In this document: positions 1 to 64,000 of the stretch, in pieces
How the letters are laid out: every line of letters starts with the position of its first letter
How positions within the stretch are numbered: the stretch's first letter is position 1
Virus record (IMG/VR): IMGVR_UViG_3300008261_000001
Coordinates: 1-64,000 of that record
Length of the DNA: 64,000 nt
Strand: one strand, 5' to 3'
Made by a program: the position numbers and the translations under genes
Notes under the pieces: model-generated
What the model was told of the DNA's origin: nothing
What the model saw: the letters and a program-made list of their open reading frames with translations, nothing else
The model's database searches: none

Positions 1-9
1 TTTTGACCT

Positions 10-372
10 CTAAGCCTCCGCTTCTTTTTTGTTCCACGAAGCTCTTATAAAATCCAGAACAGAGTTTCCAATATCCATGTGATGGGCATAGACGCTTTTA
101 TTGATGGGGCAGAGTGGAGCACTCTGCTCGGTGGTGTTGTTCCAATCGTCCTCCCAACCAAATCTGTATCCCTCCAACGACATTTTGAGTAAAAACTTCT
201 TGGGGAACAGATTGTGTGCGAAGGAGATCGTTGTTTGGGAAGGGTCTTGTATATTCCCATGTTCGCGGAAACCACATTCAGCCAACACTCCTAAGAGGAG
301 GTCTCTAGTGGTGATCTCAATTTGACGCGGGAGCATAACACGCCTACCACCCTCTATCTTGGTTAAAGTCAT
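10..372 (-). CDS. Small hypothetical protein, paralog family A
   Basis: LTKIEGGRRV N-terminus, LAECGF core and FIRASW end match 54434..54736 and five other small ORFs. Confidence 0.7.
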   Translation of the reverse strand: MTLTKIEGGRRVMLPRQIEITTRDLLLGVLAECGFREHGNIQDPSQTTISFAHNLFPKKFLLKMSLEGYRFGWEDDWNNTTEQSAPLCPINKSVYAHHMDIGNSVLDFIRASWNKKEAEA

Positions 373-444
373 TTAAGCCTCTGTCTTGCTCGTGTTGCTT
401 AACGCTTTATAGAATATCCTATTTGGAACGCTAGGGAGATCAAC

Positions 445-741
445 ATGAGAGTACTTGAGATACTGAGCTTGTTAGAAATCTGCACGGGGCATGGGCAGTT
501 CGATGTGCCTTGTAACTGGCAGGCTTATCTTCAGTCTATAGGTGAGGTCGTGTGGGTTTCAGCTAGAGAGGTGGAACTATCCGAAAAGGGGTCTGTAGCT
601 GAGTGCTTAAAGCCTTGCGTACTTCACTCTAGGATAGCCCCTTACGCTTTGTTGGATAAGGGTAGTCGCTTAGAGGTAGTCGGCAGACTGAGTGATAGGT
701 ATATAGAGGTTAAGCCCATAGACCTAAAGCTGAGAGACTGA
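445..741 (+). CDS. Hypothetical protein, 98 aa
   Basis: ORF with GGAG upstream; fills the gap; no motif recognised. Confidence 0.5.
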   Translation: MRVLEILSLLEICTGHGQFDVPCNWQAYLQSIGEVVWVSAREVELSEKGSVAECLKPCVLHSRIAPYALLDKGSRLEVVGRLSDRYIEVKPIDLKLRD

Positions 742-785
742 GAGACTGAGGGTATGATTGGATAAGCACAAATGAAAGGTTCGTT

Positions 786-944
786 ATGGAAAAGAAATCT
801 AGGAGAGAGCGTAAGAGGGATAAGCTAGTGCAGAGGTTCAAAGAACTAAAGGATAAGGAGCGTTTGTTGTTGGAGTACCTAGATTATGTAGAAAAGAGCG
901 AGCTATCCTCTCCACCAATCGTCAAAAGCACCGAACTCGATTAG
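786..944 (+). CDS. Possible small charged protein (52 aa, MEKKSRRERKRD...)
   Basis: Read manually, below the ORF-track cutoff; fills the 741-903 gap and overlaps the 3' end of the convergent gene. Confidence 0.35.
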   Translation: MEKKSRRERKRDKLVQRFKELKDKERLLLEYLDYVEKSELSSPPIVKSTELD

Positions 945-1262
945 TTCGTAGATATCGTCTGGGATGTAAGGTACACAATCGTAGGAGAACCACTCTCCGT
1001 GTAGTCTGAAATCCTTGAGTAGTTCGTGTAGATCTCTCTCCCTCCAAGCCCATCCCTTAAAGTAGGCGATAAGGCGGAGTTCTTCTCCATTACCTGTTTG
1101 AAGTTCTCTTATGCGTTTGTGTGGGTTTTTAGCCCGACCTATTTTTATCAGTCCCGTCTTATTTGATTGGATAAAATAAAGGAAATCTGATCCTTTTATT
1201 TCGGTTTGCTTTTGAAGCGTCCAAGCTCTTAACTCTTTTGAGTTTGTGATGGGTTTATCCAT
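903..1262 (-). CDS. T5orf172 / GIY-YIG-like domain protein
   Basis: YFIQ...LIKIG...RIRELQTGN...ERDLH...GEWF signature. Confidence 0.9.
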   Translation of the reverse strand: MDKPITNSKELRAWTLQKQTEIKGSDFLYFIQSNKTGLIKIGRAKNPHKRIRELQTGNGEELRLIAYFKGWAWRERDLHELLKDFRLHGEWFSYDCVPYIPDDIYELIEFGAFDDWWRG

Positions 1263-1278
1263 GTTCGTTTAATGAACC

Positions 1279-2823
1279 TCAAAGTTCATCCACAAGGTCT
1301 TCTAGTGGGTCTTTGTCGGCTTTTTTAGCCTTGCCCGTGGGTGAAGGTTTGGGTTTGGGTGAAGACTGAAACTGTAAGGGCATATCTAAAATACGCCCAT
1401 ATGGCCATACAATCTGAGCTTCGAACTCGTCAAAGGGTGCTTGGTCACGGCTCTTGAGGCATTGATACTTGATACAAGACTTCTCTTTCATCTCGTCACC
1501 GAACCAGTTAGTTATCACCACATCAGCGGAGCGTTCGGCTTCGTTCGCGTAGGATAAGTGGGTGAGGTTGTACGAGCCACCGTTCTTCTCTGCCGCCTTA
1601 TAACCCTCACGGCTTATCTGAAAGAGACAAAGGATAGGTACGCCCTCGCCCTTGTTGAAGCCCAACGCGGTCTTCTTCAAATCACGGATAACTTCGTTGA
1701 GCCTGTCGGTCGTATTGGAAACCCATTTACGAGGGGACAGCAACAGAGCGTGATCGACAACAATCATCTTAACAGGCTCAGTCTGAGCTAGAATCTCTGC
1801 TTTCGTGCGTAGGTTCTCTACGGTGAAGTCGAGGGTATTGGGGTCAGCCACCTCGATACGGATACTTCCATAACGCCCCTCTTTTACGCCTTCGTCTAGG
1901 TCTCTAGTGACCTCTCTCAAGAACGCTTCTTCGTCTGCGTTTAATAAACCCGTCTTTATCCTTTGTGGGTCAACGCCCACATCTGGATTCTGTGTCATTT
2001 GGATACCGAGAGCCATGCGTTTAGCTCTAAACTTGGGGTGCATGGAGTGGTACACATAGATCATGCGTCTGCATTGGTCGTAGTGCATCTCAAGCGAAAA
2101 GTATATGGTGTTCGTGCCACCGTAGACCGCTTGGTTATAGACCCAGTTCATAGCGGTCGTGGACTTCATATGACCTGTGAACGCGGCTAAGATATAAAGC
2201 TCTTTTTTCCTAAAGCCCCCCAAAGCACTATCTATCATGGATAAGCCTGTAATGGGGAGCTTGTCCACCTTTACATCTTTAGATTTCTGATAGGCTTCCC
2301 AAAAGTCTGCACTGTCCGAGAGTGCTTCACCACCTAAGCTACCACCAAAGGTGGGGGTGTTAATCTTTCCAATCTCAGAGACAAGAAAGTTGCTTGCGTC
2401 TCTCGCTCCCTTGAGGAGCTTTTTGCGTTTGCCACCGTCTTCTTTGACTTCGAGTCCGGACTTGGCGATGGACTTAGCCTCTGCCATAGCTGTGGCGAGT
2501 TGGATTTGCCTAGCCTCCTCTACCTTACGCTCCACCTCAAGCATAAAGTCGCCCCTATAGAGGGGAGAGGATGTGCCAAGCTGACTGATCTTGTCCACCT
2601 CGTCAAAGCCTTGATTAGCGGTGAAGTGGTCTATCACCGTCTCTTGGTTTGGAAGGTGACCATGTACCCTTACGAAAGATTGGATAAACTCATAAGCATT
2701 GTTCTCGGCAGGGTCTGAGAACTCATAGATACTGCTACGGAGCGAGCAGTAGCTTTGAAACATGAGTGATGGGTCGTCTCCGACTCTAGGGTCGGGAAGT
2801 ATGCTTCTAAGTATTCTATTCAC
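1279..2823 (-). CDS. dnaB: DnaB-like (SF4) replicative helicase
   Basis: P-loop AAFTGHMKST, IYFSLEM, IVVDH, QISRE, EAERSADVV, KSRD follow DnaB motifs H1-H4. Confidence 0.9.
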   Translation of the reverse strand: MNRILRSILPDPRVGDDPSLMFQSYCSLRSSIYEFSDPAENNAYEFIQSFVRVHGHLPNQETVIDHFTANQGFDEVDKISQLGTSSPLYRGDFMLEVERKVEEARQIQLATAMAEAKSIAKSGLEVKEDGGKRKKLLKGARDASNFLVSEIGKINTPTFGGSLGGEALSDSADFWEAYQKSKDVKVDKLPITGLSMIDSALGGFRKKELYILAAFTGHMKSTTAMNWVYNQAVYGGTNTIYFSLEMHYDQCRRMIYVYHSMHPKFRAKRMALGIQMTQNPDVGVDPQRIKTGLLNADEEAFLREVTRDLDEGVKEGRYGSIRIEVADPNTLDFTVENLRTKAEILAQTEPVKMIVVDHALLLSPRKWVSNTTDRLNEVIRDLKKTALGFNKGEGVPILCLFQISREGYKAAEKNGGSYNLTHLSYANEAERSADVVITNWFGDEMKEKSCIKYQCLKSRDQAPFDEFEAQIVWPYGRILDMPLQFQSSPKPKPSPTGKAKKADKDPLEDLVDEL

Positions 2824-3557
2824 AGCTTGACCCTCTTATGTGCCGAAGCAGGTAAGTTAAATGATGTGGCGGTGGGCTCTATAGATAACGCTTGTGCCGA
2901 TGTGGGTGTTGTAGATAGACGACTATGTGTGTTCACATCGTCAAGGGTTAAGCGTAGACGCTCCCATCCACTTATAGTTTCCTCCACTGCTCGACTCCAT
3001 GACAGATGTCCTTCTTGTAGAGGCTTTGTCGGCTCTTCGACTATCCATGTAGCTCTGTGTAAGTGGTTTCTAAGCTCTAGCGTCTCCACAAGCACCTCAG
3101 ACATGGCGGAGTTTCTCGCCCGCTTTACGCCCAATCGGATAATCAATAAATGTGGGCTCTCGGCTAGATCCTCAAGGGAAGCCACCAAGAGATCCCTCCT
3201 ATAGTCAGGGTCTGCTATATCCGATTGATTTAGATTGGATAACCAAGCAGACATGAGCGTAGCGTCATTAACGACCTTTACGAACTTGCTCGGTTGCCCC
3301 CAATCGGCAAGGCTCGCCCTTAAATGAACCTGTAAGGCGGGCTTCTCGGCATTGATAACCAAGCACTCGTCTATCTTTCCATTTAGGGGGGACTTCTTCT
3401 TCACGGGGACTTTGGATAGATTATCCCATGTGCGTTCGGCTTGGGCTTCCAAAGCCTTCTTAAACACACACTCGCATTGTATAGCACGAGGTATCCCATA
3501 GGCTCCCTCTTCGGTTTGAGTGAAGCCAAATCCGCCGCACTTTTTACAAGAACTCAT
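2820..3557 (-). CDS. DnaC/IstB-like helicase loader, degenerate ATPase, N-terminal Zn finger
   Basis: CKKCGG...CEC; HLLIIRLG...EVLVETLELRN...TWI resembles the DnaC Walker B region; overlaps the helicase gene; start moved to ATG 3557 after AAGGAG. Confidence 0.6.
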   Translation of the reverse strand: MSSCKKCGGFGFTQTEEGAYGIPRAIQCECVFKKALEAQAERTWDNLSKVPVKKKSPLNGKIDECLVINAEKPALQVHLRASLADWGQPSKFVKVVNDATLMSAWLSNLNQSDIADPDYRRDLLVASLEDLAESPHLLIIRLGVKRARNSAMSEVLVETLELRNHLHRATWIVEEPTKPLQEGHLSWSRAVEETISGWERLRLTLDDVNTHSRLSTTPTSAQALSIEPTATSFNLPASAHKRVKL

Positions 3558-3641
3558 TGTGTGTATCTCCTTTGTGAGATAATACCCCACCCTCGCTCAC
3601 AAAGGCTAAAAGGGTGGTCTTAGCCCTCGGAAGGGGTATCC

Positions 3642-5240
3642 TTAAACCCTTATAAAGTCCTTAGCGTCCTCAAGTAGACCATCGAAAATATCGGCAAGCT
3701 CAGAAGACCCAAACTCCACCACAGAGTCCTCAGTACCCTCCTCTTTAAGACGCTTACCCAAAACCGCCTCGATCAATCCCATCTTAGCCTTGAGGGTCTT
3801 CATCACACGCTCGTCTATCGTCTTAGGAGCACACAAGTGATAGCTGTAAACCCTATCGTGGATAGAGCCTATACGGATCATGCGACCCACAATCTGTAAA
3901 TAGTCCCCAGCACTCCAGGGGGTGTCATAAAACACAACGGCTTTGGCAAGCTGTAGGTTCACGCCCTCAGCCGCCGCCATTGTAATCAAACACACGGTCA
4001 CATCGGACTTGGGGTCTTGAAACTGCTGTTGGGACTTTAAGCGTTCTTCTCCCGACTCACCACCTGTGATACGGCAGGTCTTGATGCCCTTCGAGGAAAT
4101 CTCCCCATCGAGTATGTCGATCATAGATCTAAACCTAGAGAAGATGATGACCTTCTCTCCCTCAAGCTCAGTATCCAATAAGTCGAGTAGCGTCTCTAGC
4201 TTGCCTGAGTCGCCCTCTACATCTACAAGGGCAGGGTGATTTACGATTTGTTGGCACACGGTCACAGCGGTGAGCTTTGAGACCTCTCGCTCGGAAAGCT
4301 CACCTGTCTGCTTGTCGGAGTACTCAAGCAGTCCGTTCAATGCCTCTTTGTACTTTTCCTTTTGGATATTGGATAAGTCGCAATCCACAATCTTTGTGGT
4401 GAGGGGAGGGAGTTCTTTGGCAACCTCGTGTTTGGGTCGCCCGATGAAGTAGGGGTCGATTACCTCTCTAAAGGCTTCGATGTCCCTCTTGCGGTGTCCG
4501 ACAACGATTTGGATACGCCTACGAGAGCCAGGTATGGTTTGCTCTCTAGTCACGCAGTATTCACGCATGAACTGCGTCTTGGTCGTAAACAAGTCAGGAA
4601 CGGTGACCTTGTAGATAGCCCAAGCCTCCATGAGCCTGTTCTTGATGATGGTGGCGGATAAAGACCACACACGCTCTGCCGAACCTGCCAAGTGTTTACA
4701 GACTTGATGTACTTGAGCGGTGTCGTTCTTAAAAGCGGTCGCCTCGTCGAAAATCACCACATGACCGACCATAGGCTGTAGTCGTTCAAAGTCTTGAACC
4801 GCAGTCCTATAGCCCATGATGAGAGCCTTTGGACCTGTGGCTTGGGTAAAGGCATCGTAGATCTTCTCACGCTTGGCTTTGGTGCCTAAGACCTTAAAGA
4901 CTTGAACACCAGTCGTAAACCGCTCGAACTCGGTTTCCCATTGACCTACGGCACTCTTAGTGGTGCAAATGATAGCGGGTATCTCTGCTCGCTTGTCCCA
5001 CAAATAGGATAAAGCGGCAATCGTCTGTAGCGTCTTGCCCAAGCCTGTGTCGTCACCAAGTACGAACCTCGGCATAGCGAGTAGGTGGAGTACCCCTTGC
5101 ACTTGATACTGCCTAAGGGTCAGTTCTTGACCTGTAGGGAGATGCGTCCTCAGTATCTTAGATGTAGGGGGTTTAAGGTTATCCTTTGTGCGGATCTCCC
5201 TGAGCTTTTCAATCGTGGCGAGTAGCTTCTTGTCGTCCAT
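3642..5240 (-). CDS. SNF2-family (SF2) helicase/ATPase
   Basis: LGDDTGLGKT, DEAT, LSAT, KVIIFSRF, AAEGVNLQ, QIVGRMIRIG. Confidence 0.95.
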   Translation of the reverse strand: MDDKKLLATIEKLREIRTKDNLKPPTSKILRTHLPTGQELTLRQYQVQGVLHLLAMPRFVLGDDTGLGKTLQTIAALSYLWDKRAEIPAIICTTKSAVGQWETEFERFTTGVQVFKVLGTKAKREKIYDAFTQATGPKALIMGYRTAVQDFERLQPMVGHVVIFDEATAFKNDTAQVHQVCKHLAGSAERVWSLSATIIKNRLMEAWAIYKVTVPDLFTTKTQFMREYCVTREQTIPGSRRRIQIVVGHRKRDIEAFREVIDPYFIGRPKHEVAKELPPLTTKIVDCDLSNIQKEKYKEALNGLLEYSDKQTGELSEREVSKLTAVTVCQQIVNHPALVDVEGDSGKLETLLDLLDTELEGEKVIIFSRFRSMIDILDGEISSKGIKTCRITGGESGEERLKSQQQFQDPKSDVTVCLITMAAAEGVNLQLAKAVVFYDTPWSAGDYLQIVGRMIRIGSIHDRVYSYHLCAPKTIDERVMKTLKAKMGLIEAVLGKRLKEEGTEDSVVEFGSSELADIFDGLLEDAKDFIRV

Positions 5241-5287
5241 GTGTGTTCTCTCCTCTGTAGAAGCGACCCTCCCCTATAGGATTTCGC

Positions 5288-5346
5288 CCTCAAGGAAATA
5301 ACACCCTCAAGGAAATAACACCCTCAAGGAAATAACACCCTCAAGA
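5288..5346. repeat. 17-bp tandem repeat CCCTCAAGGAAATAACA x3.5
   Basis: Exact copies at 5288, 5305 and 5322, partial at 5339. Confidence 0.95.
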
Positions 5347-5779
5347 TGCTGATGTACTCGTAGGAGAACTCTACGCTCGTGGATAGCTGACTAAGTTGAA
5401 CTCGGATAGCGGACATCTCAACACTACCTGCGGACACCCAAAGTTTAGCGTATGCTTTGCTTGCCCATACGGTGTATATCCATTTACACATCTCAGTAAG
5501 GAGTTTCAGTGCGTTTGTTTTCTCAAGGGGAGTTATGTTTTCTGGCATCTTTGGGTTGTAGTAGTTTCCTGCTATTCGACCTAGATACCTTGCCTCTTGT
5601 GTAAATCTGCTAAGGTAGGGGGGGAACTTCCCCTCCATCCAATAGTAGTGAGCTAGAGATATTTCTCTTTCTGTGGCATTGGATTTTTTGGATAAATCCA
5701 AAACCCCTTGAAAAGCCAGAGGTACAAGGGCATTAAAAGACTTTATGACCCTTTGGGTACGCTTTTGGATGATATCCAT
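5324..5779 (-). CDS. Hypothetical protein, 151 aa
   Basis: ORF co-oriented with neighbours; no motif. Confidence 0.65.
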   Translation of the reverse strand: MDIIQKRTQRVIKSFNALVPLAFQGVLDLSKKSNATEREISLAHYYWMEGKFPPYLSRFTQEARYLGRIAGNYYNPKMPENITPLEKTNALKLLTEMCKWIYTVWASKAYAKLWVSAGSVEMSAIRVQLSQLSTSVEFSYEYISILRVLFP

Positions 5780-5784
5780 TGCCG

Positions 5785-6291
5785 TTATCCATTAAGCAGT
5801 TTATTGGATAGTAGGCTATTGAGGCGTAAAACAGATTGCTTAAAGTATATGCGGGACTCTTCTGGTAGCTCAGATAAGAGTTTATCGACTTTTTTCAAAT
5901 CTTGCTTGGCGAGCGTAAAAGCTATTTCTTCATGCCCTAAATCTTTTAGCTCAGAGATAAGGGGTGAGAACACCTCTTTAAATGCCTTATCTATCTTAGC
6001 GTCTGCTATGCGTTGTAGGGAGGCTTTTTTGCTCCGACCAGGAAAGTACTCGGAGGGTTCTTTTTTACAGTGTGGGGAGTTTGGCTCTTTGTACTTGCAG
6101 TAGATGGACCAAGCTACAGGCCAAGATTTCTCGGGCTCGTAACCTTTCTCTTCCTCGAAATACTTTACTTTATCCTCGACATACTTGGGGAGATTCTCTG
6201 CGTTCTTGGTGGGTAAAGAGTGTGTAGAGTATCCACCGTATGCCTTTTCACTAGAGTTAAATGCAGTCTTTCTCTTGTTTGCTTTATTCAT
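5785..6291 (-). CDS. Hypothetical basic protein, possibly virion-associated
   Basis: ORF with GAGG RBS; AT-rich late-like motif upstream. Confidence 0.7.
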   Translation of the reverse strand: MNKANKRKTAFNSSEKAYGGYSTHSLPTKNAENLPKYVEDKVKYFEEEKGYEPEKSWPVAWSIYCKYKEPNSPHCKKEPSEYFPGRSKKASLQRIADAKIDKAFKEVFSPLISELKDLGHEEIAFTLAKQDLKKVDKLLSELPEESRIYFKQSVLRLNSLLSNKLLNG

Positions 6292-6385
6292 GATTACGAC
6301 CCTCTTTTTTAGTTCGTTTATAATATGTACTGCATAAATAGATTATTGAAGCCCCTCTCAGTATATCCCCTAAATGGAGGACATC

Positions 6386-7210
6386 ATGGCGAATAACGAT
6401 CTCAATCCTATTGAGGGTGGACCTCAGGGTTCATCTAGCTTGTACAAATACGGAACAACCCCCAACACTCGAACGGTTGTTTCTCAAAAGGTACGAATGA
6501 TGACTCCTGCGTATGGGGGTCGTGGCTTACTCTATCAGATTGGAGTATGCTCAGAAATAGGAGTAGGCGATACGACCAGAAGCGTGGATAAAGTTAAGGG
6601 TGTGGGTTTCGGTGATCGTATTGCTGAACTTGTACCTGGACCTTCAGAAATCGGAGCACTTAGCTTTACAAGAGCTGTGCTTTACTTATCCAATGGTCAC
6701 CAAGCATTTGGTTATGCAGGTGGTGTGGACGGAGCAGTAAGGAGCCTTCAGCACCACAGATGGCCATTCGACACGGAGCATCAGCTTGTGCTTTCACACC
6801 TTGCTAATGCCGAGCTTGGTGCAGACAGCGACACAGTGCAGGGGCTTAAGGACATTGACTTTTCTGGTCAGAATGTCACTGGTGCCGCCGAGGCTTACGC
6901 TTCTCAGAAGCTCAAGGCTATTCTATCCTATTACGAGGGTTGTTGGATAAACAGCATGGGTGGAATCACTGCGAGTGCAGACTCAGGCATGGTCACACAG
7001 AGCATCTCTGCGGACTTCACCGATCTGCACGATCTGTACAGCACCTATGGCGAGTTCTTACCTACGGGTAATGATCCTACGATTGGTCAGAACGGATCTC
7101 TCCTTTATGTGGGGGGTCGTGGTACAACGGTTACAGCGACTCAAGGGTTCTCTAACCCAGAGGACACCTTTAGTGCCTTAACAGGTGCTACCACACCCGC
7201 TGGTGGGTAA
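6386..7210 (+). CDS. Putative tail tube protein
   Basis: GVGFGDRIAELVPG...LSFTRAVLY resembles large-myovirus tube proteins; first gene upstream of chaperones and tape measure; GGAGG precedes ATG 6386. Confidence 0.65.
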   Translation: MANNDLNPIEGGPQGSSSLYKYGTTPNTRTVVSQKVRMMTPAYGGRGLLYQIGVCSEIGVGDTTRSVDKVKGVGFGDRIAELVPGPSEIGALSFTRAVLYLSNGHQAFGYAGGVDGAVRSLQHHRWPFDTEHQLVLSHLANAELGADSDTVQGLKDIDFSGQNVTGAAEAYASQKLKAILSYYEGCWINSMGGITASADSGMVTQSISADFTDLHDLYSTYGEFLPTGNDPTIGQNGSLLYVGGRGTTVTATQGFSNPEDTFSALTGATTPAGG

Positions 7211-7307
7211 TGGATAGGTGGGGAGGGGTGGGTATAAGGTTGCCGAACCTTGTGGTCTTAGAGCCTCAACTAAACGGATAACATACAACTAGGGGTTAGA
7301 AATCATA

Positions 7308-7853
7308 ATGTTGAACTTGGCACAGCTTAATAAGCTATTGGAGCCATTATCCAATATCGGCAAGGGGGAGAAGATCGTGGATGTGGCGGGGCTTCCTGTC
7401 ACTATCCGAAATCTAACTCCGCTTGAAGAATCAGAAGTCCAAAGGGCGTTGCCCACGATGAGTGAGGGTGAGGGGGCAACGCCTTTGGACTTTGTGGAAA
7501 CTTTTAGAAGGGAGACGCTTGCTAGGAGTATTGTTCAAGTGGGTGACTTGGACTTGAGAGGTCTAGACTATGTAGAAACGGGTGAGACCCTCCCTAATGG
7601 AAAACCCATAAAAGTCTCCAAGACAGAGGCTCTTATTAGGTTGATTTCGTCATGGAGCCGACCTGTTTCTACGAAGCTCTTTGAGCAGTATGGGATACTG
7701 ATCGAAGAGGTGGAAAACAACTTGGATAAAAGCCTGCTCGTATCTCCTACAGATCTGTCGGAAGAGAAGAGAAACCTCGAAGCTCGCCTTGAAGAAATCA
7801 ACAGGCGTATAGAGCTAGAGAAGATGGGCAAGCCTAAGAATGAAGGTCTATGA
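7308..7853 (+). CDS. Putative tail assembly chaperone
   Basis: Position between tube and tape measure; IRNLT, LARSIVQV pattern typical of chaperones. Confidence 0.6.
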   Translation: MLNLAQLNKLLEPLSNIGKGEKIVDVAGLPVTIRNLTPLEESEVQRALPTMSEGEGATPLDFVETFRRETLARSIVQVGDLDLRGLDYVETGETLPNGKPIKVSKTEALIRLISSWSRPVSTKLFEQYGILIEEVENNLDKSLLVSPTDLSEEKRNLEARLEEINRRIELEKMGKPKNEGL

Positions 7854-8892
7854 CAACTTACACCGAGCTATACGGACAGGTGGGGTAGGACTAACTCTTT
7901 CCATTCAAGGGGGTAGGTCTTTTAGTTTTCGTTTACCCTCTGTAGACGATTACGAAAAGAGCAAAGACTTTGGTGGATCTGTCCATGAACAGAACTCTTA
8001 TCTGTTGGCTTCCTCGCTCGTTGAGGTGGGTGGTTTTTCAGTACCCCATAACCTCTTATTGGATAAGATAGAGTTTATCCAAAACCTATCTGTGTCTCTA
8101 CATAGGCGGATGGTTTACGCTTTAAGCCATTACATATCTACGAGCATAGATCACGAGCGGTACTTCGAGGGGTTCTGTTACGAGAATATCTCTCGAAACC
8201 TATGGTTCCAATGGAAACAATCACAACAACTTGGATATCCATTACCGCATAGGGACTATCCATTAACACCACTACAGACAAACTGGGTAGCTTATAATGT
8301 TATGGAGGACGAGCGTGAGCGGATAAACCACTCATGGTCTCACTCTTTTTTTGTCGCGAGTAGCATGAACCCAAAGGGTGTCGAAAAGGTACGACAAAAG
8401 TGGGAGGAGTCTGAGAAAAAAGAGAGGGAGTATAGAGAGAAAGTTAGGGAGGCTTGTCGTAAAGGAGACACCTTAACGGATAAGGCGAGGGATAAGATCC
8501 GTAATGAGAAATCTGTAGAGGACTTACAGAAGGAATATCACGCATGGGTGGCTGGAGAAGAAGACGAACACGACAGACTCGTTAACCAATACAAAAACTG
8601 GGTGCAAGGGCAAATCCAACAAAGGGGCAATGCGGAGCGTCTAGCTCAACACAACGCACAAAAAGACGAGTTATTGCAGGCACTGCAAGCTAGTTCTTCT
8701 ATGAGTTCACCGATAAGAACTCTCTCTGATGATGAAGTCGCTCGTATCTCAGCACAAAAGAACCAAAACCGAGGGGTTATGAATGAGTTATCCGATTACG
8801 ACCGAAAGGTAACTCAAATCTTAAACCCCAAGTTTACAGACGAGCCACCACCATCATTGATGGAACAAATCGCTAACCGCAAGGTCACTTAG
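7840..8892 (+). CDS. Tail-region protein, possible second chaperone
   Basis: Overlaps the previous gene and directly precedes the tape measure; helical, charged C-terminal half. Confidence 0.5.
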   Translation: MKVYDNLHRAIRTGGVGLTLSIQGGRSFSFRLPSVDDYEKSKDFGGSVHEQNSYLLASSLVEVGGFSVPHNLLLDKIEFIQNLSVSLHRRMVYALSHYISTSIDHERYFEGFCYENISRNLWFQWKQSQQLGYPLPHRDYPLTPLQTNWVAYNVMEDERERINHSWSHSFFVASSMNPKGVEKVRQKWEESEKKEREYREKVREACRKGDTLTDKARDKIRNEKSVEDLQKEYHAWVAGEEDEHDRLVNQYKNWVQGQIQQRGNAERLAQHNAQKDELLQALQASSSMSSPIRTLSDDEVARISAQKNQNRGVMNELSDYDRKVTQILNPKFTDEPPPSLMEQIANRKVT

Positions 8893-8902
8893 GGGTAAAT
8901 AA

Positions 8903-11900
8903 ATGGCAAGCCCAATAGCAGACTTTAAAAAGATTATAGAGGATTTTGGACAGCTAGAGGGCAAAGACTACTTTAAAGGCTCTGTACGCTCAGTTAAAGA
9001 ACTCAGCAAGCAAATAGAGTCCGCACGATCCGCCACCACGGAGATGTTTAAAAAGAACCTCGTCTACACCACAACTCAGTTAGACAAGGTCACTCGCTCT
9101 ATCGAGGCTTCTGCTCAAGAGCAAGTTTCCATTATGAGGACGAACTTACAAGCTCTACAAAAAGCCCAAGAGGAACAGAACCAAGCAGAAGTGTCCCGTC
9201 TAGAAGCCGTTATGCGTGAAACACAAGCACGATATGACGCTATGAACAAACAACAAGAGGCGGAGCTTGGTCGAGCCTTACGGTTTTATAAACAAAACGA
9301 GAAAGCGTATGAGGCACAACAAGAACTCTTAAAGTCACGAAAAGAAAAAGTCGAGGAGCTTGGGTACATAGGTGCTAAAGCATCTGCTGGATTGGAGGGG
9401 TTGGAGTCTGCTCTAACTGGATTCACCGAATCTTTGGGCAGTATGGACAACCTAGCCTCCAAATTTAAAGAGGGTGGGTCTGCCTTATCTAAGGGTATTT
9501 TACTGCTTCAAGCCTACACAGCTAAAAAGGCTGAAGCAGGTGGAGGAGAGGGGGGTGTATTCGGAAGTGTATCTAAAGGCTTACTGGGTTTATCCAAAGG
9601 GGTACTCGCCATCACCGCCGTCGTAGGTGGAGCAGTGGCGATATTTAAGGTTATGCAAGGGCTAGAGGAAAAAGTTAAAGGCTTCAATAAAGAACTCATT
9701 AACTCCGTGGGGGTTAATGATCTTCTCTTGGAGGGTACTGAAAACTTGGGGCAATCGCTTGATATGTGGAGAAGGGCGTTCTCGGACGCAGATTACGCCA
9801 ACGAGATGGGAATGACCCTAGACGAACTCAAGAATATCCCAGGGCAGTTAAAGTCCGCTAACCTCATCGTTAAAGACTTTGGTGGTAGCTTATCCAAAAT
9901 GAAGGACTTTATTTATGGGGCTAAGTCCGCGTCTGTATCTTTGGGTGTCTCTTTCGAGTCTGCTCTAGAACGCTCTCAGTACTTTAAAGAGGAGCTAGGC
10001 ATTATCGCTCAGTCAGGTGATATGTTATCCAAGCTCACCGAAGAGTTCGCCAACATAAGGGATATGGCTGTTCAGTCTGGTTACTCCACCGAGGGCTTTT
10101 ATCAAAAGATAAAGGGACTCGTAGATGGAATGGATAACATGAACAACCGCGTTGAAGAAGCAGGTAAGCTCCTTATCAGCTTCACCCGCGTCTTGGGGGC
10201 TAAGGGTGCCAACGCTTTCCTTTCGGCTATGGGGCAAGGACTAGGGGGGGAAGGATACACAGACCTCATTAAACGGCAAATACTCACAGGTAGGAAAAGG
10301 ATAACTCCCATCCTTCAGTCCGAAGCCGAGTATATGCACAAGATGCTCACAAAAGACTATCAAAGCGTCTTACAAAACGACACGGCAAGGGATGCCCTCG
10401 CCAAAGCAGGTCTAGAGCAGTTTGGTACGGATATGGGGAAGGACATGAAATCCCTCCAAAAAATGACCACCGAACAACAAGAAGACTTGGTTAGCTCGTT
10501 GTTAGGGCGTAAAGAAACCGAGGGTCTAGGTAGAGAAATCCAAAAGCTCATTCTTGTTGCTAAGGGGGGTAAAGAAGGGGCAACTAGGACTGACATATCA
10601 TCCGCAGTGGGTGAGGTGGGGGCGGCAGGTAGCATCGCTCTCAAATATGCACAGCTAGAAGCTCACCTAGCAGGTAAATCCATAGACTCCATGAGCGACA
10701 TCCAAAAGCTCGCCCTTGAACAGTTTAGCGGACTATCCAAAGAGCAGATCGAGCAGTTTAGGGTTATCCAACGCAAGATGAGGGGCGACCTCAGATACGC
10801 TAGGGACTTAGCTAAGTCTGGACAACAACTGACCGAGAATCAGATGAGTCAGTTAGAGAAAATGGGGCTAAAGGTCGAAGGAGGGAAGGTTTTATCCAAA
10901 GATACGGGCAGAGAGGTCAAAACAGAGGCGGACTACCTACTCGCTCAACGCGAAGCTCTTGAGTCCATGAAAGAAGCCACAGATGCTTTTACTCAAGAGG
11001 GGCTATTACAAGAGGTTGCGGATAACACCCTTACCTCAGCGGATATGATCAATAACCACTTGGGGGAAATCCTCATGACCATATCTGGCTATGTTAACGG
11101 CATCTTCAACTTTATGGATAAAGCCACCGACTCAGAAGATAAAGTCAAACGAGAAGCCATACTAGGTGAACTCGCCAATGAAATAAGAAGTCTTAATGAG
11201 CAAAACAAAGAGGGTGGTAAAGAGATCCGTGGCATAGAGGCTCAGATGAAGCGTAAGGCTGCCGAACTTGCCAAACAAGGAATATCTACTGACGAAGACG
11301 CGGGCTATCAAGAGCTAGTCCGTCAAAGGGAACAAAAGGTTCAAGAACAAGAGAAGAGAAAAAACAGATCCGAAGTTCTTAAACGGCAGAGACAACTTAC
11401 CCGAAGTGGTGATGTAGACATAAAAGGCAAAACCGCCAGCGAAATAAAGGCTCTTGGGTTATCTACTGCCGCCTCTCAACTAGCTGGTGAGGGGCAAGAA
11501 ATAGGGCTAAGTGCAGAGACACAAGAAAAGGTCAAACAGCTTCAAGAGCTACGCACGATGGGCTTCACAAGCATAGACGAGATGATCCGCTTTGTCTTAT
11601 CCGAGCAAGTAAAAGGAACCCCAAGTAAGAGATACGATGAGGTAGCAGGTTGGCTGTCAAACAAGGGCTACGCGGTGTTCGGTGAGATGAAAGGTGGGGC
11701 AGTTACATCCACAGGTGCGAGGACAACTAAACCCTTCGAAATCGGAGTAAAAGCAGGCGGTGGAGTCTTGGTTAAGGGTGGAGATGTAGTTCATGCTCTA
11801 GAGGGTACTAGGGCTACCGCTCTCACAAAAGAAGGTGAATACGACTTAACAAAGCTCAAGGAGGATAGGGTTAGGGAGGCCCTCAAGCAAGAGGATGAGG

Positions 11901-12619
11901 GGGAGATAGCACTAAGAGCGGTCAGTGCTATCACCGGAGCATTACCTGTAATGGATTTGAGCCCAGAGGCGAAAAGAGAACGAGCTATAAGGCGTGTGGC
12001 AACAGAGGGTGAACTTGTTACTGAGAGGGGGGGTATATCCGAAGAGGCTTTGGGTGAAGCACTTAAAGTACCACCTTCGGATGTCCTAAAAGACGCAAAG
12101 CTCGAAGCCAAAGAGACAACCACTATTAATGCGGAAGTAAGAAAAGCCGAGATTGACACACAACGCGAGGCGGCTAAAAAGATCCGTGAAGACGAAAAGT
12201 CCGCTAAGAAATCTGAGCTTTTGAGTATTTTAAAGCTCGGTGCGGAGGCAAGCGATGTACAAATACAAGATGCTTTGAGGGGTAGGGGTGCAGACGCTAA
12301 CTTGATGGGGCTTGCGGCGGGAGCAGGGTTTTACATAGACCCCACAGAGGTCATAGACGCTCAAGACTTGTATGTGACGAGAAACGGAGTGTTTAGACTC
12401 GACCCTCAAGATTTGCCATCTATGATAGGTGGGGGGATGGCATTTACAAAGCCTGGGGGTGCGGTGGATCAACTCGCTCAAGGGCTAGGTGGGGCTGGGA
12501 TAAACATAGGTACGGTGACTATTCATGTAGATGGTTCTAAGTCTCCTGAGGAGACTGGCAAGGCTGTGGTGGGTGAACTCATAAAGCTCAAGAAGCGTAG
12601 AGAGGGCAAAGCCATATGA
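8903..12619 (+). CDS. Tape measure protein
   Basis: 1238 aa, Ala/Gly/Lys/Glu-rich helical; hydrophobic segment near aa 230-250; canonical position. Confidence 0.8.
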   Translation: MASPIADFKKIIEDFGQLEGKDYFKGSVRSVKELSKQIESARSATTEMFKKNLVYTTTQLDKVTRSIEASAQEQVSIMRTNLQALQKAQEEQNQAEVSRLEAVMRETQARYDAMNKQQEAELGRALRFYKQNEKAYEAQQELLKSRKEKVEELGYIGAKASAGLEGLESALTGFTESLGSMDNLASKFKEGGSALSKGILLLQAYTAKKAEAGGGEGGVFGSVSKGLLGLSKGVLAITAVVGGAVAIFKVMQGLEEKVKGFNKELINSVGVNDLLLEGTENLGQSLDMWRRAFSDADYANEMGMTLDELKNIPGQLKSANLIVKDFGGSLSKMKDFIYGAKSASVSLGVSFESALERSQYFKEELGIIAQSGDMLSKLTEEFANIRDMAVQSGYSTEGFYQKIKGLVDGMDNMNNRVEEAGKLLISFTRVLGAKGANAFLSAMGQGLGGEGYTDLIKRQILTGRKRITPILQSEAEYMHKMLTKDYQSVLQNDTARDALAKAGLEQFGTDMGKDMKSLQKMTTEQQEDLVSSLLGRKETEGLGREIQKLILVAKGGKEGATRTDISSAVGEVGAAGSIALKYAQLEAHLAGKSIDSMSDIQKLALEQFSGLSKEQIEQFRVIQRKMRGDLRYARDLAKSGQQLTENQMSQLEKMGLKVEGGKVLSKDTGREVKTEADYLLAQREALESMKEATDAFTQEGLLQEVADNTLTSADMINNHLGEILMTISGYVNGIFNFMDKATDSEDKVKREAILGELANEIRSLNEQNKEGGKEIRGIEAQMKRKAAELAKQGISTDEDAGYQELVRQREQKVQEQEKRKNRSEVLKRQRQLTRSGDVDIKGKTASEIKALGLSTAASQLAGEGQEIGLSAETQEKVKQLQELRTMGFTSIDEMIRFVLSEQVKGTPSKRYDEVAGWLSNKGYAVFGEMKGGAVTSTGARTTKPFEIGVKAGGGVLVKGGDVVHALEGTRATALTKEGEYDLTKLKEDRVREALKQEDEGEIALRAVSAITGALPVMDLSPEAKRERAIRRVATEGELVTERGGISEEALGEALKVPPSDVLKDAKLEAKETTTINAEVRKAEIDTQREAAKKIREDEKSAKKSELLSILKLGAEASDVQIQDALRGRGADANLMGLAAGAGFYIDPTEVIDAQDLYVTRNGVFRLDPQDLPSMIGGGMAFTKPGGAVDQLAQGLGGAGINIGTVTIHVDGSKSPEETGKAVVGELIKLKKRREGKAI

Positions 12620-13236
12620 CCGCTATGATTAAATCACCTGTAACTCTCCAAAAGGGCGAGGCTGGACTAGGTATCCGTCCTTTTGTGTTCGACATCATTG
12701 CACCTGATGGGGTGACCTCGCTTTTACCCGACAACCTTAAGATGGTGCTCCATGTGAACCCATCTGGACTAGATTTCTCGTACAGCAAAATCGTCAGTAG
12801 AGATCAGACCATGATGGGTTGGGTGGAAAGTTATTTCGGTGATGCTGTGGTGACGGTGAATCTAGAGAACGCAAGTGGTGCGTTCATAAGACCTTACACG
12901 GGCTTGTCTGCGATCACAGGACCTGTAGGTGTAAATGGCACTAGCTTTGGGACAAGTATTGGGGGTACACGCAGAGATACAATCACCTACGATAAGTACT
13001 TGGACAGCCTTGCGTTGTTTCACAATAACGGCTCCATCTATGATGACATGGGCAATGTGGCTCTACAAGGTCGGATAAAGATGAGTTTCGATGGGGGGAC
13101 TTGGTTTGGGTGGTTTCAGAGCTTCAGTGTGACAGAGAACGCAGACAGCCCTTATCAGTTCAAGAGTTCTCTGACCATGCAAGTGGAACGCGAGACACAT
13201 GGCATAAGAACCCAAAATGGATATCTGCCCTCGTAA
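12616..13236 (+). CDS. Putative tail tube initiator / baseplate protein
   Basis: Follows tape measure; LHVNPSGLDFSYSK and WFGWFQSFSVTENAD pattern. Confidence 0.55.
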   Translation: MTAMIKSPVTLQKGEAGLGIRPFVFDIIAPDGVTSLLPDNLKMVLHVNPSGLDFSYSKIVSRDQTMMGWVESYFGDAVVTVNLENASGAFIRPYTGLSAITGPVGVNGTSFGTSIGGTRRDTITYDKYLDSLALFHNNGSIYDDMGNVALQGRIKMSFDGGTWFGWFQSFSVTENADSPYQFKSSLTMQVERETHGIRTQNGYLPS

Positions 13237-13265
13237 AACCCCACCCACATAAGAAGGACGCTTAG

Positions 13266-14228
13266 ATGAAGGCTACTACAGGTACTGCACCCTATGTGGA
13301 TCTCTACACAACGGACGAGTTTATCCTATTTCCGGAGGACAACAATGGAACTATTCCTTTAGATCCGAACAACCAACAACAGCTTCGTTCGTTTTCTCCG
13401 TTTGTGTTATCCGTTACGCCGCCCTCGATTGGAAGGTACAGCACTAATGTGGGTACGAACCGCCCCTTTAGAAATCCAATGGGCATAACAGACAGCCAAA
13501 GGTATTCGATAAACACCAAGCAAGCTCGCCTTATCTCTCCTAATATATCTACGAGGGCGAGTACACCCATATCGAGAGGTGGGGTGGAGCCAAGCGTTCC
13601 GTATTTACAAGCAGGTGTGGTCGATAGAGATGTGGTCATAGACGCTGTGCTTCAACACCAACAGCTAAGGCAACTACCCCCCATTGTCTTCTTAATCAAC
13701 CCCATATCTTTTGCGGTCAACTACACAGATATCCAAAACTACGGAGATCAGTCCAAGTACGGATTTATCTTTTACAGATGGGGCGAGGACTTAACCAAGA
13801 TTTCAGTGACTTGTAAGCTAGGTGCTTTCATCGCTGGTAGGGAGAACCCCAATGAGGGCTTAACGAGTGATGGAAAGATGAGGGGTGTATCTGGACTTCA
13901 GTTTGTCTCTCGGAAAGACTCAGCGGGGTGGAGACAACTCATGGCTATATTGGGTGTGTACCGCAACAGCGTCACTATTGCAGATAGACTCAATCGAAGC
14001 AGGGCATACCACGACATCGGAACACAATCTATCCATTATGATGGGCAACGCTATGTGGGAAGAATGGATAGTTTCAGTTTTGGGATAAACGAGGAAAATC
14101 AGCTTGGTGGGGTGGAGTTTAGTTTTGAGTTTGTGGTGTACGAGCACTACCAAGAGGGCTTTGAGATGAAGACAAGCCTATCCCCCATGTATCCACCAAG
14201 TGCATCTGGATTTGGAGGTGCTTTATGA
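13266..14228 (+). CDS. Putative tail/baseplate protein, distant paralog of 12616..13236
   Basis: FLINPISFAVNYT...WGEDLTKI...YVGRMDSFSFG...FSFEF parallels the preceding gene. Confidence 0.55.
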   Translation: MKATTGTAPYVDLYTTDEFILFPEDNNGTIPLDPNNQQQLRSFSPFVLSVTPPSIGRYSTNVGTNRPFRNPMGITDSQRYSINTKQARLISPNISTRASTPISRGGVEPSVPYLQAGVVDRDVVIDAVLQHQQLRQLPPIVFLINPISFAVNYTDIQNYGDQSKYGFIFYRWGEDLTKISVTCKLGAFIAGRENPNEGLTSDGKMRGVSGLQFVSRKDSAGWRQLMAILGVYRNSVTIADRLNRSRAYHDIGTQSIHYDGQRYVGRMDSFSFGINEENQLGGVEFSFEFVVYEHYQEGFEMKTSLSPMYPPSASGFGGAL

Positions 14229-17200
14229 GAATAGAGAATAGACCCTACGCAGGAAACTGGACCTCCGACATAAAGAACAAGTACAGACGAGTTAGGTCGT
14301 GGACTCCAGATGTTATCGTTCAGTTCAATGGAGACACGGCAATACCTGGCTGTAATGAGTGTAAAAATAGGATAGATTTCCAAGCCTTTATCACGAGCGT
14401 CAGCGTGGGTGCAGGAGTCACAGCGAACTCGAATAGCTGTAGCATATCTGCCGTTATCCCTAGAGCATATGGAGACAGCGTTTTTAAAGATGGTGAGTTT
14501 ATCCTTCAGCCAGGGGTAGAGGTTAATGTTTTCTACAGAGGGTTCTTCAAGACGAGCGAGCTATTGGGTGCAGGAGACACCCTCAATCTTAACGACGAAG
14601 AAGTAGACTTATCCAAAGTCGAGATGAGACCCTACTACCCAGTGTTTCATGGGGTGTTGAGCGGTGTAGATGTGGATTCGACCCTACAAGGGTCTTACAG
14701 CATAAGCATGACTTGTAAGGCGTTATTGGCATTTTGGGAAAACCAACAAGTCAACACCAACGCTGGATTCTTAGCGGCTCAACCTACGGAGTCTAAAGGC
14801 AGTATTCAGCTAACGGGTCATAAATACACCGACATGACCCCGCATCAGATTATTTACGACTTGTATTTGGACTCCGGTGGGTCGGCTCAAGGTACAGGAT
14901 TCGTCTTACAGAAATCGGATAACCTCAAAGCCAAAGCGGTCACTGGTCAGCAGTTCTTTTCACTCGCCCTTAGATATTGGGAAAACCGATTCGAAAATGG
15001 CTTATATGGCTTAAGGATGTACGGAGTCTCAGGTAGGCTTTACTCAGCCACAGAGACGGCTCTCTTATCCGATGTGTCAGTTAAAGGAAAAAAGAACGAG
15101 TTTATCTCGGTCATAAAAGAAGCTCTACAACCTAATGCTCAAGAAAAACCAAGCCTCATGCTCAAACGCTTTATGGAAGCTGGGCTTGTGCAGTATGACG
15201 CTAAGGGGAATGTCCTCAGACTTCCCGACCTTCAGTTCCTTGCTCAAGCCGCCGAGGACGATAGAGGTGGAGGTGTCAATGTAAGGGCGTTAAAGGAGTT
15301 CATCACCGACATAGGGGCATTAGGGCAAGTGAGCCTATTCGAGTCGTCTTTCACCTCTAAGCTGTCTCTCGCTCAAACAGTAGCGGAAAAGTGCGGATAC
15401 GAGTTCTTTCAAGACCTCGATGGGGACTTGGTTTTCAAACCTCCCATGTACAACCTCGACACATCGGATAACCGCGTCTATCGGATACAACGCGAGGACA
15501 TATTGTCGATCAGCTTCGGTGTGACTGAGCCAGAAGCCACATACATCGTGTGTAAAGGTGGACCGTTTAGAAATCTATCGGGCGTGATCGACTCTGGTGA
15601 GTGGGGCGTAAAAGGGACTTATGTGGACTATCACCTTGTGGCTAAGTTCGGTTGGAAAGAACACTCGTTCGACACCACCTTTTACAACACCAAAAGGCAA
15701 GCCTATTATGCCGCTGTCGTGGAGCTAGACCGCATAAACAAAGGCATGAACACCTGTAGCGTGTCCATACCCATGCGACCAGAAATCAAGCCAGGTTATC
15801 CAATATACATAGAGCATATAGACTGTTTCTACTATGTAGAGAGCGTAAGCCACTCGTTCAGCTATGGTTCGAGTGCCACCACCTCTTTAACGCTCACTTG
15901 TAGGCGTAAGAAGTTCATCCCTCCAGGGGACGCGGATGTTGACTACGCTCAAGACCCAGCTCGCTCCGTGGACTTGGGCAGAACCGACCTCCCCAAGAAA
16001 TACATCTACAAGCGAGTCAAGTTATCCAATGACCTCGGTGACTCCTATGAGACTCGTAAGATAGCTGGATTTCCAAATGTTGTTATGGCTCTCGACCCTA
16101 CGAAGATCGACCCAGGGTTCTTGACCTTCTCGATAGATTTCCAAAACATCGGTGGGCTTGGCACTAAAGAGCGAGAAGCCTATCGCAACAATCTCCTCAT
16201 AGAAGCGAAACGCCTTAAAATCCTTGAGATTGGCGATGGCGGTAGCTTGTTTGAAGGTCCGTGGGTGTTAAATCTACCCGATCCAAAAAACCCTAACGGA
16301 GAACCCATCAAAGGAAATCTCAATCTAGACGCTGTGGGTACGACTACGGTGTCTAGGGACAAGAAGGGCATTGTGGTCACTCGTAAGGGAGAGGTACAAA
16401 CAAGAAGGGTATCCAAAAAAGATGGTGTGGTGATAGCGGGAGAGTCTCAGCTTGAGCTTGCCTCAGTTAAGCGTCAACAAGCGAGCCTAAGTGCCGCCAA
16501 GCTCGCCTCTCAAGGTCAAAGGGGTAAGGCTCAGTCCAACGCAGACAGAGAAGAGGCACAACAAGAGTTCGAGCGTACTATCCAATCTTTAAGGGGTAAT
16601 GCGGAGACAGGGTTCACGATAGTGGACTTGCTAACGGCTGTTAAAGAGGCGAGGTATTCAACAAGCGACAATAACTCCATAGAGGCAGGCAGTACTGCCA
16701 ATATCCTTCGTCTGCTTCAAAATAAGAAAGCGTCCTTTGGCCCACAGCTACCTGGCTATTACAGATACTACTCGTCTTCACATCCTGCGTCGGAACACCA
16801 AGCACCTGACATTATGGATGCGAGGGTAGATGATGGACAACCCAAACTCACGCTCACAGAGGGGCGTATAGATGACACCGATGTCAATATGGTCTTCAGC
16901 GAGGGCGGAGGAGACTCGGTGTACTATGGACAAGGACTTATCCAAAGGGGCTTGCTTACACGCACTCAGTATTCGAACGACTTTGGCATAGTGCCGACCA
17001 AAGACATTCTGACCCTTGCCTTTCAAAAGCACGGAACGCTACAGAAAAGGAAAGTCACAACCACGACTGCTAAAGCATCAGGTTGGGGTAATATGGGTGC
17101 TACCTTTTGGAATGGATTATTCTCGGCAATCACAGCGAGTTTTAGCAAAGCTATCCAATCCAAGAAGGGGTCTATAAGTGCTAGGGTATTGGCGGACTCT

Positions 17201-18361
17201 TTCTTTGTGGATAACTGGAGTTCGGCTTTCTTTAATAAAAGCCTCCCCTCCAAAATGTTCATAAAAGCAGGTTCTATCGCTTACGCTGAAACGGATAACA
17301 TAACACTCGCTGAGTTATCTGTTTTGATAAGAAATCTCAGGGGTTCTTTGATAGGGCTTCACAGAGTACAGAAACCTAACTATTACATAGAGAGTTTTGA
17401 TCCAGTGGTGGCATTGAGCGGAACGATGGCGGATTTGAGGACAAGCATAAAGAACGCGGATAGGTTCTTCCCTTCAGCTTCAGTTAGCAAAACAACGGTG
17501 GAGAAGGAAACTTGGTCTAAAGACACCTTCGTGTCCCCCATATTCCCCATCTCAGACGAGAAGGGGTTTGAGGTATTCGGTGCGTATCAATACGGGAGGG
17601 GATTGGATATCTCTAGTGGTGGTTCATTCGATCAGTTATTGGTGCAAGACCCAACGAGGGTGTTCTCTGCTAAAGACCTTCAGTCGTTTGTATTGGAAAA
17701 TAACGGCACAGTGGAGGGCAGTAAGGAGATCCGAGGGAAGTTAATATCTGAGAAGCTCGAGCAGATAGAGCGAGCAGGGCGTTTGGACTTGATAGACGAG
17801 ATAGCTTCATCAAGAGGGCTTAGGCGTGGTGACTTAGTGGGGGATGTTAAAAGTGAGGTATTGAACAAGATTATGACGACCTTAGACGAGCAAGTCATAA
17901 CGAATGTTCCCAAGCGTTTGGGTGAGATAAATCCTCCTTCGAGGGGGGATGCGATGTGTAAGTGCAAGGCACAAAGCACAGACCTAGAACTACTCGCCCT
18001 TGCTTCGGATACTTCAAACTTTGTGAGCGTGGGGTCTGCTATCAAGACGGAAATGGACATTGTGAACAACATAGCAAGTGGGATAGCGAATAAGGGGGTA
18101 GATCACAACACACATCAGTCGGCATTGAGGCATGACTTAGATGGAGCTGGCGGTGAGGGTAGCTTTAAGAGATTGTCGGATGCTTTTGGAAAGCTAGGCG
18201 ATACAGTAGCGGAGGACTATGAGAACCTTGTTGGTGCAATAGACGCAAGCGTAGGTGTATTGGATAACACATTGGATAAGTTGGTAGAGAGGGCGGGGGA
18301 GATAGGGACAACGGATAAAGAACGCATGGACTCAGCCAAGAAGCTGAGAGGAAGGGGCTAA
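14225..18361 (+). CDS. Putative baseplate hub protein with large extensions
   Basis: 1378 aa; YEFFQDLDGDLVFKPPMYN and IPMRPEIKPGYPIYI...YYVESVSHSF resemble hub (gp27/gpD-like) segments. Confidence 0.65.
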   Translation: MRIENRPYAGNWTSDIKNKYRRVRSWTPDVIVQFNGDTAIPGCNECKNRIDFQAFITSVSVGAGVTANSNSCSISAVIPRAYGDSVFKDGEFILQPGVEVNVFYRGFFKTSELLGAGDTLNLNDEEVDLSKVEMRPYYPVFHGVLSGVDVDSTLQGSYSISMTCKALLAFWENQQVNTNAGFLAAQPTESKGSIQLTGHKYTDMTPHQIIYDLYLDSGGSAQGTGFVLQKSDNLKAKAVTGQQFFSLALRYWENRFENGLYGLRMYGVSGRLYSATETALLSDVSVKGKKNEFISVIKEALQPNAQEKPSLMLKRFMEAGLVQYDAKGNVLRLPDLQFLAQAAEDDRGGGVNVRALKEFITDIGALGQVSLFESSFTSKLSLAQTVAEKCGYEFFQDLDGDLVFKPPMYNLDTSDNRVYRIQREDILSISFGVTEPEATYIVCKGGPFRNLSGVIDSGEWGVKGTYVDYHLVAKFGWKEHSFDTTFYNTKRQAYYAAVVELDRINKGMNTCSVSIPMRPEIKPGYPIYIEHIDCFYYVESVSHSFSYGSSATTSLTLTCRRKKFIPPGDADVDYAQDPARSVDLGRTDLPKKYIYKRVKLSNDLGDSYETRKIAGFPNVVMALDPTKIDPGFLTFSIDFQNIGGLGTKEREAYRNNLLIEAKRLKILEIGDGGSLFEGPWVLNLPDPKNPNGEPIKGNLNLDAVGTTTVSRDKKGIVVTRKGEVQTRRVSKKDGVVIAGESQLELASVKRQQASLSAAKLASQGQRGKAQSNADREEAQQEFERTIQSLRGNAETGFTIVDLLTAVKEARYSTSDNNSIEAGSTANILRLLQNKKASFGPQLPGYYRYYSSSHPASEHQAPDIMDARVDDGQPKLTLTEGRIDDTDVNMVFSEGGGDSVYYGQGLIQRGLLTRTQYSNDFGIVPTKDILTLAFQKHGTLQKRKVTTTTAKASGWGNMGATFWNGLFSAITASFSKAIQSKKGSISARVLADSFFVDNWSSAFFNKSLPSKMFIKAGSIAYAETDNITLAELSVLIRNLRGSLIGLHRVQKPNYYIESFDPVVALSGTMADLRTSIKNADRFFPSASVSKTTVEKETWSKDTFVSPIFPISDEKGFEVFGAYQYGRGLDISSGGSFDQLLVQDPTRVFSAKDLQSFVLENNGTVEGSKEIRGKLISEKLEQIERAGRLDLIDEIASSRGLRRGDLVGDVKSEVLNKIMTTLDEQVITNVPKRLGEINPPSRGDAMCKCKAQSTDLELLALASDTSNFVSVGSAIKTEMDIVNNIASGIANKGVDHNTHQSALRHDLDGAGGEGSFKRLSDAFGKLGDTVAEDYENLVGAIDASVGVLDNTLDKLVERAGEIGTTDKERMDSAKKLRGRG

Positions 18362-18366
18362 GGGTT

Positions 18367-20643
18367 ATGACCTCAAGTGACTTAATGAGAGAACGCCTTG
18401 AGTTCGAGAGTAGAAATCAAGGTTGGTCGGCTTTGTCATTGGGCATAGCGATTGTATTGGAAATCCATTGGGAGGAGTTTAGGTGTACCTTACAGATCCT
18501 TCATGGTGCTGGGGCGGATACGACCATGAACGGAGTAGAACTGATGATGCCGTCTATGGGCAACAGGCACTTTTTAGGTGGTATCCCTGAGCGTGGGGAC
18601 AAGTGCGTAGTGGGTTGGTTTGCAACGGAAACCAAAGGAGACTCGTCACAGAAAACGCCTGCGATTTTAGCGTGGTTACCAGCTTCGAGCTACTTGGGGC
18701 ATGAGTGGATACCTGTGCAAGGAATAACGCCCGATGAAGGGCTTATGGGCAATCTAAAAGATCGCCAAAAGATACGCTCGTTTTATCAACGCATACGCCA
18801 CAAGCTCAAGCACTACAACGCGGGCAACATAGGGGCTTCTTCTTCACAAGGGGCTGACCTATTGCTCGATGAGAGTGTTCATTTATCCAATAGACGCTCC
18901 AATGAAATCATCTTAAGGGATCAAGACCAAGCCATCGTGTTTAGGTCTTTACAGCAGTTTCATGCTCTCTCTGGTGCGAGGGTCTATGGGGGCATGGTTC
19001 AACGCGATGCTAGGCTTCTGCCAAAGGAGATGTTCTCGGACGGATTAAAGTGGGACTCGGCAGTACAGCTAGATGAAAATGGAAACCCATTTATCCCCAC
19101 AGAGGAAAACAAGCTAGGTTTTGGAAAACTAGAGCCTCACCCATTGTTCAATAGGGGGGGTGATTCTCATGTAGACCTAGAGGGTGACTTCGTCTTATCC
19201 AATACGCTATTTGAGGCAGATTCACCGAATGGGAGTATTCCGACTGCTATAGACCCTTACAGATTTCTGTACAGGGCAGGTTTAGTTTCGGATAGTTTTG
19301 GGGACACAACGGATAACTACAAGGGTGAAGTTTATGGGGGCAAGTCGATTCTTAGAGTGGGGGACGCTTATGACGAGAACGCTGTTTTAACGGGTAATGC
19401 TTTCACGGAGTACAGAATAGAGGTATCACACACAACCGATGGAACATTACCTGTAACAGAGCAAACTGATGGTTTCGACAGCGACCGCTTGCCCGAGGTT
19501 CGTGGTGGCTCAGACAAAGCTCCATTTATTGAGTGGGTTATTGGAACACCCGTAGGTAATGACCCTTATTCAACGCTAGGACAAGAGTCCTATGGGTTGC
19601 CATTAGTGCCTGAGATAAACGGTGCTATAGGGCTGATTAAAGGGGCTTTACAAGCGACCCCTTTGGTAGACCATGCAGCGACTTTACTCAGAGTGAAGCC
19701 TATAGTTGAGTCGATAGAGGATAGCTTCATTACGCTCACAAAAGGGGGTAAGTTCAAGGCTTACATCTCATCCCCTCAAGCCGACTCGGTTCAAGTTTTA
19801 TCCAAAGGGGGTGTGTCTCTTAATGCCAACCTCGGTGTAGAGGTTAAAGCACCTCGTGTGTCTTTAGATGGGAGTGAGAGAGTCGAGGTATCTGGTGGTG
19901 TTATAAACATATCGGCTAACGGTACAGATATCCAAAATGGGCAAGAGTTTTCTTTGTCTATTTTGGGCAAGAAGCGTGTAAGTATTCAAAGTAGCGTGGC
20001 GGTGGAAATAAAAGCTCCCGTAGTGGATTTCTCCAACGCGGGGGAAATAAGACTAGCAAGTCAGAGTCAGCTATCTTTGAACACCGGAGCGGGTATGGAG
20101 TTATCCGCTCAGTCCATGAAGCAAGTGGCATTGGGTGAGTACAATCTGGTGGTGTCTGGACCAACGAACTTCAACACCCCTCAAGGGGCATCGAGGTCAG
20201 TCACCATAGCTTCGAACCCAGCAAGTGGAAGCGTAGGACCTTCGGATAAGTACACAAATGTGTTTGGTGGTCGTAGTGAAACATACTTGGGGGTGACGAC
20301 CAACACTAAAACTATCCTATCCGGAACAGAAACGAAAACCATAGCTGTTGGCTCCGATACGACTATCGTGGGTACAAACACCCAAGTGATTGACCCTACA
20401 GGTTTCAAGTTCTTAGCCCCTAGCGGTGGCGTTGTTGTACAAGCAGGCTTGGTAGTTTCAGTTAACGCACCATCAGTTGTGGTCACAGGTACAGCAAGTG
20501 TAGTTGTGTCCGCACCATCTATTCTGTTGTCGTCACCAGGTGCTTCTTTTGGTCCTATTGTGTGTGGCTCAGATATACACCCCATACTCGGTGTACCATT
20601 CTCTACCTTCTGCCCACCTAGAGGACAGAACCTCTCTACATAA
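18367..20643 (+). CDS. Putative baseplate central spike (gp5/gpV-like)
   Basis: N-terminal OB-like GGIPERGDKCVVGW; C-terminal Ser/Val/Gly beta-helix-like periodicity; follows the hub. Confidence 0.65.
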   Translation: MTSSDLMRERLEFESRNQGWSALSLGIAIVLEIHWEEFRCTLQILHGAGADTTMNGVELMMPSMGNRHFLGGIPERGDKCVVGWFATETKGDSSQKTPAILAWLPASSYLGHEWIPVQGITPDEGLMGNLKDRQKIRSFYQRIRHKLKHYNAGNIGASSSQGADLLLDESVHLSNRRSNEIILRDQDQAIVFRSLQQFHALSGARVYGGMVQRDARLLPKEMFSDGLKWDSAVQLDENGNPFIPTEENKLGFGKLEPHPLFNRGGDSHVDLEGDFVLSNTLFEADSPNGSIPTAIDPYRFLYRAGLVSDSFGDTTDNYKGEVYGGKSILRVGDAYDENAVLTGNAFTEYRIEVSHTTDGTLPVTEQTDGFDSDRLPEVRGGSDKAPFIEWVIGTPVGNDPYSTLGQESYGLPLVPEINGAIGLIKGALQATPLVDHAATLLRVKPIVESIEDSFITLTKGGKFKAYISSPQADSVQVLSKGGVSLNANLGVEVKAPRVSLDGSERVEVSGGVINISANGTDIQNGQEFSLSILGKKRVSIQSSVAVEIKAPVVDFSNAGEIRLASQSQLSLNTGAGMELSAQSMKQVALGEYNLVVSGPTNFNTPQGASRSVTIASNPASGSVGPSDKYTNVFGGRSETYLGVTTNTKTILSGTETKTIAVGSDTTIVGTNTQVIDPTGFKFLAPSGGVVVQAGLVVSVNAPSVVVTGTASVVVSAPSILLSSPGASFGPIVCGSDIHPILGVPFSTFCPPRGQNLST

Positions 20644-21092
20644 TGGATAACCACATGAGACTTTATTACTTTGCCTACGGTTCAAACCTCAACCAAGAAC
20701 AGATGGCTGATAGGTGTCCCACAGGGAGATTTCATAAGTTCGCGGTGCTCGGTGGATATTCACTTTGCTTTAGGGGGTACAGCCACAAGAGAAACGGAGC
20801 TGTAGCGTCCGTACAGAAAGACGAGAAGTCTTATGTGGAGGGTGTCCTCTACAACATATCCTTAGACGACCTCAAGCTATTGGATAAGTTCGAGGGTTAT
20901 CCAATGTCTTATATGCGTTCGAGCATGGACATCATTACGGATAGTGGCGGACTTGTTAAAGCTCTTGTGTACTTCAAAGAGGATAGCGAGCCTTTGGGGA
21001 TACCCTCGGCTGAGTACTTGGAAATCATCACCAAGTACTACTACCGCTATGGGTTCTCTTTAGAGAACCTAAGGAAATCCTTAACTCTTTAA
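20643..21092 (+). CDS. Gamma-glutamylcyclotransferase (AIG2-like) family protein
   Basis: YFAYGSNL...VEGVLY...LDKFEGYP..Y signature. Confidence 0.92.
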   Translation: MDNHMRLYYFAYGSNLNQEQMADRCPTGRFHKFAVLGGYSLCFRGYSHKRNGAVASVQKDEKSYVEGVLYNISLDDLKLLDKFEGYPMSYMRSSMDIITDSGGLVKALVYFKEDSEPLGIPSAEYLEIITKYYYRYGFSLENLRKSLTL

Positions 21093-21133
21093 TACAACGC
21101 ACTCCTAGAGAAGTATCCAATAAGGAGCAGAAT

Positions 21134-21505
21134 ATGAGAAGGCTATCATCACCAAATGTAGCTAATGCGGAGACCGCTTGGCAGAACAACAGAAGGACTT
21201 TCCTAAAGGACACCATATCGGTTATAGCGGATAGGTTATTAGACGAGGGTGTGGGGTTCATTAAAGATGAAAACCATCGCGTAGGGAGATTGAACGATGA
21301 CAGGCTTCGTATAGCGTTGTACGATGTATTAGATGACAGAGGGGAAGGTTGGAAAGATTATTTATCTTTAGGGCAAGAGGCGTACAATCAGTTTAATGTG
21401 GGTCTTGCGGTTTTCCGTTCAAAGATAGAGAAAAGCAGATTTAGGATAGAGGAAGTGGTATCCCCTACAACGGGAGTTCATGGTTGGAAGATTACTCGCT
21501 TATAG
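21134..21505 (+). CDS. Hypothetical protein, 123 aa
   Basis: AAGGAG RBS; begins MRRLSS like the protein at 45006..45434. Confidence 0.7.
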   Translation: MRRLSSPNVANAETAWQNNRRTFLKDTISVIADRLLDEGVGFIKDENHRVGRLNDDRLRIALYDVLDDRGEGWKDYLSLGQEAYNQFNVGLAVFRSKIEKSRFRIEEVVSPTTGVHGWKITRL

Positions 21506-21517
21506 TTCATTTATAGA

Positions 21518-21565
21518 CCGAGATAGGGATAGGTTGAGAAACCCTTAACCCAACCCCTATCTCGG
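21518..21565 (+). other. Long hairpin upstream of gene (copy 1)
   Basis: CCGAGATAGGG...CCCTATCTCGG 11-bp stem. Confidence 0.8.
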
Positions 21566-21575
21566 AGTAAGTAAG

Positions 21576-21941
21576 ATGAGAACAGCAAGCGAAGTTGTAA
21601 GAAGCCTTGAGCAGAGGATTGCTCGCCTTGAAAGACAATCCAGTATCTTGGGTAAGACCTGTGTGATTGAGAAAATGTATAGGGGAGGCAGAGAAGGTGA
21701 GAGGGGTGAAGCCGTTCTTAATTGTAATGGAGTTAAGCTGTCCATAAAGTTCGACCTTTATGGTTATTCGACGGTGATTGGAAATGACCAACACTTGGAA
21801 AGTACAGGGGCGTTGGGACTCTTAGACAATCTTAAGATGGAGTATGGTGTGCCTAAAATCAAAGAGTTCATCGCTAAATGTATTGCGATAGCAGGTAGAG
21901 AAGGTATGACTCTTGACGAGTGTATCAAAATCGCCCGATAA
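21576..21941 (+). CDS. Hypothetical protein with RTASEV..LE.RIARLE leader
   Basis: N-terminal about 20 aa shared with the next gene; remainder unrelated. Confidence 0.8.
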   Translation: MRTASEVVRSLEQRIARLERQSSILGKTCVIEKMYRGGREGERGEAVLNCNGVKLSIKFDLYGYSTVIGNDQHLESTGALGLLDNLKMEYGVPKIKEFIAKCIAIAGREGMTLDECIKIAR

Positions 21942-21961
21942 ACAGATGCCTTGTTTATTTA

Positions 21962-22017
21962 TACTCCGAGATGGGGGATAGGTTTTAACCCTTAACCCAA
22001 CCCCTATCTCGGAGTAA
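21962..22017 (+). other. Long hairpin upstream of gene (copy 2)
   Basis: TACTCCGAGATGGGGG...CCCCTATCTCGGAGTA, about 16-bp stem; loop nearly identical to copy 1. Confidence 0.8.
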
Positions 22018-22021
22018 TGAC

Positions 22022-22627
22022 ATGAGAAGAACAGCAAGCGAAGTTTTACAGGAGCTTGAGACAAGAGTTGCCCGCCTTGAGAGGAAGGCTTGGAACCCCT
22101 TCAAGAAAAAAGAGGCACCCGTTGCCCCCGTGGAAGAGAAAGGGGCGTGGTCTACAAGCTATCCAGCTTTGGATTTGGGCTACAAAGGTCACACAAAAGA
22201 GGTGGTTCAGATGGGTCTTAATAACCTTGTCTATTCGGGCGATGAGGAAACCGTTGGGGATGTGGTTAAAATACACCTGCGTGATATGCACGGAACCACC
22301 TATGTGGAGGGAGCCTCAGCAGGGGACTACTATCGAAGGAATCTTAATGTGGATATAAAGAAAGTATCCGTAAGGTCTGTTTGGCTAGAAGAAAAGTCTA
22401 GCCGAAAGATAGATCTAGCTGTAGTGTTAGATGTGGTTTACGGTGATGTTTCACACCGAATGATGGATGGCGACACCTGGACGGATAGTCATGGGGGTAA
22501 GGGTACATTAGTGTCCTCCATAGGTGGTGTGATCTATATGTTCGAGGGACACGAATCGGATGACATTGCGATCAAGTATCTGCAAAAAAAGGAAGGCAAT
22601 AAGTACTTCAAGCTCTGGGGTAAGTGA
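22022..22627 (+). CDS. Hypothetical protein with RTASEV..LE.RVARLE leader
   Basis: As for 21576..21941. Confidence 0.8.
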   Translation: MRRTASEVLQELETRVARLERKAWNPFKKKEAPVAPVEEKGAWSTSYPALDLGYKGHTKEVVQMGLNNLVYSGDEETVGDVVKIHLRDMHGTTYVEGASAGDYYRRNLNVDIKKVSVRSVWLEEKSSRKIDLAVVLDVVYGDVSHRMMDGDTWTDSHGGKGTLVSSIGGVIYMFEGHESDDIAIKYLQKKEGNKYFKLWGK

Positions 22628-23362
22628 TTAGAGTCCTAGTTCTTTCTTGATCGCCTTATAAGCCACAACATCAGCTAGGGTGGGGATAACTCCGTCTCTT
22701 GCCTTTAGACCGAGGTCTTTTATTGTGTCCATAGCTTCCTCGTCACCCATTCTGCGGGCGAGGACATACATCTGACGCAGTTCATCTACAGGTAAAGGGC
22801 GAGTCAAGATGGGGTCTACACGCTTAGACCTTGAGGTGGCTTTTTGAGCGTCTAGTAAGTACTGCTCTTGTCCATCCCATAAAACACCACCTTCCTCTAG
22901 GGTGTTTCTCATCTCGACCATACGAGGGTTGCTACCTCCTGCTGGGATAGAGTCAATAACGGCTAACCACTTAGCTTTATAGCCCGCTCGGTCAGCTATC
23001 TTTTCGTAAAATCCTGGATTCTTGTTATACACGCCTATCCAATGCCCTACGCCCTCTTTCCAAGTCTTCCTCCAGTTTGTGGTGCGTTGGAAGTGCTTGC
23101 GGTCTCTATCCTTTGTGTTCAAGTTCGATCCGTCCACAAGGCTAACGAGATTTAGGTTCATGCTCGCTTGCCCATGACCCATGCTCGTACCTGTGGACTT
23201 CTGTGTCGAACTCAGCTTTACACCCACATTATCGGATAGCTGAATATAGTACACGCCAGCAGTACCGACCGCCTTCTTCCATCTAGAGAAGTTAGTGTCT
23301 AGCCAATCCTCTAGGTCTTGTACAGATATGTCCACATAGCTCATGGAGTAAAGGTTCCTCAT
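22628..23362 (-). CDS. Hypothetical protein, 244 aa
   Basis: Long ORF with AAGGGAG RBS, convergent with the previous gene. Confidence 0.8.
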   Translation of the reverse strand: MRNLYSMSYVDISVQDLEDWLDTNFSRWKKAVGTAGVYYIQLSDNVGVKLSSTQKSTGTSMGHGQASMNLNLVSLVDGSNLNTKDRDRKHFQRTTNWRKTWKEGVGHWIGVYNKNPGFYEKIADRAGYKAKWLAVIDSIPAGGSNPRMVEMRNTLEEGGVLWDGQEQYLLDAQKATSRSKRVDPILTRPLPVDELRQMYVLARRMGDEEAMDTIKDLGLKARDGVIPTLADVVAYKAIKKELGL

Positions 23363-23418
23363 TTGCGTCTCCCTTAAGGTTAGTCGCCTTAAGGAAGGAC
23401 ATAAAAGACTTATTGTTG

Positions 23419-23631
23419 TTACTTATCCGAGACTTTGTATGAGGCGATTACCTTGTCTTGGTCTTCGTCATACACATCTATTTGGTTATAGTTAGGCTCA
23501 AGAGAGCCGAAAAGAAAACCACTGCGAGTGACGAGTTCTATTTCACCGTCCAAGTACACATCACACTTGCGTTGTAGCTCCATCAAGCCCTTTAAGAACT
23601 GATTAAGGTTTTCTTTCATCTCTGCGTTCAT
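23419..23631 (-). CDS. Small hypothetical protein
   Basis: Start moved to ATG 23631 (MNAEMKENL). Confidence 0.6.
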   Translation of the reverse strand: MNAEMKENLNQFLKGLMELQRKCDVYLDGEIELVTRSGFLFGSLEPNYNQIDVYDEDQDKVIASYKVSDK

Positions 23632-23645
23632 CTGTCTTCTCTTGG

Positions 23646-23966
23646 TTATGTGGGGTGGTTGTTTTCGTACCAAAGCCTACGAGCTTCGGTTAGAACATCT
23701 TCCATCGAGTCGAGCAAATACTCGACATCGTAAGTGATGTGTACATTACCATAATCAAGTCGAAAAGAAGTTTCCTTGAAATGGATAGACCCTTGCTCAC
23801 CGAGGAGCAAGAAGGAGAGTTGGTTTATCTGAGGGTTGTAATCAACCTCCATTTCGGTTAAAAACTCCTCCCAGTATGTTTGGATTTCATCCGAGTTCTG
23901 GGCGTAGACCAAAAGGTCAACATCGACATGGGTCTCCGCCCCTATCTTATGAGTGAACACCCTCAA
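23646..23966 (-). CDS. Small hypothetical protein, possibly a distant family A member
   Basis: GAAGGAGG RBS; ends EARRLW. Confidence 0.65.
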   Translation of the reverse strand: MRVFTHKIGAETHVDVDLLVYAQNSDEIQTYWEEFLTEMEVDYNPQINQLSFLLLGEQGSIHFKETSFRLDYGNVHITYDVEYLLDSMEDVLTEARRLWYENNHPT

Positions 23967-24186
23967 CCTCCTTCAGCATAAGAGTGAGGTAGATTTTCCC
24001 CAAGTCCTGATCGAGGAACACAACCTGCCAGTCCTCTACCTTAGAGGCGATCTCAAGGCATAACTCATCACCCTTAATGACCCACACCATGTCAGTGGGC
24101 AGAAAATCCGATGAATATGTGTCATAGTCATAAGGGTCGGGCTTGCCACCACCCAAGAACTTACTGAAAACTGAAAGGTGAACCAT
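23947..24186 (-). CDS. Small hypothetical protein
   Basis: AGGAGG before ATG 24186; directly downstream of a promoter cassette. Confidence 0.7.
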   Translation of the reverse strand: MVHLSVFSKFLGGGKPDPYDYDTYSSDFLPTDMVWVIKGDELCLEIASKVEDWQVVFLDQDLGKIYLTLMLKEVEGVHS

Positions 24187-24223
24187 CTGAGCCTCCTGTG
24201 CTGTGTTTGGTTTCCACCCCCCT

Positions 24224-24252
24224 CTAATAAGAGCGACCCACACTTGGGATAA
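24224..24252 (-). promoter_or_regulatory. Promoter-like cassette TTATCC-N17-TATTAG
   Basis: Conserved boxes with 17-nt spacer; points into ORF 24186. Confidence 0.75.
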
Positions 24253-24394
24253 TAATAAATGAATAAAATAGATCTGTGTTTACTGATGGGGAGCTTTTAC
24301 ACGCTCCTATTAACAAATGGAAACCCAAACAAGACACCTGTGTTTCTTGCTGTGACAAGTACCTTGTTTTTCTTCACTTGGTTGTTCGGTGAGC

Positions 24395-25339
24395 TTATCC
24401 AATAGCCGTGTACTTCTCTTCTCCTGTGGGTGCATCGTCCACGAGGGACTTGTAGTAAGAGTCTTTTGTTGTTAAACGGGGCTTAGAGAAATCTGGTGCT
24501 GTGGGCGTGTCTTCTAAGGGGAAGTAGAAGTTCAAGTCGATATTCGAGACTATCTTGGATAAGTGGTTCTCAGGTAGAGCCTCTGTAGGGTCGTAGTCTG
24601 GGTAATACAGTGTTACGCCTTGTATGGCTGTCTTGAGTATCTCGTCACGCTCTAGGAGCAGTTGCTCCCTCAAGTCGCACAGCTTGAGGATCCTCCCTTC
24701 CAAGTTATTCCTCAGTTGAGAGATTTCTTGGGTTATCCATTTTCTAGCCTCTGTGGTGATGTTTCCAATCTCGTCTGCTCTGGGGTAGATGTTTTGGTTA
24801 TTCCCACCGAGCTTGCGGGCAGGGTATCTCCAAAGGGGAAGCCAACCTGCGGTTTCAACCCCTTTAAAGTCCTCTTCTTTCTGTGGGAGTTGTGCCACCA
24901 CGCCTCCATAGGGCTGAGAGGGATTCAAGATGGTTTGATCTTCAAGCACGACAGAGCCGTTGGGTATATCCAATAGCTCATAGGAGTCTGGCTGTAAGAA
25001 CATGGATATATCGAAGGGGTTTCCACCTTGAGCGATGTAAGCCATAATGAGCTTCCCCAACGACGACGAGGCATCTACCTCTAGTCCTATGCGTCTTTCG
25101 GTGACTTGTAAGAACTGAGGGCTGATGTCCCAAGCACCTGAATCACGAGCTTGTTTGATGGCATCAGGTATCTGAGCCTCGTTGGGCTTGTGATAAAGCA
25201 CCTTTACATTTCCGATATTGGATAACTCCGAGTTAATAACCCTTATGCGTGAGTCCACATTTTTGCGTTGGAGTAGGGCAAATCTTCTGAACTCCAACCA
25301 TGCCCCCCTACGAAACATACAGTTCCAACCGAAGCTCAT
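24395..25339 (-). CDS. Hypothetical protein, probable virion component
   Basis: 314 aa; last gene of a tightly coupled leftward operon. Confidence 0.7.
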   Translation of the reverse strand: MSFGWNCMFRRGAWLEFRRFALLQRKNVDSRIRVINSELSNIGNVKVLYHKPNEAQIPDAIKQARDSGAWDISPQFLQVTERRIGLEVDASSSLGKLIMAYIAQGGNPFDISMFLQPDSYELLDIPNGSVVLEDQTILNPSQPYGGVVAQLPQKEEDFKGVETAGWLPLWRYPARKLGGNNQNIYPRADEIGNITTEARKWITQEISQLRNNLEGRILKLCDLREQLLLERDEILKTAIQGVTLYYPDYDPTEALPENHLSKIVSNIDLNFYFPLEDTPTAPDFSKPRLTTKDSYYKSLVDDAPTGEEKYTAIG

Positions 25340-27753
25340 TATTCACCTCCTATGATGGCGATAAAGAAATCTACGAGTAGAGAGGGCAATCCACCGAGTA
25401 CGATCATTCCACCTGCTCCATAACCCCCCACGATGTTGGGCTTGTTTTTAGCGGATAAGAAGGCGTTCGTAGCGTCTGTTGTTCCATTACCTGTGAAGGG
25501 CAACACATAAAGACCCGCAGGAAACCTAAAAGACAAAATCGCATCTAGCACAGCCTTAATCCTCGACAAAATCCTCTGAATCTCAGCTATCCTATTTTTG
25601 ATCTGAGCGATGTACTTTTTGATGGTCTCCACAATGCCAGCTAGTCCTGCCGATAAAGCACTCGCGTAATCGTTAAGATCATCGAGTACATCTATTACAC
25701 CTGACAGCCCTACAAAATCCCCCAACCTAAGGTTCAACCATTGACCCACAGGCTTTTCCTTAGGCACCACAATGGATAGAACAGCCAAAGCACTCTCACA
25801 CAATGGAGCTACACCTTGAGTTTGTGCTACCGCCCTCGCATAAAATTGCGTAGGGGTGATTGGGTTTCTCACGAACTCTCTGAGGGTGCCGTTGGAGCAG
25901 TAAACAATAGGGGCTGACTCCAAACCCCTTATATCTGTTACTTTTACGACAGCTTTGTTAGGGGGTGCTAAATCTACGGATAAAGCACCCACTGTCTGTT
26001 CGGTCGTTCTTTCTACAATCGGTACACCCAAAACAACTTGGTTTTGGAGATTGCTCTCTAGTTCCCCCACATAACTCGTGTTGTTGTCCTTGTAGAACTG
26101 CTCTAGACCGCTCTTTCTCCCTATGCCATCGGCTGTAGAACCACTCGTCAGTGCATTGGACATAAAGCTATAAAATGGGATGTGATCTTTATTTTTATTG
26201 TTGAGGGCATCTATGTGTGCTTTTATTCCGACCAACAAGCTATCGGATGGGGATGCTGGTACTAACTCCCCTATTGCTCTGTCTATCGCGTCTTTTAAGG
26301 ATTTGGTCGTCTGTATTTTATTATCATTGGATAGTAGCCCCACACTGAAAAACTTTGCAATTTGTCGAGCTTGGTACTCACTCGTCTGCAAACCTAAGAA
26401 ATCTCTAGCCTCCTTTTTATCCAATCTACAAAGCACAAAAAGGCTCAGAGCTTCTCGTAAGGCACTTACATAGAGGAGCTTTGTATCGCTGTCTACCTTT
26501 GGGATAGAAACAGAGTTTGAGGGGAGGCTTAGGTTGTTCGGTGTAATGTTTATGCGTTTAACAGGCTTCAAGTCTGCTTTAAGAAGCCTAGTCGCACATT
26601 TTCCGTCATAAGCGTTGTCTCCCTCTAAATCTCTCAAGTCTGCTTCTAGAAGTGTGGTTTCTGTACAACTCCTAACGGATACCACATACCCACCGTCACC
26701 CTCTGTGGGTAAAGCCTCAAAAGGAATGTCTATGGCGTAAGAGGTTGGACCAAATAACTGCCCTAGTACGCTCTGTGGCTGTATGAAGTATGTCCTATGT
26801 GTCTGATGATAAGTATCTAAGCTATCGGTTATGTTTCCGTCTTGATCCCTTAAATAAACCTTATTGACCCCACTGCCAACAGGAATATCTAATATGCCTA
26901 ATAGATCAGAGGAGGCATCCAATCTGACATCGGCAGGGTCTTGTAAGACACCCTCGTAAAGCTCCGTAGGGCTTGAGGTTGACGAGGTCTGAGCTACCTT
27001 AAAATGGATAGTTTGTTTCTTGGTGGTGGTTTTCACGGAAACGATGAATAAGGGAGGGGGGCTTGCTACGCCTGTTAGATTAACGGATGGGTACTCCCAA
27101 GTGAGGCGAATGCCTGAGGGTTTATTGTCGAGGTCTATGGAGGCTGGATTAAGCTCTGTATGTGCGACTCCGAACTTTTGGTAATACTTTGCGTTTACAC
27201 TAGATGGAGCCCTTAAAGAGTTCTGTTGTGGAGAGACACCGAATAAACCGAACAAGTCGGTCAAGGTTTTGATAAGCCTATTTATGCCTGATGTGTCGGC
27301 ACCCCCAAAAAATGCCAACCCAAACACGCTCGTGTTGGAAGAGAAATCTGGTCTCGATAAGTCTTTTCTATCCAATAGCTTTTGGGAGGTTCGAGTTTCG
27401 AACGCTGGGTAACCTCCCCTCAGCCCCAAAAGGGGGTCTGAGAACAAATCATAGTCCCAAGTGAAATATATACCCGCTGACTTTAAGTCCCTTATCAACC
27501 CCTCCAATAACGCTATAAGAGCGTCTATGGCTAGTTTGATGGGCTGACTTATGTCTATAAGCAAAGAGGACACAAAGTCCAATATGCTCTCTAAAATACC
27601 CAGACCTGTATTTATGAGTGTAAAGGCAGGGTCGGTGGTCTGCTTGACTTGATCTAAGAAGTCATAGACCGAGTTTTCTTTAGGGACTTGTACACCCCCC
27701 CATTGGTTAATCGTTGGTGGGGCTGAAAAATCAGTGGGTTTAGGGTCTGCCAC
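25339..27753 (-). CDS. Hypothetical protein, 804 aa, probable virion/baseplate component
   Basis: Long coupled ORF with a central beta-rich region; function inferred from context only. Confidence 0.7.
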   Translation of the reverse strand: MADPKPTDFSAPPTINQWGGVQVPKENSVYDFLDQVKQTTDPAFTLINTGLGILESILDFVSSLLIDISQPIKLAIDALIALLEGLIRDLKSAGIYFTWDYDLFSDPLLGLRGGYPAFETRTSQKLLDRKDLSRPDFSSNTSVFGLAFFGGADTSGINRLIKTLTDLFGLFGVSPQQNSLRAPSSVNAKYYQKFGVAHTELNPASIDLDNKPSGIRLTWEYPSVNLTGVASPPPLFIVSVKTTTKKQTIHFKVAQTSSTSSPTELYEGVLQDPADVRLDASSDLLGILDIPVGSGVNKVYLRDQDGNITDSLDTYHQTHRTYFIQPQSVLGQLFGPTSYAIDIPFEALPTEGDGGYVVSVRSCTETTLLEADLRDLEGDNAYDGKCATRLLKADLKPVKRINITPNNLSLPSNSVSIPKVDSDTKLLYVSALREALSLFVLCRLDKKEARDFLGLQTSEYQARQIAKFFSVGLLSNDNKIQTTKSLKDAIDRAIGELVPASPSDSLLVGIKAHIDALNNKNKDHIPFYSFMSNALTSGSTADGIGRKSGLEQFYKDNNTSYVGELESNLQNQVVLGVPIVERTTEQTVGALSVDLAPPNKAVVKVTDIRGLESAPIVYCSNGTLREFVRNPITPTQFYARAVAQTQGVAPLCESALAVLSIVVPKEKPVGQWLNLRLGDFVGLSGVIDVLDDLNDYASALSAGLAGIVETIKKYIAQIKNRIAEIQRILSRIKAVLDAILSFRFPAGLYVLPFTGNGTTDATNAFLSAKNKPNIVGGYGAGGMIVLGGLPSLLVDFFIAIIGGE

Positions 27754-27955
27754 GATTGTCTCCCTTTCGCCTGCTCTGTTGCACTTGAGCCTTTAAGAGT
27801 TCTTGCTCTAAATGGGTTAGCTTCGATTGCTCTTTCAACAACTCCCCCTCAAAGTGCTTCTGTAGCTCCTCCAAATACGACACCATCTGCGATAAAGGGT
27901 TAACCCCATCCGCAGATGGCTTTATATCCTCTGTCTTTTTCCAATCGTTAGCCAT
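27740..27955 (-). CDS. Small coiled-coil protein
   Basis: GGGAG RBS before ATG 27955; heptad-like Leu/Glu/Gln. Confidence 0.65.
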   Translation of the reverse strand: MANDWKKTEDIKPSADGVNPLSQMVSYLEELQKHFEGELLKEQSKLTHLEQELLKAQVQQSRRKGDNRGRP

Positions 27956-28000
27956 GTGAATCACTCCCCTCTTTGTCTTAGGTGTTGGGTGTTAAATAAC

Positions 28001-31000
28001 CTAGCGGTTCGTCAGACTCTTTAGTGCAAATAGATCAGGCTTCGGATAAACCGAGCTTTCCATTTTAGCCAAAGTCCCTTGAGTCCGATGTGTCCTCGTT
28101 TTAATCCAAGCCATTCGTGACTCCCTCGCCTGTAAAACACCCAACCCATCATCCAAGTCACTCGGCAAACCTGAGCCCAACTCCCCATAACCCTCCGTTA
28201 TTAAAACAGAGTCCTCTATCACAACACGCCTGTCCAAGACACTTAAACAGGTGTTTGTGTTCACAAAAGGCTTTGAGCTTGTTAAGCCCTTAATGTTGTC
28301 CAACAACAACTCATTAGACGGATGTGTAGGATCCCCCTCACCCACAAGGCTCATGTAATCGTCTGCCTCATAGTCTGCCCAACTGACCATGTCCGTAGGA
28401 AACGACATAAACCTACGCACACGCTCAGACCAAGATAGTGTCCTCTCCCGATAAAATAAGAAGTCTTCAGCTACGCTCTGCACCAACCCATTTTTCATCC
28501 GAACTATCCGATACGAGAAGGGATGTACGCTATCGGTAGTCGTCGAATAAGTGCCTCCCTCCACCCCTGAGGTCACCCTTAAGGGATTTCCTAAATCTCC
28601 ACCAACACTAGGCAAGAGGTTGTAGGTGGACTTATCCTTAGTCCCTACACTACCGCTTACTATGAGGTAATCAAGTCCAACCTCTAGAACACGATACGAA
28701 CCTCTGTTGTCGTCCAACTCATGTGGCTCACCCTCTATGTACCCAACCTCACCTAGCTTGCCCTGATCCCCACGCGGTGGATACCCATACTCTACAGGTG
28801 AACTATCCAATAACGCCCCTTGTGGATCTATCACAAGGTAATCACCCACAAGGACACCAAGATCTAAGAAGTCTGCATTGGTATCCACGAGCTTACCCTC
28901 TAGAGGAACGGATATGCCCTCTTGTGCAGGAGACTCGTAAAGCACCTCAAACCCCTGTGAGAAGTACTCATCAAACGACTGCAACTGAGGAATAAGCCCA
29001 CCCACCCTTGTCTTAATCCTAAAGCTGTAAGCCTCCGCGATAGATGAACCCCTTACCCAACTACAAGTCAACTCCCCATCCACAACCCCCACAACCCTCA
29101 AGTACAACGCCTCTGTTCCGTCCTCCTTGTGGATAAACACATGGTCTCCCATCTGCACCACATTAGAGAAGTTTCCAATTTGGGTATCCGTCCCATCGGT
29201 GTCTTCTTCAATCAGATAGTTCACTTGCTTGGGAGTTAGGACATACACGCCCTCGCCCTCGTCTGTAAGATTTAACACCAAGCCCTCTCTCCCCTCATAA
29301 ACATAACGCAAAGAGGAGACACCCTCAACCACACCCTTTAGGACATCGGTGAACCTACGAGGTCTCCTAGCCACCAACTGCACCCTCTCTGTGAAATCCC
29401 ATGCGGGTAAATCCGATAGGGTGTAATCTATGGGGCTTCTTACATTACTACTGCCGTCTCCAAATACACTCTTGGTTGAATAGTCTCTCACCAACAGCGG
29501 AAAAGACTTATCCAAGTATATTCCACCTAAGACCGTCACGCTCATGGATAATACATCTAGGGGCAATAAGAACCCCTCCCCATAAGAGTTAACATCGGTG
29601 ACTTCACCTAAAGAACCCCACTCTATTCCGTAAACGACTCCGTCTGTACCCCTAAGAGCCGTAAGAGATGACGAGGTATCCCCTCCACCAGCTACACCAA
29701 GTGTAAACTGAATACTTCCACTTAAAGTACAAGGAGCTTCGCTAGGCACAAGGGAGGTCTTAACAAGGTCGAACTTAGCCCTTGTCCCACCTGTAATCAC
29801 TTGCCCATACGCCTCACCCAATATGTCGCTCAGTTCACTGAAGTCCACGACCGTCCCATCTAAATACGCCACGGAGCCATCTACAAAACTAAAGCTCGTC
29901 TCTGTCCTTGAGGCATAAGATATCCGTAGGGCTGATCGACCATAGACGGAGTCGTACACACCCAAAGTCGTAGACATGGGTCTAGATGAAACCCCCACTG
30001 AGTCTAAAATAACAATCAAGTCCCCAACAGAACCAAAGAAAGAGGACAACTCGGTGTTGTCTGTACTCAGTGTGGCTGAGATACCCAATACGCTTAAACC
30101 TGTCACCTTAGGGAATGAAATAACAACAGACTGACTCTGTGTCACAATCTCTCTAATCTCTTCGTCTGCGACACCCTCCGTGTAAAACTCCACTCGGTGA
30201 AGTCCAGAGTTATGCCCAGAGCTAACAACTAAGAAATCTCCCTTCAGAATATTATCCGCAGGTAAAGAGAGATTATGGATAACACCAGATAGGTTATCCG
30301 TAGAGCCCCCACTCAACACCAAGCCCATGTCCCCCTCACCGACATAGATAACACCTTGTTCGTTGACCTCCGACCCTACCATAATGGATAAACCGACCCC
30401 ACTCAAAGCAACCGAGTTTTCACCGCTTGAGCGATATCCGTAGATTAATAACCCATCGGATAAGATTTCTTTAATCTCAAAGGCTGAACCCCCATTTATG
30501 ACGGACGAGTTATTCACATCGGAAGATACGATGTGAGTACCACCCCCACCACCTACGGACTCATAAACAAGAAAACCGCTGTCCAAAACCTCAACCGAGG
30601 ACGAGTAGCTACCTTGTACCTCATAAGAGTCAAATAATGGATAACTCTCCCTAATAGAGACACGATCCGATGGGATATAAGCCGATGGGGATTGGGCTGT
30701 ATAGCCCAAGTGGAAATCCATAAACCAAGCCGAACCCACACCTGTGTAGATGGTCGTACCGCTTGTGGTGGTTAAGCCACCCAAGCCCCCCCAAAATGAG
30801 GAAGCTCTGAATAACCAAGTCTCACCCGTAAAGGCAGGAGCAGGTGGGACATTGGGATTATCTATGGGTGAGTCCACGATGGTGAGCGTGTTGCCCACAT
30901 AGGTGAAGGAAGTCATGTTGTCTGGTGAGTACGCCACATAACCAAAGCCAAACCTTTGGAAACTCACCGTCCAATCTGTCACGCCCCTTGTAAAAGTAAA

Positions 31001-34000
31001 CCGACCATATCGGATTAACCCTCCGTTCAAGTACACATCTAGCCGTATCTCGTTACCTGTGCTACCCTCGCCCGCAAGGTAGTCGAAATAAAGGAAATAA
31101 TCTCTGTACTTGGTGTTGGAAAACACGAGTTCTACAGTCGATACATCGTACTTGCCAGAGCTAGGGATACCCTCGCTCAAGGTCTCCGTTACGCTCACAC
31201 CGACCGCGTCATCGGATAAGTGATAAACGAGAGCGTTATTGACTCTGTAAGAGAGAGAACCACCCGAGTTCGAGGCGGAGAACCTCGGTGGCATGATTTC
31301 AGTTCCGTTTATCCAACCCAACTCCAGAAGCCTGTCCTCGAACACCATGAGGTCTGATTGTCTAGGTGTTTGTACACACTCACCAATCGCTGTGGCTACA
31401 GAGTAGTCATATGTTGTGACAAGGACACCATCCACGCCCTCTACGCCATCGTCCCTAACCTCATCTGGATAAACATATTCAAGGCTCCCATTGTTGTCTG
31501 CTTGTGCTGTAAGTCTCTCTAAATAGGGAGGAACCGTGACGAGAATATCCTTTTCTGTTAAGGGCTTCTTAAAGGGTATAGACTCGTCTCCGTCGTCGTT
31601 TACACCCAATCCCATGAGTGCTGGATACACATAAGGTTCCAAGCTAGTGTTTCCAAAAGTAACCGACCCCTCAAGAGCCGTGTGTGCCGAGGGGACATTT
31701 TGACCTAAGATTTCTTTAATAGGATAGTTAGGGTCAGACCCACTTGGCAAGGTTATGTCGAATATCTCACCCTCTGCCGACCTTAGTCCCACATCGACAC
31801 CCACACGATAAACACTGCTGTCTCCTTCTTCGTCCAAATCGAGGGCAAAGCTCTGAACAATCGTGTCTCCCCTCTTGGGGGCAAAAGCTGAACCAAAGGC
31901 TGTTATTAAGCTACCCTCCAAGACCACCACACACCCATTTACGATTTCTTTAATCCTCGCGTTCCGAGGTTCTCCAGTTAATGAAAACACAGAGTCATAG
32001 GCATACTCCCCCTCGTTCAATACGGGAGAGAAGCCAACACCATCAACACCCAACTGTAGCTTATCCCCCACACGCAACCCATTAAATACCCTTTCTAAAT
32101 TCCCCACCACCACATCGGATAAATCCCCACCCTCAGATAAGAACCTATCTGTTATTGGATAACCAGTAAGTGGGTCTATGGGAAACTCACTCAGTGGGAC
32201 AGCGGATAAGATGAGGCTAGGTCTTCCTACAGAGCTAGGAGCATATTCACTAAACCCATTAGGCGAATACGACACAACTCTGAACCTTGCTCCCCTCTTA
32301 GAGAGAGTTAAGCTGGATATGTTTTTTAATGAACCGAAAGCTGGGTTTTCTACGAGTGCTATGACATCCGTAAAAGTGCTCTCAAAGTCCCTAAAAAAGA
32401 ACAACTCCCCACCGCCTCGATAAGTCATCATCTTAGCCGACTGCGGATACAGCCTCGACTCTACACTCGGTTTCCACAAGGGCGAATAAATGGGAGCGTA
32501 CTCATACTTAATGAATGGATAACCCACACCCATGTCATAAGACATACGCTTTTCATAAGAAACCAAAGCGTAGTCGTCTATCTCGTTCTCTATGAGATTC
32601 CTCTGTGTAGATTTCTTCTTCTTAAAGTCCAAGACGCTCGATACACCCTCTGCATCTATCAAGTATCTTGGATAAATCTCCCTTGTGATGGGGTCTTCTA
32701 ATCCCGCACCACACCACTTGTCTCCCCTCAAAAGCTCGAACTTAAACAACCCATCCGCATCACCCACGACCTTGCCCGTTGTACTTGAGACAAGCTCGTC
32801 CACTGGCTTAATAAAACCATCGTATCTCTTTATCCAATTTCTAGCCACCACATCAGAGGCGAGAAGATCAAAATATCCAATAGACCTCCCTCGCTGAGTG
32901 TTTTCTGTCCGAGTTATCTTCGCCCCAAATCCCCTCTTGTCACTCACCTTGAGACTATCCAATAACTCTCTCTCTACCTCGCCTTCATAGGTTTGTTCAG
33001 CGACTGTTCTGAAGTAAAACACATCTGGGGCATACACCATGCACTTAGCGTAAATCTTCTTGCCCGTGTGCTCAGTCGGAACTCTCCTTTCCGTAAAACT
33101 TAACTCGTACTTCGGATACTCCACCTCGCCTGTGGCTAAAACCCTCTCACTGACCACCCCTTGTGCCGTATGCTTTAAGTAATAACTCTCACCCACAGAT
33201 ACGCCCAAACCACCCAACAAGTTTAACACATCCGAACTCAGAGCGTAGTCAACCCCCTCTACAAGCTCATAACCCAAACCCTCCGACTCCACATAACGGA
33301 TAAGAGTATAGCCCTTATCCGTTAAAACCTTGCTCGATAAAGCTAAAGATTTATCCCCCACTTTAAGCACAGCCCTCATCGACACCAATAACTCACTCAC
33401 ATTGTGTTCTGCCGTTTGCCCCCTCACTCCTAAAATAGTCACCCCATTAATCAAAGACACCGAAAGTACCTCGTAAGCAATACCTGCCAACATCAATAAA
33501 CCACCCACCTTAAATAAATCCCTCAAGTCACCCTCTACAGAAATCTCCCCACCACCCAAACGGCTCTTACAAACAACCCCACTTACGCTCTTGAAAACAT
33601 AACCAGATGCCCTCAAGACACTCACATCACTCGACTTTATCCCATACCTCGCAGGAGGATACACGGATAAGTTTCCATTAGAACCGACCGCAGTCACCCT
33701 AAAGATATGTCCAGATAGATTTAACAAATCATCTACAGCCACTAAACCACTCGGTATCCAACTCGAAATCGTACTGCTACCAATACTTATCTCTAAGTCC
33801 TCAACCTCTTTTATTCCAGTAGATACCCTAACCGAATACTCCCCACCCATAGACCTCGTCACATAATAACTAACACGCACATCCCCCACCGCGTTCACAT
33901 AAATAATCCTGTCACTCGTTATGCTCGCACCAGATGTGACAATAGATGCCCCGTCATACAAAGTAAATAAATCACTATCCAAGACCACCCCTCGCTCCAA

Positions 34001-36697
34001 CCCCCCATAACTGTAAACTCCGCTCTCCAATAAAACCGCACTCTCCTCCCTAACTAAAAATAAAACACCCTCCAAGACACGCTCGCTCTCCGTAAAAGGA
34101 ATATAAGACACCTCAACACCCACACCAGACTCTAAAGGAGACTCAAAAGATATAGCACCAGTGCTAACCTCATATCTCACACGCCCCCTGTCCAATAACT
34201 CCATCAACTCTAAAGCAACACCCTCACCAAATGGACTCGATAAGTCGTCCAATGACGCACTCACCTCCGCCCTGTCCGTTAAAACATCTCTCGGAACCCC
34301 CTTGTAATAACACACACCCACCCAACTGCTATCCAATACCCCATCGCTCTCAAAATATATCCGTCCACTCACCGAGTCCCTCGTAAAACCATAACCATCT
34401 ACAATAACACCCTCCTCATAGGTGACACCATCAACCTCTAATCTGTAATAACCATCTCGCCTCTGAATATCCGATATGTAAAAATCACCCAATAACTCCC
34501 TCTTTAAAATCACTAAGGGATAATAAACCGAACCCCCAACCTCCCTCAAATATAAACTAGATGTAGGATGCACATTGGATAAATCCATACCCCAATTGCG
34601 AATAATGTACACCTCACAACTACGCCTCTCACTGTAAAGCCTCTCCCAACACTCCCCCAACACTAAATCAGAACCACCCACACCCCCACCCTCATGCTCC
34701 TCCCATATGTTAGAGGATTCATCTATCCTATCCATACTCGATAAAACCCCATCCCCTGAGATAACACGCCTCCATAAAACCACCCCAGATGTTATCTGCC
34801 TAACAAAGTTCCCCTCCGCCTTATCCAAATCCTCTAAACGACCACTACCCACCACATTAAGCCAACCCCTCAGAAATCTTAAACGCCCCCCCAACCCATA
34901 CAAAACATCAAAATCTACACCCTCACTCAAAACCTCACCACCTATAGACAAACCACCCACCAACGACAAAACTCCACCACTCGTCTCTAAACCATCCAAT
35001 ACCCCACGCACATAACCACTACGAGAAACAACACCCAACCATGTAATCGAGTTATCCATATCCAAACCATACTCAATGTCCTCCCCCTTCGTTAAATAAC
35101 CACCACCCTCCACCCTAAAGTGCCTGCTACCCGTTGCGTCCGCCCCACCCCTAAATAAAGACACCTCACCCAAACCACTCAGCAGACTTAAAGATAAACC
35201 CCCACCACCGACCACACCCACCTCCTCGTCATCATAACTTACATAACCACCCACACTAAGTGAACCCACACTTAAAAAGACACCACCCGCCCAACGCTCA
35301 TGTGGCACTAAACCCAACTTATCCAAATCCCCAGACACAGACTCCCCTAAGACCCTTATGTGTCCATAACGATCCACATCCACTAAACCCTCCCCCCCTA
35401 CAAGATCCCCCCCTACCCACGACACCAAATCCCCATCAACTAAAATACTCCCACTGCCCGATAAAGGCTTGCTCGATACCATACCCAAACCCACCCTGTC
35501 CATACCCACTAACCCCGTGCCGTACTTGGCCCCCGTTAAATCCACTCGCCCCCCTGTGTACACCCTCCCAAAGTCCCCTGAGCCCAACGATACATACGCC
35601 ACACCCACCTTACGCTTCTTAAACTCAGGTACATCCTCTACATACTCACACAATAAAACATCCCCACTCAATAACCTCACATACGAACCCAATAAATAAC
35701 CCCTAAAGAAACCACGCCTCACCCCCTCACCCAATCCGTCCTTCTCCCACTCCCAACCACTCACCCCAAATGAACCCTCCCCTATTACCCCACTTTCCAA
35801 CTCACTCTCCGACTCCATAAACACACGATCACTACATAACGCTAACCCCTCATACACCAACTCGTAATCCCCCGACCAATACACACGCCCAGCCTCCCTA
35901 TCAAACTCAAAATCAGTCAAGAAATCCCCCACACCACCCACTCGCCTCAATAATGGAAACTCATTCAAACGAGGACAAGGAGATAAATAATCTCCTGACC
36001 TTAACGCACTACCGCCCACTAAAGATCCCCTGATTAAGATTATCCCCAAACCCCTGTCCTCGTCACTCAACGAACCCCACCTTAACTCACTACCCTCACT
36101 ATCCATTAACCCATATGAAGAAGATAAATCACCACCCCCAACAAGAATGTCCTCACCCACTGTTAGCCTCTTCGAACCCACCACCAACTCGTCACCTAAC
36201 CTCAAACCCACTAACCCCCCATCACCCACTACACCAAATGACTCCCCACGACCCCCACCCAATAACTTCCATGTCGAACCCTCCCACTTAAAACGCTCCC
36301 TCACACCATCGTTTGCCGTCCACCAATAACTCACCCCCTCCAAATATACCAACCCATCCGGCTCACCCCCCTCTGATTCTGCTACTCCTAAACCACTATC
36401 CAATACCTCTAAACTCTCCCCCCCACGAGTCGCTGATCTTATCCTATTCCCACCAAGCTCCACACCCCCATACCAAATACCACCCCCTACAGATACCCAA
36501 CTGATCTCCCTCGATACATCACCCACTGCACCATCCCCCGCAGATATCCATAAGACTTCCCCCTCCCCCCTTATAGCCTCATAGTCATAACCCAATAAAT
36601 CCACCCCTCCCCTCACAATACGACTGCCCAAACCCGTCAGCGTGTTGTTCCCATCCCCAGACCTTACATCTAGCCTCAGTAATGTTAATGTACTCAT
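28001..36697 (-). CDS. Giant protein (2898 aa), probable baseplate/tail-associated structural protein
   Basis: Uninterrupted 8.7-kb ORF; recurring L.EG(V/E)D(Y/F/I) motifs; function inferred. Confidence 0.75.
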   Translation of the reverse strand: MSTLTLLRLDVRSGDGNNTLTGLGSRIVRGGVDLLGYDYEAIRGEGEVLWISAGDGAVGDVSREISWVSVGGGIWYGGVELGGNRIRSATRGGESLEVLDSGLGVAESEGGEPDGLVYLEGVSYWWTANDGVRERFKWEGSTWKLLGGGRGESFGVVGDGGLVGLRLGDELVVGSKRLTVGEDILVGGGDLSSSYGLMDSEGSELRWGSLSDEDRGLGIILIRGSLVGGSALRSGDYLSPCPRLNEFPLLRRVGGVGDFLTDFEFDREAGRVYWSGDYELVYEGLALCSDRVFMESESELESGVIGEGSFGVSGWEWEKDGLGEGVRRGFFRGYLLGSYVRLLSGDVLLCEYVEDVPEFKKRKVGVAYVSLGSGDFGRVYTGGRVDLTGAKYGTGLVGMDRVGLGMVSSKPLSGSGSILVDGDLVSWVGGDLVGGEGLVDVDRYGHIRVLGESVSGDLDKLGLVPHERWAGGVFLSVGSLSVGGYVSYDDEEVGVVGGGGLSLSLLSGLGEVSLFRGGADATGSRHFRVEGGGYLTKGEDIEYGLDMDNSITWLGVVSRSGYVRGVLDGLETSGGVLSLVGGLSIGGEVLSEGVDFDVLYGLGGRLRFLRGWLNVVGSGRLEDLDKAEGNFVRQITSGVVLWRRVISGDGVLSSMDRIDESSNIWEEHEGGGVGGSDLVLGECWERLYSERRSCEVYIIRNWGMDLSNVHPTSSLYLREVGGSVYYPLVILKRELLGDFYISDIQRRDGYYRLEVDGVTYEEGVIVDGYGFTRDSVSGRIYFESDGVLDSSWVGVCYYKGVPRDVLTDRAEVSASLDDLSSPFGEGVALELMELLDRGRVRYEVSTGAISFESPLESGVGVEVSYIPFTESERVLEGVLFLVREESAVLLESGVYSYGGLERGVVLDSDLFTLYDGASIVTSGASITSDRIIYVNAVGDVRVSYYVTRSMGGEYSVRVSTGIKEVEDLEISIGSSTISSWIPSGLVAVDDLLNLSGHIFRVTAVGSNGNLSVYPPARYGIKSSDVSVLRASGYVFKSVSGVVCKSRLGGGEISVEGDLRDLFKVGGLLMLAGIAYEVLSVSLINGVTILGVRGQTAEHNVSELLVSMRAVLKVGDKSLALSSKVLTDKGYTLIRYVESEGLGYELVEGVDYALSSDVLNLLGGLGVSVGESYYLKHTAQGVVSERVLATGEVEYPKYELSFTERRVPTEHTGKKIYAKCMVYAPDVFYFRTVAEQTYEGEVERELLDSLKVSDKRGFGAKITRTENTQRGRSIGYFDLLASDVVARNWIKRYDGFIKPVDELVSSTTGKVVGDADGLFKFELLRGDKWCGAGLEDPITREIYPRYLIDAEGVSSVLDFKKKKSTQRNLIENEIDDYALVSYEKRMSYDMGVGYPFIKYEYAPIYSPLWKPSVESRLYPQSAKMMTYRGGGELFFFRDFESTFTDVIALVENPAFGSLKNISSLTLSKRGARFRVVSYSPNGFSEYAPSSVGRPSLILSAVPLSEFPIDPLTGYPITDRFLSEGGDLSDVVVGNLERVFNGLRVGDKLQLGVDGVGFSPVLNEGEYAYDSVFSLTGEPRNARIKEIVNGCVVVLEGSLITAFGSAFAPKRGDTIVQSFALDLDEEGDSSVYRVGVDVGLRSAEGEIFDITLPSGSDPNYPIKEILGQNVPSAHTALEGSVTFGNTSLEPYVYPALMGLGVNDDGDESIPFKKPLTEKDILVTVPPYLERLTAQADNNGSLEYVYPDEVRDDGVEGVDGVLVTTYDYSVATAIGECVQTPRQSDLMVFEDRLLELGWINGTEIMPPRFSASNSGGSLSYRVNNALVYHLSDDAVGVSVTETLSEGIPSSGKYDVSTVELVFSNTKYRDYFLYFDYLAGEGSTGNEIRLDVYLNGGLIRYGRFTFTRGVTDWTVSFQRFGFGYVAYSPDNMTSFTYVGNTLTIVDSPIDNPNVPPAPAFTGETWLFRASSFWGGLGGLTTTSGTTIYTGVGSAWFMDFHLGYTAQSPSAYIPSDRVSIRESYPLFDSYEVQGSYSSSVEVLDSGFLVYESVGGGGGTHIVSSDVNNSSVINGGSAFEIKEILSDGLLIYGYRSSGENSVALSGVGLSIMVGSEVNEQGVIYVGEGDMGLVLSGGSTDNLSGVIHNLSLPADNILKGDFLVVSSGHNSGLHRVEFYTEGVADEEIREIVTQSQSVVISFPKVTGLSVLGISATLSTDNTELSSFFGSVGDLIVILDSVGVSSRPMSTTLGVYDSVYGRSALRISYASRTETSFSFVDGSVAYLDGTVVDFSELSDILGEAYGQVITGGTRAKFDLVKTSLVPSEAPCTLSGSIQFTLGVAGGGDTSSSLTALRGTDGVVYGIEWGSLGEVTDVNSYGEGFLLPLDVLSMSVTVLGGIYLDKSFPLLVRDYSTKSVFGDGSSNVRSPIDYTLSDLPAWDFTERVQLVARRPRRFTDVLKGVVEGVSSLRYVYEGREGLVLNLTDEGEGVYVLTPKQVNYLIEEDTDGTDTQIGNFSNVVQMGDHVFIHKEDGTEALYLRVVGVVDGELTCSWVRGSSIAEAYSFRIKTRVGGLIPQLQSFDEYFSQGFEVLYESPAQEGISVPLEGKLVDTNADFLDLGVLVGDYLVIDPQGALLDSSPVEYGYPPRGDQGKLGEVGYIEGEPHELDDNRGSYRVLEVGLDYLIVSGSVGTKDKSTYNLLPSVGGDLGNPLRVTSGVEGGTYSTTTDSVHPFSYRIVRMKNGLVQSVAEDFLFYRERTLSWSERVRRFMSFPTDMVSWADYEADDYMSLVGEGDPTHPSNELLLDNIKGLTSSKPFVNTNTCLSVLDRRVVIEDSVLITEGYGELGSGLPSDLDDGLGVLQARESRMAWIKTRTHRTQGTLAKMESSVYPKPDLFALKSLTNR

Positions 36698-36753
36698 CTC
36701 TGTCTACACCCCTCATGTTAAAGTCTAAGATTATAATACCCTAACCTATCCCA

Positions 36754-37326
36754 CTATCCCACTATCCTTAATGGCATAGGCACACTCACAGGCACTATAG
36801 AAGGAACACCACTCAACGCCCCTACTGCCACACCACCACCAAAATAACCCGTTAAACCCAAACCCAATCCCTCCGCTAACTGATCCACAAAACCACCCAC
36901 CAAACCCACTCCCCTCAACCCCAACCTTAAATCATCCGCAAGACGACCCCCAAATACCACACCAACACCTGTAAATGTACCCACCACTGGATAAGGCAAC
37001 CCATAAGAACCCACCGTAAACACCGCCCCCCTCAAACCCAACTCCACACCCAACGCTAACTGACCCACCGATACACCCACCAAACCCACTCCCCTCAAAC
37101 CACTCTCCAATACCCCCACAGGACTCGACGATAAACTGAATGTACCCATAGGTACTCCACTACCTCCCACACCCAAACCCACACATAACACCTGCCCCCT
37201 CAATAAACCCAACCTCAAACCCTCCTCTATACCCGTACTTATACGCAACCACTCCCCACCCACTAAACCAACCCCAACTCCAGCATTATATACCAACCCC
37301 CCCAATACACCCCTCATTAAACTCAT
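36754..37326 (-). CDS. Gly/Val/Leu-rich hypothetical protein
   Basis: 190-aa ORF with GAGGGG RBS, first gene of the leftward operon; extreme composition bias. Confidence 0.65.
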   Translation of the reverse strand: MSLMRGVLGGLVYNAGVGVGLVGGEWLRISTGIEEGLRLGLLRGQVLCVGLGVGGSGVPMGTFSLSSSPVGVLESGLRGVGLVGVSVGQLALGVELGLRGAVFTVGSYGLPYPVVGTFTGVGVVFGGRLADDLRLGLRGVGLVGGFVDQLAEGLGLGLTGYFGGGVAVGALSGVPSIVPVSVPMPLRIVG

Positions 37327-37397
37327 GTCGCACCCCCTCCTCTACATATGTTGTTATCCATCCTATCTGCACTAAATACACACATAAACAAATAACA

Positions 37398-37735
37398 CCA
37401 TATACCCCTATAAGCATACACCCATATACACCCATATACCCCTATAAGCATATGCGACCATATACCCCTACTTCGACCACATACCCTATAAGCATATATG
37501 ACCACACCCCCAACCGCAGAAGACTCACCCAACCACGACCCCATCACCTATCACCGTACTCCGACTAAGCATATATGACCCTATGTGCTTATGTGAATAT
37601 ATGACCCTATGTGCTTATATGACCATATGTGCTTATATGACCATATGTGCTTATATGACCATATGTGCTTATATAAGACCCCATTTTTAACATTTAATAT
37701 TTAACATATTTTAACATTTAACATTCAACAAAAGT
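37398..37735. repeat. Iteron-like repeats plus AT-rich tract (origin-like island 1)
   Basis: CCATATACCCCTATAAGCATA-like x3-4 (37398-37503); 18-bp ATATGACCATATGTGCTT x4 (about 37600-37671); TTTAACA-rich AT tract 37684-37735. Confidence 0.85.
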
Positions 37736-37769
37736 TAATACACATAGATGGATACTTTCTGTTTATGGT

Positions 37770-37817
37770 GGTGAACACACGAATACCGCTCGTAGAAGCT
37801 GTATCGGTGTGTTCACC
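37770..37817. other. Inverted repeat / hairpin
   Basis: GGTGAACACAC...GTGTGTTCACC arms. Confidence 0.8.
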
Positions 37818-37872
37818 CTCCAGAAGACAAACCTGCATCCAAAATGCGACTGAAAAAACAAAAACGGATTAA

Positions 37873-37926
37873 AACCCACCCCCCACACCTACTAAAAGCA
37901 ACAAGGTAGGTGTGGGGGGGTGGGTT
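37873..37926. terminator. Strong hairpin, possible terminator of the leftward gene 37968..38204
   Basis: AACCCACCCCCCACACCTAC...GTAGGTGTGGGGGGGTGGGTT stem; short T-run follows on the minus strand. Confidence 0.6.
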
Positions 37927-37967
37927 CTCTCTAGGGGGTCTCTCACACCCCCACCTATCTCGCTCTC

Positions 37968-38204
37968 TTAGCCGATGACCACATAGTCTGCGTTAATCTT
38001 GTCCATGTGGTTGAGGATGTCGTTGTTCTCGTTGCGGTAGTAGCCTGTGTAGTAGTTTCCCATCTCCCACTCCACCACGAGCTTCTGACCGAGGATGTTT
38101 TCGAGGTCAGCGTAAGCGTTGTCGGTGAGGGTGAAGTAGATGGTGGTGGTGTTGGGCTGGCGGTAGATGACTGAGGTCTCTGCGTGGAGCTTGTTCTTTA
38201 ACAA
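37968..38204 (-). CDS. Small hypothetical protein
   Basis: TTG start after AAGGA; downstream of the cassette at 38277. Confidence 0.7.
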   Translation of the reverse strand: MLKNKLHAETSVIYRQPNTTTIYFTLTDNAYADLENILGQKLVVEWEMGNYYTGYYRNENNDILNHMDKINADYVVIG

Positions 38205-38276
38205 GGCTGTTGTCCTTAGGCGAGTGGGTTAGGCGAGTGGGTTAGGTTAGGTTGTTGTCTCTCTCGCTCTGCCCCA

Positions 38277-38306
38277 CTAATAGACGAGCTTTGGGACTTG
38301 GGATAA
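38277..38306 (-). promoter_or_regulatory. Promoter-like cassette (18-nt spacer)
   Basis: TTATCC-N18-TATTAG; divergent pair with 38348. Confidence 0.75.
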
Positions 38307-38347
38307 CAAAATGGAAAGTTTTTTCACCGAAGATTTTTCTCGAAAGA

Positions 38348-38376
38348 TTATCCCAAATTGGAAAGTCCTTTATTAG
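38348..38376 (+). promoter_or_regulatory. Promoter-like cassette
   Basis: TTATCC-N17-TATTAG. Confidence 0.75.
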
Positions 38377-38462
38377 TGGGGGACAGCCTAGAGAGCGAGA
38401 AGCACAGATACCAACCCACACAGATACCAACCCACACCCCTTCATACGGAGGCATGATAGAT

Positions 38463-38696
38463 ATGTACAAGGTAGTTAAGATTCACAGGTACAACGCTCC
38501 CCTCAGCGGATTTTCTCACAACACAGTTTCTCAACATAAGAAGAGGGATCTGGCGGAAAAAGTCTTGGATAAGTGTAAGGCTTCCGACCCCACAGGTGAG
38601 TACGCCATCTACACATACACCTCCAGATCTACAGAGCGGAGGAGTACAGAGTGTGGTCTACAGATGCTCAACAACATCTTAAATGGAAACTTCTAA
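38463..38696 (+). CDS. Small hypothetical protein
   Basis: GGAGG upstream of ATG 38463. Confidence 0.65.
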   Translation: MYKVVKIHRYNAPLSGFSHNTVSQHKKRDLAEKVLDKCKASDPTGEYAIYTYTSRSTERRSTECGLQMLNNILNGNF

Positions 38697-38740
38697 GAGG
38701 GTAGGGCGGACAGCCCCCCAAGCGATCCGCCTCAAGGGAG

Positions 38741-38770
38741 AGCCTATACCCCATAGTGAGGGTATAGGCT
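38741..38770. terminator. Hairpin AGCCTATACC...GGTATAGGCT (related copy at 39691-39717)
   Basis: Perfect 10-bp stem after a gene end; no clear U-tract. Confidence 0.45.
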
Positions 38771-38804
38771 AAATAATGGATAAAACAGACAAGGGATTTT
38801 AAGA

Positions 38805-39194
38805 ATGATGTACGCAGGTGATTTGAGTTTTGTTCTCAGCTACAAGAACTTCAACGCTCTCATTGCTCAGGGTGAGGGTCATGTGACCTTTACCAACGAG
38901 AAGGGCGAGAGGGTGAGGGTGTTCCATGCACAAGTGGAGAGGGGTGTGTATTGGGACATGGAGACGAACCACACGGTGGCTTGTCAGTCTGGGTGGATGG
39001 GGGCGATTGCCCTAGCTGACACGGATGTGGAGTTCATGGAGGCGGTCAAGGGGGGGATGGTGGACGGCTCAAGTAAACTAGAGAGGTGTCAGCTAGAGAA
39101 TGGGTACTTGAGCTTGGACGCGGTGGAGTTTGATCTCACACAGATGGCGGACGAGGAGGATCCCTTGTGGGAGACGCTAGAGCTAGATCACTAA
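38805..39194 (+). CDS. Hypothetical protein, 129 aa
   Basis: ORF with AAGGGA upstream. Confidence 0.7.
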   Translation: MMYAGDLSFVLSYKNFNALIAQGEGHVTFTNEKGERVRVFHAQVERGVYWDMETNHTVACQSGWMGAIALADTDVEFMEAVKGGMVDGSSKLERCQLENGYLSLDAVEFDLTQMADEEDPLWETLELDH

Positions 39195-39233
39195 AGGCTA
39201 GGGGGGCTAGGGCGGATAAAGTTTTCCATTTTG

Positions 39234-39262
39234 TTATCCCAAGTCCAAAGCTCGTCTATTAG
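39234..39262 (+). promoter_or_regulatory. Promoter-like cassette
   Basis: TTATCC-N17-TATTAG; near-identical inverted copy of the 38277 cassette. Confidence 0.75.
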
Positions 39263-39297
39263 GGGGGGCAACCGATAGACTAGGAGCTACAGACAGT

Positions 39298-39648
39298 ATG
39301 GACATCATCACTCTCAAGGATAACATGGACACCACCTCAGCTCTGAGCCCCATCTTCACCGCCCTCAACGCCTTCGCAGAGGCTCTGAACGCCTCAGCCA
39401 CTCCTTCCTATGACGCTAATGCCCGTTTCTTCGGCATCGACACCGAGGTGGAGGAGGGTGAGTTGGTTCACCTCCTCCCCTCGTGGGGGGATCTGACGGA
39501 GGAGGAGATTCTCACCGCCCTCAAGACCCTTCAGCTTCATGGGGTCAAGGCAACCTACACACCTACGGTGTACAAGTCCCGCCTTCGCAACGGGGAGTTG
39601 AGGAAGGTGTCTTCTCGACCTGCACAGATTACGATCCTCAAGCCCTAA
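39298..39648 (+). CDS. Small hypothetical protein, probable paralog of 49709..50026
   Basis: LKTLQLHGVKATYTPTVYK vs LKTINSFEGVGADFMPATYK. Confidence 0.7.
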   Translation: MDIITLKDNMDTTSALSPIFTALNAFAEALNASATPSYDANARFFGIDTEVEEGELVHLLPSWGDLTEEEILTALKTLQLHGVKATYTPTVYKSRLRNGELRKVSSRPAQITILKP

Positions 39649-39814
39649 GAGCTTGGCGGAGCGTTTATCGCCCCCATTGAGCCACTTTAGAGCCTAACCC
39701 TAGTGGGGGTATAGGCTAACGGAGAAAAGACGCTCTAGGGGGCATTAAAGCACGGATAGAGGTGGTTGAGTAGGCACATATCCTATAAGTGTCTTGTAAG
39801 GAGGTACAGACAGA

Positions 39815-40189
39815 ATGGATGAGCGTTCGAATAGGATAAGCACTTTGTTTGGTGACTTGGGTGTTCTTTCTACAGCGTTAGAGAAGACATTCCCTTACAG
39901 GTGCAGGGTGTGTGATGGTCGTGGGGGGGAGGTGACTTGGGTAGATTGTGAGCCTGTGGTGAAGGCGTGTACGAGTTGTTATTACAACGAGCTTGATCCT
40001 CTGAACATAAATCTCAGGATGATCTTTAAGGGTTATTTGCCGACTTATGGGTGGTGGTCTTGGATAAGTCCTACAGCAGGGTTCGACTTACTGGACGCGG
40101 AGGGTACAGATAGGGTGGATTTACTGACAGACGAGATAGACCGTCTGAGGGCGGAGTTTAATGGGCTTATCGTGATATTGGATAACTAA
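39815..40189 (+). CDS. Zn-finger protein (CxxCxGxGG...CxxC), paralog family B
   Basis: CRVCDGRGG, CTSC, LDPLNINL, ISPTAGFDLLD. Confidence 0.8.
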   Translation: MDERSNRISTLFGDLGVLSTALEKTFPYRCRVCDGRGGEVTWVDCEPVVKACTSCYYNELDPLNINLRMIFKGYLPTYGWWSWISPTAGFDLLDAEGTDRVDLLTDEIDRLRAEFNGLIVILDN

Positions 40190-40231
40190 CTCGTGATATT
40201 GGATAACTAACTCGTGATATTGGATAACTAA
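40171..40231. repeat. 21-bp tandem repeat CGTGATATTGGATAACTAACT x~3
   Basis: Exact copies at 40171, 40192 and 40213; each holds TTGGATAA. Confidence 0.95.
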
Positions 40232-40240
40232 GGAGAAAAG

Positions 40241-40654
40241 ATGAAGCACAAGTACATATCGGAGAGCTTGGTGGCGTTGGAGGGGCATCTCAACGCTCTT
40301 GTGGACGAGCATGAGGTGTTGGGGGTAACCCCCCACTCGGAAATGGACATAGGTGGTAAGACCTTTGTGGTGTTTAGGGTACACCTGGAGGGTAGGAACA
40401 CTTACGAGGGGATAGACTACAAGTCCCCTACAGAGGGTTGGCTTGTAGCTGCGGAGATCCCCTTAGAGGACAAACATCAGCTATTTATCGAGGATGTATT
40501 GTTCGACATCATCTTGAACAACGCTTGGGCTGTAGACCCTAAGGTAGCCATCTCGAACTTTATCCAATACAAGGGTAGTTCAGTTGTGGAGGTCAATCGG
40601 AGCAATGGGATCTTGAAGCTGTGGGGCGAGCTAAGGGGGAGGATCAAGCGTTAG
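40241..40654 (+). CDS. Hypothetical protein, 137 aa
   Basis: AAGGAG RBS. Confidence 0.75.
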   Translation: MKHKYISESLVALEGHLNALVDEHEVLGVTPHSEMDIGGKTFVVFRVHLEGRNTYEGIDYKSPTEGWLVAAEIPLEDKHQLFIEDVLFDIILNNAWAVDPKVAISNFIQYKGSSVVEVNRSNGILKLWGELRGRIKR

Positions 40655-40669
40655 GTTTTTTAAAAACCC

Positions 40670-40698
40670 TTATCCCAAGTTGTGTGTGGGCTTATTAG
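40670..40698 (+). promoter_or_regulatory. Promoter-like cassette
   Basis: TTATCC-N17-TATTAG. Confidence 0.75.
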
Positions 40699-40743
40699 TA
40701 GGTGGACAGCTAGAGAGACCACCCACACACAAGGATATAGCCC

Positions 40744-40935
40744 ATGACTTGGGGTAAGATCATCGACCGCATGAAGAACGACATCGACACGCTCAAGACC
40801 GCCCTCGCCTCCGCAACCGCAGAGGGTAAGGACACCACGGAGCTTGTCAGCCTTCTCAAGAAGGCGGAGAAGGATCTCAGAGAGCTTTACGAGTACGAGC
40901 TTGAGGGACCTGAGTTCGACGACCACGATCTGTAA
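40744..40935 (+). CDS. Small acidic coiled-coil protein
   Basis: Downstream of cassette; AAGGA RBS. Confidence 0.7.
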   Translation: MTWGKIIDRMKNDIDTLKTALASATAEGKDTTELVSLLKKAEKDLRELYEYELEGPEFDDHDL

Positions 40936-40942
40936 TGGATAA

Positions 40943-41776
40943 GTGGGGATAGTGGATAAGTCAATAAACAAACACTTACGAGAGGTTTTAGAGATGAAGT
41001 ATGATCTAAAGAGATTTAAGAACCTTTATGAGATGGGGGCGACACGCTCCTCCCTTGAGGCTGAGTTTAAGGTGTTGCCTATCACTATTGATAGGCGGAT
41101 ACTTGCTTTGGGGTTGAAGCCCCGTGGGGTTGATTTTCTCAAGGGCAGGGTGGGGCGGTTAAAGGAGCTTTTAGGGGCTGGGTATCACCTACAGACCATC
41201 TCTAAGGAGTTGATGGTGCCTTTGTCTTCTCTAACCTTCTTCATGAAGGAAGAGGGGTTAGAGAAGACAAAGAGGGTCACAGAGGCTCGTAGGGCTAGGG
41301 TAGCCCAAGCGGTGGAGTTGAGGGGGAAGAATATGACCTTGAGGGATATTGGGTCAGTTATGGGTATGACGATGGAGGGGGTTCGTCTGTTATTGCTCGA
41401 TGGTGGTATGAGCGGACGGATAGGTTGTCATAAGGAGGGAGTGAGGAAGAAGAGGGAGCAGTTTATTAAGAGGTATAAAATGGATTTGTGGGAGGGTTTG
41501 GCTTATGGAAAGACGCTCACGCAGATAGCGAAGGAGCTTGGTCTTTCGCGGAGTCAGATCACTAAGCTCTCAAAAGAGGTGGGTGGTTCTGAGATGATGG
41601 ATATAGCGAAGGAGTTGAAGTTTGAGTATCTCAGTAAGCTCTATCAAGAGGGATTATCGGTTCAACAGATAGCGGATATGTACGAAATGAACGCTATGGG
41701 CTTGTATGTGTTTCTAAGGCGGAGGGGTAATAAGTTTAGGAAAGCTGGTGGGCGTAGGGGGAAGCGGACTCAGTAA
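40943..41776 (+). CDS. Multi-HTH DNA-binding protein with a sigma-70 region-4-like HTH
   Basis: TLRDIGSVMGMTMEGVR, TLTQIAKELGLSRSQI, SVQQIADMY, HLQTISKEL. Confidence 0.75.
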   Translation: MGIVDKSINKHLREVLEMKYDLKRFKNLYEMGATRSSLEAEFKVLPITIDRRILALGLKPRGVDFLKGRVGRLKELLGAGYHLQTISKELMVPLSSLTFFMKEEGLEKTKRVTEARRARVAQAVELRGKNMTLRDIGSVMGMTMEGVRLLLLDGGMSGRIGCHKEGVRKKREQFIKRYKMDLWEGLAYGKTLTQIAKELGLSRSQITKLSKEVGGSEMMDIAKELKFEYLSKLYQEGLSVQQIADMYEMNAMGLYVFLRRRGNKFRKAGGRRGKRTQ

Positions 41777-42081
41777 ACGGTGTCCTCGTCCTCGTCCTCG
41801 TAAATGGATAAATCAGGAGGGTTCTGTACCTCATAACGGTATGGACTCTTCTTGCTCATTTCCTCAAGTACAATCATGACCGCTTCGACATTGGTCATTT
41901 GCTTAGGTCCCATAGTGTACTCGGTGGTGGTAGATAAGCACTTAGCGATTTGATTGTAGATGTAGTCACTTCCCTCGTAGCTTGTCTGTACAGCACCGAG
42001 GGGGTAGTCCACCTCATAGGTAAAGCTCATTGTGAGCGAGAGGGGGTAGAGGGTGACATTGATGATTGTGGTGTTTGTCAT
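41770..42081 (-). CDS. Small hypothetical protein
   Basis: AAGGA before ATG 42081. Confidence 0.65.
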   Translation of the reverse strand: MTNTTIINVTLYPLSLTMSFTYEVDYPLGAVQTSYEGSDYIYNQIAKCLSTTTEYTMGPKQMTNVEAVMIVLEEMSKKSPYRYEVQNPPDLSIYEDEDEDTVY

Positions 42082-42092
42082 GGTGTTGTCCT

Positions 42093-44321
42093 TCATTTAA
42101 CGAGTCCATTACGGATATTATAGGCGAAGAGGAAGTACTCAGGGTTCTTTTTAGCAAGGGAGGCGAGTGCTTCCCTGCTTTGGAACGCCTCCATCGTGAC
42201 GGTAACGATTTCGGAAGCAGTATCTCCAGGGTAGAGCTTACCAGCATAGTTGCTTGGTGGGTTCTTCATGTCCAAAGAGTACTCTCCCGACGCACTACAA
42301 GCTCTTACCGTCTTTTTTGGATCGTTGACTTGGTTGCAGTAGAAAGCAGTACCGTAGTGTCTAATCTCTGGGCAGTAGTACTCAAGAGAGTGCATAACTT
42401 CATGTATAGCGACATCTGTACCGCAGTCGTACCCTACTTGGAGGGTTGCACTTTGATTCCTGTAGTTGTTTCGTGCGTGTGCCCGTCCTCTTTGAAGAAC
42501 CCAAATGATTTTCTTCAAGTTGAAGGACGGATACTGCTTACAGATTTGAAGTGCGAATAAGCCTGCTGTAAGGAGCTTACTGATTTTAGAGCCCTCGTTA
42601 GATTCCCAGAGTTCTCTTGCCCTATCTGTCACTTGGGGTAGCCCCCCAAAGAAAGGGTTTCTGTAAGTGTCCTCTAGGTCTTGGTCAGACTTCACCAAGT
42701 GTAGATCCACACCTAGTTTTTTGTACTCCTCGAAGATGTCTAGAGGTATTGGAAAGTCGTCTAGGGACTGCCCATCTAAGAGGGCGAGGTGGGGGTTGTT
42801 TGAGGAGGGTTTGATGTATTCTAAGCTCTTTTTATCTAGCTTTCTTTTTTCTATGGCAACCCCCCACGGCTGAGAATTATAAAACTCTAGAACCTCATCT
42901 ATGCTTTGAGGGGGTGTAAAATCGCTGTTAAACCTAAACCCTCCCTCTTTTGAGGACTTATGGAAAAGTTCAACGAAGCCCACATCCTCCAATATCTCTA
43001 TGTAGGCATCCTTTTGTCCAGGGTTTCGGTGAATGAAACTGAAGAACTCTTCATACCAACCCACAATCGTGTCTCTAGGAGGTTGGTACGCGGGCAGTCT
43101 ACCAGGCTTGTTCGGGTGGTTTCTGATTTTAAGGATAAGATCCGCATACTCTTTTAGATGAGAGTCAAAGTCCACCAACTTAAAAAATGGGACTCTATGG
43201 ATTGAGTCTCCCACGATGTAGAAGTAGTTCGCTTGCTGAATGAGTCTCATCTTTGTGGCAGGTTCTAGCCCGTCAAGGATTACCTTTTCGGCTTCCGTGA
43301 TAGGAGCCTCAGTAGTTGACTTCCCATATAAAGGACTTCCAAAGCGTATATTGAAGGGTGCGGATTGTTGATCCACGAGTGGTTTTAGTTGAGAGAACGA
43401 TTTTCTACTCCTACCAAGTTGGGTTTTAAATATGTCGATGAGATAACCATACGCCTGATAGAGTTGTTCGTTGTCCGATTGGATAACGCTCTCTTCCGTC
43501 TTGGACTCAAGCAAAGGGACGAACTTACGATACGCCTCGTTCATGATTGCGTTGTACTTTCGAGTCGCTTCTTTCTTATCCATGCCCAACAACCTTCTGC
43601 GTAGGTGGTCGTGGGTCGAATCATAACCGAACCTCGCCCCATCCATGTCTTCTTCTTTGAGGATAAGCCCTTGATACACACGAGAGGACTCGTCCACCAA
43701 GTCGCTCGGATTAACCTCTTCTACGACCACCTCCTTATCCACATCTACGATAACGGGAGGGGGTACATCTAGGGGCAAGGCTTGGGCATAACCGCCCACC
43801 TCAAACATCTTCTTAATGAGCAAGTTCGTGAGGCGATCTTCACGAATCTTTAACTCAAGATCTATGTCTATTATCTCTTCCGCGTGTCCATCTCTCCAAG
43901 ATAGGATAAATAACGAGATGGGTGCAGGATTGGATAAGTAAGTGCCACCCTTTATGGAAAAATCGGTCTTCTGCATATCGGGCTTCAGCTTGAGAAGATC
44001 CTGTAGAAATCTATCCATTTTATTGGGACTGGACTCTATTGCTTTGACTTGACCACCGACCCAACCGAGAGCTTCCACCTCATAGAAGCCACCGACCTTT
44101 TTCCATCTAGGGTCATTGGTGGGTGCTTGTACGAAATAGAAGTCGTACTCTTTTCCAATCTTGGTGCTTTTGACCCTCCACTTCTCCCACGACAGAGACA
44201 TTTCTCTAGTGAGGAAGTTTTCCAATGTGCGGGGGTTGAACACCTTAAGGCGTTTTCTACCTGCTTCTAGGAGGCGGGCGATCATGGCTTTCTTAGCGTA
44301 GGTGTGGTGCTTGTAGTTCAT
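42093..44321 (-). CDS. 742-aa protein with C-terminal zincin-like HExxH domain
   Basis: AIHEVMHSLEY...YAGKLY...SEIVTVTME. Confidence 0.65.
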   Translation of the reverse strand: MNYKHHTYAKKAMIARLLEAGRKRLKVFNPRTLENFLTREMSLSWEKWRVKSTKIGKEYDFYFVQAPTNDPRWKKVGGFYEVEALGWVGGQVKAIESSPNKMDRFLQDLLKLKPDMQKTDFSIKGGTYLSNPAPISLFILSWRDGHAEEIIDIDLELKIREDRLTNLLIKKMFEVGGYAQALPLDVPPPVIVDVDKEVVVEEVNPSDLVDESSRVYQGLILKEEDMDGARFGYDSTHDHLRRRLLGMDKKEATRKYNAIMNEAYRKFVPLLESKTEESVIQSDNEQLYQAYGYLIDIFKTQLGRSRKSFSQLKPLVDQQSAPFNIRFGSPLYGKSTTEAPITEAEKVILDGLEPATKMRLIQQANYFYIVGDSIHRVPFFKLVDFDSHLKEYADLILKIRNHPNKPGRLPAYQPPRDTIVGWYEEFFSFIHRNPGQKDAYIEILEDVGFVELFHKSSKEGGFRFNSDFTPPQSIDEVLEFYNSQPWGVAIEKRKLDKKSLEYIKPSSNNPHLALLDGQSLDDFPIPLDIFEEYKKLGVDLHLVKSDQDLEDTYRNPFFGGLPQVTDRARELWESNEGSKISKLLTAGLFALQICKQYPSFNLKKIIWVLQRGRAHARNNYRNQSATLQVGYDCGTDVAIHEVMHSLEYYCPEIRHYGTAFYCNQVNDPKKTVRACSASGEYSLDMKNPPSNYAGKLYPGDTASEIVTVTMEAFQSREALASLAKKNPEYFLFAYNIRNGLVK

Positions 44322-44324
44322 GGC

Positions 44325-44645
44325 TTATTTCCTGCTGAGGTAGAGGTTGAGGTTATCCTCAAGGACTTCTTTGAGTTCGCTTGCACTCGCTCTCACCTTG
44401 AGGGGTAACCCCTTTTGAGTTTCGGTGAAGGTGAGGACAAAGGCACCGCCTGCCCACTTAATCTCGACCTCGTTGGGGTATCCATTATTGATTGGAAAGT
44501 AGAGCTTGACGCTGTTGGTGGACTTTTCGACTCGCTTTAGCCCTGTGGTTTGAGTGACTTGTTTAAGCCCCCCCAACAAGGAAAAGACGCTGTCCATGTA
44601 GCCCCCACCGCTCGCCACTTTATTCCATAGTCGTGCGTTATCCAT
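44325..44645 (-). CDS. Small hypothetical protein
   Basis: GAGGAG RBS; coupled to the next gene. Confidence 0.7.
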   Translation of the reverse strand: MDNARLWNKVASGGGYMDSVFSLLGGLKQVTQTTGLKRVEKSTNSVKLYFPINNGYPNEVEIKWAGGAFVLTFTETQKGLPLKVRASASELKEVLEDNLNLYLSRK

Positions 44646-44752
44646 TTTAGAGTACTCCTCGTTTGTATGAGCAAGTACGGGGCACTATAAAAGCAATACA
44701 AGATGTCTAGAGTAAAAACCAAGAGCTTGTTCGTATAGCCACCAACTTGAGA

Positions 44753-44998
44753 CTAATGAGAAATAATCTGATAGCCCCGTGTTAAGTCGATTACTTTAGG
44801 CATATTGGATAACTTGGTCTTTGACTCTACCCACAAGCTGAAGAGGGTGTTCACTCGGTCTTTTAGATACTCTTTGTAGGGGGAGGGGCATCCCTCATCT
44901 TCAAGACACTCTATGTACTTCTTGGTGAGAGTATCCAATAACCGCTCGTGAGCTTGTAGATCTATCTCTAATAGCTCTATCCGAGTGAACTTATCCAT
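44753..44998 (-). CDS. Small hypothetical protein
   Basis: Co-oriented ORF. Confidence 0.6.
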   Translation of the reverse strand: MDKFTRIELLEIDLQAHERLLDTLTKKYIECLEDEGCPSPYKEYLKDRVNTLFSLWVESKTKLSNMPKVIDLTRGYQIISH

Positions 44999-45005
44999 TT
45001 AGGGA

Positions 45006-45434
45006 TTACCGCCTACGAGCTTCGAGACGAGCGATGCGGGTTTCGAGACTTCTGAGTACATCAGAGGCTGATCTTCTGCTACCCATACCGTGGGTGTTAT
45101 AGAGGCTACGCTCGTGTTCCGCATCGGATGCCCCTTCTGCCCAATCTTGATAAGAGCTAATGCTCTCGTTTAGCTCTGAGATGGCACTTGCGGATAAGGG
45201 GCTCATAGCGAGTATGTCTAATGCCTCACTGAAGTCCCCTGAGGTGAGGGCTTCGTTGAGGGACTCTAAACCACGCTGTCCAAAGACAGACCTTCTTTGT
45301 GTGGGGGACATCTCAAGCCAAATACCATGTAGTGTTGAGAAACACGCTTTCGCCTCTGCCGTGGGGCGACCACTCACCGCCGCATGGTTTAACGCTGAAC
45401 AACCAAGATAGTCTCTAGATGATAATCTTCTCAT
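45006..45434 (-). CDS. Hypothetical protein with C-terminal RSASDVLRSLETRIARLE motif
   Basis: GGAG before ATG 45434 (MRRLSS); motif shared with the N-termini of 21576 and 22022. Confidence 0.75.
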   Translation of the reverse strand: MRRLSSRDYLGCSALNHAAVSGRPTAEAKACFSTLHGIWLEMSPTQRRSVFGQRGLESLNEALTSGDFSEALDILAMSPLSASAISELNESISSYQDWAEGASDAEHERSLYNTHGMGSRRSASDVLRSLETRIARLEARRR

Positions 45435-45498
45435 GATTTCTCCATGTGTGTGTGTACTGAGCAAGAAAGAACAACACATGGGAAACCCTATAAACAAA

Positions 45499-46107
45499 CT
45501 ATTGAGGGATAACCGACCAATCCAAAATGTACTCGATGAGGGTAGTTAAGAAGTCTTTCCTATCTGCCTCGTAGTCGATGTAGTGAGCGTGTTCCCATAG
45601 GTCTATGGTCAATAACGGCACATGACCCCTCATCATGGGTGTGTTCTGATTGAGCGTTGTGTACACCCTCAAGGTGTTCGTGTGTGGGACTAAAACAAGC
45701 CACACCCAACCCGAGCCAAAATGACTCGTACCCTCTTGGATAAGTTTATCCTTTAACTGCTCGTATCCACCGAAGGTGTTGGACACCGCAGTTTGAAACC
45801 AAAGGGGCGTGTCTATGTAAGACCCAGGGCTTGGGGACAAACACCTCCAATAGAAGTCGTGATTCCACACCCCTCCCCCAAAGTCTATCACCGACTGCTT
45901 TAACTCCAAAGGTATCCAATGTGGATTGGATAACACCTCATAGAGACCACCTAGACGGTCGAGGAGTGTGGGGTCTCCCTTTAGGGCTTTGTTGAGCTTG
46001 TCTACATACCCTTTATGGTGAGTCCCATGATGGAGTCTCATAGCTTTCTCAGATAGTACAGGCTCTAGGGCATCGTATGCGTAGGGCAAGGGCTTCAGCT
46101 TAATCAT
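45499..46107 (-). CDS. sod: Fe/Mn superoxide dismutase
   Basis: LPYAYDALEP, HHGTHHKGY, NHDFYW, FGSGWVWL, DLWEHAHY with all four metal ligands. Confidence 0.97.
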   Translation of the reverse strand: MIKLKPLPYAYDALEPVLSEKAMRLHHGTHHKGYVDKLNKALKGDPTLLDRLGGLYEVLSNPHWIPLELKQSVIDFGGGVWNHDFYWRCLSPSPGSYIDTPLWFQTAVSNTFGGYEQLKDKLIQEGTSHFGSGWVWLVLVPHTNTLRVYTTLNQNTPMMRGHVPLLTIDLWEHAHYIDYEADRKDFLTTLIEYILDWSVIPQ

Positions 46108-46117
46108 GGGCTTCTTC

Positions 46118-46327
46118 TTACTCTTGGGAGTTATCCAATAAGACAGACAGCCTATAAGAGATTAAACGACACTCCGCATCTATGTCCTCCAGTCGTTTCT
46201 CTAACGCCTCACGCTCCTCGTGATGCCTACCCAACATCTGCTCGATCTTTATCCAATCCTTCAGGAGAGATTCCCTCAGACGGAACAAAGCTGAGTGTTT
46301 AATCCTTAGCTGCTCTAAGTTATCCAT
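46118..46327 (-). CDS. Small coiled-coil protein
   Basis: Co-oriented ORF. Confidence 0.6.
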   Translation of the reverse strand: MDNLEQLRIKHSALFRLRESLLKDWIKIEQMLGRHHEEREALEKRLEDIDAECRLISYRLSVLLDNSQE

Positions 46328-46383
46328 TTTTTATAAGCCCATATAAACAAGAGGGGTTGTGTAGGATACGACCTACACAACCC

Positions 46384-46566
46384 CTACTTTTGATTAAAGA
46401 TTTTCAAGAGTGTCGAGAGGGTTTGCTCTTGTGGGAGGAGGATACGCTTACCATCTTCGAACACCAATAAGATCAAGGACTCAGACCGCTTTATTTCCCT
46501 TATGTGGGGGAGTTTGCTTCTAAGTCTGTTATCCGAGACCACTTTTAGGGGTAGTTCATCCAACAT
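46384..46566 (-). CDS. Small hypothetical protein (60 aa)
   Basis: ATG 46566 overlaps the stop of the upstream gene. Confidence 0.5.
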   Translation of the reverse strand: MLDELPLKVVSDNRLRSKLPHIREIKRSESLILLVFEDGKRILLPQEQTLSTLLKIFNQK

Positions 46567-47674
46567 ACTTCGAGTGCCACACCGAGAGTGGGCAGTTGTC
46601 GTGGTCAGAACAACGGTTCTTGAACCCAGCGTACTCGTCTGAGTGGTTGCACTTCTCCTTGCAGTACACAAGGCACTTCACCACCCAACGACCCGTCTCG
46701 TCCAAACCACCCTCCCAAATCTTCTTCTGCTTCTCGCTCTCGAACTCCACAGCGGGCTTGGACAAGTCCACAATAACATAGTCCTTCTTAGCTGATGTGG
46801 TGATGATGAGGCGGTCAGCCTCTTTGTTCACCAAGTAGTTGCCCATTCCACCGTTCTTGAGCTTGATGGAGCAGGGGTTCAAGTCGAGCTTATTGAGATC
46901 GAGGGGTGCTTCTTCCTCCTCAGCCACCTCTACACCATCGTCAAATAGGGAGTCCAACACCGACTCGTCGATAGGCTCTATAGCCTCCTCATGGATAGGC
47001 TCAGGGATAACTTCCACAGCCTCAGCAATAACCTCAGGGATAATCTGAGCAGTAACCTCAGGGGTAGCCTCTACAGGCTCAGGGATAACCTCGGGGATAG
47101 CCTCAGGGATAGCCTCCACAGCCTCATGGATAACCTCGCTTCTCCACTCACGACCACGAGCGTCTACACCCACTCGCTCAAGGGTGATGGGGTCGATGTA
47201 AACCTCCACCTCACCATCGAGCATAGGGGCGAGGTCGATGACCTCATCTACCTCTACCTCTGTCTCAGAAGCTACCTCTGTCTCTACCTCGGGAGCTATC
47301 TGAGCAGGTACAATCTGCACCGTCTTCATGGTATGGGGGAGGAGCTTGACCTTAGGGGTCTTAGCTGTAGGGATCTTAGCTGTAGGGGCTTGCCACTCCC
47401 TATTGAGAGCTACCCGCTTATAAGCGGACTTAATCAAAGACCCCATCTTTATGTGGTCGTCCACCGCACGATTGAAGTCGAAGTAGATGGGGTTGTTATT
47501 TGGAGCTTTAGGATCGCTCCCATAGTCCATCTCGTCCTTACCCTCGCTACGAGCAAAAGCGATTCGAGCGTCTGCGATGAGACAATCCCCTCCGAGGGAG
47601 TCAACGATGTCCCTCATAGCGTTTCTCATACGGGAGCGGATTGAGTTAGGGTCACGAGGTCCACGAGGTGCCAT
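46556..47674 (-). CDS. 372-aa protein with acidic Glu/Pro/Ile repeat linker and Cys/His-rich C-terminus
   Basis: EAIPEAIPEVIPEP repeats; CLVYCKEKCNH...CSDHDNC; AAAGGA RBS. Confidence 0.8.
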   Translation of the reverse strand: MAPRGPRDPNSIRSRMRNAMRDIVDSLGGDCLIADARIAFARSEGKDEMDYGSDPKAPNNNPIYFDFNRAVDDHIKMGSLIKSAYKRVALNREWQAPTAKIPTAKTPKVKLLPHTMKTVQIVPAQIAPEVETEVASETEVEVDEVIDLAPMLDGEVEVYIDPITLERVGVDARGREWRSEVIHEAVEAIPEAIPEVIPEPVEATPEVTAQIIPEVIAEAVEVIPEPIHEEAIEPIDESVLDSLFDDGVEVAEEEEAPLDLNKLDLNPCSIKLKNGGMGNYLVNKEADRLIITTSAKKDYVIVDLSKPAVEFESEKQKKIWEGGLDETGRWVVKCLVYCKEKCNHSDEYAGFKNRCSDHDNCPLSVWHSKYVG

Positions 47675-47762
47675 AGGTCTTATCCTTTTCGTTTAATGGT
47701 TCGGTTAATCTCAGCGTCTGTATCTATCTAATATAGGATAACCTTTAGCGGTTATTTTCCAA

Positions 47763-47975
47763 TCAGCGGTTATTATTCCAATCAGCTATTCGCTTTCTCA
47801 CCTTCTCCACCTCCTCGATACCCTCCTCCTTGAGCGAGGCGAAGCGTGTTGAGCGTGAGCCGAAGCTAAAATCGGATACCTCGTCCTCCTCGCGGTCGGG
47901 GATAAACCCCAGCTCGTCCGCTAGGTGGTAAAGGTTCTTTCCGAACATCCCAAGTTCCGTGATGTGTACTGCCAT
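47763..47975 (-). CDS. Small hypothetical protein
   Basis: AAGGAG RBS. Confidence 0.65.
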   Translation of the reverse strand: MAVHITELGMFGKNLYHLADELGFIPDREEDEVSDFSFGSRSTRFASLKEEGIEEVEKVRKRIADWNNNR

Positions 47976-48000
47976 TGTCTCTCTCCTTCGTGAGTTAAGT

Positions 48001-48066
48001 GAGCTTAGGGGCTAAGTGAGCTTAGGGGCTAAGTGAGCTTAGGGGGCTAAGTGAGATTAGGGGCTA
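48001..48066. repeat. 17-bp tandem repeat GAGCTTAGGGGCTAAGT x~4
   Basis: Units at 48001, 48018, 48035 and 48053. Confidence 0.95.
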
Positions 48067-48078
48067 CCCCCCACTCTC

Positions 48079-48480
48079 TCACCCCTCCCACTCGGGATCC
48101 TCTGAGGGGTCGTACATATTGTGGCTCTCATAGGAGTGCCACATATCGTTCACAGCCTTCGTGACAGCTTCGTCCGACTCCATCATGACATCCACGAGGA
48201 GGTCACGAGGGCGGTTGGGGTCGAGGAGGTTCACACCCACCTCACGGCTCACACCGTTGGGACCGAGGGGGAGGTTCGTGTTGAGGGGGTCAAGACCCTT
48301 CTCTGTGCAAGCGAAGCACACATCGGTGCCAGTAGGGGCGGTCTTGCCGAGGTTCAAAAGCTCATGCCCCTTGCCACCGCAGTTGGTGCAGGCGTGGGGG
48401 TAGTGCCTCTCCATGAGGTCAGCGATGAGGTCGGGGTTGTTGCGGTCGAGGTTCTTGAGGTCGAGGTTCTTGAAGCTCAT
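48079..48480 (-). CDS. Zn-finger protein, paralog family B
   Basis: CTNCGGKG...CFAC...LDPLNTNL...LLDPNRP; AGGAG before ATG 48480. Confidence 0.8.
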   Translation of the reverse strand: MSFKNLDLKNLDRNNPDLIADLMERHYPHACTNCGGKGHELLNLGKTAPTGTDVCFACTEKGLDPLNTNLPLGPNGVSREVGVNLLDPNRPRDLLVDVMMESDEAVTKAVNDMWHSYESHNMYDPSEDPEWEG

Positions 48481-48535
48481 TGGATAACTCCTTAGTCTGT
48501 TGTGGTCTGTTGTGGTTCGTTCTGTCGCTACCCCT

Positions 48536-48564
48536 CTAATAAGGGGCTTTTGAGCTTGGGATAA
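48536..48564 (-). promoter_or_regulatory. Promoter-like cassette
   Basis: TTATCC-N17-TATTAG. Confidence 0.75.
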
Positions 48565-48605
48565 AAATCGGGGAAGTTTTTTGAGGGGTCTCTCACCCCT
48601 CACTA

Positions 48606-48809
48606 TCAGTTAAGGCTCTTGAAGCAGAAGGTGGCCATGTCGGTTGTGGGGTATGTAATGACATACCACCCCTGTGCGTTGAGAGCCTCCTTAGCCTTCT
48701 TGACCAAAGCGGGGGTCATGTTCTTCACAATCGCCTCTCTCTCGCTGACGAACTTCGCCTCGTTGGTGGGGAGGGCCTGCTTGAGGATCTTGATGATTCC
48801 GTAATCCAT
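48606..48809 (-). CDS. Small hypothetical protein
   Basis: AAGGAG RBS; degenerate cassette upstream (CATTAG at 48854). Confidence 0.7.
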   Translation of the reverse strand: MDYGIIKILKQALPTNEAKFVSEREAIVKNMTPALVKKAKEALNAQGWYVITYPTTDMATFCFKSLN

Positions 48810-48887
48810 GTGTAACTCCTTAGTAGGTTGTTCTGTCTCACGCTGTCCCCCTACTAATGAGGGGTGTTCTCTCTCGTCTAGGGGTTT

Positions 48888-49121
48888 TTACATCCCAGTG
48901 ATGAGCCACTCTCTGTCTTCCACAGAGAGGAAGGGGAGAGCCTTTTGGATAAGCTCCCCTGCACACCACACCTCAAGCCCCTTATGGAGCTTGTCCGCAT
49001 CCACACCCATCAGAGTTCGGGTCTCCCCATTAGGGGTAAAGGGACAACTACGAGTGATGGTGGTGCCGTTGAGGTTGAGGGTGATGGTGCCGAGAGGTCT
49101 CTTGTTCTTGAGCGTAAGCAT
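48888..49121 (-). CDS. Small hypothetical protein
   Basis: AAGGA RBS; LSVEDREWLITG end. Confidence 0.7.
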   Translation of the reverse strand: MLTLKNKRPLGTITLNLNGTTITRSCPFTPNGETRTLMGVDADKLHKGLEVWCAGELIQKALPFLSVEDREWLITGM

Positions 49122-49177
49122 CTTATTGTCCTTGTCTTGTGGTGGGGCTAGAGAGGGGGGCTAGAGTGAGGGCTAGT

Positions 49178-49471
49178 CTAGCCTATCTTCGTCCACTCGA
49201 TGGTCTTGGGTGTCTCGATAGACTCAAGACCGTCATACTCCTTGATGCGGTAGCGGTTCCCCGCTACCGAGGCAACGGACAACCTTGCGAAAGGACCCCA
49301 CGAAGCCCGCCCCATTTCCTCCACGACCGCTACAAGGTCAGCGTCATGGCGGGAGATGGAGAAGGGGTCGATGTCGTCCATGTTAACTCCCTTACGGGTG
49401 GCGAGGGCGGTGAGGGCGAGGTCGCTGAGATCGAAGCCGCCGTAGCAGATGTTGATGACAACCTTTTTCAT
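49178..49471 (-). CDS. Conserved-looking small phage protein (KVVINxCYGGF type)
   Basis: KKVVINICYGGFDLS...RHDADLV...IKEYDGLESI; AAGGAG RBS. Confidence 0.75.
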   Translation of the reverse strand: MKKVVINICYGGFDLSDLALTALATRKGVNMDDIDPFSISRHDADLVAVVEEMGRASWGPFARLSVASVAGNRYRIKEYDGLESIETPKTIEWTKIG

Positions 49472-49522
49472 AACGAAGCTCCTTGTTGGAGGCGGGGGGG
49501 GGATTCTCGTTCGGTTGCCCCA

Positions 49523-49551
49523 CTAATAAAGGGTCTTAGAGCTTGGGATAA
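49523..49551 (-). promoter_or_regulatory. Promoter-like cassette
   Basis: TTATCC-N17-TATTAG; divergent pair with 49626. Confidence 0.75.
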
Positions 49552-49625
49552 AAAATTAGGAAACTTTTTCTCCTCACCACTGACCCCTCCATAATGGAGG
49601 GGGGTATGAAAAACTTTCCATTTTC

Positions 49626-49654
49626 TTATCCCAAGTGTGGGGGACGATTATTAG
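49626..49654 (+). promoter_or_regulatory. Promoter-like cassette
   Basis: TTATCC-N17-TATTAG. Confidence 0.75.
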
Positions 49655-49708
49655 TGGGTGACAGCGATAGACAGAACAACCTAGAGCCTACAGAAAGGGC
49701 TTAGAGAC

Positions 49709-50026
49709 ATGATCATCTACAGCAACAGCAACCCGCTCTTTGAGCAGGTGAAGGACGCCCTCGACACCGTCCTCCTTCACGACTTGGACGAGGGGGTGTA
49801 CTTTAACTCCTTCTCTACATCAGTCGAGAAGGATAACCGAGAGGTCTACCTCACCCTCTCCTACGAGCCCAACATCGAGCAGATCCACCTTATCCTCAAG
49901 ACCATCAACAGCTTCGAGGGTGTGGGGGCAGATTTTATGCCCGCCACCTATAAGCTCACTTTGGTGCGAGGATTTGTATCCCCCACTTGGCTCACCTCAC
50001 CCACGATTCGGCTTTACATGAAGTAA
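49709..50026 (+). CDS. Small hypothetical protein, probable paralog of 39298..39648
   Basis: Shared LKT...GV.A...P..YK segment. Confidence 0.7.
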   Translation: MIIYSNSNPLFEQVKDALDTVLLHDLDEGVYFNSFSTSVEKDNREVYLTLSYEPNIEQIHLILKTINSFEGVGADFMPATYKLTLVRGFVSPTWLTSPTIRLYMK

Positions 50027-50088
50027 GCACCCCCTAAGCACCCCCTAGCACTAAGCTCCCACCTAGCCCCTAAGCTCCATATCCGCCT

Positions 50089-50589
50089 CTAGCGTGAGTC
50101 GCCACTACCCTTGATGACACCGCGTGAGGATCTATCCAATAGCTTCTCGATGTTCTTCTCAGCCACTTCGGATAAGCTCACATCTAGCTCGTCCGCTATA
50201 CGAGCTATGTACCAGAGAACATCACCCACCTCGGATAAGAAATCTTTCTTCCACTCCGTAGAAAGGTCAAAGGCGGACTGATCACGGATAACCTTCTTGA
50301 TCTTACCTGCGACTTCACCTGCTTCGGAAGCAAGACCCAAAGCTAAATAAGTGATGGCTTGGTCTTTTGGATAGATAGCTGTAAGCCTCGTGGACTCTTG
50401 ATACTCGTTAAGGCGGGCGTTGTAACACACAACTGCCCCCTTATCCTCTAGGTACTTATCAATAATCTTGTCGTTTTCCTCTTGAGAGCGTCCAGGTAAC
50501 CCAAATAGACGGTTCATGTCCCCACGGGTGACTATAATAGGAAGCTCTATGCCCCCTACACGCTCTATGTACTCGTATCTCTTCTGCAT
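50089..50589 (-). CDS. mazG: MazG-like nucleotide pyrophosphohydrolase
   Basis: LGLASEAGEVAGKIKK...EVGDVLWY...NIEKL; AGGAG before ATG 50589. Confidence 0.93.
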   Translation of the reverse strand: MQKRYEYIERVGGIELPIIVTRGDMNRLFGLPGRSQEENDKIIDKYLEDKGAVVCYNARLNEYQESTRLTAIYPKDQAITYLALGLASEAGEVAGKIKKVIRDQSAFDLSTEWKKDFLSEVGDVLWYIARIADELDVSLSEVAEKNIEKLLDRSSRGVIKGSGDSR

Positions 50590-50643
50590 AGACAAACTCC
50601 TTCTGTAAGTCTGTGTCTGTGTTCCTTGTAAAGAAGCATACCT

Positions 50644-50952
50644 TCAATAACTGAGCATACCCATTATCCCATTGATTACACCTCCTATAACAAACGCTAA
50701 CTTCAGCTTATCCAATGTCTTCACCTCCCCAACAAGCTCTTTAAAAATGGGGTTCTCCTTCACCAACTCCGCCACAACATCGTTCACTTCCTCTTGGGTC
50801 ACTAGAACCTCTTCGGTTAGTGCCTTATCCGCAAATAAGGCGTTGGACTGCACAAGTAGGTGTACCACCTGCGATGTCTTACGAATACACAACACATGGG
50901 TCACAACAGCACCCATGCTGAACAATAAAAACAAACCGATGCTCGGTGTCAT
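50644..50952 (-). CDS. Small membrane protein
   Basis: Hydrophobic N- and C-terminal segments. Confidence 0.65.
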   Translation of the reverse strand: MTPSIGLFLLFSMGAVVTHVLCIRKTSQVVHLLVQSNALFADKALTEEVLVTQEEVNDVVAELVKENPIFKELVGEVKTLDKLKLAFVIGGVINGIMGMLSY

Positions 50953-50968
50953 ATCCTATTTTTCCTTT

Positions 50969-51038
50969 GGGTTAGGGCTAGTGGGGGTTAGGGCTAGTGG
51001 GGGTTAGAGCTAGTGGGGGTTAGGGCTAGTGGGGCTAG
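50969..51038. repeat. 16-bp tandem repeat GGGTTAGGGCTAGTGG x4
   Basis: Units at 50969, 50985, 51001 and 51017. Confidence 0.95.
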
Positions 51039-51261
51039 TCGTCAACACAACACGATGGCTTTTTGTTAAATGAGATAAAAACTTTGAGGTTAGTTCTCCC
51101 CATACAAGGTAGTTCACGAAGGCACCCGCTGTGTCGTTGAAATCAACCTTACAGCCCACCACTACTGCGAGCTTCATTAGAGAAGCCTCGGTTTCTTTGT
51201 CTTGTGGGAAGATGACCTCTACAGCCTCTTTGCTTTTTATAAGAACCATCATAGACACCAT
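51010..51261 (-). CDS. Small hypothetical protein, paralog of 54816..55082
   Basis: EAVEVI...GCKVDF...YLVW...KFL...SH matches DALEVV...GCKLEY...YLVY...KFI...SH. Confidence 0.7.
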   Translation of the reverse strand: MVSMMVLIKSKEAVEVIFPQDKETEASLMKLAVVVGCKVDFNDTAGAFVNYLVWGELTSKFLSHLTKSHRVVLTTSPTSPNPH

Positions 51262-51287
51262 GTGTTATTCCCCCATAAGGACTTTGA

Positions 51288-51599
51288 ATGAAGAACACCA
51301 TCTTGCTAGATGGAAAACGAGTGTGGAACTTCGACCCCCAATGGGTCGAAACTCTATCTGTCGAAGTGCTTTATTACTTGGTCTCTGAGACCCTCGGTGA
51401 ACTAGGCTTTGAACGGCTAAATAAATGTGTGTACTACAAGGACGGCATAACTATCTTCTGTGACTCAGAGAAGAAGACCTATGAGGTCGATATAACCATC
51501 AACGGCAAGATGATCACCTCTCACAGCTTCATGCACTTATGGGAGTCTATCCGTACACATTGGATAGTCACCCATCGACTTAGAGAACCCTCCGCTTAG
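51288..51599 (+). CDS. Small protein, paralog family A
   Basis: DGKRVW, LGELGF, LWESIRTHW. Confidence 0.75.
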   Translation: MKNTILLDGKRVWNFDPQWVETLSVEVLYYLVSETLGELGFERLNKCVYYKDGITIFCDSEKKTYEVDITINGKMITSHSFMHLWESIRTHWIVTHRLREPSA

Positions 51600-51958
51600 A
51601 TAGAACCCTCCTCAGCCTCTTCGTAGAGGCTATCGAGCAACTCCACCGCCTCATTAATCTGATCTATAAGGAGCGTCTTTGGGCGGTCTGGGTCGAGGAG
51701 GTCAAAACCCGCTGTGGGGCTGATGTACCCCTCTCCGTCAGGGGTCATCTTGAGATTGATGTTCAAGGGGTCATAGCCCTTGTCATAGCAGTCCGCACAG
51801 GTGTGGATGTCCACACAAGCTGGCTCGTAATGCGTCTGAGAGAGGTGGCGGATCTCACCGCCACGACCGTTACAAGTAAGGCATCTGTGGATGTAAGCGT
51901 CTGCGTGAGCGAGCTTGAGGTTCTTGATGGTGTTCTTGGTGGTCTCGATGGGGGTCAT
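51596..51958 (-). CDS. Zn-finger protein, paralog family B
   Basis: CLTCNGRGG, CADC, YDPLNINL, ISPTAGFDLLD. Confidence 0.8.
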   Translation of the reverse strand: MTPIETTKNTIKNLKLAHADAYIHRCLTCNGRGGEIRHLSQTHYEPACVDIHTCADCYDKGYDPLNINLKMTPDGEGYISPTAGFDLLDPDRPKTLLIDQINEAVELLDSLYEEAEEGSI

Positions 51959-51997
51959 GTGCGTCTCCTAGTGTGTCTCTATCTTGGTTGCCCCTCC

Positions 51998-52026
51998 CTA
52001 ATAGCCGAGCTTCGGACTTGGGATAA
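51998..52026 (-). promoter_or_regulatory. Promoter-like cassette
   Basis: TTATCC-N17-TATTAG; extended identity to the 38277 and 39234 copies. Confidence 0.75.
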
Positions 52027-52071
52027 CAAAATGGAAAGTTTTTTTGGAGTTAGAGAAATCTAGACACCACC

Positions 52072-52181
52072 ACCTAGATTTCTACCTAGATTTCTACCCC
52101 CCACCCACCTCCCACCTCTGCCCTCTCCCTTAACCTCTGCCCTCTCCCTTAACCTCTGCCCCCTCCCCCCCACCTCTGCCC
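52072..52181. repeat. C-rich intergenic repeats (ACCTAGATTTCT x2; ACCTCTGCCCTCTCCCTTA x2+)
   Basis: Direct repeats read from sequence. Confidence 0.85.
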
Positions 52182-52418
52182 TTAGTAGGGGAGGGACTGC
52201 CACCCCTTACCCACCTTCACCACATTTCCCACGAGGCCACGGAAGTGGGGGTTAGCGGGGAGTCCGAGGGGCAAGCCGTCCTCGTTGGCGAGGGTGGTGA
52301 TGCCTTTGACCTTCTCCACAATCTGCACATCGCCACCCACGGCTCTCTGAAGGTCGGTGAAGCTGTTAACCTCGATGTCGAGGATGTCTCCGTTGGTCTT
52401 GAACACTTGTGCCTTCAT
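52182..52418 (-). CDS. DUF3846-like small phage protein
   Basis: DLQRAVGGDVQIV...NEDGL..GLPAN...LVGNVV. Confidence 0.7.
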   Translation of the reverse strand: MKAQVFKTNGDILDIEVNSFTDLQRAVGGDVQIVEKVKGITTLANEDGLPLGLPANPHFRGLVGNVVKVGKGWQSLPY

Positions 52419-52467
52419 GGGCAATCTCCGTATGTGTTGGTTGGGTGTCTCTCTCGCTGTCCCCCTA

Positions 52468-52496
52468 CTAATAAGGGGGATTGGGACTTGGGATAA
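52468..52496 (-). promoter_or_regulatory. Promoter-like cassette
   Basis: TTATCC-N17-TATTAG. Confidence 0.75.
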
Positions 52497-52555
52497 TCTT
52501 TTGAGAATATTTTTTTGGGGGGGTGTAGAAATCTTGCCCTAGAAATCTAGCCCAA

Positions 52556-52876
52556 CTAGCTAGACCGCGTACCTTGCTTGCGTCTGGGGATGCCCAATAG
52601 CTTCATGTGTTTCCACACCGTACACACACTGCAACCTAGTGAGTCAGCTATATATTGGATAGTTCTACCTTCCTCTACATACAGCTTATTGAGAACCACT
52701 ATCCAATCCACATCATAGGTTCTATCCTTTACGCCTATGCCGAGCTTCTTTTTGGCGTAGCTGATAGAAGAGAACCCATACTTCGCCTCGACCTCTACAT
52801 TGGTCATACCACTATTCAGATCAGCTATGAACTCGTCTAGCTGAGAGGGTTCTAAGAACCTCGGTTTATAGCTCAT
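52556..52876 (-). CDS. Small two-HTH DNA-binding protein
   Basis: MTNVEVEAKYG; LYVEEGRTIQYIADSLGCSVCTVWKHM. Confidence 0.75.
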   Translation of the reverse strand: MSYKPRFLEPSQLDEFIADLNSGMTNVEVEAKYGFSSISYAKKKLGIGVKDRTYDVDWIVVLNKLYVEEGRTIQYIADSLGCSVCTVWKHMKLLGIPRRKQGTRSS

Positions 52877-52907
52877 GTTTAGCACCCATTTCTTAAATAC
52901 GGAAAGT

Positions 52908-52936
52908 TTATCCCAACCCTCAGAACCCCTTATTAG
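52908..52936 (+). promoter_or_regulatory. Promoter-like cassette
   Basis: TTATCC-N17-TATTAG. Confidence 0.75.
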
Positions 52937-52972
52937 TAGGGGGCAGAGCCCCACCTAAGCAAGGAGAACCCT

Positions 52973-53284
52973 ATGAACAGCTTCAACAGCAACAGCTTTG
53001 TTACCATCAGCACCATCCTCACCAATAACAACACGCAGGACGACACCCTCTTGATGGTGAAGGAGTGGGCGGAGCTTATGCTCCTCCTCACGGGAGAGTG
53101 TCCTAACTATACGCCCACCCTCACCCATCTCCCCACCGCCTATGTGGAGGTGGGGAAGTTGCTCGATGAGCAACAAGCCCATCAGCTTGCCTTGTGGAAG
53201 GAGGAGGAGGCTTCTAATAAGGAAGCCTTGTGGCTTGAGGAGGTGGAGAACCGCCTAGAAGCTGGCGAGCGTGTGAGCTTCTAA
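52973..53284 (+). CDS. Small hypothetical protein
   Basis: AAGGAG RBS after cassette. Confidence 0.7.
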   Translation: MNSFNSNSFVTISTILTNNNTQDDTLLMVKEWAELMLLLTGECPNYTPTLTHLPTAYVEVGKLLDEQQAHQLALWKEEEASNKEALWLEEVENRLEAGERVSF

Positions 53285-53319
53285 CCCAACCCCATTCACA
53301 ACACAAGAAAGGTAGACAC

Positions 53320-53634
53320 ATGGCGATATACAGCTTCTTGACCGAAGAAGGAAAGAGGGAGTGGACAGCCCACGCCACCTCATGCTTTTGGTTCGACAAC
53401 ACGGAGGACGGAAAGAGGGCGAATCTAGAGCTTGCCTTCAACGCTCTGATAGAGGCTGGGTTCAACGCCCAAAATGGTCTATTGGTTAAGGGGGGTATGT
53501 CCATCAAGCTGTCCGACTATGGGCTACAAATAAATACGGCTGGTGGTACGGCAGGTAGAAAGCTGAACATTTCCACCATGTGGAAGGACATAAGGGATGC
53601 TTGGGACTTATTGATGCCTCCCCCTAAGGGTTAG
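53320..53634 (+). CDS. Small protein, paralog family A
   Basis: EGKREW, LIEAGF, MWKDIRDAW. Confidence 0.75.
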   Translation: MAIYSFLTEEGKREWTAHATSCFWFDNTEDGKRANLELAFNALIEAGFNAQNGLLVKGGMSIKLSDYGLQINTAGGTAGRKLNISTMWKDIRDAWDLLMPPPKG

Positions 53635-53695
53635 GGGGGTTAAGGGCTAGAGGGTAAGGGGCTAGTGGGTAAGGGGCTAGAGGGTAAGGCTAGAG
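53628..53695. repeat. About 15-bp G-rich tandem repeat GGGTAAGGGGCTAG(A/T) x~4
   Basis: Between convergent stop codons. Confidence 0.9.
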
Positions 53696-54366
53696 ATGAA
53701 GGCGTTCATCTGAGAGACTGCATCTTCGGATAACAGATACTCCCTAGCATAGACGCTATCGCTCTGATCTTGTCGATTGGATAAATCATCTCCGACTTCG
53801 CTTTTAAGGTTGGAGGTCTTTTGCCAAACAAACCGAGAGTCCACCGAGGTCTCAAAGCCTATCCAAGAGAACATCTCTAGTAGGTGAGAAGAGACTTGTT
53901 GAGCATGAGCGTTATGCCCAGAGACGATTACACCGCACTTCTTTCCGTCTAAGGGGTTTTGTTCTCCATAGACGGATTTCCTATTCTCTAGGGTGTTGAG
54001 TCGCTCGATGATTTTTTGCAGTAGTGCCGAGTGGGATCCCCAACGAACGCTTGTGGAGAACAACACCGCGTCCGCCCAAGCGATGCCGTCATAAATAACG
54101 GGCATTTCATCTACTCCCCCATAAGCCTTTGGGTTTTCAGCGGAGAGCTTATGAGCCCAACAGCGATATTGACCTGCATCGAACGAAGCACAGTTGAACT
54201 TTCCGTCCGCATAACAGCTTAGGTTATCCACAATGTGGAGGTCGTTTGCGTTGATGTATCTTATCTCATGCCCTAGAGCTTTAAGCTCTTGTAAGGCGTA
54301 GGACAAGAAAGCACGGCTAGTAGATTTCTTAGCGTGTGTGGTCGTACTGATAGCTAGGATGTTCAT
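53677..54366 (-). CDS. Flavodoxin-fold NAD(P)H-dependent FMN reductase / iron-sulfur flavoprotein-like
   Basis: ILAISTT, Cys cluster CY...C...CW, DEMPVIY...ADAVLFSTSVRWGSHSALLQKIIERL, GKKCGVIVSG. Confidence 0.88.
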   Translation of the reverse strand: MNILAISTTTHAKKSTSRAFLSYALQELKALGHEIRYINANDLHIVDNLSCYADGKFNCASFDAGQYRCWAHKLSAENPKAYGGVDEMPVIYDGIAWADAVLFSTSVRWGSHSALLQKIIERLNTLENRKSVYGEQNPLDGKKCGVIVSGHNAHAQQVSSHLLEMFSWIGFETSVDSRFVWQKTSNLKSEVGDDLSNRQDQSDSVYAREYLLSEDAVSQMNAFISSLTL

Positions 54367-54433
54367 GTGAAGCTCTCTAGGTGGGGGGGTTCTCTATACT
54401 TAGGCTATACTAGCACGAAATGGAAATCCCTAT

Positions 54434-54736
54434 ATGAGATTAACCAAGATAGACAACGGCAAGAGGGTGTGGGACTTGGATAATCCTGAGGTCAACCCTA
54501 GCTCGTGGACGGAAGATAAAAGGAAAGTTCTGTTAGCCACCGCCTTGACCATAGAGCTTGGGTTTCAGTTCCACCCACCCACCAACACCTTCAGCAAGGG
54601 TAGCCTACACCTAGTTGTAGATCTGAAAGACGACACCTTCTCATGTTTGGTAGTCGTTCGTGGTGTATGGTGTCACACAGACGACTTTGAGAGCATATGG
54701 GATGTCATCCGAGAACATTGGGTGCAGTACGCTTAG
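54434..54736 (+). CDS. Small protein, paralog family A
   Basis: NGKRVW, IELGF, IWDVIREHW. Confidence 0.75.
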   Translation: MRLTKIDNGKRVWDLDNPEVNPSSWTEDKRKVLLATALTIELGFQFHPPTNTFSKGSLHLVVDLKDDTFSCLVVVRGVWCHTDDFESIWDVIREHWVQYA

Positions 54737-54739
54737 TTT

Positions 54740-54768
54740 TTATCCCAAGTCCGAAATCAGCTTATTAG
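54740..54768 (+). promoter_or_regulatory. Promoter-like cassette
   Basis: TTATCC-N17-TATTAG. Confidence 0.75.
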
Positions 54769-54815
54769 GGGGGTGTTAGAGAGAGAGACACAACCCCACA
54801 GCTAAGGAGCTAACG

Positions 54816-55082
54816 ATGTTTCAAGCCCTACCCGACACAGCTATGATTTACCTCAATGGCGACGCTCTGGAGGTGGTTATCCTCCACAGCAAGACCTCCC
54901 ACGCAGTCCTCAAGGCGGCGGCTGATCACTCTGGGTGTAAGCTGGAGTACACGGGACTCCATAATGGAGAGGGGGGGAGCTTCGACCCCTACCTTGTGTA
55001 CCACCCCACGGAGGGGCGGAAGGGTGTGGAGAAGTTCATCAAGGAGCTTCCCCCTAGCCATGTGGTGATTGTTTACCGCTAA
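54816..55082 (+). CDS. Small hypothetical protein, paralog of 51010..51261
   Basis: AAGGAG RBS; shared motifs. Confidence 0.75.
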   Translation: MFQALPDTAMIYLNGDALEVVILHSKTSHAVLKAAADHSGCKLEYTGLHNGEGGSFDPYLVYHPTEGRKGVEKFIKELPPSHVVIVYR

Positions 55083-55269
55083 CCCTCCTCATAGGTGGAG
55101 GGGACTAGGTACTCGTTATTATCATTTATCCAATTTAGAGTACCGAGGAAGGATTGGATAAGTCCTACTGATTAATGCTATGAGATTTCTCTACTGAGAG
55201 AGTCCAGAACTGAGAGAGTCCTCTAGTCCAACATAAATAGGGTGTTGTAGGTTGACCCTATAATCCTAT

Positions 55270-56553
55270 CTAGGAGGGGATCTTCACACCTAGACGATAG
55301 TATCTATTCTGAAGTGATAGGGGGCGTATGCCGAACCTCTTGGCTAGGGGGATTAAGTCTTTCTTTCTGGTGTTCTCGTCTACTAGGGACAGAAACTCTT
55401 CCCTAGTCATGTTTTGATACTCTTGTGTACCTCTGTTGGTGAGAGACTTCCACATCTTCTTACGGAGGAGTTTAATGTAGAGGGACATGGGCTTTATCCC
55501 CATACCCTCGGCTACATTTTTAAGAGACTCCATAGAGTCTATGTCCTTGATAACCTCGTTTAGCTTCTCATTGTCGTGTTTAATCTTCTCTTTCTTCCAC
55601 CCCTTATTTCGAGCTATAGTCCTCAAAATCCCTTCGCTCACCAACCACTCCTCTGAAAGCTCTTCGAAGGTCTTACCCCCCAATAATGCCTCGATGATCT
55701 TATCCCCATAAATATCCTCGGCCTGCTCCAACAGCTTAGGCTTAACCTTACGCTTGAGATTGGAGATCTTACCCCCTAAACCTTGCTTAACGAGGGACAG
55801 TCGCACTCCCTCCCGTGTTAAACCCACTTGGTCTCCAATCTCTTGCAAGGTCTGACCCTCTGCCCTCAGCATTGCAATCTGCTTGTCCACTGGACTTATG
55901 TTCACTCGGGACTTCAAGGTCAAATCGTTTGCCTTTAATACCCTCTGCAACCTTTGATAGTTATACCCCATTAAATCCGCTAACTCCCCCCTCCTCATCC
56001 CTTGCTCTATACCACCCTTGATCTTATCCAATTCTTCTCCACTAAGGATATAACCCTTTGCCTTGACGGTTAAACCCTTATTATCCATATAACGCCTCAC
56101 CGACCAAGCCGACCTCCCCACAACCTTAGACAACTCATGATACCCAAGCCCATCAGCTATGCCCTTATCCAATAACTTCCTCTCGGACACGGAAAACTTG
56201 TCCACATCCATAGAGAACTTATCCAACAAGCTCTTTATCCTCGGATAAGAGCAACCCATATGCACCATCAGCTCCGTAGTGTCCTTACCCTCGTCTATAC
56301 CCGCTTGAAGACGAGTCCTCACCGCATTCTCCCCACCCATAGCCGCAATCCACCTCGTTAAAGAAGCATGAGATAACGACTTCATTAAAGAAGGATTCAA
56401 CTTAAGATCCAACTCCCTCAGCCATATGTAAAAAGTCGAGACCGACACCCCCAACTCCGTAGCACACTCCGCAACAGATAAACCACGAGCGATAACCTGA
56501 GCTATCTTTGCCTTGTTCGGCACTATACGCTTCCTGCCCATATGCTCTCTCAC
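55270..56553 (-). CDS. Multi-HTH DNA-binding protein (about 7-8 HTH-like units) with a sigma-70 region-4-like HTH
   Basis: SVAECATELGVSVST, GYHELSKVVGRS, RRGELADLMG, TLQEIGDQVGLTREGVR, TFEELSEEW, SLKNVAEGMG; paralog of 40943..41776. Confidence 0.8.
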   Translation of the reverse strand: MREHMGRKRIVPNKAKIAQVIARGLSVAECATELGVSVSTFYIWLRELDLKLNPSLMKSLSHASLTRWIAAMGGENAVRTRLQAGIDEGKDTTELMVHMGCSYPRIKSLLDKFSMDVDKFSVSERKLLDKGIADGLGYHELSKVVGRSAWSVRRYMDNKGLTVKAKGYILSGEELDKIKGGIEQGMRRGELADLMGYNYQRLQRVLKANDLTLKSRVNISPVDKQIAMLRAEGQTLQEIGDQVGLTREGVRLSLVKQGLGGKISNLKRKVKPKLLEQAEDIYGDKIIEALLGGKTFEELSEEWLVSEGILRTIARNKGWKKEKIKHDNEKLNEVIKDIDSMESLKNVAEGMGIKPMSLYIKLLRKKMWKSLTNRGTQEYQNMTREEFLSLVDENTRKKDLIPLAKRFGIRPLSLQNRYYRLGVKIPS

Positions 56554-56629
56554 TCTCTCCCCCCAACATTAGGGGGGTTCTAGGTGTCCTTTTTTACTTA
56601 TACAAAACCTCTCGGTCTTGTCAAAAAAC

Positions 56630-57433
56630 TTAGTGATCGTTAGCTTCGATTCCGGTCTTGGACTTAAGGAGCTTCTCAAGGTGTGAAACCACCTTGAGGG
56701 CTACCTCCTCGCCATCTGCCGCTGAAACTCCGTTGGGCAGATCTGTGCCGTCTAGTCCAAGACCGATGCCCACGAGCTTGATGCCCTCAGCTTGAGCTTG
56801 TAGGCGTAGGCTCTCTAAATATCTCTTGGTGTTACACTGACCATCGGTCAGGAAGAAGGCTATCTTATGCGTTGCATCTATCTGTCGAGCGAGGTCGAGG
56901 GCGGCCTCGGCATAACAGATCAAGTCCGTCCCACCTGTCGGATGACTATCCTTCATTTTCTTGAAGTGGTCGGGAGACCACTTCTCATGTGGCCACTTCG
57001 CCACGGCTACGATGGGAGAGTTAGCCGAGCTTGCACCTGTGGGTGCGTTGAAGTGGTACTCGTAAAAGCACCCAGCCACTGCCGTTTTAACACCTATCCT
57101 CTGACACCCATCTGCGAGGGCATCTATGAGGAGACAACACTCGTTCCACCACTTGGTGGTTTTACCTGTAGCTGTCTGTTGGGTGTAGTTCATGGAGTCT
57201 GACATATCGACCACGAAGCTAAACCCAGCGGACACCTCGGGAGAGGAAAAGATCCGCTCATAGCGGTCTTTGTTAACATAACCCGCGTTCACCGCCACCA
57301 CGCTCCGCGTGAGAGCGGAGCGGTTCAGACGGACACCGATGGGGCGGAGCCCTACGGCTTGGTTTGCCACCTCTAGCTGACGACGAATCTTGTTCAAACC
57401 ACCTTGTATGGACGACTTAATCTTCTGAGTCAT
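56630..57433 (-). CDS. von Willebrand factor A (MIDAS) domain protein
   Basis: FVVDMSDSM, PTGGT, FFLTDG; GAGGAG before ATG 57433. Confidence 0.9.
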   Translation of the reverse strand: MTQKIKSSIQGGLNKIRRQLEVANQAVGLRPIGVRLNRSALTRSVVAVNAGYVNKDRYERIFSSPEVSAGFSFVVDMSDSMNYTQQTATGKTTKWWNECCLLIDALADGCQRIGVKTAVAGCFYEYHFNAPTGASSANSPIVAVAKWPHEKWSPDHFKKMKDSHPTGGTDLICYAEAALDLARQIDATHKIAFFLTDGQCNTKRYLESLRLQAQAEGIKLVGIGLGLDGTDLPNGVSAADGEEVALKVVSHLEKLLKSKTGIEANDH

Positions 57434-57468
57434 TTTATCTCCTCTGTGTGTTGGCTCTGTCACACCCT

Positions 57469-57497
57469 ATAATGAGGAGATTTTCAACTTGGGATAA
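57469..57497 (-). promoter_or_regulatory. Promoter-like cassette (CATTAT variant)
   Basis: TTATCC-N17-CATTAT between the zincin-like and vWA genes. Confidence 0.65.
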
Positions 57498-57503
57498 CTT
57501 TTC

Positions 57504-58712
57504 TTACCTTTTTGAACCCCCCTTGCTGGGCTTGAACATAGAGCGATATATGGGCTTATGTCCATTCGGCACATAGAGGGCGTGATCGAGGTTCTTTGTG
57601 TTTTTCTCTACATCCTGTTGCATAGCCGACGAGGGGTCTAGAGCCTTACCCTCCCCCTTTAAGATTTTCTCCAAGTCCTCCAACTTGATGCCCTTTTTGC
57701 CCCCTACACGGCTCTTCTCGTCTGAGGGGTCTACCTCAGACGAGTCTCCATCTGCGGAGCCTTCACCACCCTCTGAGGGGTCTCCCTTACCCTTACCCTT
57801 ACCCTCTGAGGGATCTCCCTCTCCAGGCTCCCCCTCCCCCTTGCCCTTCGCCTCAAGGCCCTCACCATCCTCCAACTTCTCCTTTAAGAGATCGTGGAGC
57901 TTATTGATGATTTGGATAGCGACCACGAGGGGAAGATGTGCGGTCTCCTCCCACCGCGTATGGGTGGGCTTGAGGGTCTTCCATACGGGCTTTAAGGTCT
58001 CCACAAGCAGTCGAGCCTCCTCACAATACTCCTCATAGACCTTGAGGGCTTTCTCGTTCCTCCACCCCTTACCACTATCCCTCAGAGCCATCATAAAGTC
58101 TGAGGGGACACCTTGACCACGAACATCCGCCTCAAGTCCAAACACCCAATCTTGAACACTATAGAAGCGTCCCTCGGTGTCGGGATACAATAGAGCCATC
58201 CCTGGCTCAAGCCTCATATCTGCTGTGACATTCGCCCACTTTTTCATGTTCGCTTCCCCATAGGGGACAGACTGATCAAGGTGTGGAACAATCTTACTCT
58301 CGAACTCCTTGAAGGTGGGAAAGGGCATCGATGCCCTATCACAGATGCCATGTCCCGCCTCGTGGACACCACCCCCCACCCCCGCTGAGGCAGTGATGGT
58401 GCTGGCAGAAGAAGCAGAGGGAGAGGGCAGATAAAGCGTGACCCCTACGGGAGCGTTGGTGTACTGATTGTTTGCCTCGTGATAGATGGCGTCCAACCAC
58501 CGCCCCCTATTTGCATTTATCCGAAGACCCTCGACCCACTCAGAGGAGAGGGCGTTGGCGAAGCTCAACCACGGAAACTTAGCAGATATGCCGAAGGTGT
58601 TGCCCGCACGGACGACTTTTACATCTCCCACATCGGTGGGGAAAAATGCGGTCAAGCCCTTAAAGGCTCCCTCGCAGAACTTCAAGGGGTCTTTGGTGTA
58701 GTCAATGCTCAT
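57504..58712 (-). CDS. Zincin-like (HExxH) protein with Gly/Glu linker, resembling the N-terminal half of MoxR-partner vWA proteins
   Basis: VHEAGH; N..ADMRLE; GEGEPGEGDPSEG linker; between AAA+ and vWA genes. Confidence 0.7.
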   Translation of the reverse strand: MSIDYTKDPLKFCEGAFKGLTAFFPTDVGDVKVVRAGNTFGISAKFPWLSFANALSSEWVEGLRINANRGRWLDAIYHEANNQYTNAPVGVTLYLPSPSASSASTITASAGVGGGVHEAGHGICDRASMPFPTFKEFESKIVPHLDQSVPYGEANMKKWANVTADMRLEPGMALLYPDTEGRFYSVQDWVFGLEADVRGQGVPSDFMMALRDSGKGWRNEKALKVYEEYCEEARLLVETLKPVWKTLKPTHTRWEETAHLPLVVAIQIINKLHDLLKEKLEDGEGLEAKGKGEGEPGEGDPSEGKGKGKGDPSEGGEGSADGDSSEVDPSDEKSRVGGKKGIKLEDLEKILKGEGKALDPSSAMQQDVEKNTKNLDHALYVPNGHKPIYRSMFKPSKGGSKR

Positions 58713-58755
58713 GTGAGCCTCCTCGTGTGTGTTGGGCGTTAGTTCCGCCTCACCC

Positions 58756-58783
58756 CTAATAAGCTCCCCCAGAGCTTGGGATA
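58756..58783 (-). promoter_or_regulatory. Promoter-like cassette (16-nt spacer)
   Basis: Divergent pair with 58859. Confidence 0.7.
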
Positions 58784-58858
58784 ATCTTTTTCAAAAAAAG
58801 ACACCCACCCCCCCTCGTCTGTCCGCGTATGTATAAGCCACAAAAAAACCGAAAAAGA

Positions 58859-58887
58859 TTATCCCAACCCAGAAACTCCCTTATTAG
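58859..58887 (+). promoter_or_regulatory. Promoter-like cassette
   Basis: TTATCC-N17-TATTAG. Confidence 0.75.
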
Positions 58888-58931
58888 TGGGTCACAGCGA
58901 CAGAACCAACACACTCCGAAAGGACTCAAAT

Positions 58932-60059
58932 ATGCGGAAGCCCGCCTCCATCACCAAGCTCTTCACCACCACCTTCAACGGCATCACCCGCCCTCGCTCC
59001 CCCCTCACCGAGATCGAGATCTTGAACGCTGGGTTCGACCCAGCCAACCGCCCTGACGGGTATGTCGAGGGTGAGGATTGGATGGTGGATCTTTCCATTG
59101 TGCTCCCCCTCGGACACACCATCGTGCAGGGTCCAGCAGGTAACGGCAAGGACATCTTCGCCCTCGCCTACGCTCACGCTCACAACCTCCCCCTCAAGGC
59201 TTTCGCCTTCAAAGAGGGGGCAAACCCCCTCGATTGGATTAAGAGGGCAGAGCTTGAGGCAACCCCTCAAGGTGGCACTAAGACCTCTTATGTAGAGGGA
59301 GACCTCGTCAAAGCCTGCAAAGGGGTCACCATCAAGAGGGACTTCACCACCATGTCCTCTGACCTCCGCTCGGCTGTCAAAGCAGACATGGAGAAGCAAG
59401 AGTGGACGGTCACGGATAAGAACGGAATATTCACCATCACCGTCCCCGCACTTATCCTGTTCTCAGACTATGATCGTGCTACGCCCGACCAAGTAGAGGT
59501 TCTTCGCCAAGCCCTAGAGCTTGGGAAGGAGAGGCTCGCTGACCCCATCAGCGGAGAGCTGTTCCCCATCGCAAAGGGGACACGCTTTATCTTCACCGCC
59601 AACAGCGGTGCTGATGGTGATGGGGGTCGTGGCATGATCACACGCCCAAAGGACGCCTCTATCCTAAACCGTTGTCAGGGCATCTACGCCCCCCCTCCCT
59701 CAGCCAAGTTCGAGAGGAAGGTCGTTCAAGCCTCGTACCCATCTCTCACAGAGGAGGAGGTCAAGCTCCTTGTGGATTGCAATAGGGCTATCCGCAAGGT
59801 GGCGGAGGAGCAAGCTATGGGCATCGAGGTCTCTCTCCGCACAGCCCTCGCTTGGGCTAAGGCAACCCTCCGCTATAAAGAGGTTATGCCTAACCTCGAC
59901 TTCAAGAAGGCTATGAAGAAGAGCTTCGTTATCGTAAAGGGACACCTCAGCGAGGCTCACAACCACCAAGCTCTAGAGGGAGCTATTGACCCCCTCCTCC
60001 GCTCCGATGTTGTAGATAGCACCACCACAAACCCTAATGTATGCCCTATTGATATGTAA
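58932..60059 (+). CDS. MoxR/CbbQ/NorQ-type AAA+ ATPase
   Basis: QGPAGNGKD, ILFSDYDRA, FIFTANS, SILNRC; AAGGA before ATG 58932. Confidence 0.88.
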   Translation: MRKPASITKLFTTTFNGITRPRSPLTEIEILNAGFDPANRPDGYVEGEDWMVDLSIVLPLGHTIVQGPAGNGKDIFALAYAHAHNLPLKAFAFKEGANPLDWIKRAELEATPQGGTKTSYVEGDLVKACKGVTIKRDFTTMSSDLRSAVKADMEKQEWTVTDKNGIFTITVPALILFSDYDRATPDQVEVLRQALELGKERLADPISGELFPIAKGTRFIFTANSGADGDGGRGMITRPKDASILNRCQGIYAPPPSAKFERKVVQASYPSLTEEEVKLLVDCNRAIRKVAEEQAMGIEVSLRTALAWAKATLRYKEVMPNLDFKKAMKKSFVIVKGHLSEAHNHQALEGAIDPLLRSDVVDSTTTNPNVCPIDM

Positions 60060-60171
60060 GGGGTAGGTGGAGTAGGGGTAGGGGTCAAAGTCGCTTAAAA
60101 TAGCCCTTTAAACGCTTATAGCGTAAATACGATAAGAAGCTGATTCTCTAGTTTAAAACTTTTAATAAAAG

Positions 60172-60200
60172 TTATCCCAAGTTCCAAACCCACTTATTAG
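60172..60200 (+). promoter_or_regulatory. Promoter-like cassette
   Basis: TTATCC-N17-TATTAG. Confidence 0.75.
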
Positions 60201-60252
60201 TGGGGGAGGCAGAGACAGAACGAGACAACACACTCCGCAGGAGCAGTAGTTT

Positions 60253-61041
60253 ATGGCAAAAGTCAACCACCACATCGCCAGCATCGCCAACATCATCAGC
60301 ACCCTGGTTCAGAACCACGGCTCTCTCAGAGCTCCCGAGGGGCGGAAGCTCGTGCTTGAGACTCTAGGGGTCGAGGAGACCGCCTTCGGTCACTACGCCA
60401 ACGGCAACCCTAAGTTCCCCAACCTTGTCTCGTCCGCTGTGGCGAGCTTGAGGGACGAGGGCAAGATCACCACAAACGGATGGACTTGGACTTGGGGCGG
60501 AACCCCCACCACCAGCATCAGCACCCTCCCTATCAGCACCCCTGTGGCAATGGTCATAGCTCAAGACGAAGATCCCTCCACCGACGAGGACGACGACGAC
60601 CTCTTCTCCTCTATGGAAGAGGAGGTGGACTCGTCTTTCCTATATGACCTTACAGACGAGGCTACCCTCGCCGCCCTTGTAGCCTCTACAGAGTGCTTTG
60701 GAAAGTTCACAGAAAGGGACTCAGCTTGTACCTCTTGTCCCCTTAAAGGGGTCTGTAAGGAAAAGGTACGCCTCTTGAAAGAGGCACGGAAAGATCAGAG
60801 GGCTGAGAGGGCTGCTACAGAGCAGTTAGCTTCCAGCTTAGGACTCGACACCAAAGCTGTTAAGGGGAGTATCCCCAAGTCCGCACAGATTCAACAGGCA
60901 TACAAAATCTACTGCCAACACCCAGTAAACTGTGCCTCTACAGGCACTATTATAGACACAGGTGAAGAAGCCTTAGCTGTCCCCTCTTGGGGAATCATCA
61001 CCCTCAAGGTGTTCGAGATCATTAAAGCCCTCAACCCCTAA
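60253..61041 (+). CDS. Protein with winged-helix-like N-terminus, acidic linker and Cys clusters
   Basis: FPNLVSSAVASLRDEGKI resembles Mrr-N-like wHTH; CFG...CTSCP...C. Confidence 0.6.
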   Translation: MAKVNHHIASIANIISTLVQNHGSLRAPEGRKLVLETLGVEETAFGHYANGNPKFPNLVSSAVASLRDEGKITTNGWTWTWGGTPTTSISTLPISTPVAMVIAQDEDPSTDEDDDDLFSSMEEEVDSSFLYDLTDEATLAALVASTECFGKFTERDSACTSCPLKGVCKEKVRLLKEARKDQRAERAATEQLASSLGLDTKAVKGSIPKSAQIQQAYKIYCQHPVNCASTGTIIDTGEEALAVPSWGIITLKVFEIIKALNP

Positions 61042-61058
61042 ACAAGGATAAAAGAAAA

Positions 61059-61694
61059 ATGGACAAGACGATTATTCAGTACGCTCAAGCTGTCCACCGC
61101 TCCATTCATGGAGCACCCCTCCCCACCTTTAAGGGATTGTTCAACCCCTTCGATGATATTAACCCCAACACCCTTAAAGAACTTGTAGACAACGCACCCC
61201 TCGAAGCTATCGAGGCAGAGTTCGAAGCGAAACTAAACGAGGATTGGGATCTTAAACTCAAAAATAAACTCCCCCTCTCAAATATGCCCGTTAGAGTCAC
61301 CAAAGGCAATAAAGACATGAGAGGTATAGACGGTTGGGTCGTCCATGACCAACAGCGGGCTGACGACCCCGACCGTAAAGCTATGTTCGTCTACGACTTT
61401 AAAAACTCCAAAGGTGGTTGGGTCGCTGACCACGCTGTTAAAATCCGCACCCCCAAATGGAACGAATGGGAAACCGAGGTGCAAACCTACATCACTCAAT
61501 GTGAGAGTATCTCCCACCTCTTTACGAGAGGAAAGCGTGTTAGACATAAAACCACAGGCGAAATCGGTCTCGTACTCTTCGACTGCTCCCTCAACCCAAA
61601 CTGGAACGGAAACGGATTCCACCAATGTAAAGTCGAATGGCAACCAACCTACTCCACCTACTACATCTCACCCCTACTCCTCGATATCATCTAA
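61059..61694 (+). CDS. Hypothetical protein, possibly two SH3/KOW-like modules
   Basis: VRVTKG..GIDGWV and GKRVRHKTTGEIGLV. Confidence 0.65.
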   Translation: MDKTIIQYAQAVHRSIHGAPLPTFKGLFNPFDDINPNTLKELVDNAPLEAIEAEFEAKLNEDWDLKLKNKLPLSNMPVRVTKGNKDMRGIDGWVVHDQQRADDPDRKAMFVYDFKNSKGGWVADHAVKIRTPKWNEWETEVQTYITQCESISHLFTRGKRVRHKTTGEIGLVLFDCSLNPNWNGNGFHQCKVEWQPTYSTYYISPLLLDII

Positions 61695-62007
61695 ACAGGA
61701 CTCGCCCTATAAGGGAAGATACATAGGGTCTATCAGTGGGGGTGTATAAGGGGACACATAGGGGTAAGGGATAAGGGGACACACACCCTACGAGAACTAC
61801 ATCCCCCCCCTACCCACCTAGAAATCTAAACCCACCAAGTTCAAAACTATCCAATATCCGAGAAATATCCAATATTGAAGTTCTGTAGACACCAGAAACC
61901 TGTAGAATCGCGTCAATAAGTGGACTTAGGCACCCCCCTAGCCCAATTTGGCATATTAACTACGCACTGAAAATGCAAACCCAAATTTGAAACCATAGTT
62001 AAACCGC

Positions 62008-62110
62008 CCTTACCCTTACCCTCCATATAGATCTACCTTATCCCTTATCCTCCATATAGACCCATATCCCTTATCCGCATATAGACCCTTACCCTTATCC
62101 CATATAGACC
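62008..62110. repeat. Four degenerate 23-28-bp repeats CC(C)TTA(T/C)CC...CATATAGA (origin-like island 2)
   Basis: Read directly; inside a 650-bp non-coding gap at a C-to-G strand switch. Confidence 0.85.
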
Positions 62111-62310
62111 GTCTTACATATGAGGATTCATCTTGCTCCTTATATACGGCTGATTGGGGTGAGTGGTTTAGTTCGAAAAGGGGTTAGGATTCTGTTAAAT
62201 TTTTCAAAATGGAAACTTGGAAAAGTGGTCCTAAAAATAGTTTTGGGTAAATTTTTTTGGGTTGATTTTGAAACCCCCTATTCTGCTTGAGTGTTTATAT
62301 GTGGGCGTAG

Positions 62311-62348
62311 GGTGTATTGGGCATAAGGTGTATTGGGCATAAGGTGTA
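62311..62348. repeat. 16-bp repeat GGTGTATTGGGCATAA x2.4
   Basis: Exact copies at 62311 and 62327. Confidence 0.9.
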
Positions 62349-62352
62349 GTAT

Positions 62353-62784
62353 ATGAGAGCAAAGACGACAAAGAACAGTGGGGGGGAGAGGGTGTGGGAG
62401 GGTTGGGTATTGGATAAGTCTATATTGCTGTCGGGGGTGTTTGATTATGATTTAGCGTTGGGTTTGTATGAGGACATAGTGTGTGGTTTGGAGGAGTCTA
62501 ATTTAAAGTTGAGGGGTAGTGGAGGTGGGGACAAGTACAAGATAAGGGAGTTTGTGGTGGGTAGTAGGGTTGTGAGGCAGGAGAGTTTGGAGTTATCGAT
62601 GAGGATTTACTTAGTGCGGTCGAGTTTATTTGGTGGTGCTATATGTTATGACATAATGGTGGTGGGAGAGTTTGAGGATGAGGGTATGTTATCGGTATCG
62701 GGTAAGAGGTTAGATTTGCCGATGGTGGAGGACTCTATATGGGTGGACATAAGGGTATGTTGGAGGAGTTTGGGAGGTGAGTAG
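62353..62784 (+). CDS. Small protein, paralog family A
   Basis: GGERVW, IWVDIRVCW. Confidence 0.7.
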   Translation: MRAKTTKNSGGERVWEGWVLDKSILLSGVFDYDLALGLYEDIVCGLEESNLKLRGSGGGDKYKIREFVVGSRVVRQESLELSMRIYLVRSSLFGGAICYDIMVVGEFEDEGMLSVSGKRLDLPMVEDSIWVDIRVCWRSLGGE

Positions 62785-63139
62785 TTGGGAGGTGACTAAG
62801 ATGAACGAGGTAGGGGAGAGGGTATGGAGGGAGGAGTGGGTGTGGGTTTTTGTAAGTTCTCATTTTACGGTAGAGAAGAGGGAGTATGTATTACACCGAG
62901 GGTTGAGGGAGGCTGGGTTTGAGTTATTTTCGCCTGTGGGGGGATTTATTTACGAGTTGGGTGTGTTAGTGGGTGGGGAGCCGAGGTATATAAGGGTGTG
63001 TGGTCTTGAGTCGGATGGTGGACTTGAGATAGGGATATACAATAAGTGGGATTTATTAGTTCGTGGTGAGTTAAGTGGGGGGGAGTGGGGGCTTTTATGG
63101 GAGCGTATAAGGGGGTTATGGGTGAGTAGTTTTGTATAA
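62777..63139 (+). CDS. Small protein, paralog family A
   Basis: VGERVW, LREAGF, LWERIRGLW. Confidence 0.75.
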   Translation: MSSWEVTKMNEVGERVWREEWVWVFVSSHFTVEKREYVLHRGLREAGFELFSPVGGFIYELGVLVGGEPRYIRVCGLESDGGLEIGIYNKWDLLVRGELSGGEWGLLWERIRGLWVSSFV

Positions 63140-63163
63140 GGGGCTTGGTAAGGAGGTTAGAGC

Positions 63164-63535
63164 ATGAGAAATGTTACGGAGAGAGACTTAGAGACTGGGA
63201 AGCGTAGGTGGAAAAGTGAAGTTTGTTATTTATTGGATGAGGGTGCGTTTATTTTAGTGTTGGATGTGTTGCACGAGGGTTTATTGGAGTCAGGTTTTAA
63301 GAAGTTAAATGTGGGTGGTTTTGAGTATGAGTTAGTGACAGCGGATGGGGAGTATTGGATAAGGTTGAGTTTGAAAGAGAATTCTTTGTTGGAGGTGAGT
63401 TTGTATAACAAGTGGGACATATTGGGTCGGGTGGAGTTGGAGAGAAAAGATTGGATAAGTTTATGGGAGCGTATAAGGGATTTGTGGGAGTGGGTATTGA
63501 GGTTTGCGGCGAATAAGTATCCGAACAATAAATGA
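63164..63535 (+). CDS. Small protein, paralog family A
   Basis: TGKRRW, LLESGF, LWERIRDLW; shares YNKWD.L.R.EL with the previous gene. Confidence 0.75.
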   Translation: MRNVTERDLETGKRRWKSEVCYLLDEGAFILVLDVLHEGLLESGFKKLNVGGFEYELVTADGEYWIRLSLKENSLLEVSLYNKWDILGRVELERKDWISLWERIRDLWEWVLRFAANKYPNNK

Positions 63536-63542
63536 TCGGGGT

Positions 63543-64000
63543 TTAGGCTAGTTCAGCGAGGGATTTTTGGATAGAGGCGATAACGCCTTTGGTTTCGACC
63601 TTGTAGATAAGTTCGAGGGTCTCTGGGTCATTGGCGTAGAGTTCTACTGCCTTTTTAGCTCTCTTAGCCCAGTGGATATTCATATCCCATTCGACACCGC
63701 CTTCGAGGGTGACGATCTTGGATTGATCAGTACCTGTTGCTACAGCACCTGTGGCGGGGGTGGATTCGATAGCTTGTAGGGTTTGTAGGTCTTCGTTAGG
63801 GGTGGGGTTGTTCTCTTCTTCTAGGGGTGTGGCATCGTTTTGGTCTTCGATGACGGTCACTTTAAAGGAAGAGCGTGTGCCTTCTAGTTCTTCGAGTTTG
63901 GAGAGTTCGCGGTCTATAGCGGAGGCATCGGTGAGGATGGTCTTTTGCTTAGAGGCGGTCTTCAGTGCGGGTGTGATGGACTTAGAGGCTTGTGCTTCAG
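63543..64000 (-). CDS. Hypothetical protein, 5' end outside the window
   Basis: Frame stays open from 63860 to the window edge (EAQASKSITPALKTASKQK...). Confidence 0.75.
   Translation of the reverse strand, partial: EAQASKSITPALKTASKQKTILTDASAIDRELSKLEELEGTRSSFKVTVIEDQNDATPLEEENNPTPNEDLQTLQAIESTPATGAVATGTDQSKIVTLEGGVEWDMNIHWAKRAKKAVELYANDPETLELIYKVETKGVIASIQKSLAELA

Follow-up and report, generated by a model that had tools for sequence, protein, structure and literature searches.

On the evidence of their sequences, seven small open reading frames (ORFs) within the initial 64 kb of a jumbo-phage genome of 290 kb are homologous. They belong to a genuine multigene family, restricted to one lineage, of a freshwater jumbo phage. 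We call this family A, and refer to the 64-kb stretch analysed as the window. The initial annotation had grouped the same ORFs by three shared motifs, and all seven are present exactly where it placed them. We define family A by an N-terminal G-x-R hairpin, a central L-x-E-x-G-F and a C-terminal [WL]-x-x-[IL]-R-x-x-[WY], together with profile-level homology; all seven window ORFs show this combination:

10..372, minus strand: V-type subfamily, 120 aa, with G-R-R-V-M, L-A-E-C-G-F and F-I-R-A-S-W
51288..51599, plus strand: W-type, 103 aa, leave-one-out HMM E 1.8e-9
53320..53634, plus strand: W-type, 104 aa, leave-one-out HMM E 1.3e-4
54434..54736, plus strand: W-type, 100 aa, leave-one-out HMM E 9e-10; the sequence used for the structure model
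62353..62784, plus strand: 143-aa type, gene 1 of a trio
62777..63139, plus strand: W-type, 120 aa, GTG start, gene 2 of the trio, leave-one-out HMM E 1.1e-7
63164..63535, plus strand: W-type, 123 aa, gene 3 of the trio, leave-one-out HMM E 4e-10

Homology among the seven is significant, by leave-one-out HMMs for five and by profile-profile comparison for two. The HMMs retrieve 51288, 53320, 54434, 62777 and 63164 at E values of 1.3e-4 to 4e-10, and BLASTP joins 62777 to 63164 (2e-17) and 51288 to 54434 (4e-6). HMMs built from the window sequences alone miss 10..372 and 62353..62784. These two are linked to the core once orthologues from related phages and further paralogues are added: hhalign of a 12-sequence core gives Prob 95% and E 3.8e-8 against the subfamily containing 10..372, and Prob 94.5% and E 8.2e-8 against that containing 62353. 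The first is also matched by a profile of 289407 and 289796 (E 3e-6) and by a 10-sequence core profile (6.4e-4), and the positional orthologue of the second, L011:188-622, matches the core profile at E 4.7e-5.

The three shared motifs are genuine. Across an alignment of 21 sequences, G12, R14, E42 and R105 never vary, and L40 and W108 hardly do; in 54434 the conserved R, E, R and W are numbered R11, E41, R93 and W96. A triple-motif regular expression matches 10 of the 362 genome ORFs of 80-200 aa, and 0.0 per shuffled proteome. The GTG start of 62777..63139 retains a conserved T-K ahead of the G-x-R motif. The central motif of 62353..62784 is degenerate, as originally described, reading E-E-S-N-L, and the sheet region of this protein is enlarged. 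It might be argued that the similarity is a chance or compositional artefact and the ORFs no family at all, as BLAST between most member pairs is insignificant and the composition of the trio is very skewed. We regard this as extremely improbable. The leave-one-out and profile-profile statistics, the ten motif matches against none in shuffled proteomes, the same motifs in external homologues, conserved orthologues with omega below 1 and a confident common fold prediction already refute it for the seven. It is true only of 23646..23966, which had been suggested as a distant eighth member and which we reject (hhalign Prob 0.3%, HMM E > 0.3). This ORF and 10..372 lie on the minus strand, and the remaining listed ORFs on the plus strand.

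The figure of seven covers the window alone. Further clear members lie outside it at 100672..101055, 268243..268587, 289407..289790 and 289796..290173, and a long-form cluster of four at 165167..167376 probably belongs as well. This gives 11 to 15 paralogues, up to 15 of about 323 genes (roughly 5%), so the description of the family as expanded holds for the 290-kb genome. The proteins are 100-190 aa long, soluble and mostly mildly acidic (pI 4.7-6.9 in 22 of 24 members). Some are dispersed singly and others form tandem arrays; 10..372 opens an array that is interrupted by the contig ends. In the related contig L024 its orthologue, 94% identical, is the first of four genes in the array, one of which (108 aa) has no counterpart in the assembled phage contig.

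All relatives found belong to a single narrow clade of closely related contigs from freshwater phages. A profile search of 1.84 billion representatives returned five external clusters and one spurious protein (P0008, an 845-aa repeat protein). Searching IMG/VR and GTDB genomes with the family alignment added no relatives, a search with 63164 found only itself, and two further searches retrieved nothing beyond orthologues in near-identical phages. GenBank phages gave no megablast match to 50-64 kb, and a tblastn match of 51288 was due to chance only. The phage is widespread, being present in metagenomes from 15 studies. No member matched Pfam-A, PHROGs v4 or PADLOC-DB at family threshold, or any PDB sequence; the best curated-family scores are at chance level (E 0.004-0.1), and the unrelated families they point to change from one member to the next. 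Our literature search found nothing on family A or on cytosine-depleted phage cassettes.

Purifying selection acts on the family A genes, but they change several-fold faster than the genes around them. Between close relatives their orthologues share 33-81% identity, compared with 85-99% for flanking genes, and omega is 0.18-0.89 for family members and 0.01-0.23 for neighbours. Across six orthologue pairs it lies below 1 in five and is 0.89 in the sixth (63164). The pair formed by 62353 and its orthologue in the close relative L010 has 81% identity and an omega of 0.18. The gene at the position of 63164 in L010 is only 33% identical, and this pair may reflect a paralogue swap. Copies of the family have been gained, lost or replaced between close relatives, and three members sit in a region that L010 lacks:

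47700..56630: variable island, 8.9 kb, about 20 small genes, absent from L010

At this site L010 has 154 bp instead, and the flanks align at 77-81% nucleotide identity (tblastn, blastn). Besides the three family members the island carries MazG, an FMN reductase, HTH proteins and two other small families with two copies each. Within it, 51288..51599 is a lone plus-strand gene flanked by minus-strand genes, and 53320..53634 adjoins the FMN-reductase gene (53677..54366, minus strand; Pfam FMN_red). The FMN-reductase neighbours in IMG/VR showed no synteny, and a search with an HTH neighbour retrieved nothing but one fragment, 99% identical. Paralogues that are about 20-40% identical, orthologues that outpace neighbouring genes and the three members in the island bear out the view that the family is diversifying.

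An AlphaFold2 model of 54434 reached pLDDT 86 and pTM 0.74; an earlier AlphaFold model from five sequences had reached pLDDT 70 with no fold match. The predicted fold is an N-terminal beta-hairpin, helix 1, a five-strand antiparallel sheet and helix 2. The invariant G-x-R falls at the hairpin turn, L-x-E-x-G-F ends helix 1, and W-x-x-I-R-x-x-W lies on helix 2. Conserved residues are in the hairpin and two helices, with length and sequence variation concentrated in the sheet and loops. With the pLDDT 86 model, Foldseek against the PDB returned nothing at E <= 0.001, and neither Foldseek against BFVD nor ESM-Atlas shape and feature searches gave a convincing neighbour.

The best structural neighbours are frataxin/CyaY (Z 5.8), type III secretion chaperones (4.5-5) and an Rhs-toxin immunity protein (4.8), all below the Z of 8 under which, on the tool's own scale, a match may be only a common arrangement. 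Judged from the model, the fold is only generically like frataxin or the chaperones. Frataxin/CyaY has the same order of secondary structure over model residues about 25-100, and 4jpd_A and 4hs5_A (both Z 5.8, below 8) align over 72-75 residues at rmsd 2.7-4.2; several other frataxins score 5.3-4.7, again below 8. However, sequence identity is 6-8%, family A adds the N-terminal hairpin with its invariant G-x-R, and it shows no sign of an iron-sulfur role. Frataxin has a conserved acidic ridge on helix 1 and strand 1 that binds iron and partners, and helix 1 of family A is not conspicuously acidic in the alignment. None of 16 members scanned matched Pfam Frataxin_Cyay, and a PDB-sequence profile search was empty. 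The class I type III secretion chaperones (SicP, SycH, ExsC, AvrPphF ORF1) and the TriTu immunity protein are, like family A, small acidic alpha/beta sandwiches. They are known to act by protein binding, and their Z of 4.5-5 to the model is in the noise range. Immunity proteins also resemble family A in having many diverged paralogues. Neither group has a sequence relationship to family A, and no secretion-system, effector or toxin-partner genes lie near its members.

Our favoured explanation, held tentatively, is that family A consists of non-enzymatic binding modules on a common scaffold, with paralogue-specific protein partners and an accessory role in infection. If the conserved residues form the scaffold and the variable face of the sheet is the working surface, the proteins would be non-enzymatic binders (inhibitors or adaptors), each paralogue targeting a different protein partner. 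They would be used as accessories during infection, most probably in host takeover or counter-defence. Pfam, PHROGs, PADLOC and PDB sequences give no catalytic-family signature, in keeping with a non-enzymatic role. The nearest structural neighbours are small protein-binding alpha/beta sandwiches; as these matches fall below Z 8, the term binding module rests on analogy. Fast evolution and the three island copies missing from L010 would suit accessory status. When 54434 was modelled as a complex with 54816..55082, its co-duplicated neighbour, the score was 0.00, which is no verdict and speaks neither for nor against binding.

Early expression, host takeover and anti-defence, as proposed in the initial annotation, are plausible inferences for the family. 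No homology to characterised effectors or anti-defence proteins was found, and no chain of Ocr, Ard, Acr, Tad, Acb, Gad or similar proteins appeared among the PDB and BFVD matches. The profile libraries searched were Pfam-A, PHROGs v4 and PADLOC-DB, none of them dedicated to anti-defence, so a distant relationship may have escaped detection. Members occur in at least five different gene contexts, several adjoining replication or recombination genes, so the proposed placement in early cassettes does not fit all of them.

The replication and recombination neighbours (DnaB and SNF2 helicases, Toprim, RecA, DNA methylase) suit a phage-internal as well as a host-directed role. Family A could supply accessory factors for DNA replication, recombination or transcription, with every copy serving as adaptor or loader to the enzyme encoded next to it. 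Beside the array of 10..372 are genes for T5orf172 and for DnaB-like and SNF2-like helicases; a DNA methylase and RecA flank 100672, a Toprim protein adjoins 268243, and the island members sit among MazG and HTH genes. One shape match from the ESM-Atlas, with TM 0.64 over 78 residues, falls on part of a cluster labelled 'putative DNA primase'. We nevertheless consider this reading rather unlikely. Accessory proteins of the core replisome are normally conserved, but family A genes rank with the fastest-evolving in their neighbourhood, and a close relative lacks three of them. Judged by the helicases, which they share, the nearest sequenced jumbo phages are LR745208.1 (56% identity) and Tunturiibacter phage Tunturi_5 (32%); neither has a family A homologue. 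The trio adjoins tail-fibre-like rather than replication genes.

The invariant G, R, E and R and the conserved aromatics could equally form a ligand or nucleic-acid site instead of a scaffold. As binders of small molecules or nucleotide signals (sponges), the proteins would use the invariant Arg, Glu and Arg with aromatics as a pocket, the ligand varying by paralogue. The conservation of these residues, with a nearly invariant L and W, across paralogues about 20% identical would agree with this, and the sponges with which phages soak up immune signals are also small proteins without enzymatic activity. We think it improbable, as PDB and BFVD searches turn up nothing that resembles known sponge families in sequence or fold, up to 15 copies far exceeds known sponge repertoires, and in the model the conserved residues appear to fall at the junction of the hairpin and two helices, which would suit a structural core. 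Nucleic-acid-binding regulators (of ssDNA, RNA or DNA) seem less probable still. The two invariant arginines and conserved tryptophans would suit such a role, and weak Foldseek rows include binders of ssDNA or RNA, namely Sub1/PC4, Pur-alpha, dsRBD and RNase P proteins. But those rows are at E about 1, the proteins are mostly acidic, and there is no HTH or other nucleic-acid-binding family match.

The trio (62353..63535) consists of tandem genes in a conserved, extremely cytosine-depleted cassette whose sense strand has 3-10% C at every codon position. The trio keeps its synteny in L010, L011 and L016, and adjoins a PA14 / Laminin_G_3 tail-fibre-like module. This conserved position, one N-terminal helix tag common to at least 15 genome-encoded proteins and the class I type III chaperones among the fold neighbours would agree with assembly or secretion-type chaperones, or virion-associated proteins, serving many tagged or giant structural proteins. 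We doubt this strongly: the trio is convergent with the structural genes and not co-transcribed with them, those genes are distant from most family members, and the chaperone Z scores are within the range the tool itself calls noise.

Ahead of the trio is a repeat-rich region:

61700..62352: upstream non-coding region with repeats

Four direct repeats in it end in CATATAGAC (about 62010-62110), inverted repeat copies occupy 61707-61785, and three repeats of 16 nt (62302-62349) come immediately upstream of the 62353 ATG. Repeat copy number varies between samples. Metatranscriptome data yielded one 177-nt contig only, from a single run, at 63193-63369 within 63164..63535, and a sigma-70 promoter scan, with fewer sites than shuffled sequence, was uninformative. 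A bolder and quite unlikely extension of the binding-module reading is that the trio is the payload of a previously undescribed "defence-proof" first-strike expression unit, family A then comprising counter-defence or takeover binders of a new structural class, the first to be delivered and with up to 15 specificities. Since the sense strand is almost free of cytosine, it would lack nearly all G/C-containing palindromic restriction sites and the C-rich sites for Rho loading. The unit, which is conserved in related phages, would be preceded by iteron-like repeats, and a second such unit would lead into a 2898-aa ORF. A cytosine-depleted cassette carrying three members is by itself an unusual, testable feature of the genome.

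Lineage-specific expanded families of small accessory proteins are a general phenomenon in large phages. Family A resembles them in its tandem arrays and dispersed singles, its many diverged copies, its location in variable regions, its fast evolution and its lack of annotation. It differs in matching no PHROG or Pfam family, in its restriction to one narrow freshwater clade, and in having one sub-cluster within an unusual cytosine-depleted cassette. At present it is an orphan family of an uncultured phage. Up to roughly 5% of the genes of a widespread freshwater jumbo phage belong to one unannotated, fast-evolving family whose fold is confidently predicted but unplaced. New phage-host interaction functions usually come from families of this kind, and the paralogues of family A, built on one scaffold, form a natural set for structure-function studies.

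The seven small open reading frames that the initial annotation had grouped as family A were all found where it placed them, 10..372 on the minus strand and the other six on the plus strand (genes are mostly named here by their start coordinate). BLASTP was significant only for 62777 and 63164 (E 2e-17, 42% identity) and for 51288 and 54434 (E 4e-6), yet members ranked top in each other's lists. Leave-one-out HMMs searched against 350 window ORFs retrieved 51288, 53320, 54434, 62777 and 63164 at E 1.3e-4 to 4e-10, and missed 10..372, 62353..62784 and 23646..23966. A five-sequence profile run against 1.84 billion representative proteins identified five external clusters with all three family motifs (N-terminal G-x-R, central L-x-E-x-G-F, C-terminal W-x-x-I-R-x-x-W), and their contigs yielded more members, including positional orthologues of 62353. 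Using profiles that include these added members, hhalign joined the remaining two ORFs to the family: the 12-sequence core profile, A6, matched A7, the subfamily of 10..372, at Prob 95% (E 3.8e-8) and A8, the 143-aa subfamily of 62353, at Prob 94.5% (E 8.2e-8). The proposed relationship of the seven was borne out, as were the shared motifs. Of the 362 ORFs between 80 and 200 aa in the genome, 10 matched a three-motif regular expression; shuffled proteomes gave 0.0 matches per proteome. A 21-sequence alignment shows no variation at the G and R of the hairpin, the E of the central motif or the R of the C-terminal helix, and almost none at L and W. The suggested distant eighth member, 23646..23966, was rejected (hhalign Prob 0.3%).

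The window is the first 64,000 bases of one 290,179-bp contig, an IMG/VR virus record with about 323 genes and no terminal repeat, which CheckV estimates to be 93% complete. Its ORFs can be read without an alternative genetic code. The window encodes DnaB-like and SNF2-like helicases, tail-like proteins and giant ORFs, and the closest GenBank relatives are the uncultured 485-kb phage LR745208.1 (helicase identity 56%) and Tunturiibacter phage Tunturi_5 (32%). This gene content, together with the contig's size and relatives, identifies the source as a jumbo phage. Metagenomes of freshwater, lakes and drinking water from 15 studies contain near-identical DNA. A helix of some 20 residues, usually N-terminal, recurs almost unchanged in at least 15 otherwise unrelated proteins of this genome (consensus M-R-T-A-S-E-V-L-R-S-L-E-x-R-I-A-R-L-E) and may act as a tag for targeting or packaging or as a propeptide:

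21576-21941, 22022-22627 and the C-terminus of 45006-45497: carriers in the window
at least 12 genes elsewhere, e.g. 149811, 150466, 160291, 172006, 218975, 228569: further carriers

Family A extends beyond the window:

100672..101055, plus: family-A member
268243..268587, minus: family-A member
289407..289790, minus: family-A member
289796..290173, minus: family-A member
165167..167376: four ORFs of 166-189 aa with the same three motifs

The 289407 and 289796 genes adjoin 10..372 across the contig ends. The related contig L024 has a four-member tandem array (120, 108, 126 and 124 aa) after its helicase-DnaB-T5orf172 block, and the assembly break in our genome therefore lies within that array. 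The four ORFs at 165167..167376 match the family profiles at Prob 82-91% (E 1e-5 to 1.3e-6) and probably represent long-form members. That makes 11 secure copies, or as many as 15, in keeping with the expansion first claimed. Relatives were found only in contigs from closely related freshwater phages; the two nearest GenBank jumbo phages contain no homologue, and motif-based scans of IMG/VR and GTDB representative genomes found none. No member matched Pfam, PHROGs, PADLOC or PDB sequences.

The claim that the family is diversifying also held. Against their orthologues in the related contig L010, the tandem trio (62353..62784, 62777..63139 and 63164..63535) shows identities of 81%, 58% and 33% with omega 0.18, 0.32 and 0.89, compared with 85-99% and 0.03-0.23 for the flanking genes. 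Members of the 10..372 array are 94%, 74% and 77% identical to those of L024 (omega 0.24-0.41), the helicases 96-99% (0.01-0.06). Three further members lie in a variable island, listed here with two small paralogue families that have copies in it:

47700-56630: island of 8.9 kb with some 20 small genes, strands alternating
51010..51261, minus, and 54816..55082, plus: two-member small family (E 6e-5, no Pfam match)
39815-40189, plus, 48079-48603, minus, and 51596-51958, minus: three-member small family (E 1e-16, no Pfam match)

In L010, 154 bp stand in place of this island; that contig in turn carries 2.2 kb of inserted DNA, including a DNA methylase, that our genome lacks. Besides MazG, an FMN reductase and two HTH proteins, the island holds 51288, 53320 and 54434, plus-strand genes amid minus-strand ones. 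Both genes of the two-member family sit next to a family-A gene (51010..51261 by 51288, 54816..55082 by 54434), which suggests that a two-gene segment was co-duplicated. 51288 also abuts 51596..51958 of the three-member family. The 9-mer GGGTAAGGG has 16 genome copies where about 2 are expected; seven are intergenic at 52-62 kb (sites 52204, 53652-53680, 61762 and 62007-62094), with a triple repeat inside the 42-bp gap 3' of 53320..53634.

Elsewhere, 100672 adjoins a DNA methylase and RecA, and 268243 a Toprim protein. Such neighbours would suit adaptors for phage-encoded enzymes of replication and recombination, a role we consider unlikely for the family. Before 100672, at 95213-99400, two gene families alternate in a tandem array of seven genes, each about 200 aa long (52-78% identity); one family has the D-P-P-Y motif characteristic of N6/N4 DNA methyltransferases. 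A dCMP deaminase, a DNA methylase, 100672 and RecA come after the array.

Two units with an almost cytosine-free sense strand have the most extreme skew in the genome, and iteron-like direct-repeat clusters, of types unique in the genome, lie immediately upstream of both:

62250-63540, plus: unit 1, the trio; GC skew 0.74-0.78
33000-37550, minus: unit 2; GC skew 0.5-0.76, fading downstream
28001-36697, minus: 2898-aa ORF, no Pfam or PHROG match
37572-37680, minus: six or seven 18-nt repeats beginning GGTCATATAAGC, upstream of unit 2
61707-61785: repeat site upstream of the trio
62010-62110, plus: four repeats ending CATATAGAC, upstream of the trio
62302-62349, plus: three 16-nt repeats before the ATG at 62353

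The trio has the highest coding-strand GC skew of any genes in the genome (0.74-0.75; the mean over all genes is 0.08, sd 0.17), with 3-10% C at each codon position. L010 and L011 keep the skew at their syntenic cassettes, as does a tandem pair on the short contig L016. G/C-containing palindromic 4-mers are five-fold rarer in the trio (4.6 against 23 per kb genome-wide), a direct consequence of the C depletion. Unit 2 starts at about 37.55 kb and reaches into the N-terminal third of the 2898-aa ORF, whose sole detectable relative, in LR745208.1, is 26% identical over part of its length. Repeat copy number at 62036-62086 varies between metagenome samples. In three DNA metagenomes contigs break repeatedly within 62000-63200 and summed depth drops across the trio, with the flanks in long contigs; strain-level heterogeneity or skewed composition may be responsible. 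One metatranscriptome run, of a type that can contain DNA, held a 177-nt contig within 63164..63535. The repeat-preceded cytosine-depleted cassette is the most unusual feature we observed and merits separate follow-up.

The common fold was examined with an AlphaFold2 model of 54434..54736 built from a 24-row alignment (pLDDT 86, pTM 0.74). Strands 4-7 and 10-13 are predicted to form a hairpin that turns at G9-x-R11. Helix 27-41 ends in E41, and G43-F44 come after it; residues 45 to 82 contain five strands, and helix 85-99 bears W89, I92, R93 and W96. Foldseek found nothing at E <= 0.001 in PDB or BFVD, and ESM-Atlas gave no usable lead. An exhaustive structural aligner listed frataxin/CyaY (Z 5.8) and type III secretion chaperones, the SARS-unique domain, Mediator Med17C and an Rhs immunity protein (Z 4.5-5.4), a range that may reflect a mere common arrangement. 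By this comparison the predicted fold amounts to a generic helix-sheet-helix sandwich plus an extra N-terminal hairpin. Chaperone or virion roles appear improbable, as do small-ligand sponges, and nucleic-acid binding slightly more so.

Large phages are known to carry expanded families of small accessory proteins. Family A is real, accessory and fast-evolving; its members are predicted to share a fold and bear no signature of an enzyme family. The family is unannotated and limited to a narrow clade. Conserved positions fall in the hairpin and both helices, and insertions and most variation between the hairpin and helix 1 and inside the sheet. The hairpin-helix core may be the scaffold, with the variable sheet as working surface. 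We therefore tentatively suggest that family-A proteins are binding modules whose partner differs by paralogue, most probably used in host takeover or counter-defence.

Follow-up and report, generated by a model that had tools for sequence, protein, structure and literature searches.

In the E. coli phages LLS and P1, the host recombination site Chi (GCTGGTGG) is the most frequent octamer of the phage genome, with 23 copies in LLS (1 per 1.86 kb, about 27 times the expectation) and 50 copies in P1, and one-off relatives of Chi are the next most frequent octamers (PMC12315714). These sites lie inside genes and are not explained by codon usage (PMC12315714). Chi is read by the host RecBCD. In Cluster A mycobacteriophages (L5 and relatives), stoperators are asymmetric phage-specific sites, dispersed many times over the genome and related to the operator at the early promoter, and are read by a phage-encoded helix-turn-helix (HTH) protein whose specificity diversifies between lineages (PMC9283540, PMC6550527). 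Stoperators are 13-14 bp long, number about 20-35 per genome, sit in short intergenic gaps, and are oriented with transcription. The DNA uptake sequences of naturally competent bacteria (Neisseria DUS, Pasteurellaceae USS) are asymmetric words of 9-10 nt, present about once per kb on both strands in coding and non-coding DNA, occasionally as inverted pairs after genes, and they also shape peptide content. They spread through uptake bias plus recombination. Cyanobacterial HIP1 (GCGATCGC) and related highly iterated palindromes are lineage-specific octamers, tens of times over-represented and spread through genes, for which a link to a cognate methyltransferase has been proposed.

Here we analysed a 64-kb stretch of DNA (the window), which is the first 64 kb of a circular 290-kb genome of an uncultivated freshwater jumbo phage known from metagenomic data. 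The octamer TTATCCAA (reverse complement TTGGATAA) occurs in it about once per kilobase, on both strands and through genes. As in the Chi-rich phages, it is the most frequent octamer, its excess is of the same order of magnitude (28-fold over shuffles), and its near-variants are likewise enriched. In contrast to LLS, where sites are terminally clustered and 20 of 23 lie in one orientation, the sites here are uniform and orientation-blind, the sequence is unrelated to Chi and A+T-rich rather than G-rich, and the type of word changes between close relatives. In comparison with stoperators, the word has a core of only 5-9 bp and an estimated 270 exact (1,700 core) copies per genome, and is 93% intragenic (62 of 67 sites, of which 35 are sense and 27 antisense). 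It resembles DUS and USS in asymmetry, density and use of both strands, but their mode of spread does not apply to a virulent-looking jumbo phage. Unlike HIP1, which is absent from the window (0 copies), the word is not palindromic. A text search of the literature for the octamer, which was not a systematic motif search, returned only unrelated primer and sequence listings.

Enrichment of the word at the DNA level

To examine whether the octamer is over-represented, as stated in the original prediction, we counted its exact copies and compared them with randomized sequences. The observation was confirmed. All positions listed in the prediction are among the 67 exact copies found (Table 1), whereas dinucleotide shuffles gave 2.38 ± 1.45 copies (largest 6). 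The next unrelated octamer, AGAAATCT, has 31 copies. The controls that had been proposed beforehand as ways to refute the excess failed to do so. A synonymous-codon shuffle that keeps every protein and the codon usage of each gene gave 14.1 ± 2.7 copies (largest 22), a codon permutation gave 8.2, and an order-3 Markov model gave 9.6. A constrained synonymous shuffle that, in addition, may not re-create 94 strongly avoided words gave 12.9 ± 2.0.

All reading frames and both orientations are used. Twenty-two are in sense frame 0 (Leu-Ser-Asn/Lys), 18 in antisense frame 0 (Leu-Asp-Asn/Lys), 22 in other frames, and 5 are intergenic. The dipeptide Leu-Ser is spelled TTATCC in 48 of 215 cases. In line with the original prediction, the excess is a feature of the DNA and not a codon-pair effect.

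The one-off variants listed in the original prediction were also enriched, with 22 copies of CTATCCAA versus 7.0 expected, 23 of TTATCCAT versus 11.1, and 19 of TTATCCGA versus 3.7. The octamer is, however, not a sharply bounded unit, since a maximal-order Markov model predicts 60 of the 67 copies from its 7-mers. The enriched object is a degenerate word, yTATCC-R-(not G)-T, of which the octamer is the peak. Its pentamer core TATCC/GGATA is present in 395 copies, or 6 per kb, in contrast to 228 ± 11 in the synonymous shuffle, 213 ± 8 in the constrained shuffle, and about 1.3 per kb in distant relatives.

The claims that the TTATCC core also serves as the upstream box of 16 promoter cassettes and is iterated near 62 kb held as well. 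We found 17 copies of TTATCCCRA, of which 16 have a -10-like box of the TTATTAG/ATTATAG type downstream, and 15 match TTATCC-N15-19-TATTAG exactly. The repeats of TTATCC at 62.0-62.1 kb are also present. Local arrangements of the word and related features are listed in Table 1.

Table 1. Positions of the word, of related elements and of candidate readers in the 64-kb window
Position	Strand	Feature	Context
652..63458	.	67 exact copies of TTATCCAA/TTGGATAA (31 +, 36 -)	Embedded in 141 copies of TATCCRA and 395 copies of the core pentamer TATCC/GGATA
40170..40231	-	Three perfect 21-bp tandem units (period 21, 3.0 copies, 100% match), each holding TTATCCAAT	Between ORF 39815-40189 and ORF 40241-40654, overlapping the ribosome-binding region of the latter; the only iteron-like array of the word
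8059..8082	.	Inverted pair TTGGATAA-N8-TTATCCAA	Inside gene 7840-8892
20880..20904	.	Inverted pair ATTGGATAA-N7-TTATCCAAT (9 bases between the octamers)	Inside gene 20643-21092
55126..55161	.	Inverted pair TTATCCAAT-N18-ATTGGATAA	Convergent intergenic region downstream of the multi-HTH gene 55270-56553
18260..18279	-	Direct pair of the word, 12 bp apart	3' end of gene 14225-18361
61840..61880	+	Three TATCCRA-type words in 25 bp (TATCCAATATCCGAG-AAA-TATCCAATATTG), resembling the 21-bp iteron unit	425-bp intergenic region
24244..60250	.	Related but distinct: 16 promoter-like cassettes TTATCCCAAG-N13-(T)TATTAG(T)GGGG, i.e. TTATCC-N17-TATTAG; the box differs from the dispersed word by one extra C	Each points at a downstream small gene; TTATCCCAA box starts (low coordinate) at 24244, 38298, 38348, 39234, 40670, 48556, 49543, 49626, 52018, 52488, 52908, 54740, 57489, 58776, 58859 and 60172
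62007..62110	+	Tandem 25-29-bp repeats that iterate CCCTTATCC	The island near 62 kb of the original prediction
40943..41776	+	Candidate reader (inference only): 277-aa protein with helix-turn-helix hits at residues 187-250	0.7 kb downstream of the iteron array
55270..56553	-	Candidate reader (inference only): 427-aa protein with three HTH-like segments (HTH_23 at 13-46; Sigma70_r4-like at 230-251; HTH at 320-370)	

Distribution and conservation of the sites

Whether the word extends beyond the window was determined by sampling three other regions of the contig, which carry it at the same density. In total, 97 octamers and 627 TATCC were found in the 104 kb sampled from four regions. Sites are equally dense in coding and intergenic DNA and Poisson-spaced (CV of spacing, 1.15), and for TATCCRA 72 are on the + and 69 on the - strand. 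Only weak regional biases were observed. The exact octamer is distributed as 0+/7- at 1-6.3 kb, 23+/11- at 6.3-38 kb and 8+/18- at 38-64 kb, which is suggestive but weak, and the far end of the contig shows 5+/5-. This does not amount to the strong polarity, switching at origin and terminus, of architecture words such as KOPS and SRS.

We then compared the sites with other short functional sequences. Short phage promoters such as the T4 late TATAAATA lie just upstream of genes in the sense orientation, whereas only 2.1% of the sites here lie within 100 nt upstream of a start, against 6.2% at random, both orientations occur, and the flanks are flat. Nor do the sites fit DnaA boxes, with consensus TTATCCACA and an essential CACA. 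Of 98 TTATCCA, 67 continue with A, 23 with T and only 6 with C, and TTATCCACA itself has 4 copies.

The sites are conserved at synonymous positions between phages with 64-92% identical proteins. In 12 orthologous genes compared between the window and L008, a member of the same clade, 10 of 23 window octamers are identical, against a background of 10%. Where the amino acids are conserved, 9 of 13 are identical against 18% (P = 7e-5). For the pentamer, the figures are 46 of 69 against 33% (P = 2e-8). We read this as purifying selection on the sites.

Different words in related lineages

Inspection of related phages revealed that TATCC is present at about 7 per kb in the window clade (L008, L010, L272, L273 and L295), but at about 1.3-2.4 per kb in other members of the family. 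Those members instead carry the asymmetric words AGAAATA, AGAAATG, AGAAATC, AGAAAGA or TGAAATA, 3-9 fold enriched, at a density similar to that of the word here and also orientation-blind, or carry no word. The window itself has a second enriched word, AGAAATC (43 copies versus 20.6 expected). Specificity differs by single bases between phages that share 47-71% identical proteins, which we infer would be easier for a phage-encoded reader than for host RecBCD. An apparently unrelated viral contig, L236, also showed an about 2-fold enrichment of TATCC, which would fit a host-determined word.

Putative readers of the word

To find clues to what might read the word, we examined the proteins encoded by this phage and its relatives. 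One prominent feature was an expanded family of about 400-aa proteins resembling gamma-class amino-methyltransferases, with motif I DFSAGWGDR, motif IV TSPPYF, and a variable N-terminal half (~190 residues). The phage has at least 3 of them and relatives have 4-8, forming arrays of paralogues. One orthogroup was seen only in TATCC-type phages and another only in AGAAATA-type phages. This pattern follows phage phylogeny anyway and comes from partial genomes, and is therefore not independent evidence. Moreover, distant phages with 35%-identical methyltransferase-like genes show no enriched word, and the closest orthologue (71%) of the window's 406-aa paralogue sits in an AGAAATA-type phage. The phage also encodes many HTH proteins, including several that are Sigma70_r4- or HTH_23-like. 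The ORF right behind the iteron array is not a DNA-binding candidate.

Interpretation

On the basis of these results, we tentatively propose that the word (yTATCC-R-h-T) is the recognition site of a sequence-specific DNA reader, so far unknown, that is encoded by the phage lineage itself, and that selection has spread and maintained it across the whole 290-kb genome. What the analysis demonstrates is that the word is enriched at the DNA level, genome-wide, conserved at synonymous sites, and restricted to one clade while sister lineages have other words. That the reader is phage-encoded, that it acts everywhere on the DNA by marking or coating it rather than at genes, that its specificity has switched between lineages, and that any protein binds or modifies the word at all are inferences, and every link to a protein is by association. 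Two candidates are considered. The word may be the target of the methyltransferase-like proteins, kept dense as a self-mark or protection, or it may be bound by one of the HTH proteins, given the shared TTATCC hexamer of the cassettes and the iteron array. We lean slightly to the former because of the uniform, orientation-blind density that ignores gene boundaries, but the two cannot be separated on present evidence. We know of no case in which positive selection enriches a methylation target, and the extreme avoidance of palindromes argues that the DNA is not broadly protected by modification.

The interpretation in the original prediction, that a phage or host protein binds the octamer genome-wide, is thus only partly supported. 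The word is a selected, genome-wide feature of the DNA and shares TTATCC with the -35-like box of the cassettes, but the roles proposed (nucleoid organisation, packaging, protection/modification or titration) could not be separated from one another. The framing as an octamer code was too narrow, because the unit is a degenerate pentamer-centred word and the same phage family carries other lineage-specific words, which reframes the finding as a family trait with switching specificity. The prediction also did not consider the best-documented precedent for the commonest octamer of a phage genome, the Chi sites of LLS and P1. A bolder reading, which is unlikely but not excluded, is that a widespread family of aquatic jumbo phages writes lineage-specific self-words into both strands every 150-300 bp (TATCCRA here; AGAAATA, AGAAATG, AGAAATC or AGAAAGA elsewhere), and reads or marks them with its own diversifying array of methyltransferase-like paralogues. 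This would be a phage-encoded epigenetic identity system in which selection enriches the targets of the enzyme rather than avoiding them, alongside near-total avoidance of host restriction sites.

Among the alternatives, a host Chi-like site remains a live, although unlikely, rival. In this view the word would be where a host RecBCD/AddAB-type helicase-nuclease switches from degradation to recombination, and the phage would have accumulated it to protect its DNA ends and to drive recombination-dependent replication, as shown for LLS and P1. In addition to the similarity in excess and the enrichment in L236, no recombinase or RecBCD inhibitor was seen among the proteins scanned with Pfam in the four sampled regions (104 kb of 290 kb, with not every ORF scanned), and a circular or permuted genome would need both orientations. 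However, the lack of orientation bias, the degenerate pentamer at 6 per kb, and the change of word by single bases among closely related phages, with two words in one genome, speak against it. Chi is conserved across whole bacterial orders, and known Chi sequences are G-rich. A partial scan of genome contigs for motif pairs, with at least 120 hits, gave single hits in unrelated taxa, and no cellular genome dense in the word was seen among those covered. A mutational or repair drive, such as the very-short-patch type of activity proposed for HIP1, which would convert near-cognate sequences into a word without a function of its own, is less likely still. Neighbours at core positions are fewer than expected (21 observed versus 39 expected in sum, e.g. 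TTATCTAA 1 versus 5.6), conservation at synonymous sites and uniform density that ignores genes are also what a drive would give, and the phage carries T5orf172/GIY-YIG-like genes while relatives carry pyrimidine-dimer-excision nuclease genes. Yet the expected values for neighbours are inflated by motif-derived codons in the shuffle pool, which makes the depletion weak evidence, neighbours at positions 1, 7 and 8 are enriched as for degenerate recognition, and no pair of cognate methyltransferase and mismatch nuclease was identified. A drive would still need a sequence-specific reader, and hence overlaps with our preferred explanation.

Equally doubtful is the possibility that the sites are merely decoy or spare -35 boxes, bound by a transcription factor or sigma-like protein without a genome-wide role. 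The 17-bp spacing of TTATCC to TATTAG in the cassettes, the presence of the canonical TTGACA among the avoided words, and the Sigma70_r4/HTH_23-like proteins are consistent with it. The dispersed word, however, lacks the extra C of the cassette and any downstream -10-like element, its sites are depleted upstream of genes and lie in both orientations, and decoys would be neither conserved at synonymous sites nor kept at 6 per kb. Finally, we considered whether the word piles up as a compositional by-product, since 34 of 64 palindromic hexamers are absent, as are ACGT and GCGC, 94 words are strongly avoided, and Leu-Ser and Leu-Asp dipeptides are somewhat over-used. This is very unlikely and was not supported, as the constrained shuffle did not reproduce the excess, the sites are conserved at synonymous positions, and relatives with the same avoidance lack the word.

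Properties of the phage genome

The parent contig of the window, Ga0114336_1000001 (IMGVR_UViG_3300008261_000001), is 290,179 bp long and carries the window as its bases 1-64000, with an identical product of the SNF2-helicase gene at 3642-5240. A second assembly joins the two ends of the contig, so that the genome is circular or circularly permuted. It is phage-like, and encodes a DnaB-like helicase, an SNF2 helicase, a tail-like 1378-aa protein, a 2898-aa ORF, a type IB topoisomerase, a superoxide dismutase, and many small genes. No nucleotide or protein match was found among about 50,000 deposited phage genomes (INPHARED), and no tRNA genes were detected. Near-identical copies occur in several freshwater metagenomes and sequencing runs, and the phage is held in the bloom samples JGI 3300008261, 3300008267, and 3300008459.

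One prominent feature was avoidance of restriction-type words to an extraordinary degree. ACGT and GCGC have no copies over the whole window, CCGG has 8, GGCC 13, and AATT 20, and 34 of 64 palindromic hexamers are absent. Asymmetric words such as GCAGC, GGWCC-containing hexamers, and CCWGG are also strongly avoided, and the canonical −35 hexamer TTGACA is among 94 strongly avoided words. Relatives of the phage avoid ACTGG, GGATC, and GGATG.

Enrichment of the word in the window

We investigated whether the over-representation of one octamer across the window, as claimed in the original prediction, is genuine. A count revealed 67 exact copies of TTATCCAA/TTGGATAA (31 on the plus and 36 on the minus strand), including every copy located in the original prediction, whereas dinucleotide shuffles gave 2.38 ± 1.45. 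It is the commonest octamer of the window. The observation therefore held, and the excess also survived the controls that had been set in advance as able to refute it. The expected number of copies was 9.6 in an order-3 Markov model, 8.2 after codon permutation, and 14.1 ± 2.7 (largest 22) in a synonymous-codon shuffle that keeps every protein and the codon usage of each gene. A codon or dipeptide artefact was rejected by three shuffles. Since the genome avoids restriction sites so strongly, we also ran a constrained synonymous MCMC shuffle that may not re-create any of the 94 strongly avoided words, which gave 12.9 ± 2.0. This result, together with the relatives that avoid the same sites but lack the word, rejects a by-product of restriction-site avoidance.

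The word lies in all reading frames, with 22 copies in sense as Leu-Ser-Asn/Lys, 18 in antisense as Leu-Asp-Asn/Lys, 22 in other frames, and 5 in intergenic DNA. It is strong enough to bend protein spelling, since Leu-Ser is written TTATCC in 48 of 215 cases, and Leu-Ser-Asn occurs 18 times against 6.2 expected.

To define the unit, we examined its variants and flanks. The octamer is the peak of a degenerate word, as a maximal-order Markov model predicts 60 of the 67 copies from the two overlapping 7-mers. Single-base variants demonstrated that T2, C5, and C6 are required, whereas A3 tolerates only T, and T4 tolerates A or C. Position 1 prefers T but accepts C, position 7 accepts G (TTATCCGA, 19 observed against 3.7), and position 8 accepts T. 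Anchoring on the pentamer gave yTATCC-R-(A/T/C, almost never G)-T. TATCC/GGATA occurs 395 times, or 6.2 per kb counting both strands, compared with 228 ± 11 in the synonymous shuffle and 213 ± 8 in the constrained shuffle. Beyond these nine or so bases the flanks are flat, and the word is not a piece of a longer repeat or mobile element. A DnaA box was considered and rejected.

Distribution of sites along the genome

The sites are spread evenly, with 2 to 15 TATCCRA per 4 kb, and their spacing is Poisson-like (CV 1.15) without regularity. Density is the same in coding and intergenic DNA (2.2 per kb) and uniform along genes, and orientations are balanced (72 plus, 69 minus). Only 2.1% of the sites lie within 100 nt upstream of gene starts, against 6.2% at random. 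On the basis of position, orientation, and flat flanks, a promoter or terminator role was rejected. We also looked for polarity related to replication or packaging. The exact octamer showed only weak regional strand biases, 0+/7−, 23+/11−, and 8+/18− across three zones, and none at the far end of the genome, while GC skew simply follows transcription.

The word is genome-wide. Three further regions of the contig (207.8-229.0 kb, 270.9-275.1 kb, and 275.1-290.2 kb) carry it at the same density, and together with the window they hold 97 exact octamers and 627 TATCC in 104 kb. Extrapolation to the whole genome gives about 270 and about 1,700, respectively.

Conservation of individual sites

Whether individual sites are held was determined by comparison with related phages. 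The 1238-aa protein has only seven other homologues (E ≤ 0.001) in a collection of 5.8 billion proteins. The contigs of these homologues gave relatives with 64-92% identical proteins (loci labelled L008 and L010, and later L272, L273, and L295), in which the same word is again the top octamer. In codon alignments of 12 orthologous genes, 10 of 23 window octamers are identical in L008 and 5 more read CTATCCAA, against a background octamer identity of 10%. When contexts were restricted to those with conserved amino acids, 9 of 13 octamers are identical against 18% (P = 7e-5), and for the pentamer 46 of 69 against 33% (P = 2e-8). Synonymous positions inside the word are thus held, either by purifying selection or by a continuing drive towards the word.

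Enriched words in more distant relatives

More distant members of the same phage family were reached through the 1238-aa protein, the superoxide dismutase, and a methyltransferase-like protein. They share synteny and the same restriction-site avoidance, but do not have the TATCC excess (1.3-2.4 per kb). Most of them carry a different asymmetric word at similar density, as listed below.

Enriched words in loci of more distant family members (L numbers denote loci of related phages)
Word	Loci	Example counts
AGAAATA	L288, L296, L009, L248, L275, L279	81 vs 9 in L288; 83 vs 10 in L296
AGAAATG	L294
AGAAATC	L292, L293
TGAAATA	L276, L277
AGAAAGA	L247, L289
None or weak	L245, L283-285, L297, L290

Where tested, these words also survived the synonymous shuffle (1.6-1.8-fold for GAAAT, 3-6-fold for the 7-mers), occupy several frames, and are orientation-blind. 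In contrast to the lineages enriched in it, GAAAT is strongly depleted in L285 (7 against 47 expected) and in L245 (23 against 51). The depletion in L285 comes with a general depletion of AGAAA/GAAAG-type words, and TATCC is also depleted in L245 (21 against 39). The window itself has a second enriched asymmetric word, AGAAATC(T), with 43 copies over its whole length against 20.6 in synonymous shuffles, and AGAAATCT with 31 copies. It is related to the AGAAATA-type words that dominate sister lineages. On the pyrimidine strand the words read yTATTTC and yTATCC, and share a 5′ yTAT, which is suggestive of one recognition system that has changed specificity, although this is inferred from the sequences alone.

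Candidate readers of the word

We then investigated who might read the word. A partial scan of the genomes of 185,579 species for two copies of TTATCCAAT within 30 nt returned single hits in unrelated taxa and no genome rich in the word. A scan of viral contigs for motif pairs was likewise partial, so that absence elsewhere is not established by either. Host identification failed by every route tried. The deposited phage genomes and the tRNA search gave no clue, the closest relatives of the superoxide dismutase are other phage contigs, and Microcystis phage Ma-LMM01 has neither the word nor the palindrome avoidance. Literature searches for the assemblies found nothing, and a text search for the octamer found only primer lists. 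The extreme avoidance of palindromes and type IIS-like words suggests a host with very many restriction systems, for which bloom-forming cyanobacteria such as Microcystis are no more than a guess. One apparently unrelated IMG/VR contig (L236, IMGVR_UViG_3300043540_000402; GC 37%), which shows no detectable similarity to this family (tblastx, E ≤ 1e-8), also has a two-fold TATCC excess, with 92 copies against 47.5 ± 4.5 in synonymous shuffles, and TATCCAA 24 against 8.1, in both orientations and several frames. This keeps a host-determined reading alive.

Among phage products, one set of candidates is formed by helix-turn-helix (HTH) proteins. The window encodes several HTH_23/Sigma70_r4-like proteins, and TTATCC is the −35-like box of 16 well-defined promoter-like cassettes of the form TTATCC-N17-TATTAG. 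No such cassette was found in the relatives' loci examined. HTH proteins are encoded at 40943-41776 and 55270-56553, and a 95-aa double-HTH protein near contig 288.4 kb. A second candidate is a family of about 400-aa gamma-class amino-methyltransferase-like proteins, with motif I DFSAGWGDR, motif IV TSPPYF, and a poorly conserved N-terminal region of ~190 residues. The family has 2,880 homologues. The phage has at least three members (contig about 273.2 kb, 276.9 kb, and 217.8 kb), two of which flank a thymidylate-synthase-like gene, a PP-loop ATPase, and a PLP enzyme at 273-278 kb, and relatives have arrays of 4-8, with up to 8 in L290. In a tree of 37 paralogues, one well-supported orthogroup contains only the two TATCC-type phages sampled and another only AGAAATA-type phages, whereas the 406-aa orthogroup is shared by all types. 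This fits a specificity-switching reader, but it is confounded by phage phylogeny and by incomplete genomes, and distant phages with 35%-identical homologues have no enriched word. A link between the 406-aa protein and TATCC was not supported, since its closest orthologue is in an AGAAATA-type phage. By analogy, the type IB topoisomerase may also be considered, as the poxviral relatives of this enzyme are pentamer-specific.

The ORF immediately downstream of the array of 21-bp units (40241-40654) was examined as a possible autoregulated binder and rejected. It matches a repeat found in giant proteins, and its single-sequence AlphaFold2 model was poor (pLDDT 48). The shared repeat is beta-rich, spans roughly 45 residues, and occurs in giant proteins of 2474 and 3177 aa (13-18 copies) and in a 742-aa protein, which may be the window's own 742-aa ORF.

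Comparison with known dispersed words and interpretation

Dispersed selected oligomers such as Chi, uptake sequences, KOPS, and HIP1 are familiar from bacteria, and in phages they are known so far as borrowed host Chi or as repressor stoperators. The closest documented case of the commonest octamer of a phage genome is host Chi in phages LLS and P1, with 23 and 50 copies, about one per 1.9 kb, where near-Chi octamers come next in rank and codon usage does not explain the excess (PMC12315714). Abundance here is of the same order, but the sites are orientation-blind, while LLS has 20 of 23 in one orientation, and the unit is a denser degenerate pentamer word. Moreover, two words coexist in one genome, and the word changes by single bases among close relatives, which we infer to be hard to reconcile with a conserved host enzyme. 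Stoperators of Cluster A mycobacteriophages are phage-specific asymmetric sites read by a diversifying phage repressor (PMC9283540). They are intergenic and oriented with transcription, an arrangement that was looked for here and not found. Uptake sequences and HIP1 share the statistics but not the biology, and HIP1 is a palindrome. We therefore place the word in none of these families.

The analysis shows a degenerate, asymmetric DNA word, selected or held by a continuing drive, that saturates a jumbo phage genome and is one of several lineage-specific words in an uncultivated phage family; its mechanism, including any binding or modification by a phage or host protein, is inferred. The finding is robust and broader than the original prediction of a single octamer, whose interpretation as a genome-wide address read by a protein was only partly supported. 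We tentatively favor a phage-encoded genome-wide reader, either a modification enzyme or a DNA-binding protein, although this reading falls short of being more likely than not. A host Chi-like site is a less likely alternative, and a repair drive or decoys of a promoter factor account for the remaining possibilities, while a compositional artefact is effectively excluded.

Here a different, asymmetric word reaches HIP1-like excess in a 290-kb uncultivated phage, reshapes codon and even dipeptide choice, is held at synonymous sites, and is replaced by other words in relatives. If the reader is phage-encoded, it would reveal a new layer of genome-wide self-marking or DNA organization in jumbo phages, with a rapidly evolving specificity. 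If the reader is the host's, the word would be a first candidate Chi-like signal for the unknown host, and also a practical host-prediction marker for this phage family. Either way, the word is a cheap, testable handle on phages that have no cultured member.

Local arrangements and additional features

A few local arrangements of the word stand out, and are listed below with other features of the window, the contig, and related loci.

Coordinates of features (window positions unless stated; L287 and L298 are segments of the phage contig)
Location	Strand	Feature
3642-5240		SNF2-helicase gene
40170-40231		Perfect 3 x 21-bp array of the word
8059-8082		Short inverted pair of the word
20880-20904		Short inverted pair of the word
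55126-55161		Short inverted pair of the word
18260-18279		Direct pair of the word
24244-60250		Sixteen uniform promoter-like cassettes, A/T-rich - TTATCCCAAG - N13 - (T)TATTAG(T)GGGG, 10-100 nt upstream of small genes in both directions
52072-52098; 52526-52553		Tandem units of the second word, AGAAATC(T)
37548-37967		420-bp intergenic region with 18-bp iterons (TATGTGCTTATATGACCA x 4.7), then an A+T-rich run of TTTAACA repeats, then a G/C-rich inverted repeat
28001-36697	−	2898-aa ORF with no Pfam or PHROG match
40241-40654; 42093-44321		137-aa ORF behind the array and the window's 742-aa ORF
5287-5345; 47996-48066; 50969-51034; 52114-52167; 53644-53689; 62302-62348		Short perfect tandem repeats (periods 15-19, 3-4 copies) in intergenic regions of the small-gene region
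45499-46107; 53677-54366		Fe/Mn superoxide dismutase and NADPH-dependent FMN reductase
L287:2346-7221 (contig about 273.2-278.1 kb); L298:10001-11209 (contig about 217.8 kb)		Possible DNA-modification module: methyltransferase-like 403 aa, thymidylate-synthase-like 236 aa, PP-loop ATPase 306 aa (Asn-synthase/QueC-like), PLP enzyme 286 aa, methyltransferase-like 406 aa; a third paralogue lies elsewhere
L270:19931-21368 (NCBI assembly GCA_031545555.1)		Break of the phage sequence inside the SNF2 gene
L236 (IMGVR_UViG_3300043540_000402, 5348-19933)		Viral contig with TATCC excess

The 420-bp intergenic region looks like a replication origin, and the weak strand bias of the exact octamer changes sign near it. 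The 2898-aa ORF has a very strong local GC skew (down to −0.64) and holds 23 TATCCRA sites. The short tandem repeats are many, and each has a different unit. They may be operator or iteron sets for different regulators. In the NCBI assembly, the sequence continues from the break into KduI and short-chain-dehydrogenase genes with GC 41.7% and normal ACGT/GCGC content, which is probably an assembly chimera but could be a junction with cellular DNA. The superoxide dismutase and the FMN reductase are conserved next to each other in distant family members (L247, L248), and the closest relatives of the dismutase are all on large phage-like contigs.

Follow-up and report, generated by a model that had tools for sequence, protein, structure and literature searches.

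A repeated cassette of promoter box, leader hairpin and peptide tag in a huge lake phage, possibly an address label for capsid cargo with its own expression switch

Otherwise unrelated orphan genes of an uncultured lake phage begin with a cassette of three joined parts: a phage-specific promoter box, a leader hairpin and 23-24 initial codons that specify an amphipathic helix. This peptide has the look of a hitherto undescribed address label that travels with its own expression switch and most likely serves in capsid loading. The reading preferred here, with a confidence that falls a little short of even, is that a late-type promoter set against a hairpin that would hide the ribosome site has been joined to a capsid-targeting sequence or propeptide. 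Two copies of the cassette lie close together in the window, that is, the whole 64-kb stretch of DNA that was analysed, which is the start of a 290,179-bp virus record. Huge phages are known mostly from metagenomes, and most of their genes are without assigned function. The source phage is a huge virulent phage with a Bacillus phage G-like capsid protein; its major capsid protein (292 aa) matches phrog_2522 at 2.7e-51 (phage G gp27 type) and is 39% identical to phage G gp27 and 47% identical to the capsid protein of Tunturi_5.

Both of these copies are on the + strand. In copy 1, a promoter-like box at 21500..21515 (TTATAG, 4 nt, then TTTATA at 21510-21515) shares bases with the stop codon (21503-21505) of the preceding gene and is followed by a leader hairpin that occupies 21518..21565 in the MFE fold, with an outer helix (21518-21528 with 21555-21565) and an inner helix (21532-21538 with 21544-21550). 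The conserved A/C-rich word AACCCTTAACCCAACC, which contains TTAACC twice, is located at 21540..21555. The Shine-Dalgarno sequence GGAG of gene 1 (21564..21567) lies 8 nt 5′ of the ATG at 21576 and has its first two bases in the stem, and gene 1 (21576..21941, 121 aa) consists of the tag MRTASEVVRSLEQRIARLERQSS, encoded by codons 1-23 (21576-21644), and an orphan body. In copy 2, the promoter-like box (21948..21963, TTTATA at 21958-21963) has a weak upstream half, and the leader hairpin (21963..22015) has an outer helix of 15 bp (21963-21977 with 22001-22015), which shares its first base with the end of the box and includes the CUCC:GGAG pairing. The same 16-nt word as in copy 1 is found at 21987..22002, the GGAG of gene 2 (22011..22014) is fully paired 7 nt 5′ of the ATG at 22022, and gene 2 (22022..22627, 201 aa) carries the tag MRRTASEVLQELETRVARLERKAW in codons 1-24 (22022-22093), again ahead of an orphan body. 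A third tag copy in the window belongs to a 142-aa ORF on the - strand (45006..45434), which has its own box and its own hairpin and in which the C-terminal 24 residues form the tag SRRSASDVLRSLETRIARLEARRR (about 45009-45080).

These features agree with much of an earlier note on this DNA, which had described two copies about 445 bp apart (the start codons are separated by 446 nt), each with a TTTATA box, a hairpin of about 50 nt and a conserved loop; all of these are present in both copies, with the 16-nt word identical. The note had also claimed that a shared start gives way to complete divergence, and this is borne out: genes 1 and 2 share the N-terminus MR(R)TASEV..LE.R[IV]ARLE, and BLASTP of the 121-aa against the 201-aa product beyond codon ~20-24 found no similarity, even at E = 1. 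Neither gene matched Pfam or PHROGs. For the 201-aa protein, a word search with the body returned only itself, a search of the ESM Atlas gave nothing usable, and the tag search gave one truncated 128-aa relative (P0017, 69% identity). When the 201-aa protein was modelled by AF2 without an alignment (pLDDT 41), the tag helix (residues 5-22) was the sole modelled part.

The search of the whole genome for further copies, which the earlier note had proposed, brought the number of tags to at least 16 (14 N-terminal, one internal and one C-terminal), with the consensus M-R-R-T-A-S-E-V-[LI]-R-x-L-E-x-R-[VI]-A-R-L-E-[RKG]-[QRK]-[AST]-[AST], and the information in the tag logo falls to nil directly after residue 24. 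Codon pairs of the copies differ synonymously in 810 cases and non-synonymously in 467, including switches between the AGY and TCN codons of serine, and because of these synonymous differences among copies the codon comparison places the tag peptide under selection at the protein level. It is highly improbable that the tagged genes are an ordinary paralogue family produced by gene duplication, with 5′ ends kept alike by initiation constraints or gene conversion. A true duplication is seen in the pair 149811/150466, whose bodies are 35% identical and whose leaders are 100% identical, and contigs from other metagenomes join both window copies (436/447 in the match back), perhaps through recombination or as an assembly artefact. 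However, the remaining bodies are mutually unrelated, synonymous change in the tag codons is close to saturated although the peptide persists, one and the same body can be tagged or untagged, and the 836 tagged protein clusters found elsewhere vary in length and sequence.

Those 836 clusters were obtained by a search of metagenomes with the tag profile (E <= 0.001), and nearly all of them have the tag from residue 1 on small orphan proteins; the tag lies within the first 8 residues in 141 of the best 150 clusters. The proposal of a portable module is thus upheld, since 14 otherwise unrelated proteins of the phage start with the tag, as do the many clusters elsewhere, and also since bodies of the phrog_9437 family occur in both states. 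The tag pattern was present in 28 of 56 phrog_9437 homologues and not in the other 28, which include a few degenerate or truncated sequences, the clearly untagged ones being 98-104 aa long. In the three phrog_9437 contexts examined, the box and leader are present at the tagged homologue and absent at the two untagged ones. The tag and leader are added to, or absent from, otherwise homologous or unrelated bodies. The phrog_9437 body is predicted to fold with pLDDT 88.9; the C-terminal domain of T4 MotA was its best PDB match, and was rejected as too weak (E = 0.24).

A signal at position 1 that is common to hundreds of unrelated small proteins and has an invariant basic start, M-R-R, could also be a turnover, folding or export signal (a degron, or a handle for an AAA+ machine of phage or host, a chaperone or a secretion route) that gives small effectors a shared fate in the infected cell. 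This explanation is improbable. The tag contains no hydrophobic segment and is therefore neither a Sec-type nor a Tat-type signal, the Tat signal having been rejected for want of a hydrophobic core; no dedicated machine was noted beside the tag genes; a cluster of tag genes is found in the head module; and the tag is confined to phage sequence, with none in 185,579 prokaryote genomes searched with a degenerate DNA pattern. A tblastn search of GenBank phages with a 30-aa tag gave no match even at E = 10, but the low-complexity filter probably masked the query, which makes this outcome uninformative.

The box of the cassette has the genomic consensus TAATAG-N4-TTTATA, with conserved positions at -10, -7, -6 and -5, and a scan for promoters of the sigma-70 type gave no match at either of the two adjacent window copies. 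TTTATA lies within 130 nt upstream of a same-strand gene start in 65 of 148 cases in the genome, where about 11 would be expected by our own estimate. Behind it stand the decoration gene, the portal operon, one gene of the head module and a 2658-aa gene whose beginning resembles that of a tail fibre; the box is also found on a helicase gene, and thus extends beyond structural genes. In a 375-kb relative, which has a 97% identical capsid protein and 24-31 tag genes, 22 of 23 tag genes each have their own box, as against 69 of 405 other genes (p = 3e-15). Because head-module genes use the box too, its sequence context suggests that it is probably a late promoter.

The leader hairpins fold far better than expected from their composition: the folding energies of copies 1 and 2 are -35.1 and -34.0 kcal/mol, the z-scores against dinucleotide shuffles are -7.3 for copy 1 and -5.2 to -7.6 (two runs) for copy 2, and none of 200 shuffles folded as well. 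Six near-identical hairpins occur in the genome, and the loop word together with the 3′ arm has six copies in the 290 kb and none in a reversed control, a recurrence that far exceeds chance. A related word, TTAACC(C)TTAACC, is found upstream of tag genes in distant phages, and words of this type are enriched at tag genes (p = 5e-9 and 9e-8). Among five copies, identity of the leader is 0.78-1.00, whereas that of third codon positions in the adjoining tag is 0.41-0.71, a comparison that places the leader sequence itself under selection. Mean folding z falls from -0.6 in genes lacking the box to -2.1 in non-tag genes that have it and to -5.4 in tag genes. In the relatives, the hairpins are unrelated in sequence and have the same CUCC/GGAG closure, with z between -2.9 and -9.5 in four of five; a crude self-versus-cross test of the arms gave means of 6.2 and 4.8 contiguous pairs, respectively. 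A known RNA family was rejected for the hairpin, since Rfam yielded nothing but generic hairpin (miRNA) matches that fell far short of the gathering scores.

The claim that the hairpin takes the place of a Shine-Dalgarno sequence was wrong. GGAG is located 7-8 nt before each ATG, in the 3′ arm or at its foot, and is paired with CUCC, and this concealment is the key to the likely mechanism of control. In the preferred reading, the CUCC at the 5′ foot of the leader would pair with GGAG while the loop presents the conserved word TTAACCCTTAACC. Transcripts from the cassette's own box would start inside the 5′ arm, would lack the CUCC foot and would be translated, whereas transcripts reading through from upstream would carry the complete hairpin and remain silent; such gating would allow the cassette to function wherever it is inserted. 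Consistent with this arrangement, the helix begins 0-3 nt after the box in 31 of the 36 box genes with a stable leader, and at least three of the four Shine-Dalgarno bases are paired in 25 of 32. A leader of T4 that sequesters the ribosome site is said to have been reported by McPheeters in 1986. The logic would be that of the T4 genes e, soc, 49 and I-TevI, whose leaders sequester the ribosome site and have a late promoter in the 5′ strand (PMC3014915, section 29). As in e, soc and I-TevI, the Shine-Dalgarno sequence is base-paired within a stable hairpin and an AT-rich box lies at the 5′ strand, so that, from the anatomy, the cassette's own transcripts would be expected to lack that strand. 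The present leaders differ from those of T4 in that the promoter word is TAATAG-N4-TTTATA rather than TATAAATA, in that one promoter class shows this arrangement as a rule throughout the genome, and in that a coding tag is joined to it at the tag genes.

The RNA part of the cassette could instead be an mRNA 5′ stabiliser, a terminator or insulator, or a site for a regulator that recognises TTAACCCTTAACC, which is possible but somewhat unlikely and is compatible with every reading of the tag. The hairpins are located behind the stop of the preceding gene, the sequence of the loop word is kept more strictly than a stem would require, and the 375-kb relative has a short closing helix, with conserved sequence predominating. 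Some classes of PeSL (promoter-early stem-loops), which are repeated intergenic cassettes found before ORFans in T4-type phages and thought to mediate modular shuffling (PMC2839356, PMC4122927), also have a terminating stem-loop between the -10 box and the start site (PMC2839356). An intrinsic terminator was nevertheless rejected because the stems are not followed by a U-tract, and the CUCC/GGAG pairing, for which a pure terminator or stabiliser has no need, is kept beside the box across unrelated hairpins. The order of stop codon, promoter, stem-loop, Shine-Dalgarno sequence and start codon is shared with PeSL. However, PeSL have sigma-70 early promoters and terminator stems with G/C tracts and end before the coding sequence, whereas the stem described here pairs with the Shine-Dalgarno sequence, the box has no sigma-70 match and the repeat runs 24 codons into the gene.

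As for the peptide, the preferred reading draws on the head module, in which the portal gene is followed by two tag genes, a gene for a 1062-aa protein with a tag-like start, and the head maturation protease gene (phrog_18299, 5.5e-17), and then by genes for an acidic scaffold-like protein, a decoration protein and the capsid protein (phrog_2522), and by two further tag genes. The protease matched neither Pfam protease families nor, by sequence, solved structures, and is not detectably of the T4 gp21 family. The tag would steer small, fast-evolving orphan proteins into the assembling prohead (the scaffold core), where the head maturation protease would probably cut it off, in the manner of the T4 capsid targeting sequence on internal proteins, after which the next host would receive the cargo. 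Both the timing control and the targeting function, which the earlier note had also put forward, are ones that we infer from the anatomy and from T4 precedents.

A capsid targeting sequence (CTS) of the T4 proteins IPI-III and Alt was reportedly described by Mullaney and Black in 1996. The internal proteins of T4 are diverse and have in common only a targeting sequence of 10-20 residues (PMC3012670, PMC5694885). In the source phage, which is known from sequence alone, a short N-terminal peptide is likewise the sole shared part of small, diverse, fast-evolving proteins; portal, prohead protease and scaffold genes are present; and the peptide, which ends in L-E, finishes like the CTS in Glu. Against this, the tag has no sequence similarity to the CTS, is 24 rather than 10-20 residues long, may be internal or C-terminal, and is carried by 16-31 scattered genes per genome rather than a few at one locus, in a different phage lineage, whose capsid protein has 292 aa and is of the phage G type. 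In phiKZ and SPN3US, propeptides of inner-head or ejection proteins are cut at S/A/G-X-E, SPN3US gp53 and gp54 have an identical 15-residue N-terminus, and phiKZ gp93 is cleaved at SLE-13 (PMC5694885). The tag resembles these propeptides as a conserved N-terminus on otherwise diverged proteins, and it holds ASE, SLE and RLE, of which A-S-E and S-L-E are of the motif type cut by those proteases. Theirs, however, are paralogues with long propeptides, whereas the tagged bodies here are unrelated. Encapsulins sort unrelated cargo into an HK97-fold shell by means of a short N- or C-terminal peptide. The tag is similarly a short terminal peptide on unrelated proteins, but cargo peptides of encapsulins are extended motifs that bind the shell directly, whereas the tag is a helix and is missing from a relative with a 90% identical shell protein.

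That relative, LR745208, was searched for the tag, which is entirely absent, so that the capsid protein alone is an insufficient partner for the tag; also absent from it are the first candidates for a family that would occur exactly where the tag does, namely the scaffold-like protein's central helix and, in the 1062-aa head protein, the N-terminal 900 residues. Phage G and Tunturi_5 were both searched, and no tag was found. The absence from LR745208 would suit a tag that is a coiled-coil helix for docking or oligomerisation, retained on the protein and recruiting it to some other phage structure or complex, for instance the membrane, the tail, the outside of the capsid, or a factory for replication or assembly. 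A canonical heptad is visible in the logo (core A5, L9, L12, V/I16, L19 and A23, glutamate at e positions and arginine at a g position), the tag is found at N-terminal, internal and C-terminal sites, AF2 gives one long helix that continues into the body, and the majority of the tag genes lie outside the head module. We regard such a docking helix as rather unlikely, since five tag or tag-like genes are in the head module, beside the portal, protease and capsid genes, and the sharp boundary of the tag and its small and basic flanks (RTAS and [RK][QK]AS) resemble processing sites. Complex prediction between the tag (residues 1-40 of a 160-aa protein) and the conserved helix of the scaffold-like protein (residues 240-305) gave a score of 0.03, which is uninformative either way.

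Database searches with the tagged proteins gave few assignments. Among 148 tagged proteins, Pfam gave nothing informative and three weak single matches; 15 tagged proteins compared with PHROGs gave one family of unknown function and one further weak match of unknown function; and no sequence relationship to known families of internal head proteins was found in Pfam or PHROGs.

Extended to huge aquatic phages with a capsid of the phage G type, the capsid-loading reading would be that a 24-residue signal marks cargo that is packed in the capsid and injected, and that it moves with a promoter and a self-gating leader, so that only its own late transcripts would be translated. This extension is tentative and is given well under an even chance; it would cover 5-8% of genes, 16-31 per genome, and more than 800 protein clusters. 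A shared, recognisable tag and expression switch groups hundreds of orphan proteins into one functional class, and the protein address label seems to be passed on and reused as one part together with its promoter and translational gate. If the class is capsid cargo, the tagged proteins would be candidates for early-acting injected effectors, such as anti-defence factors, and sequence alone could suffice to read the injected proteome of huge phages that have not been cultured. The tag might also serve as a tool for loading foreign proteins into large capsids, as has been done with the T4 targeting sequence, and the arrangement of a box against a hairpin could aid the annotation of promoters and transcription units in related phages.

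Public sequencing runs that contain the source phage comprise 20 DNA runs from 15 studies; RNA runs were searched, and none was found to contain it. In contigs from four public runs, the assemblies break at the repeat, where paralogous copies pile up.

The duplicated arrangement claimed in the earlier note is borne out by the sequence of the window. On the plus strand, copy 1 comprises TTTATA (21510-21515), a hairpin (21518-21565) and an ATG at 21576, and copy 2 comprises TTTATA (21958-21963), a hairpin (21963-22015) and an ATG at 22022. Both hairpins are far more stable than shuffled sequences (z = -7.3 and -5.2, respectively), a 16-nt word, AACCCTTAACCCAACC, does not differ between the copies, and the products start with MRTASEVVRSLEQRIARLE and MRRTASEVLQELETRVARLE. 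Beyond this N-terminal tag of about 24 codons, the bodies of the 121- and 201-aa products have no detectable similarity, so the claimed divergence is also correct; neither body has a match in Pfam or PHROGs. A word search with the 201-aa body returned only itself, and one truncated 128-aa relative (69% identity) surfaced in the tag search. The hairpin does not, as had been thought, replace a Shine-Dalgarno sequence, because GGAG is present 7-8 nt upstream of each ATG. In both copies the 3' arm has this GGAG at its foot, paired with a CUCC that lies immediately 3' of the TTTATA box. Contigs from other metagenomes (runs X6 and X3) link copy 2 back to copy 1 (21554/21573 to 21989/22019, going back 436/447), which reflects either true recombination between the cassettes or misassembly at the repeat.

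The record totals 290,179 bp (93% complete by CheckV), with a GC content of about 47-48%; both strands carry genes, grouped in numerous short blocks. Near-identical DNA occurs in metagenomes of 15 studies of lakes and other freshwater, and the public sequencing runs containing it include no RNA run. A whole-genome search for more copies finds the loop word with the 3' arm six times (21540+, 21987+, 149775+, 150430+, 159563+ and 224937-); the six stems vary by compensated changes, such as CCGAG/CTCGG versus CCAAG/CTTGG, and by a few mismatches. The tag peptide is more frequent than this hairpin, being N-terminal in 14 genes, internal in one 222-aa ORF, C-terminal in a 142-aa ORF (window 45006-45434, minus strand) and degenerate in two more cases. 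Only one pair of these proteins has related bodies (35% identity). A TTTATA box with a hairpin likewise precedes most of the remaining tag genes; this hairpin is very different in sequence, yet keeps the CUCC...GGAG closure.

Outside this genome, a profile built from 19 tags and searched against 1.84 billion representative proteins (E <= 0.001) finds 836 clusters. The tag lies inside the first eight residues in 141 of the 150 best clusters, in which most proteins are 90-370 aa long. The logo, M-R-R-T-A-S-E-V-[LI]-R-x-L-E-x-R-[VI]-A-R-L-E-[RKG]-[QRK]-[AST]-[AST], drops to background information directly past its last position, and a Pfam scan of 148 of the proteins gave nothing informative. A degenerate DNA pattern of the tag matches about 30 stretches in IMG/VR contigs and none in 185,579 prokaryote genomes. 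Among the matches is a complete 375,691-bp phage with 24-31 tag genes and a capsid protein 97% identical to the present one. No tag was found in the uncultured 485-kb phage LR745208, Tunturiibacter phage Tunturi_5 or Bacillus phage G, of which the capsid proteins (gp27 in phage G) are 90, 47 and 39% identical, respectively. A motif that may represent a second tag system, M..LR.(K/R)LI.LAH..P.LRP.LLPLL, is N-terminal once in this genome (199253, minus strand) and occurs twice near the capsid gene of LR745208 (locus L057, 10716 and 18343, plus strand). In the 375-kb relative, the large terminase (3264-7340, minus strand) matches in three separate pieces, which suggests intein- or intron-like interruptions.

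The earlier proposal of a portable cassette is supported, most directly by a comparison of tagged and untagged homologues of one body. The 131-aa tag protein at 160291 has a body corresponding to phrog_9437, the profile of which covers 98 positions and does not include the tag. Among 56 body homologues, 28 have the tag pattern and 28 do not, the latter including a few degenerate or truncated members. Clearly untagged homologues (98-104 aa) begin with the body at the first residue, those of 121-133 aa carry the tag and a short linker, and in those of 200-225 aa the tag is either accompanied by an additional domain or lies internally, behind an N-terminal domain. Because the bodies of tagged and untagged members are 70-80% identical, the tag was gained or lost recently. 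Box and leader are present at one tagged homologue examined and absent at two untagged ones, one of which adjoins three tag genes. This body (160291-160686; locus L014, 3291-3683) gives a confident model (pLDDT 88.9) of a helix and a sheet of five strands, for which the best match in the PDB is a weak one, the C-terminal DNA-binding domain of T4 MotA (E = 0.24, TM 0.40-0.48).

Judged from its codons, the tag is under selection at the peptide level: codon-pair differences among copies are synonymous in 810 cases versus non-synonymous in 467, serine is encoded by AGC, AGT, TCA, TCG and TCC, and arginine by AGA, AGG, CGT and CGC. In the six-copy family, identity of the non-coding leader is 0.78-1.00 versus 0.41-0.71 at third codon positions of the adjacent tag. 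Peptide and leader are therefore both constrained, each separately.

TTTATA occurs 148 times in the genome, and 65 of these words are followed within 130 nt by the start of a gene in the same orientation, against a chance expectation that we estimate at about 11. The upstream copies also conserve T at -10 and TA(G/A) at -7 to -5, giving the consensus TAATAG-N4-TTTATA; no sigma-70-type site was found at the cassettes. Genes preceded by the box include a small one before the portal, one of the head module, the decoration gene and one of 2658 aa with a tail-fibre-like start. The box also precedes a helicase gene, so that a late promoter is likely rather than proven. In the 375-kb relative, the box is found at 22 of 23 tag genes versus 69 of 405 others (p = 3e-15), and at other foreign loci at 23/31 versus 51/273.

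Genes of this promoter class as a rule have a hairpin directly 3' of the box. Mean folding z is -5.4 for tag genes (n=11), -2.1 for other box genes (n=63) and -0.6 for box-less genes (n=256). The helix starts 0-3 nt past the box in 31 of the 36 box genes with leaders of -10 kcal/mol or better, and at least three of the four Shine-Dalgarno bases are paired in 25/32. Relatives have 20-bp hairpins of unrelated sequence that retain the CUCC/GGAG closure; in the 375-kb relative a short closure, CUCCAUUG/CAAUGGAG, encloses a large conserved loop. The loop word TTAACC(C)TTAACC accompanies tag genes across phages (16/23 versus 54/405 other genes in the 375-kb relative, p = 5e-9; 15/31 versus 22/273 at other foreign loci, p = 9e-8), and no Rfam family matches the leader. 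If the box is a -10-like element, transcripts from its own promoter would start a few bases downstream, within the 5' arm, and, without the CUCC foot, would leave GGAG free. Read-through transcripts started further upstream would contain the complete hairpin, with GGAG hidden. Gated leaders of this type are documented for T4 genes e, soc, 49 and I-TevI (PMC3014915). Such a gate would free expression from dependence on the landing site of the cassette, which fits the dispersal of tag genes over both strands, interspersed with replication and structural genes. Instead of a gate, or besides it, the hairpin could stabilise the 5' end or insulate the gene from upstream transcription, a role known for the stem-loops of PeSL cassettes (PMC2839356).

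The nearest precedent for the tag is the capsid targeting sequence (CTS) of T4, the sole common feature of diverse internal proteins, which sends them into the scaffold core and is cut off by the prohead protease (PMC3012670, PMC5694885). The head module, located beyond the window, encodes in order the large terminase, the portal and a head maturation protease (phrog_18299), followed by a scaffold-like protein of 494 aa that is acidic, then a decoration-like protein and the 292-aa major head protein (phrog_2522, 2.7e-51). Several features favour a comparable role for the present tag. Tag genes lie between portal and protease and directly after the capsid gene, and the bodies are those of small orphan proteins that change fast. 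The C-terminal boundary of the tag is sharp at L-E, and the tag contains A-S-E and S-L-E, the type of motif cleaved in phiKZ and SPN3US. Basic-small motifs flank the tag helix on both sides and recur in the scaffold-like protein. Against a capsid role, the tag may be internal or C-terminal, the protease matches neither a Pfam protease family nor, by sequence, any solved structure, and LR745208 lacks the tag despite its closely similar capsid protein. On balance, a capsid-targeting-like signal is plausible by analogy. The central helix of the scaffold-like protein, LKAANARLARQVRKLADN, and most of a 1062-aa head protein are kept in the tag-bearing relative and absent from the tag-less one, and both are possible partners of the tag. 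It is a plausible reading that the cassette joins a capsid-targeting-like tag to a gated late leader. The family is much larger than the two-copy observation, and no earlier description of it was found, the tag peptide being absent from the literature searched. The two functions proposed earlier, timing control and targeting, are plausible in view of the T4 precedents named here.

In many box-gene leaders, TGGATAA or its complement TTATCCA recurs in hairpin loops or apical stems (151036+, 138951+, 223689-, 209761- and 226035- in this genome; also loci L016, L019, L022 and L025). It could be a binding site, and it resembles the core of another repeated motif class, TTATCCCAAG-N16-18-TTATTAG with a G-run after it. 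At least 12 copies of this motif lie on both strands of window 38,270-60,220 (for example 38345-38381, 39231-39267, 49623-49659, 52469-52501, 54737-54773, 58856-58892 and 60169-60205; also 24217-24257). These sites occupy short gaps separating small divergent genes and probably constitute a separate class of promoter or operator, perhaps that of an early region.

Upstream of the cassettes, a long plus-strand block with a weak tail-protein match (phrog_52) closes with a 758-aa ORF and, after it, a gamma-glutamyl cyclotransferase-like gene (20643-21092, plus strand; GGACT, 1.9e-12). A single Pfam-negative ORF of 2898 aa (28001-36697, minus strand) lies in a region of extreme strand composition, where GC skew falls as low as -0.64 and the plus strand carries C-rich repeats. 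The intergenic gap past it holds AT-rich tandem repeats (37376-37682) with a period of about 18 and a unit like CATATGTGCTTATATGAC. Tandem repeats of 15-17 nt (GGGTTAGGGCTAGTGG and related units) form short arrays at 47991-48066, 50969-51048 and 53622-53684, and an Fe/Mn superoxide dismutase is encoded at 45502-46104 on the minus strand (Sod_Fe_N 4e-22, Sod_Fe_C 6e-29 in Pfam).
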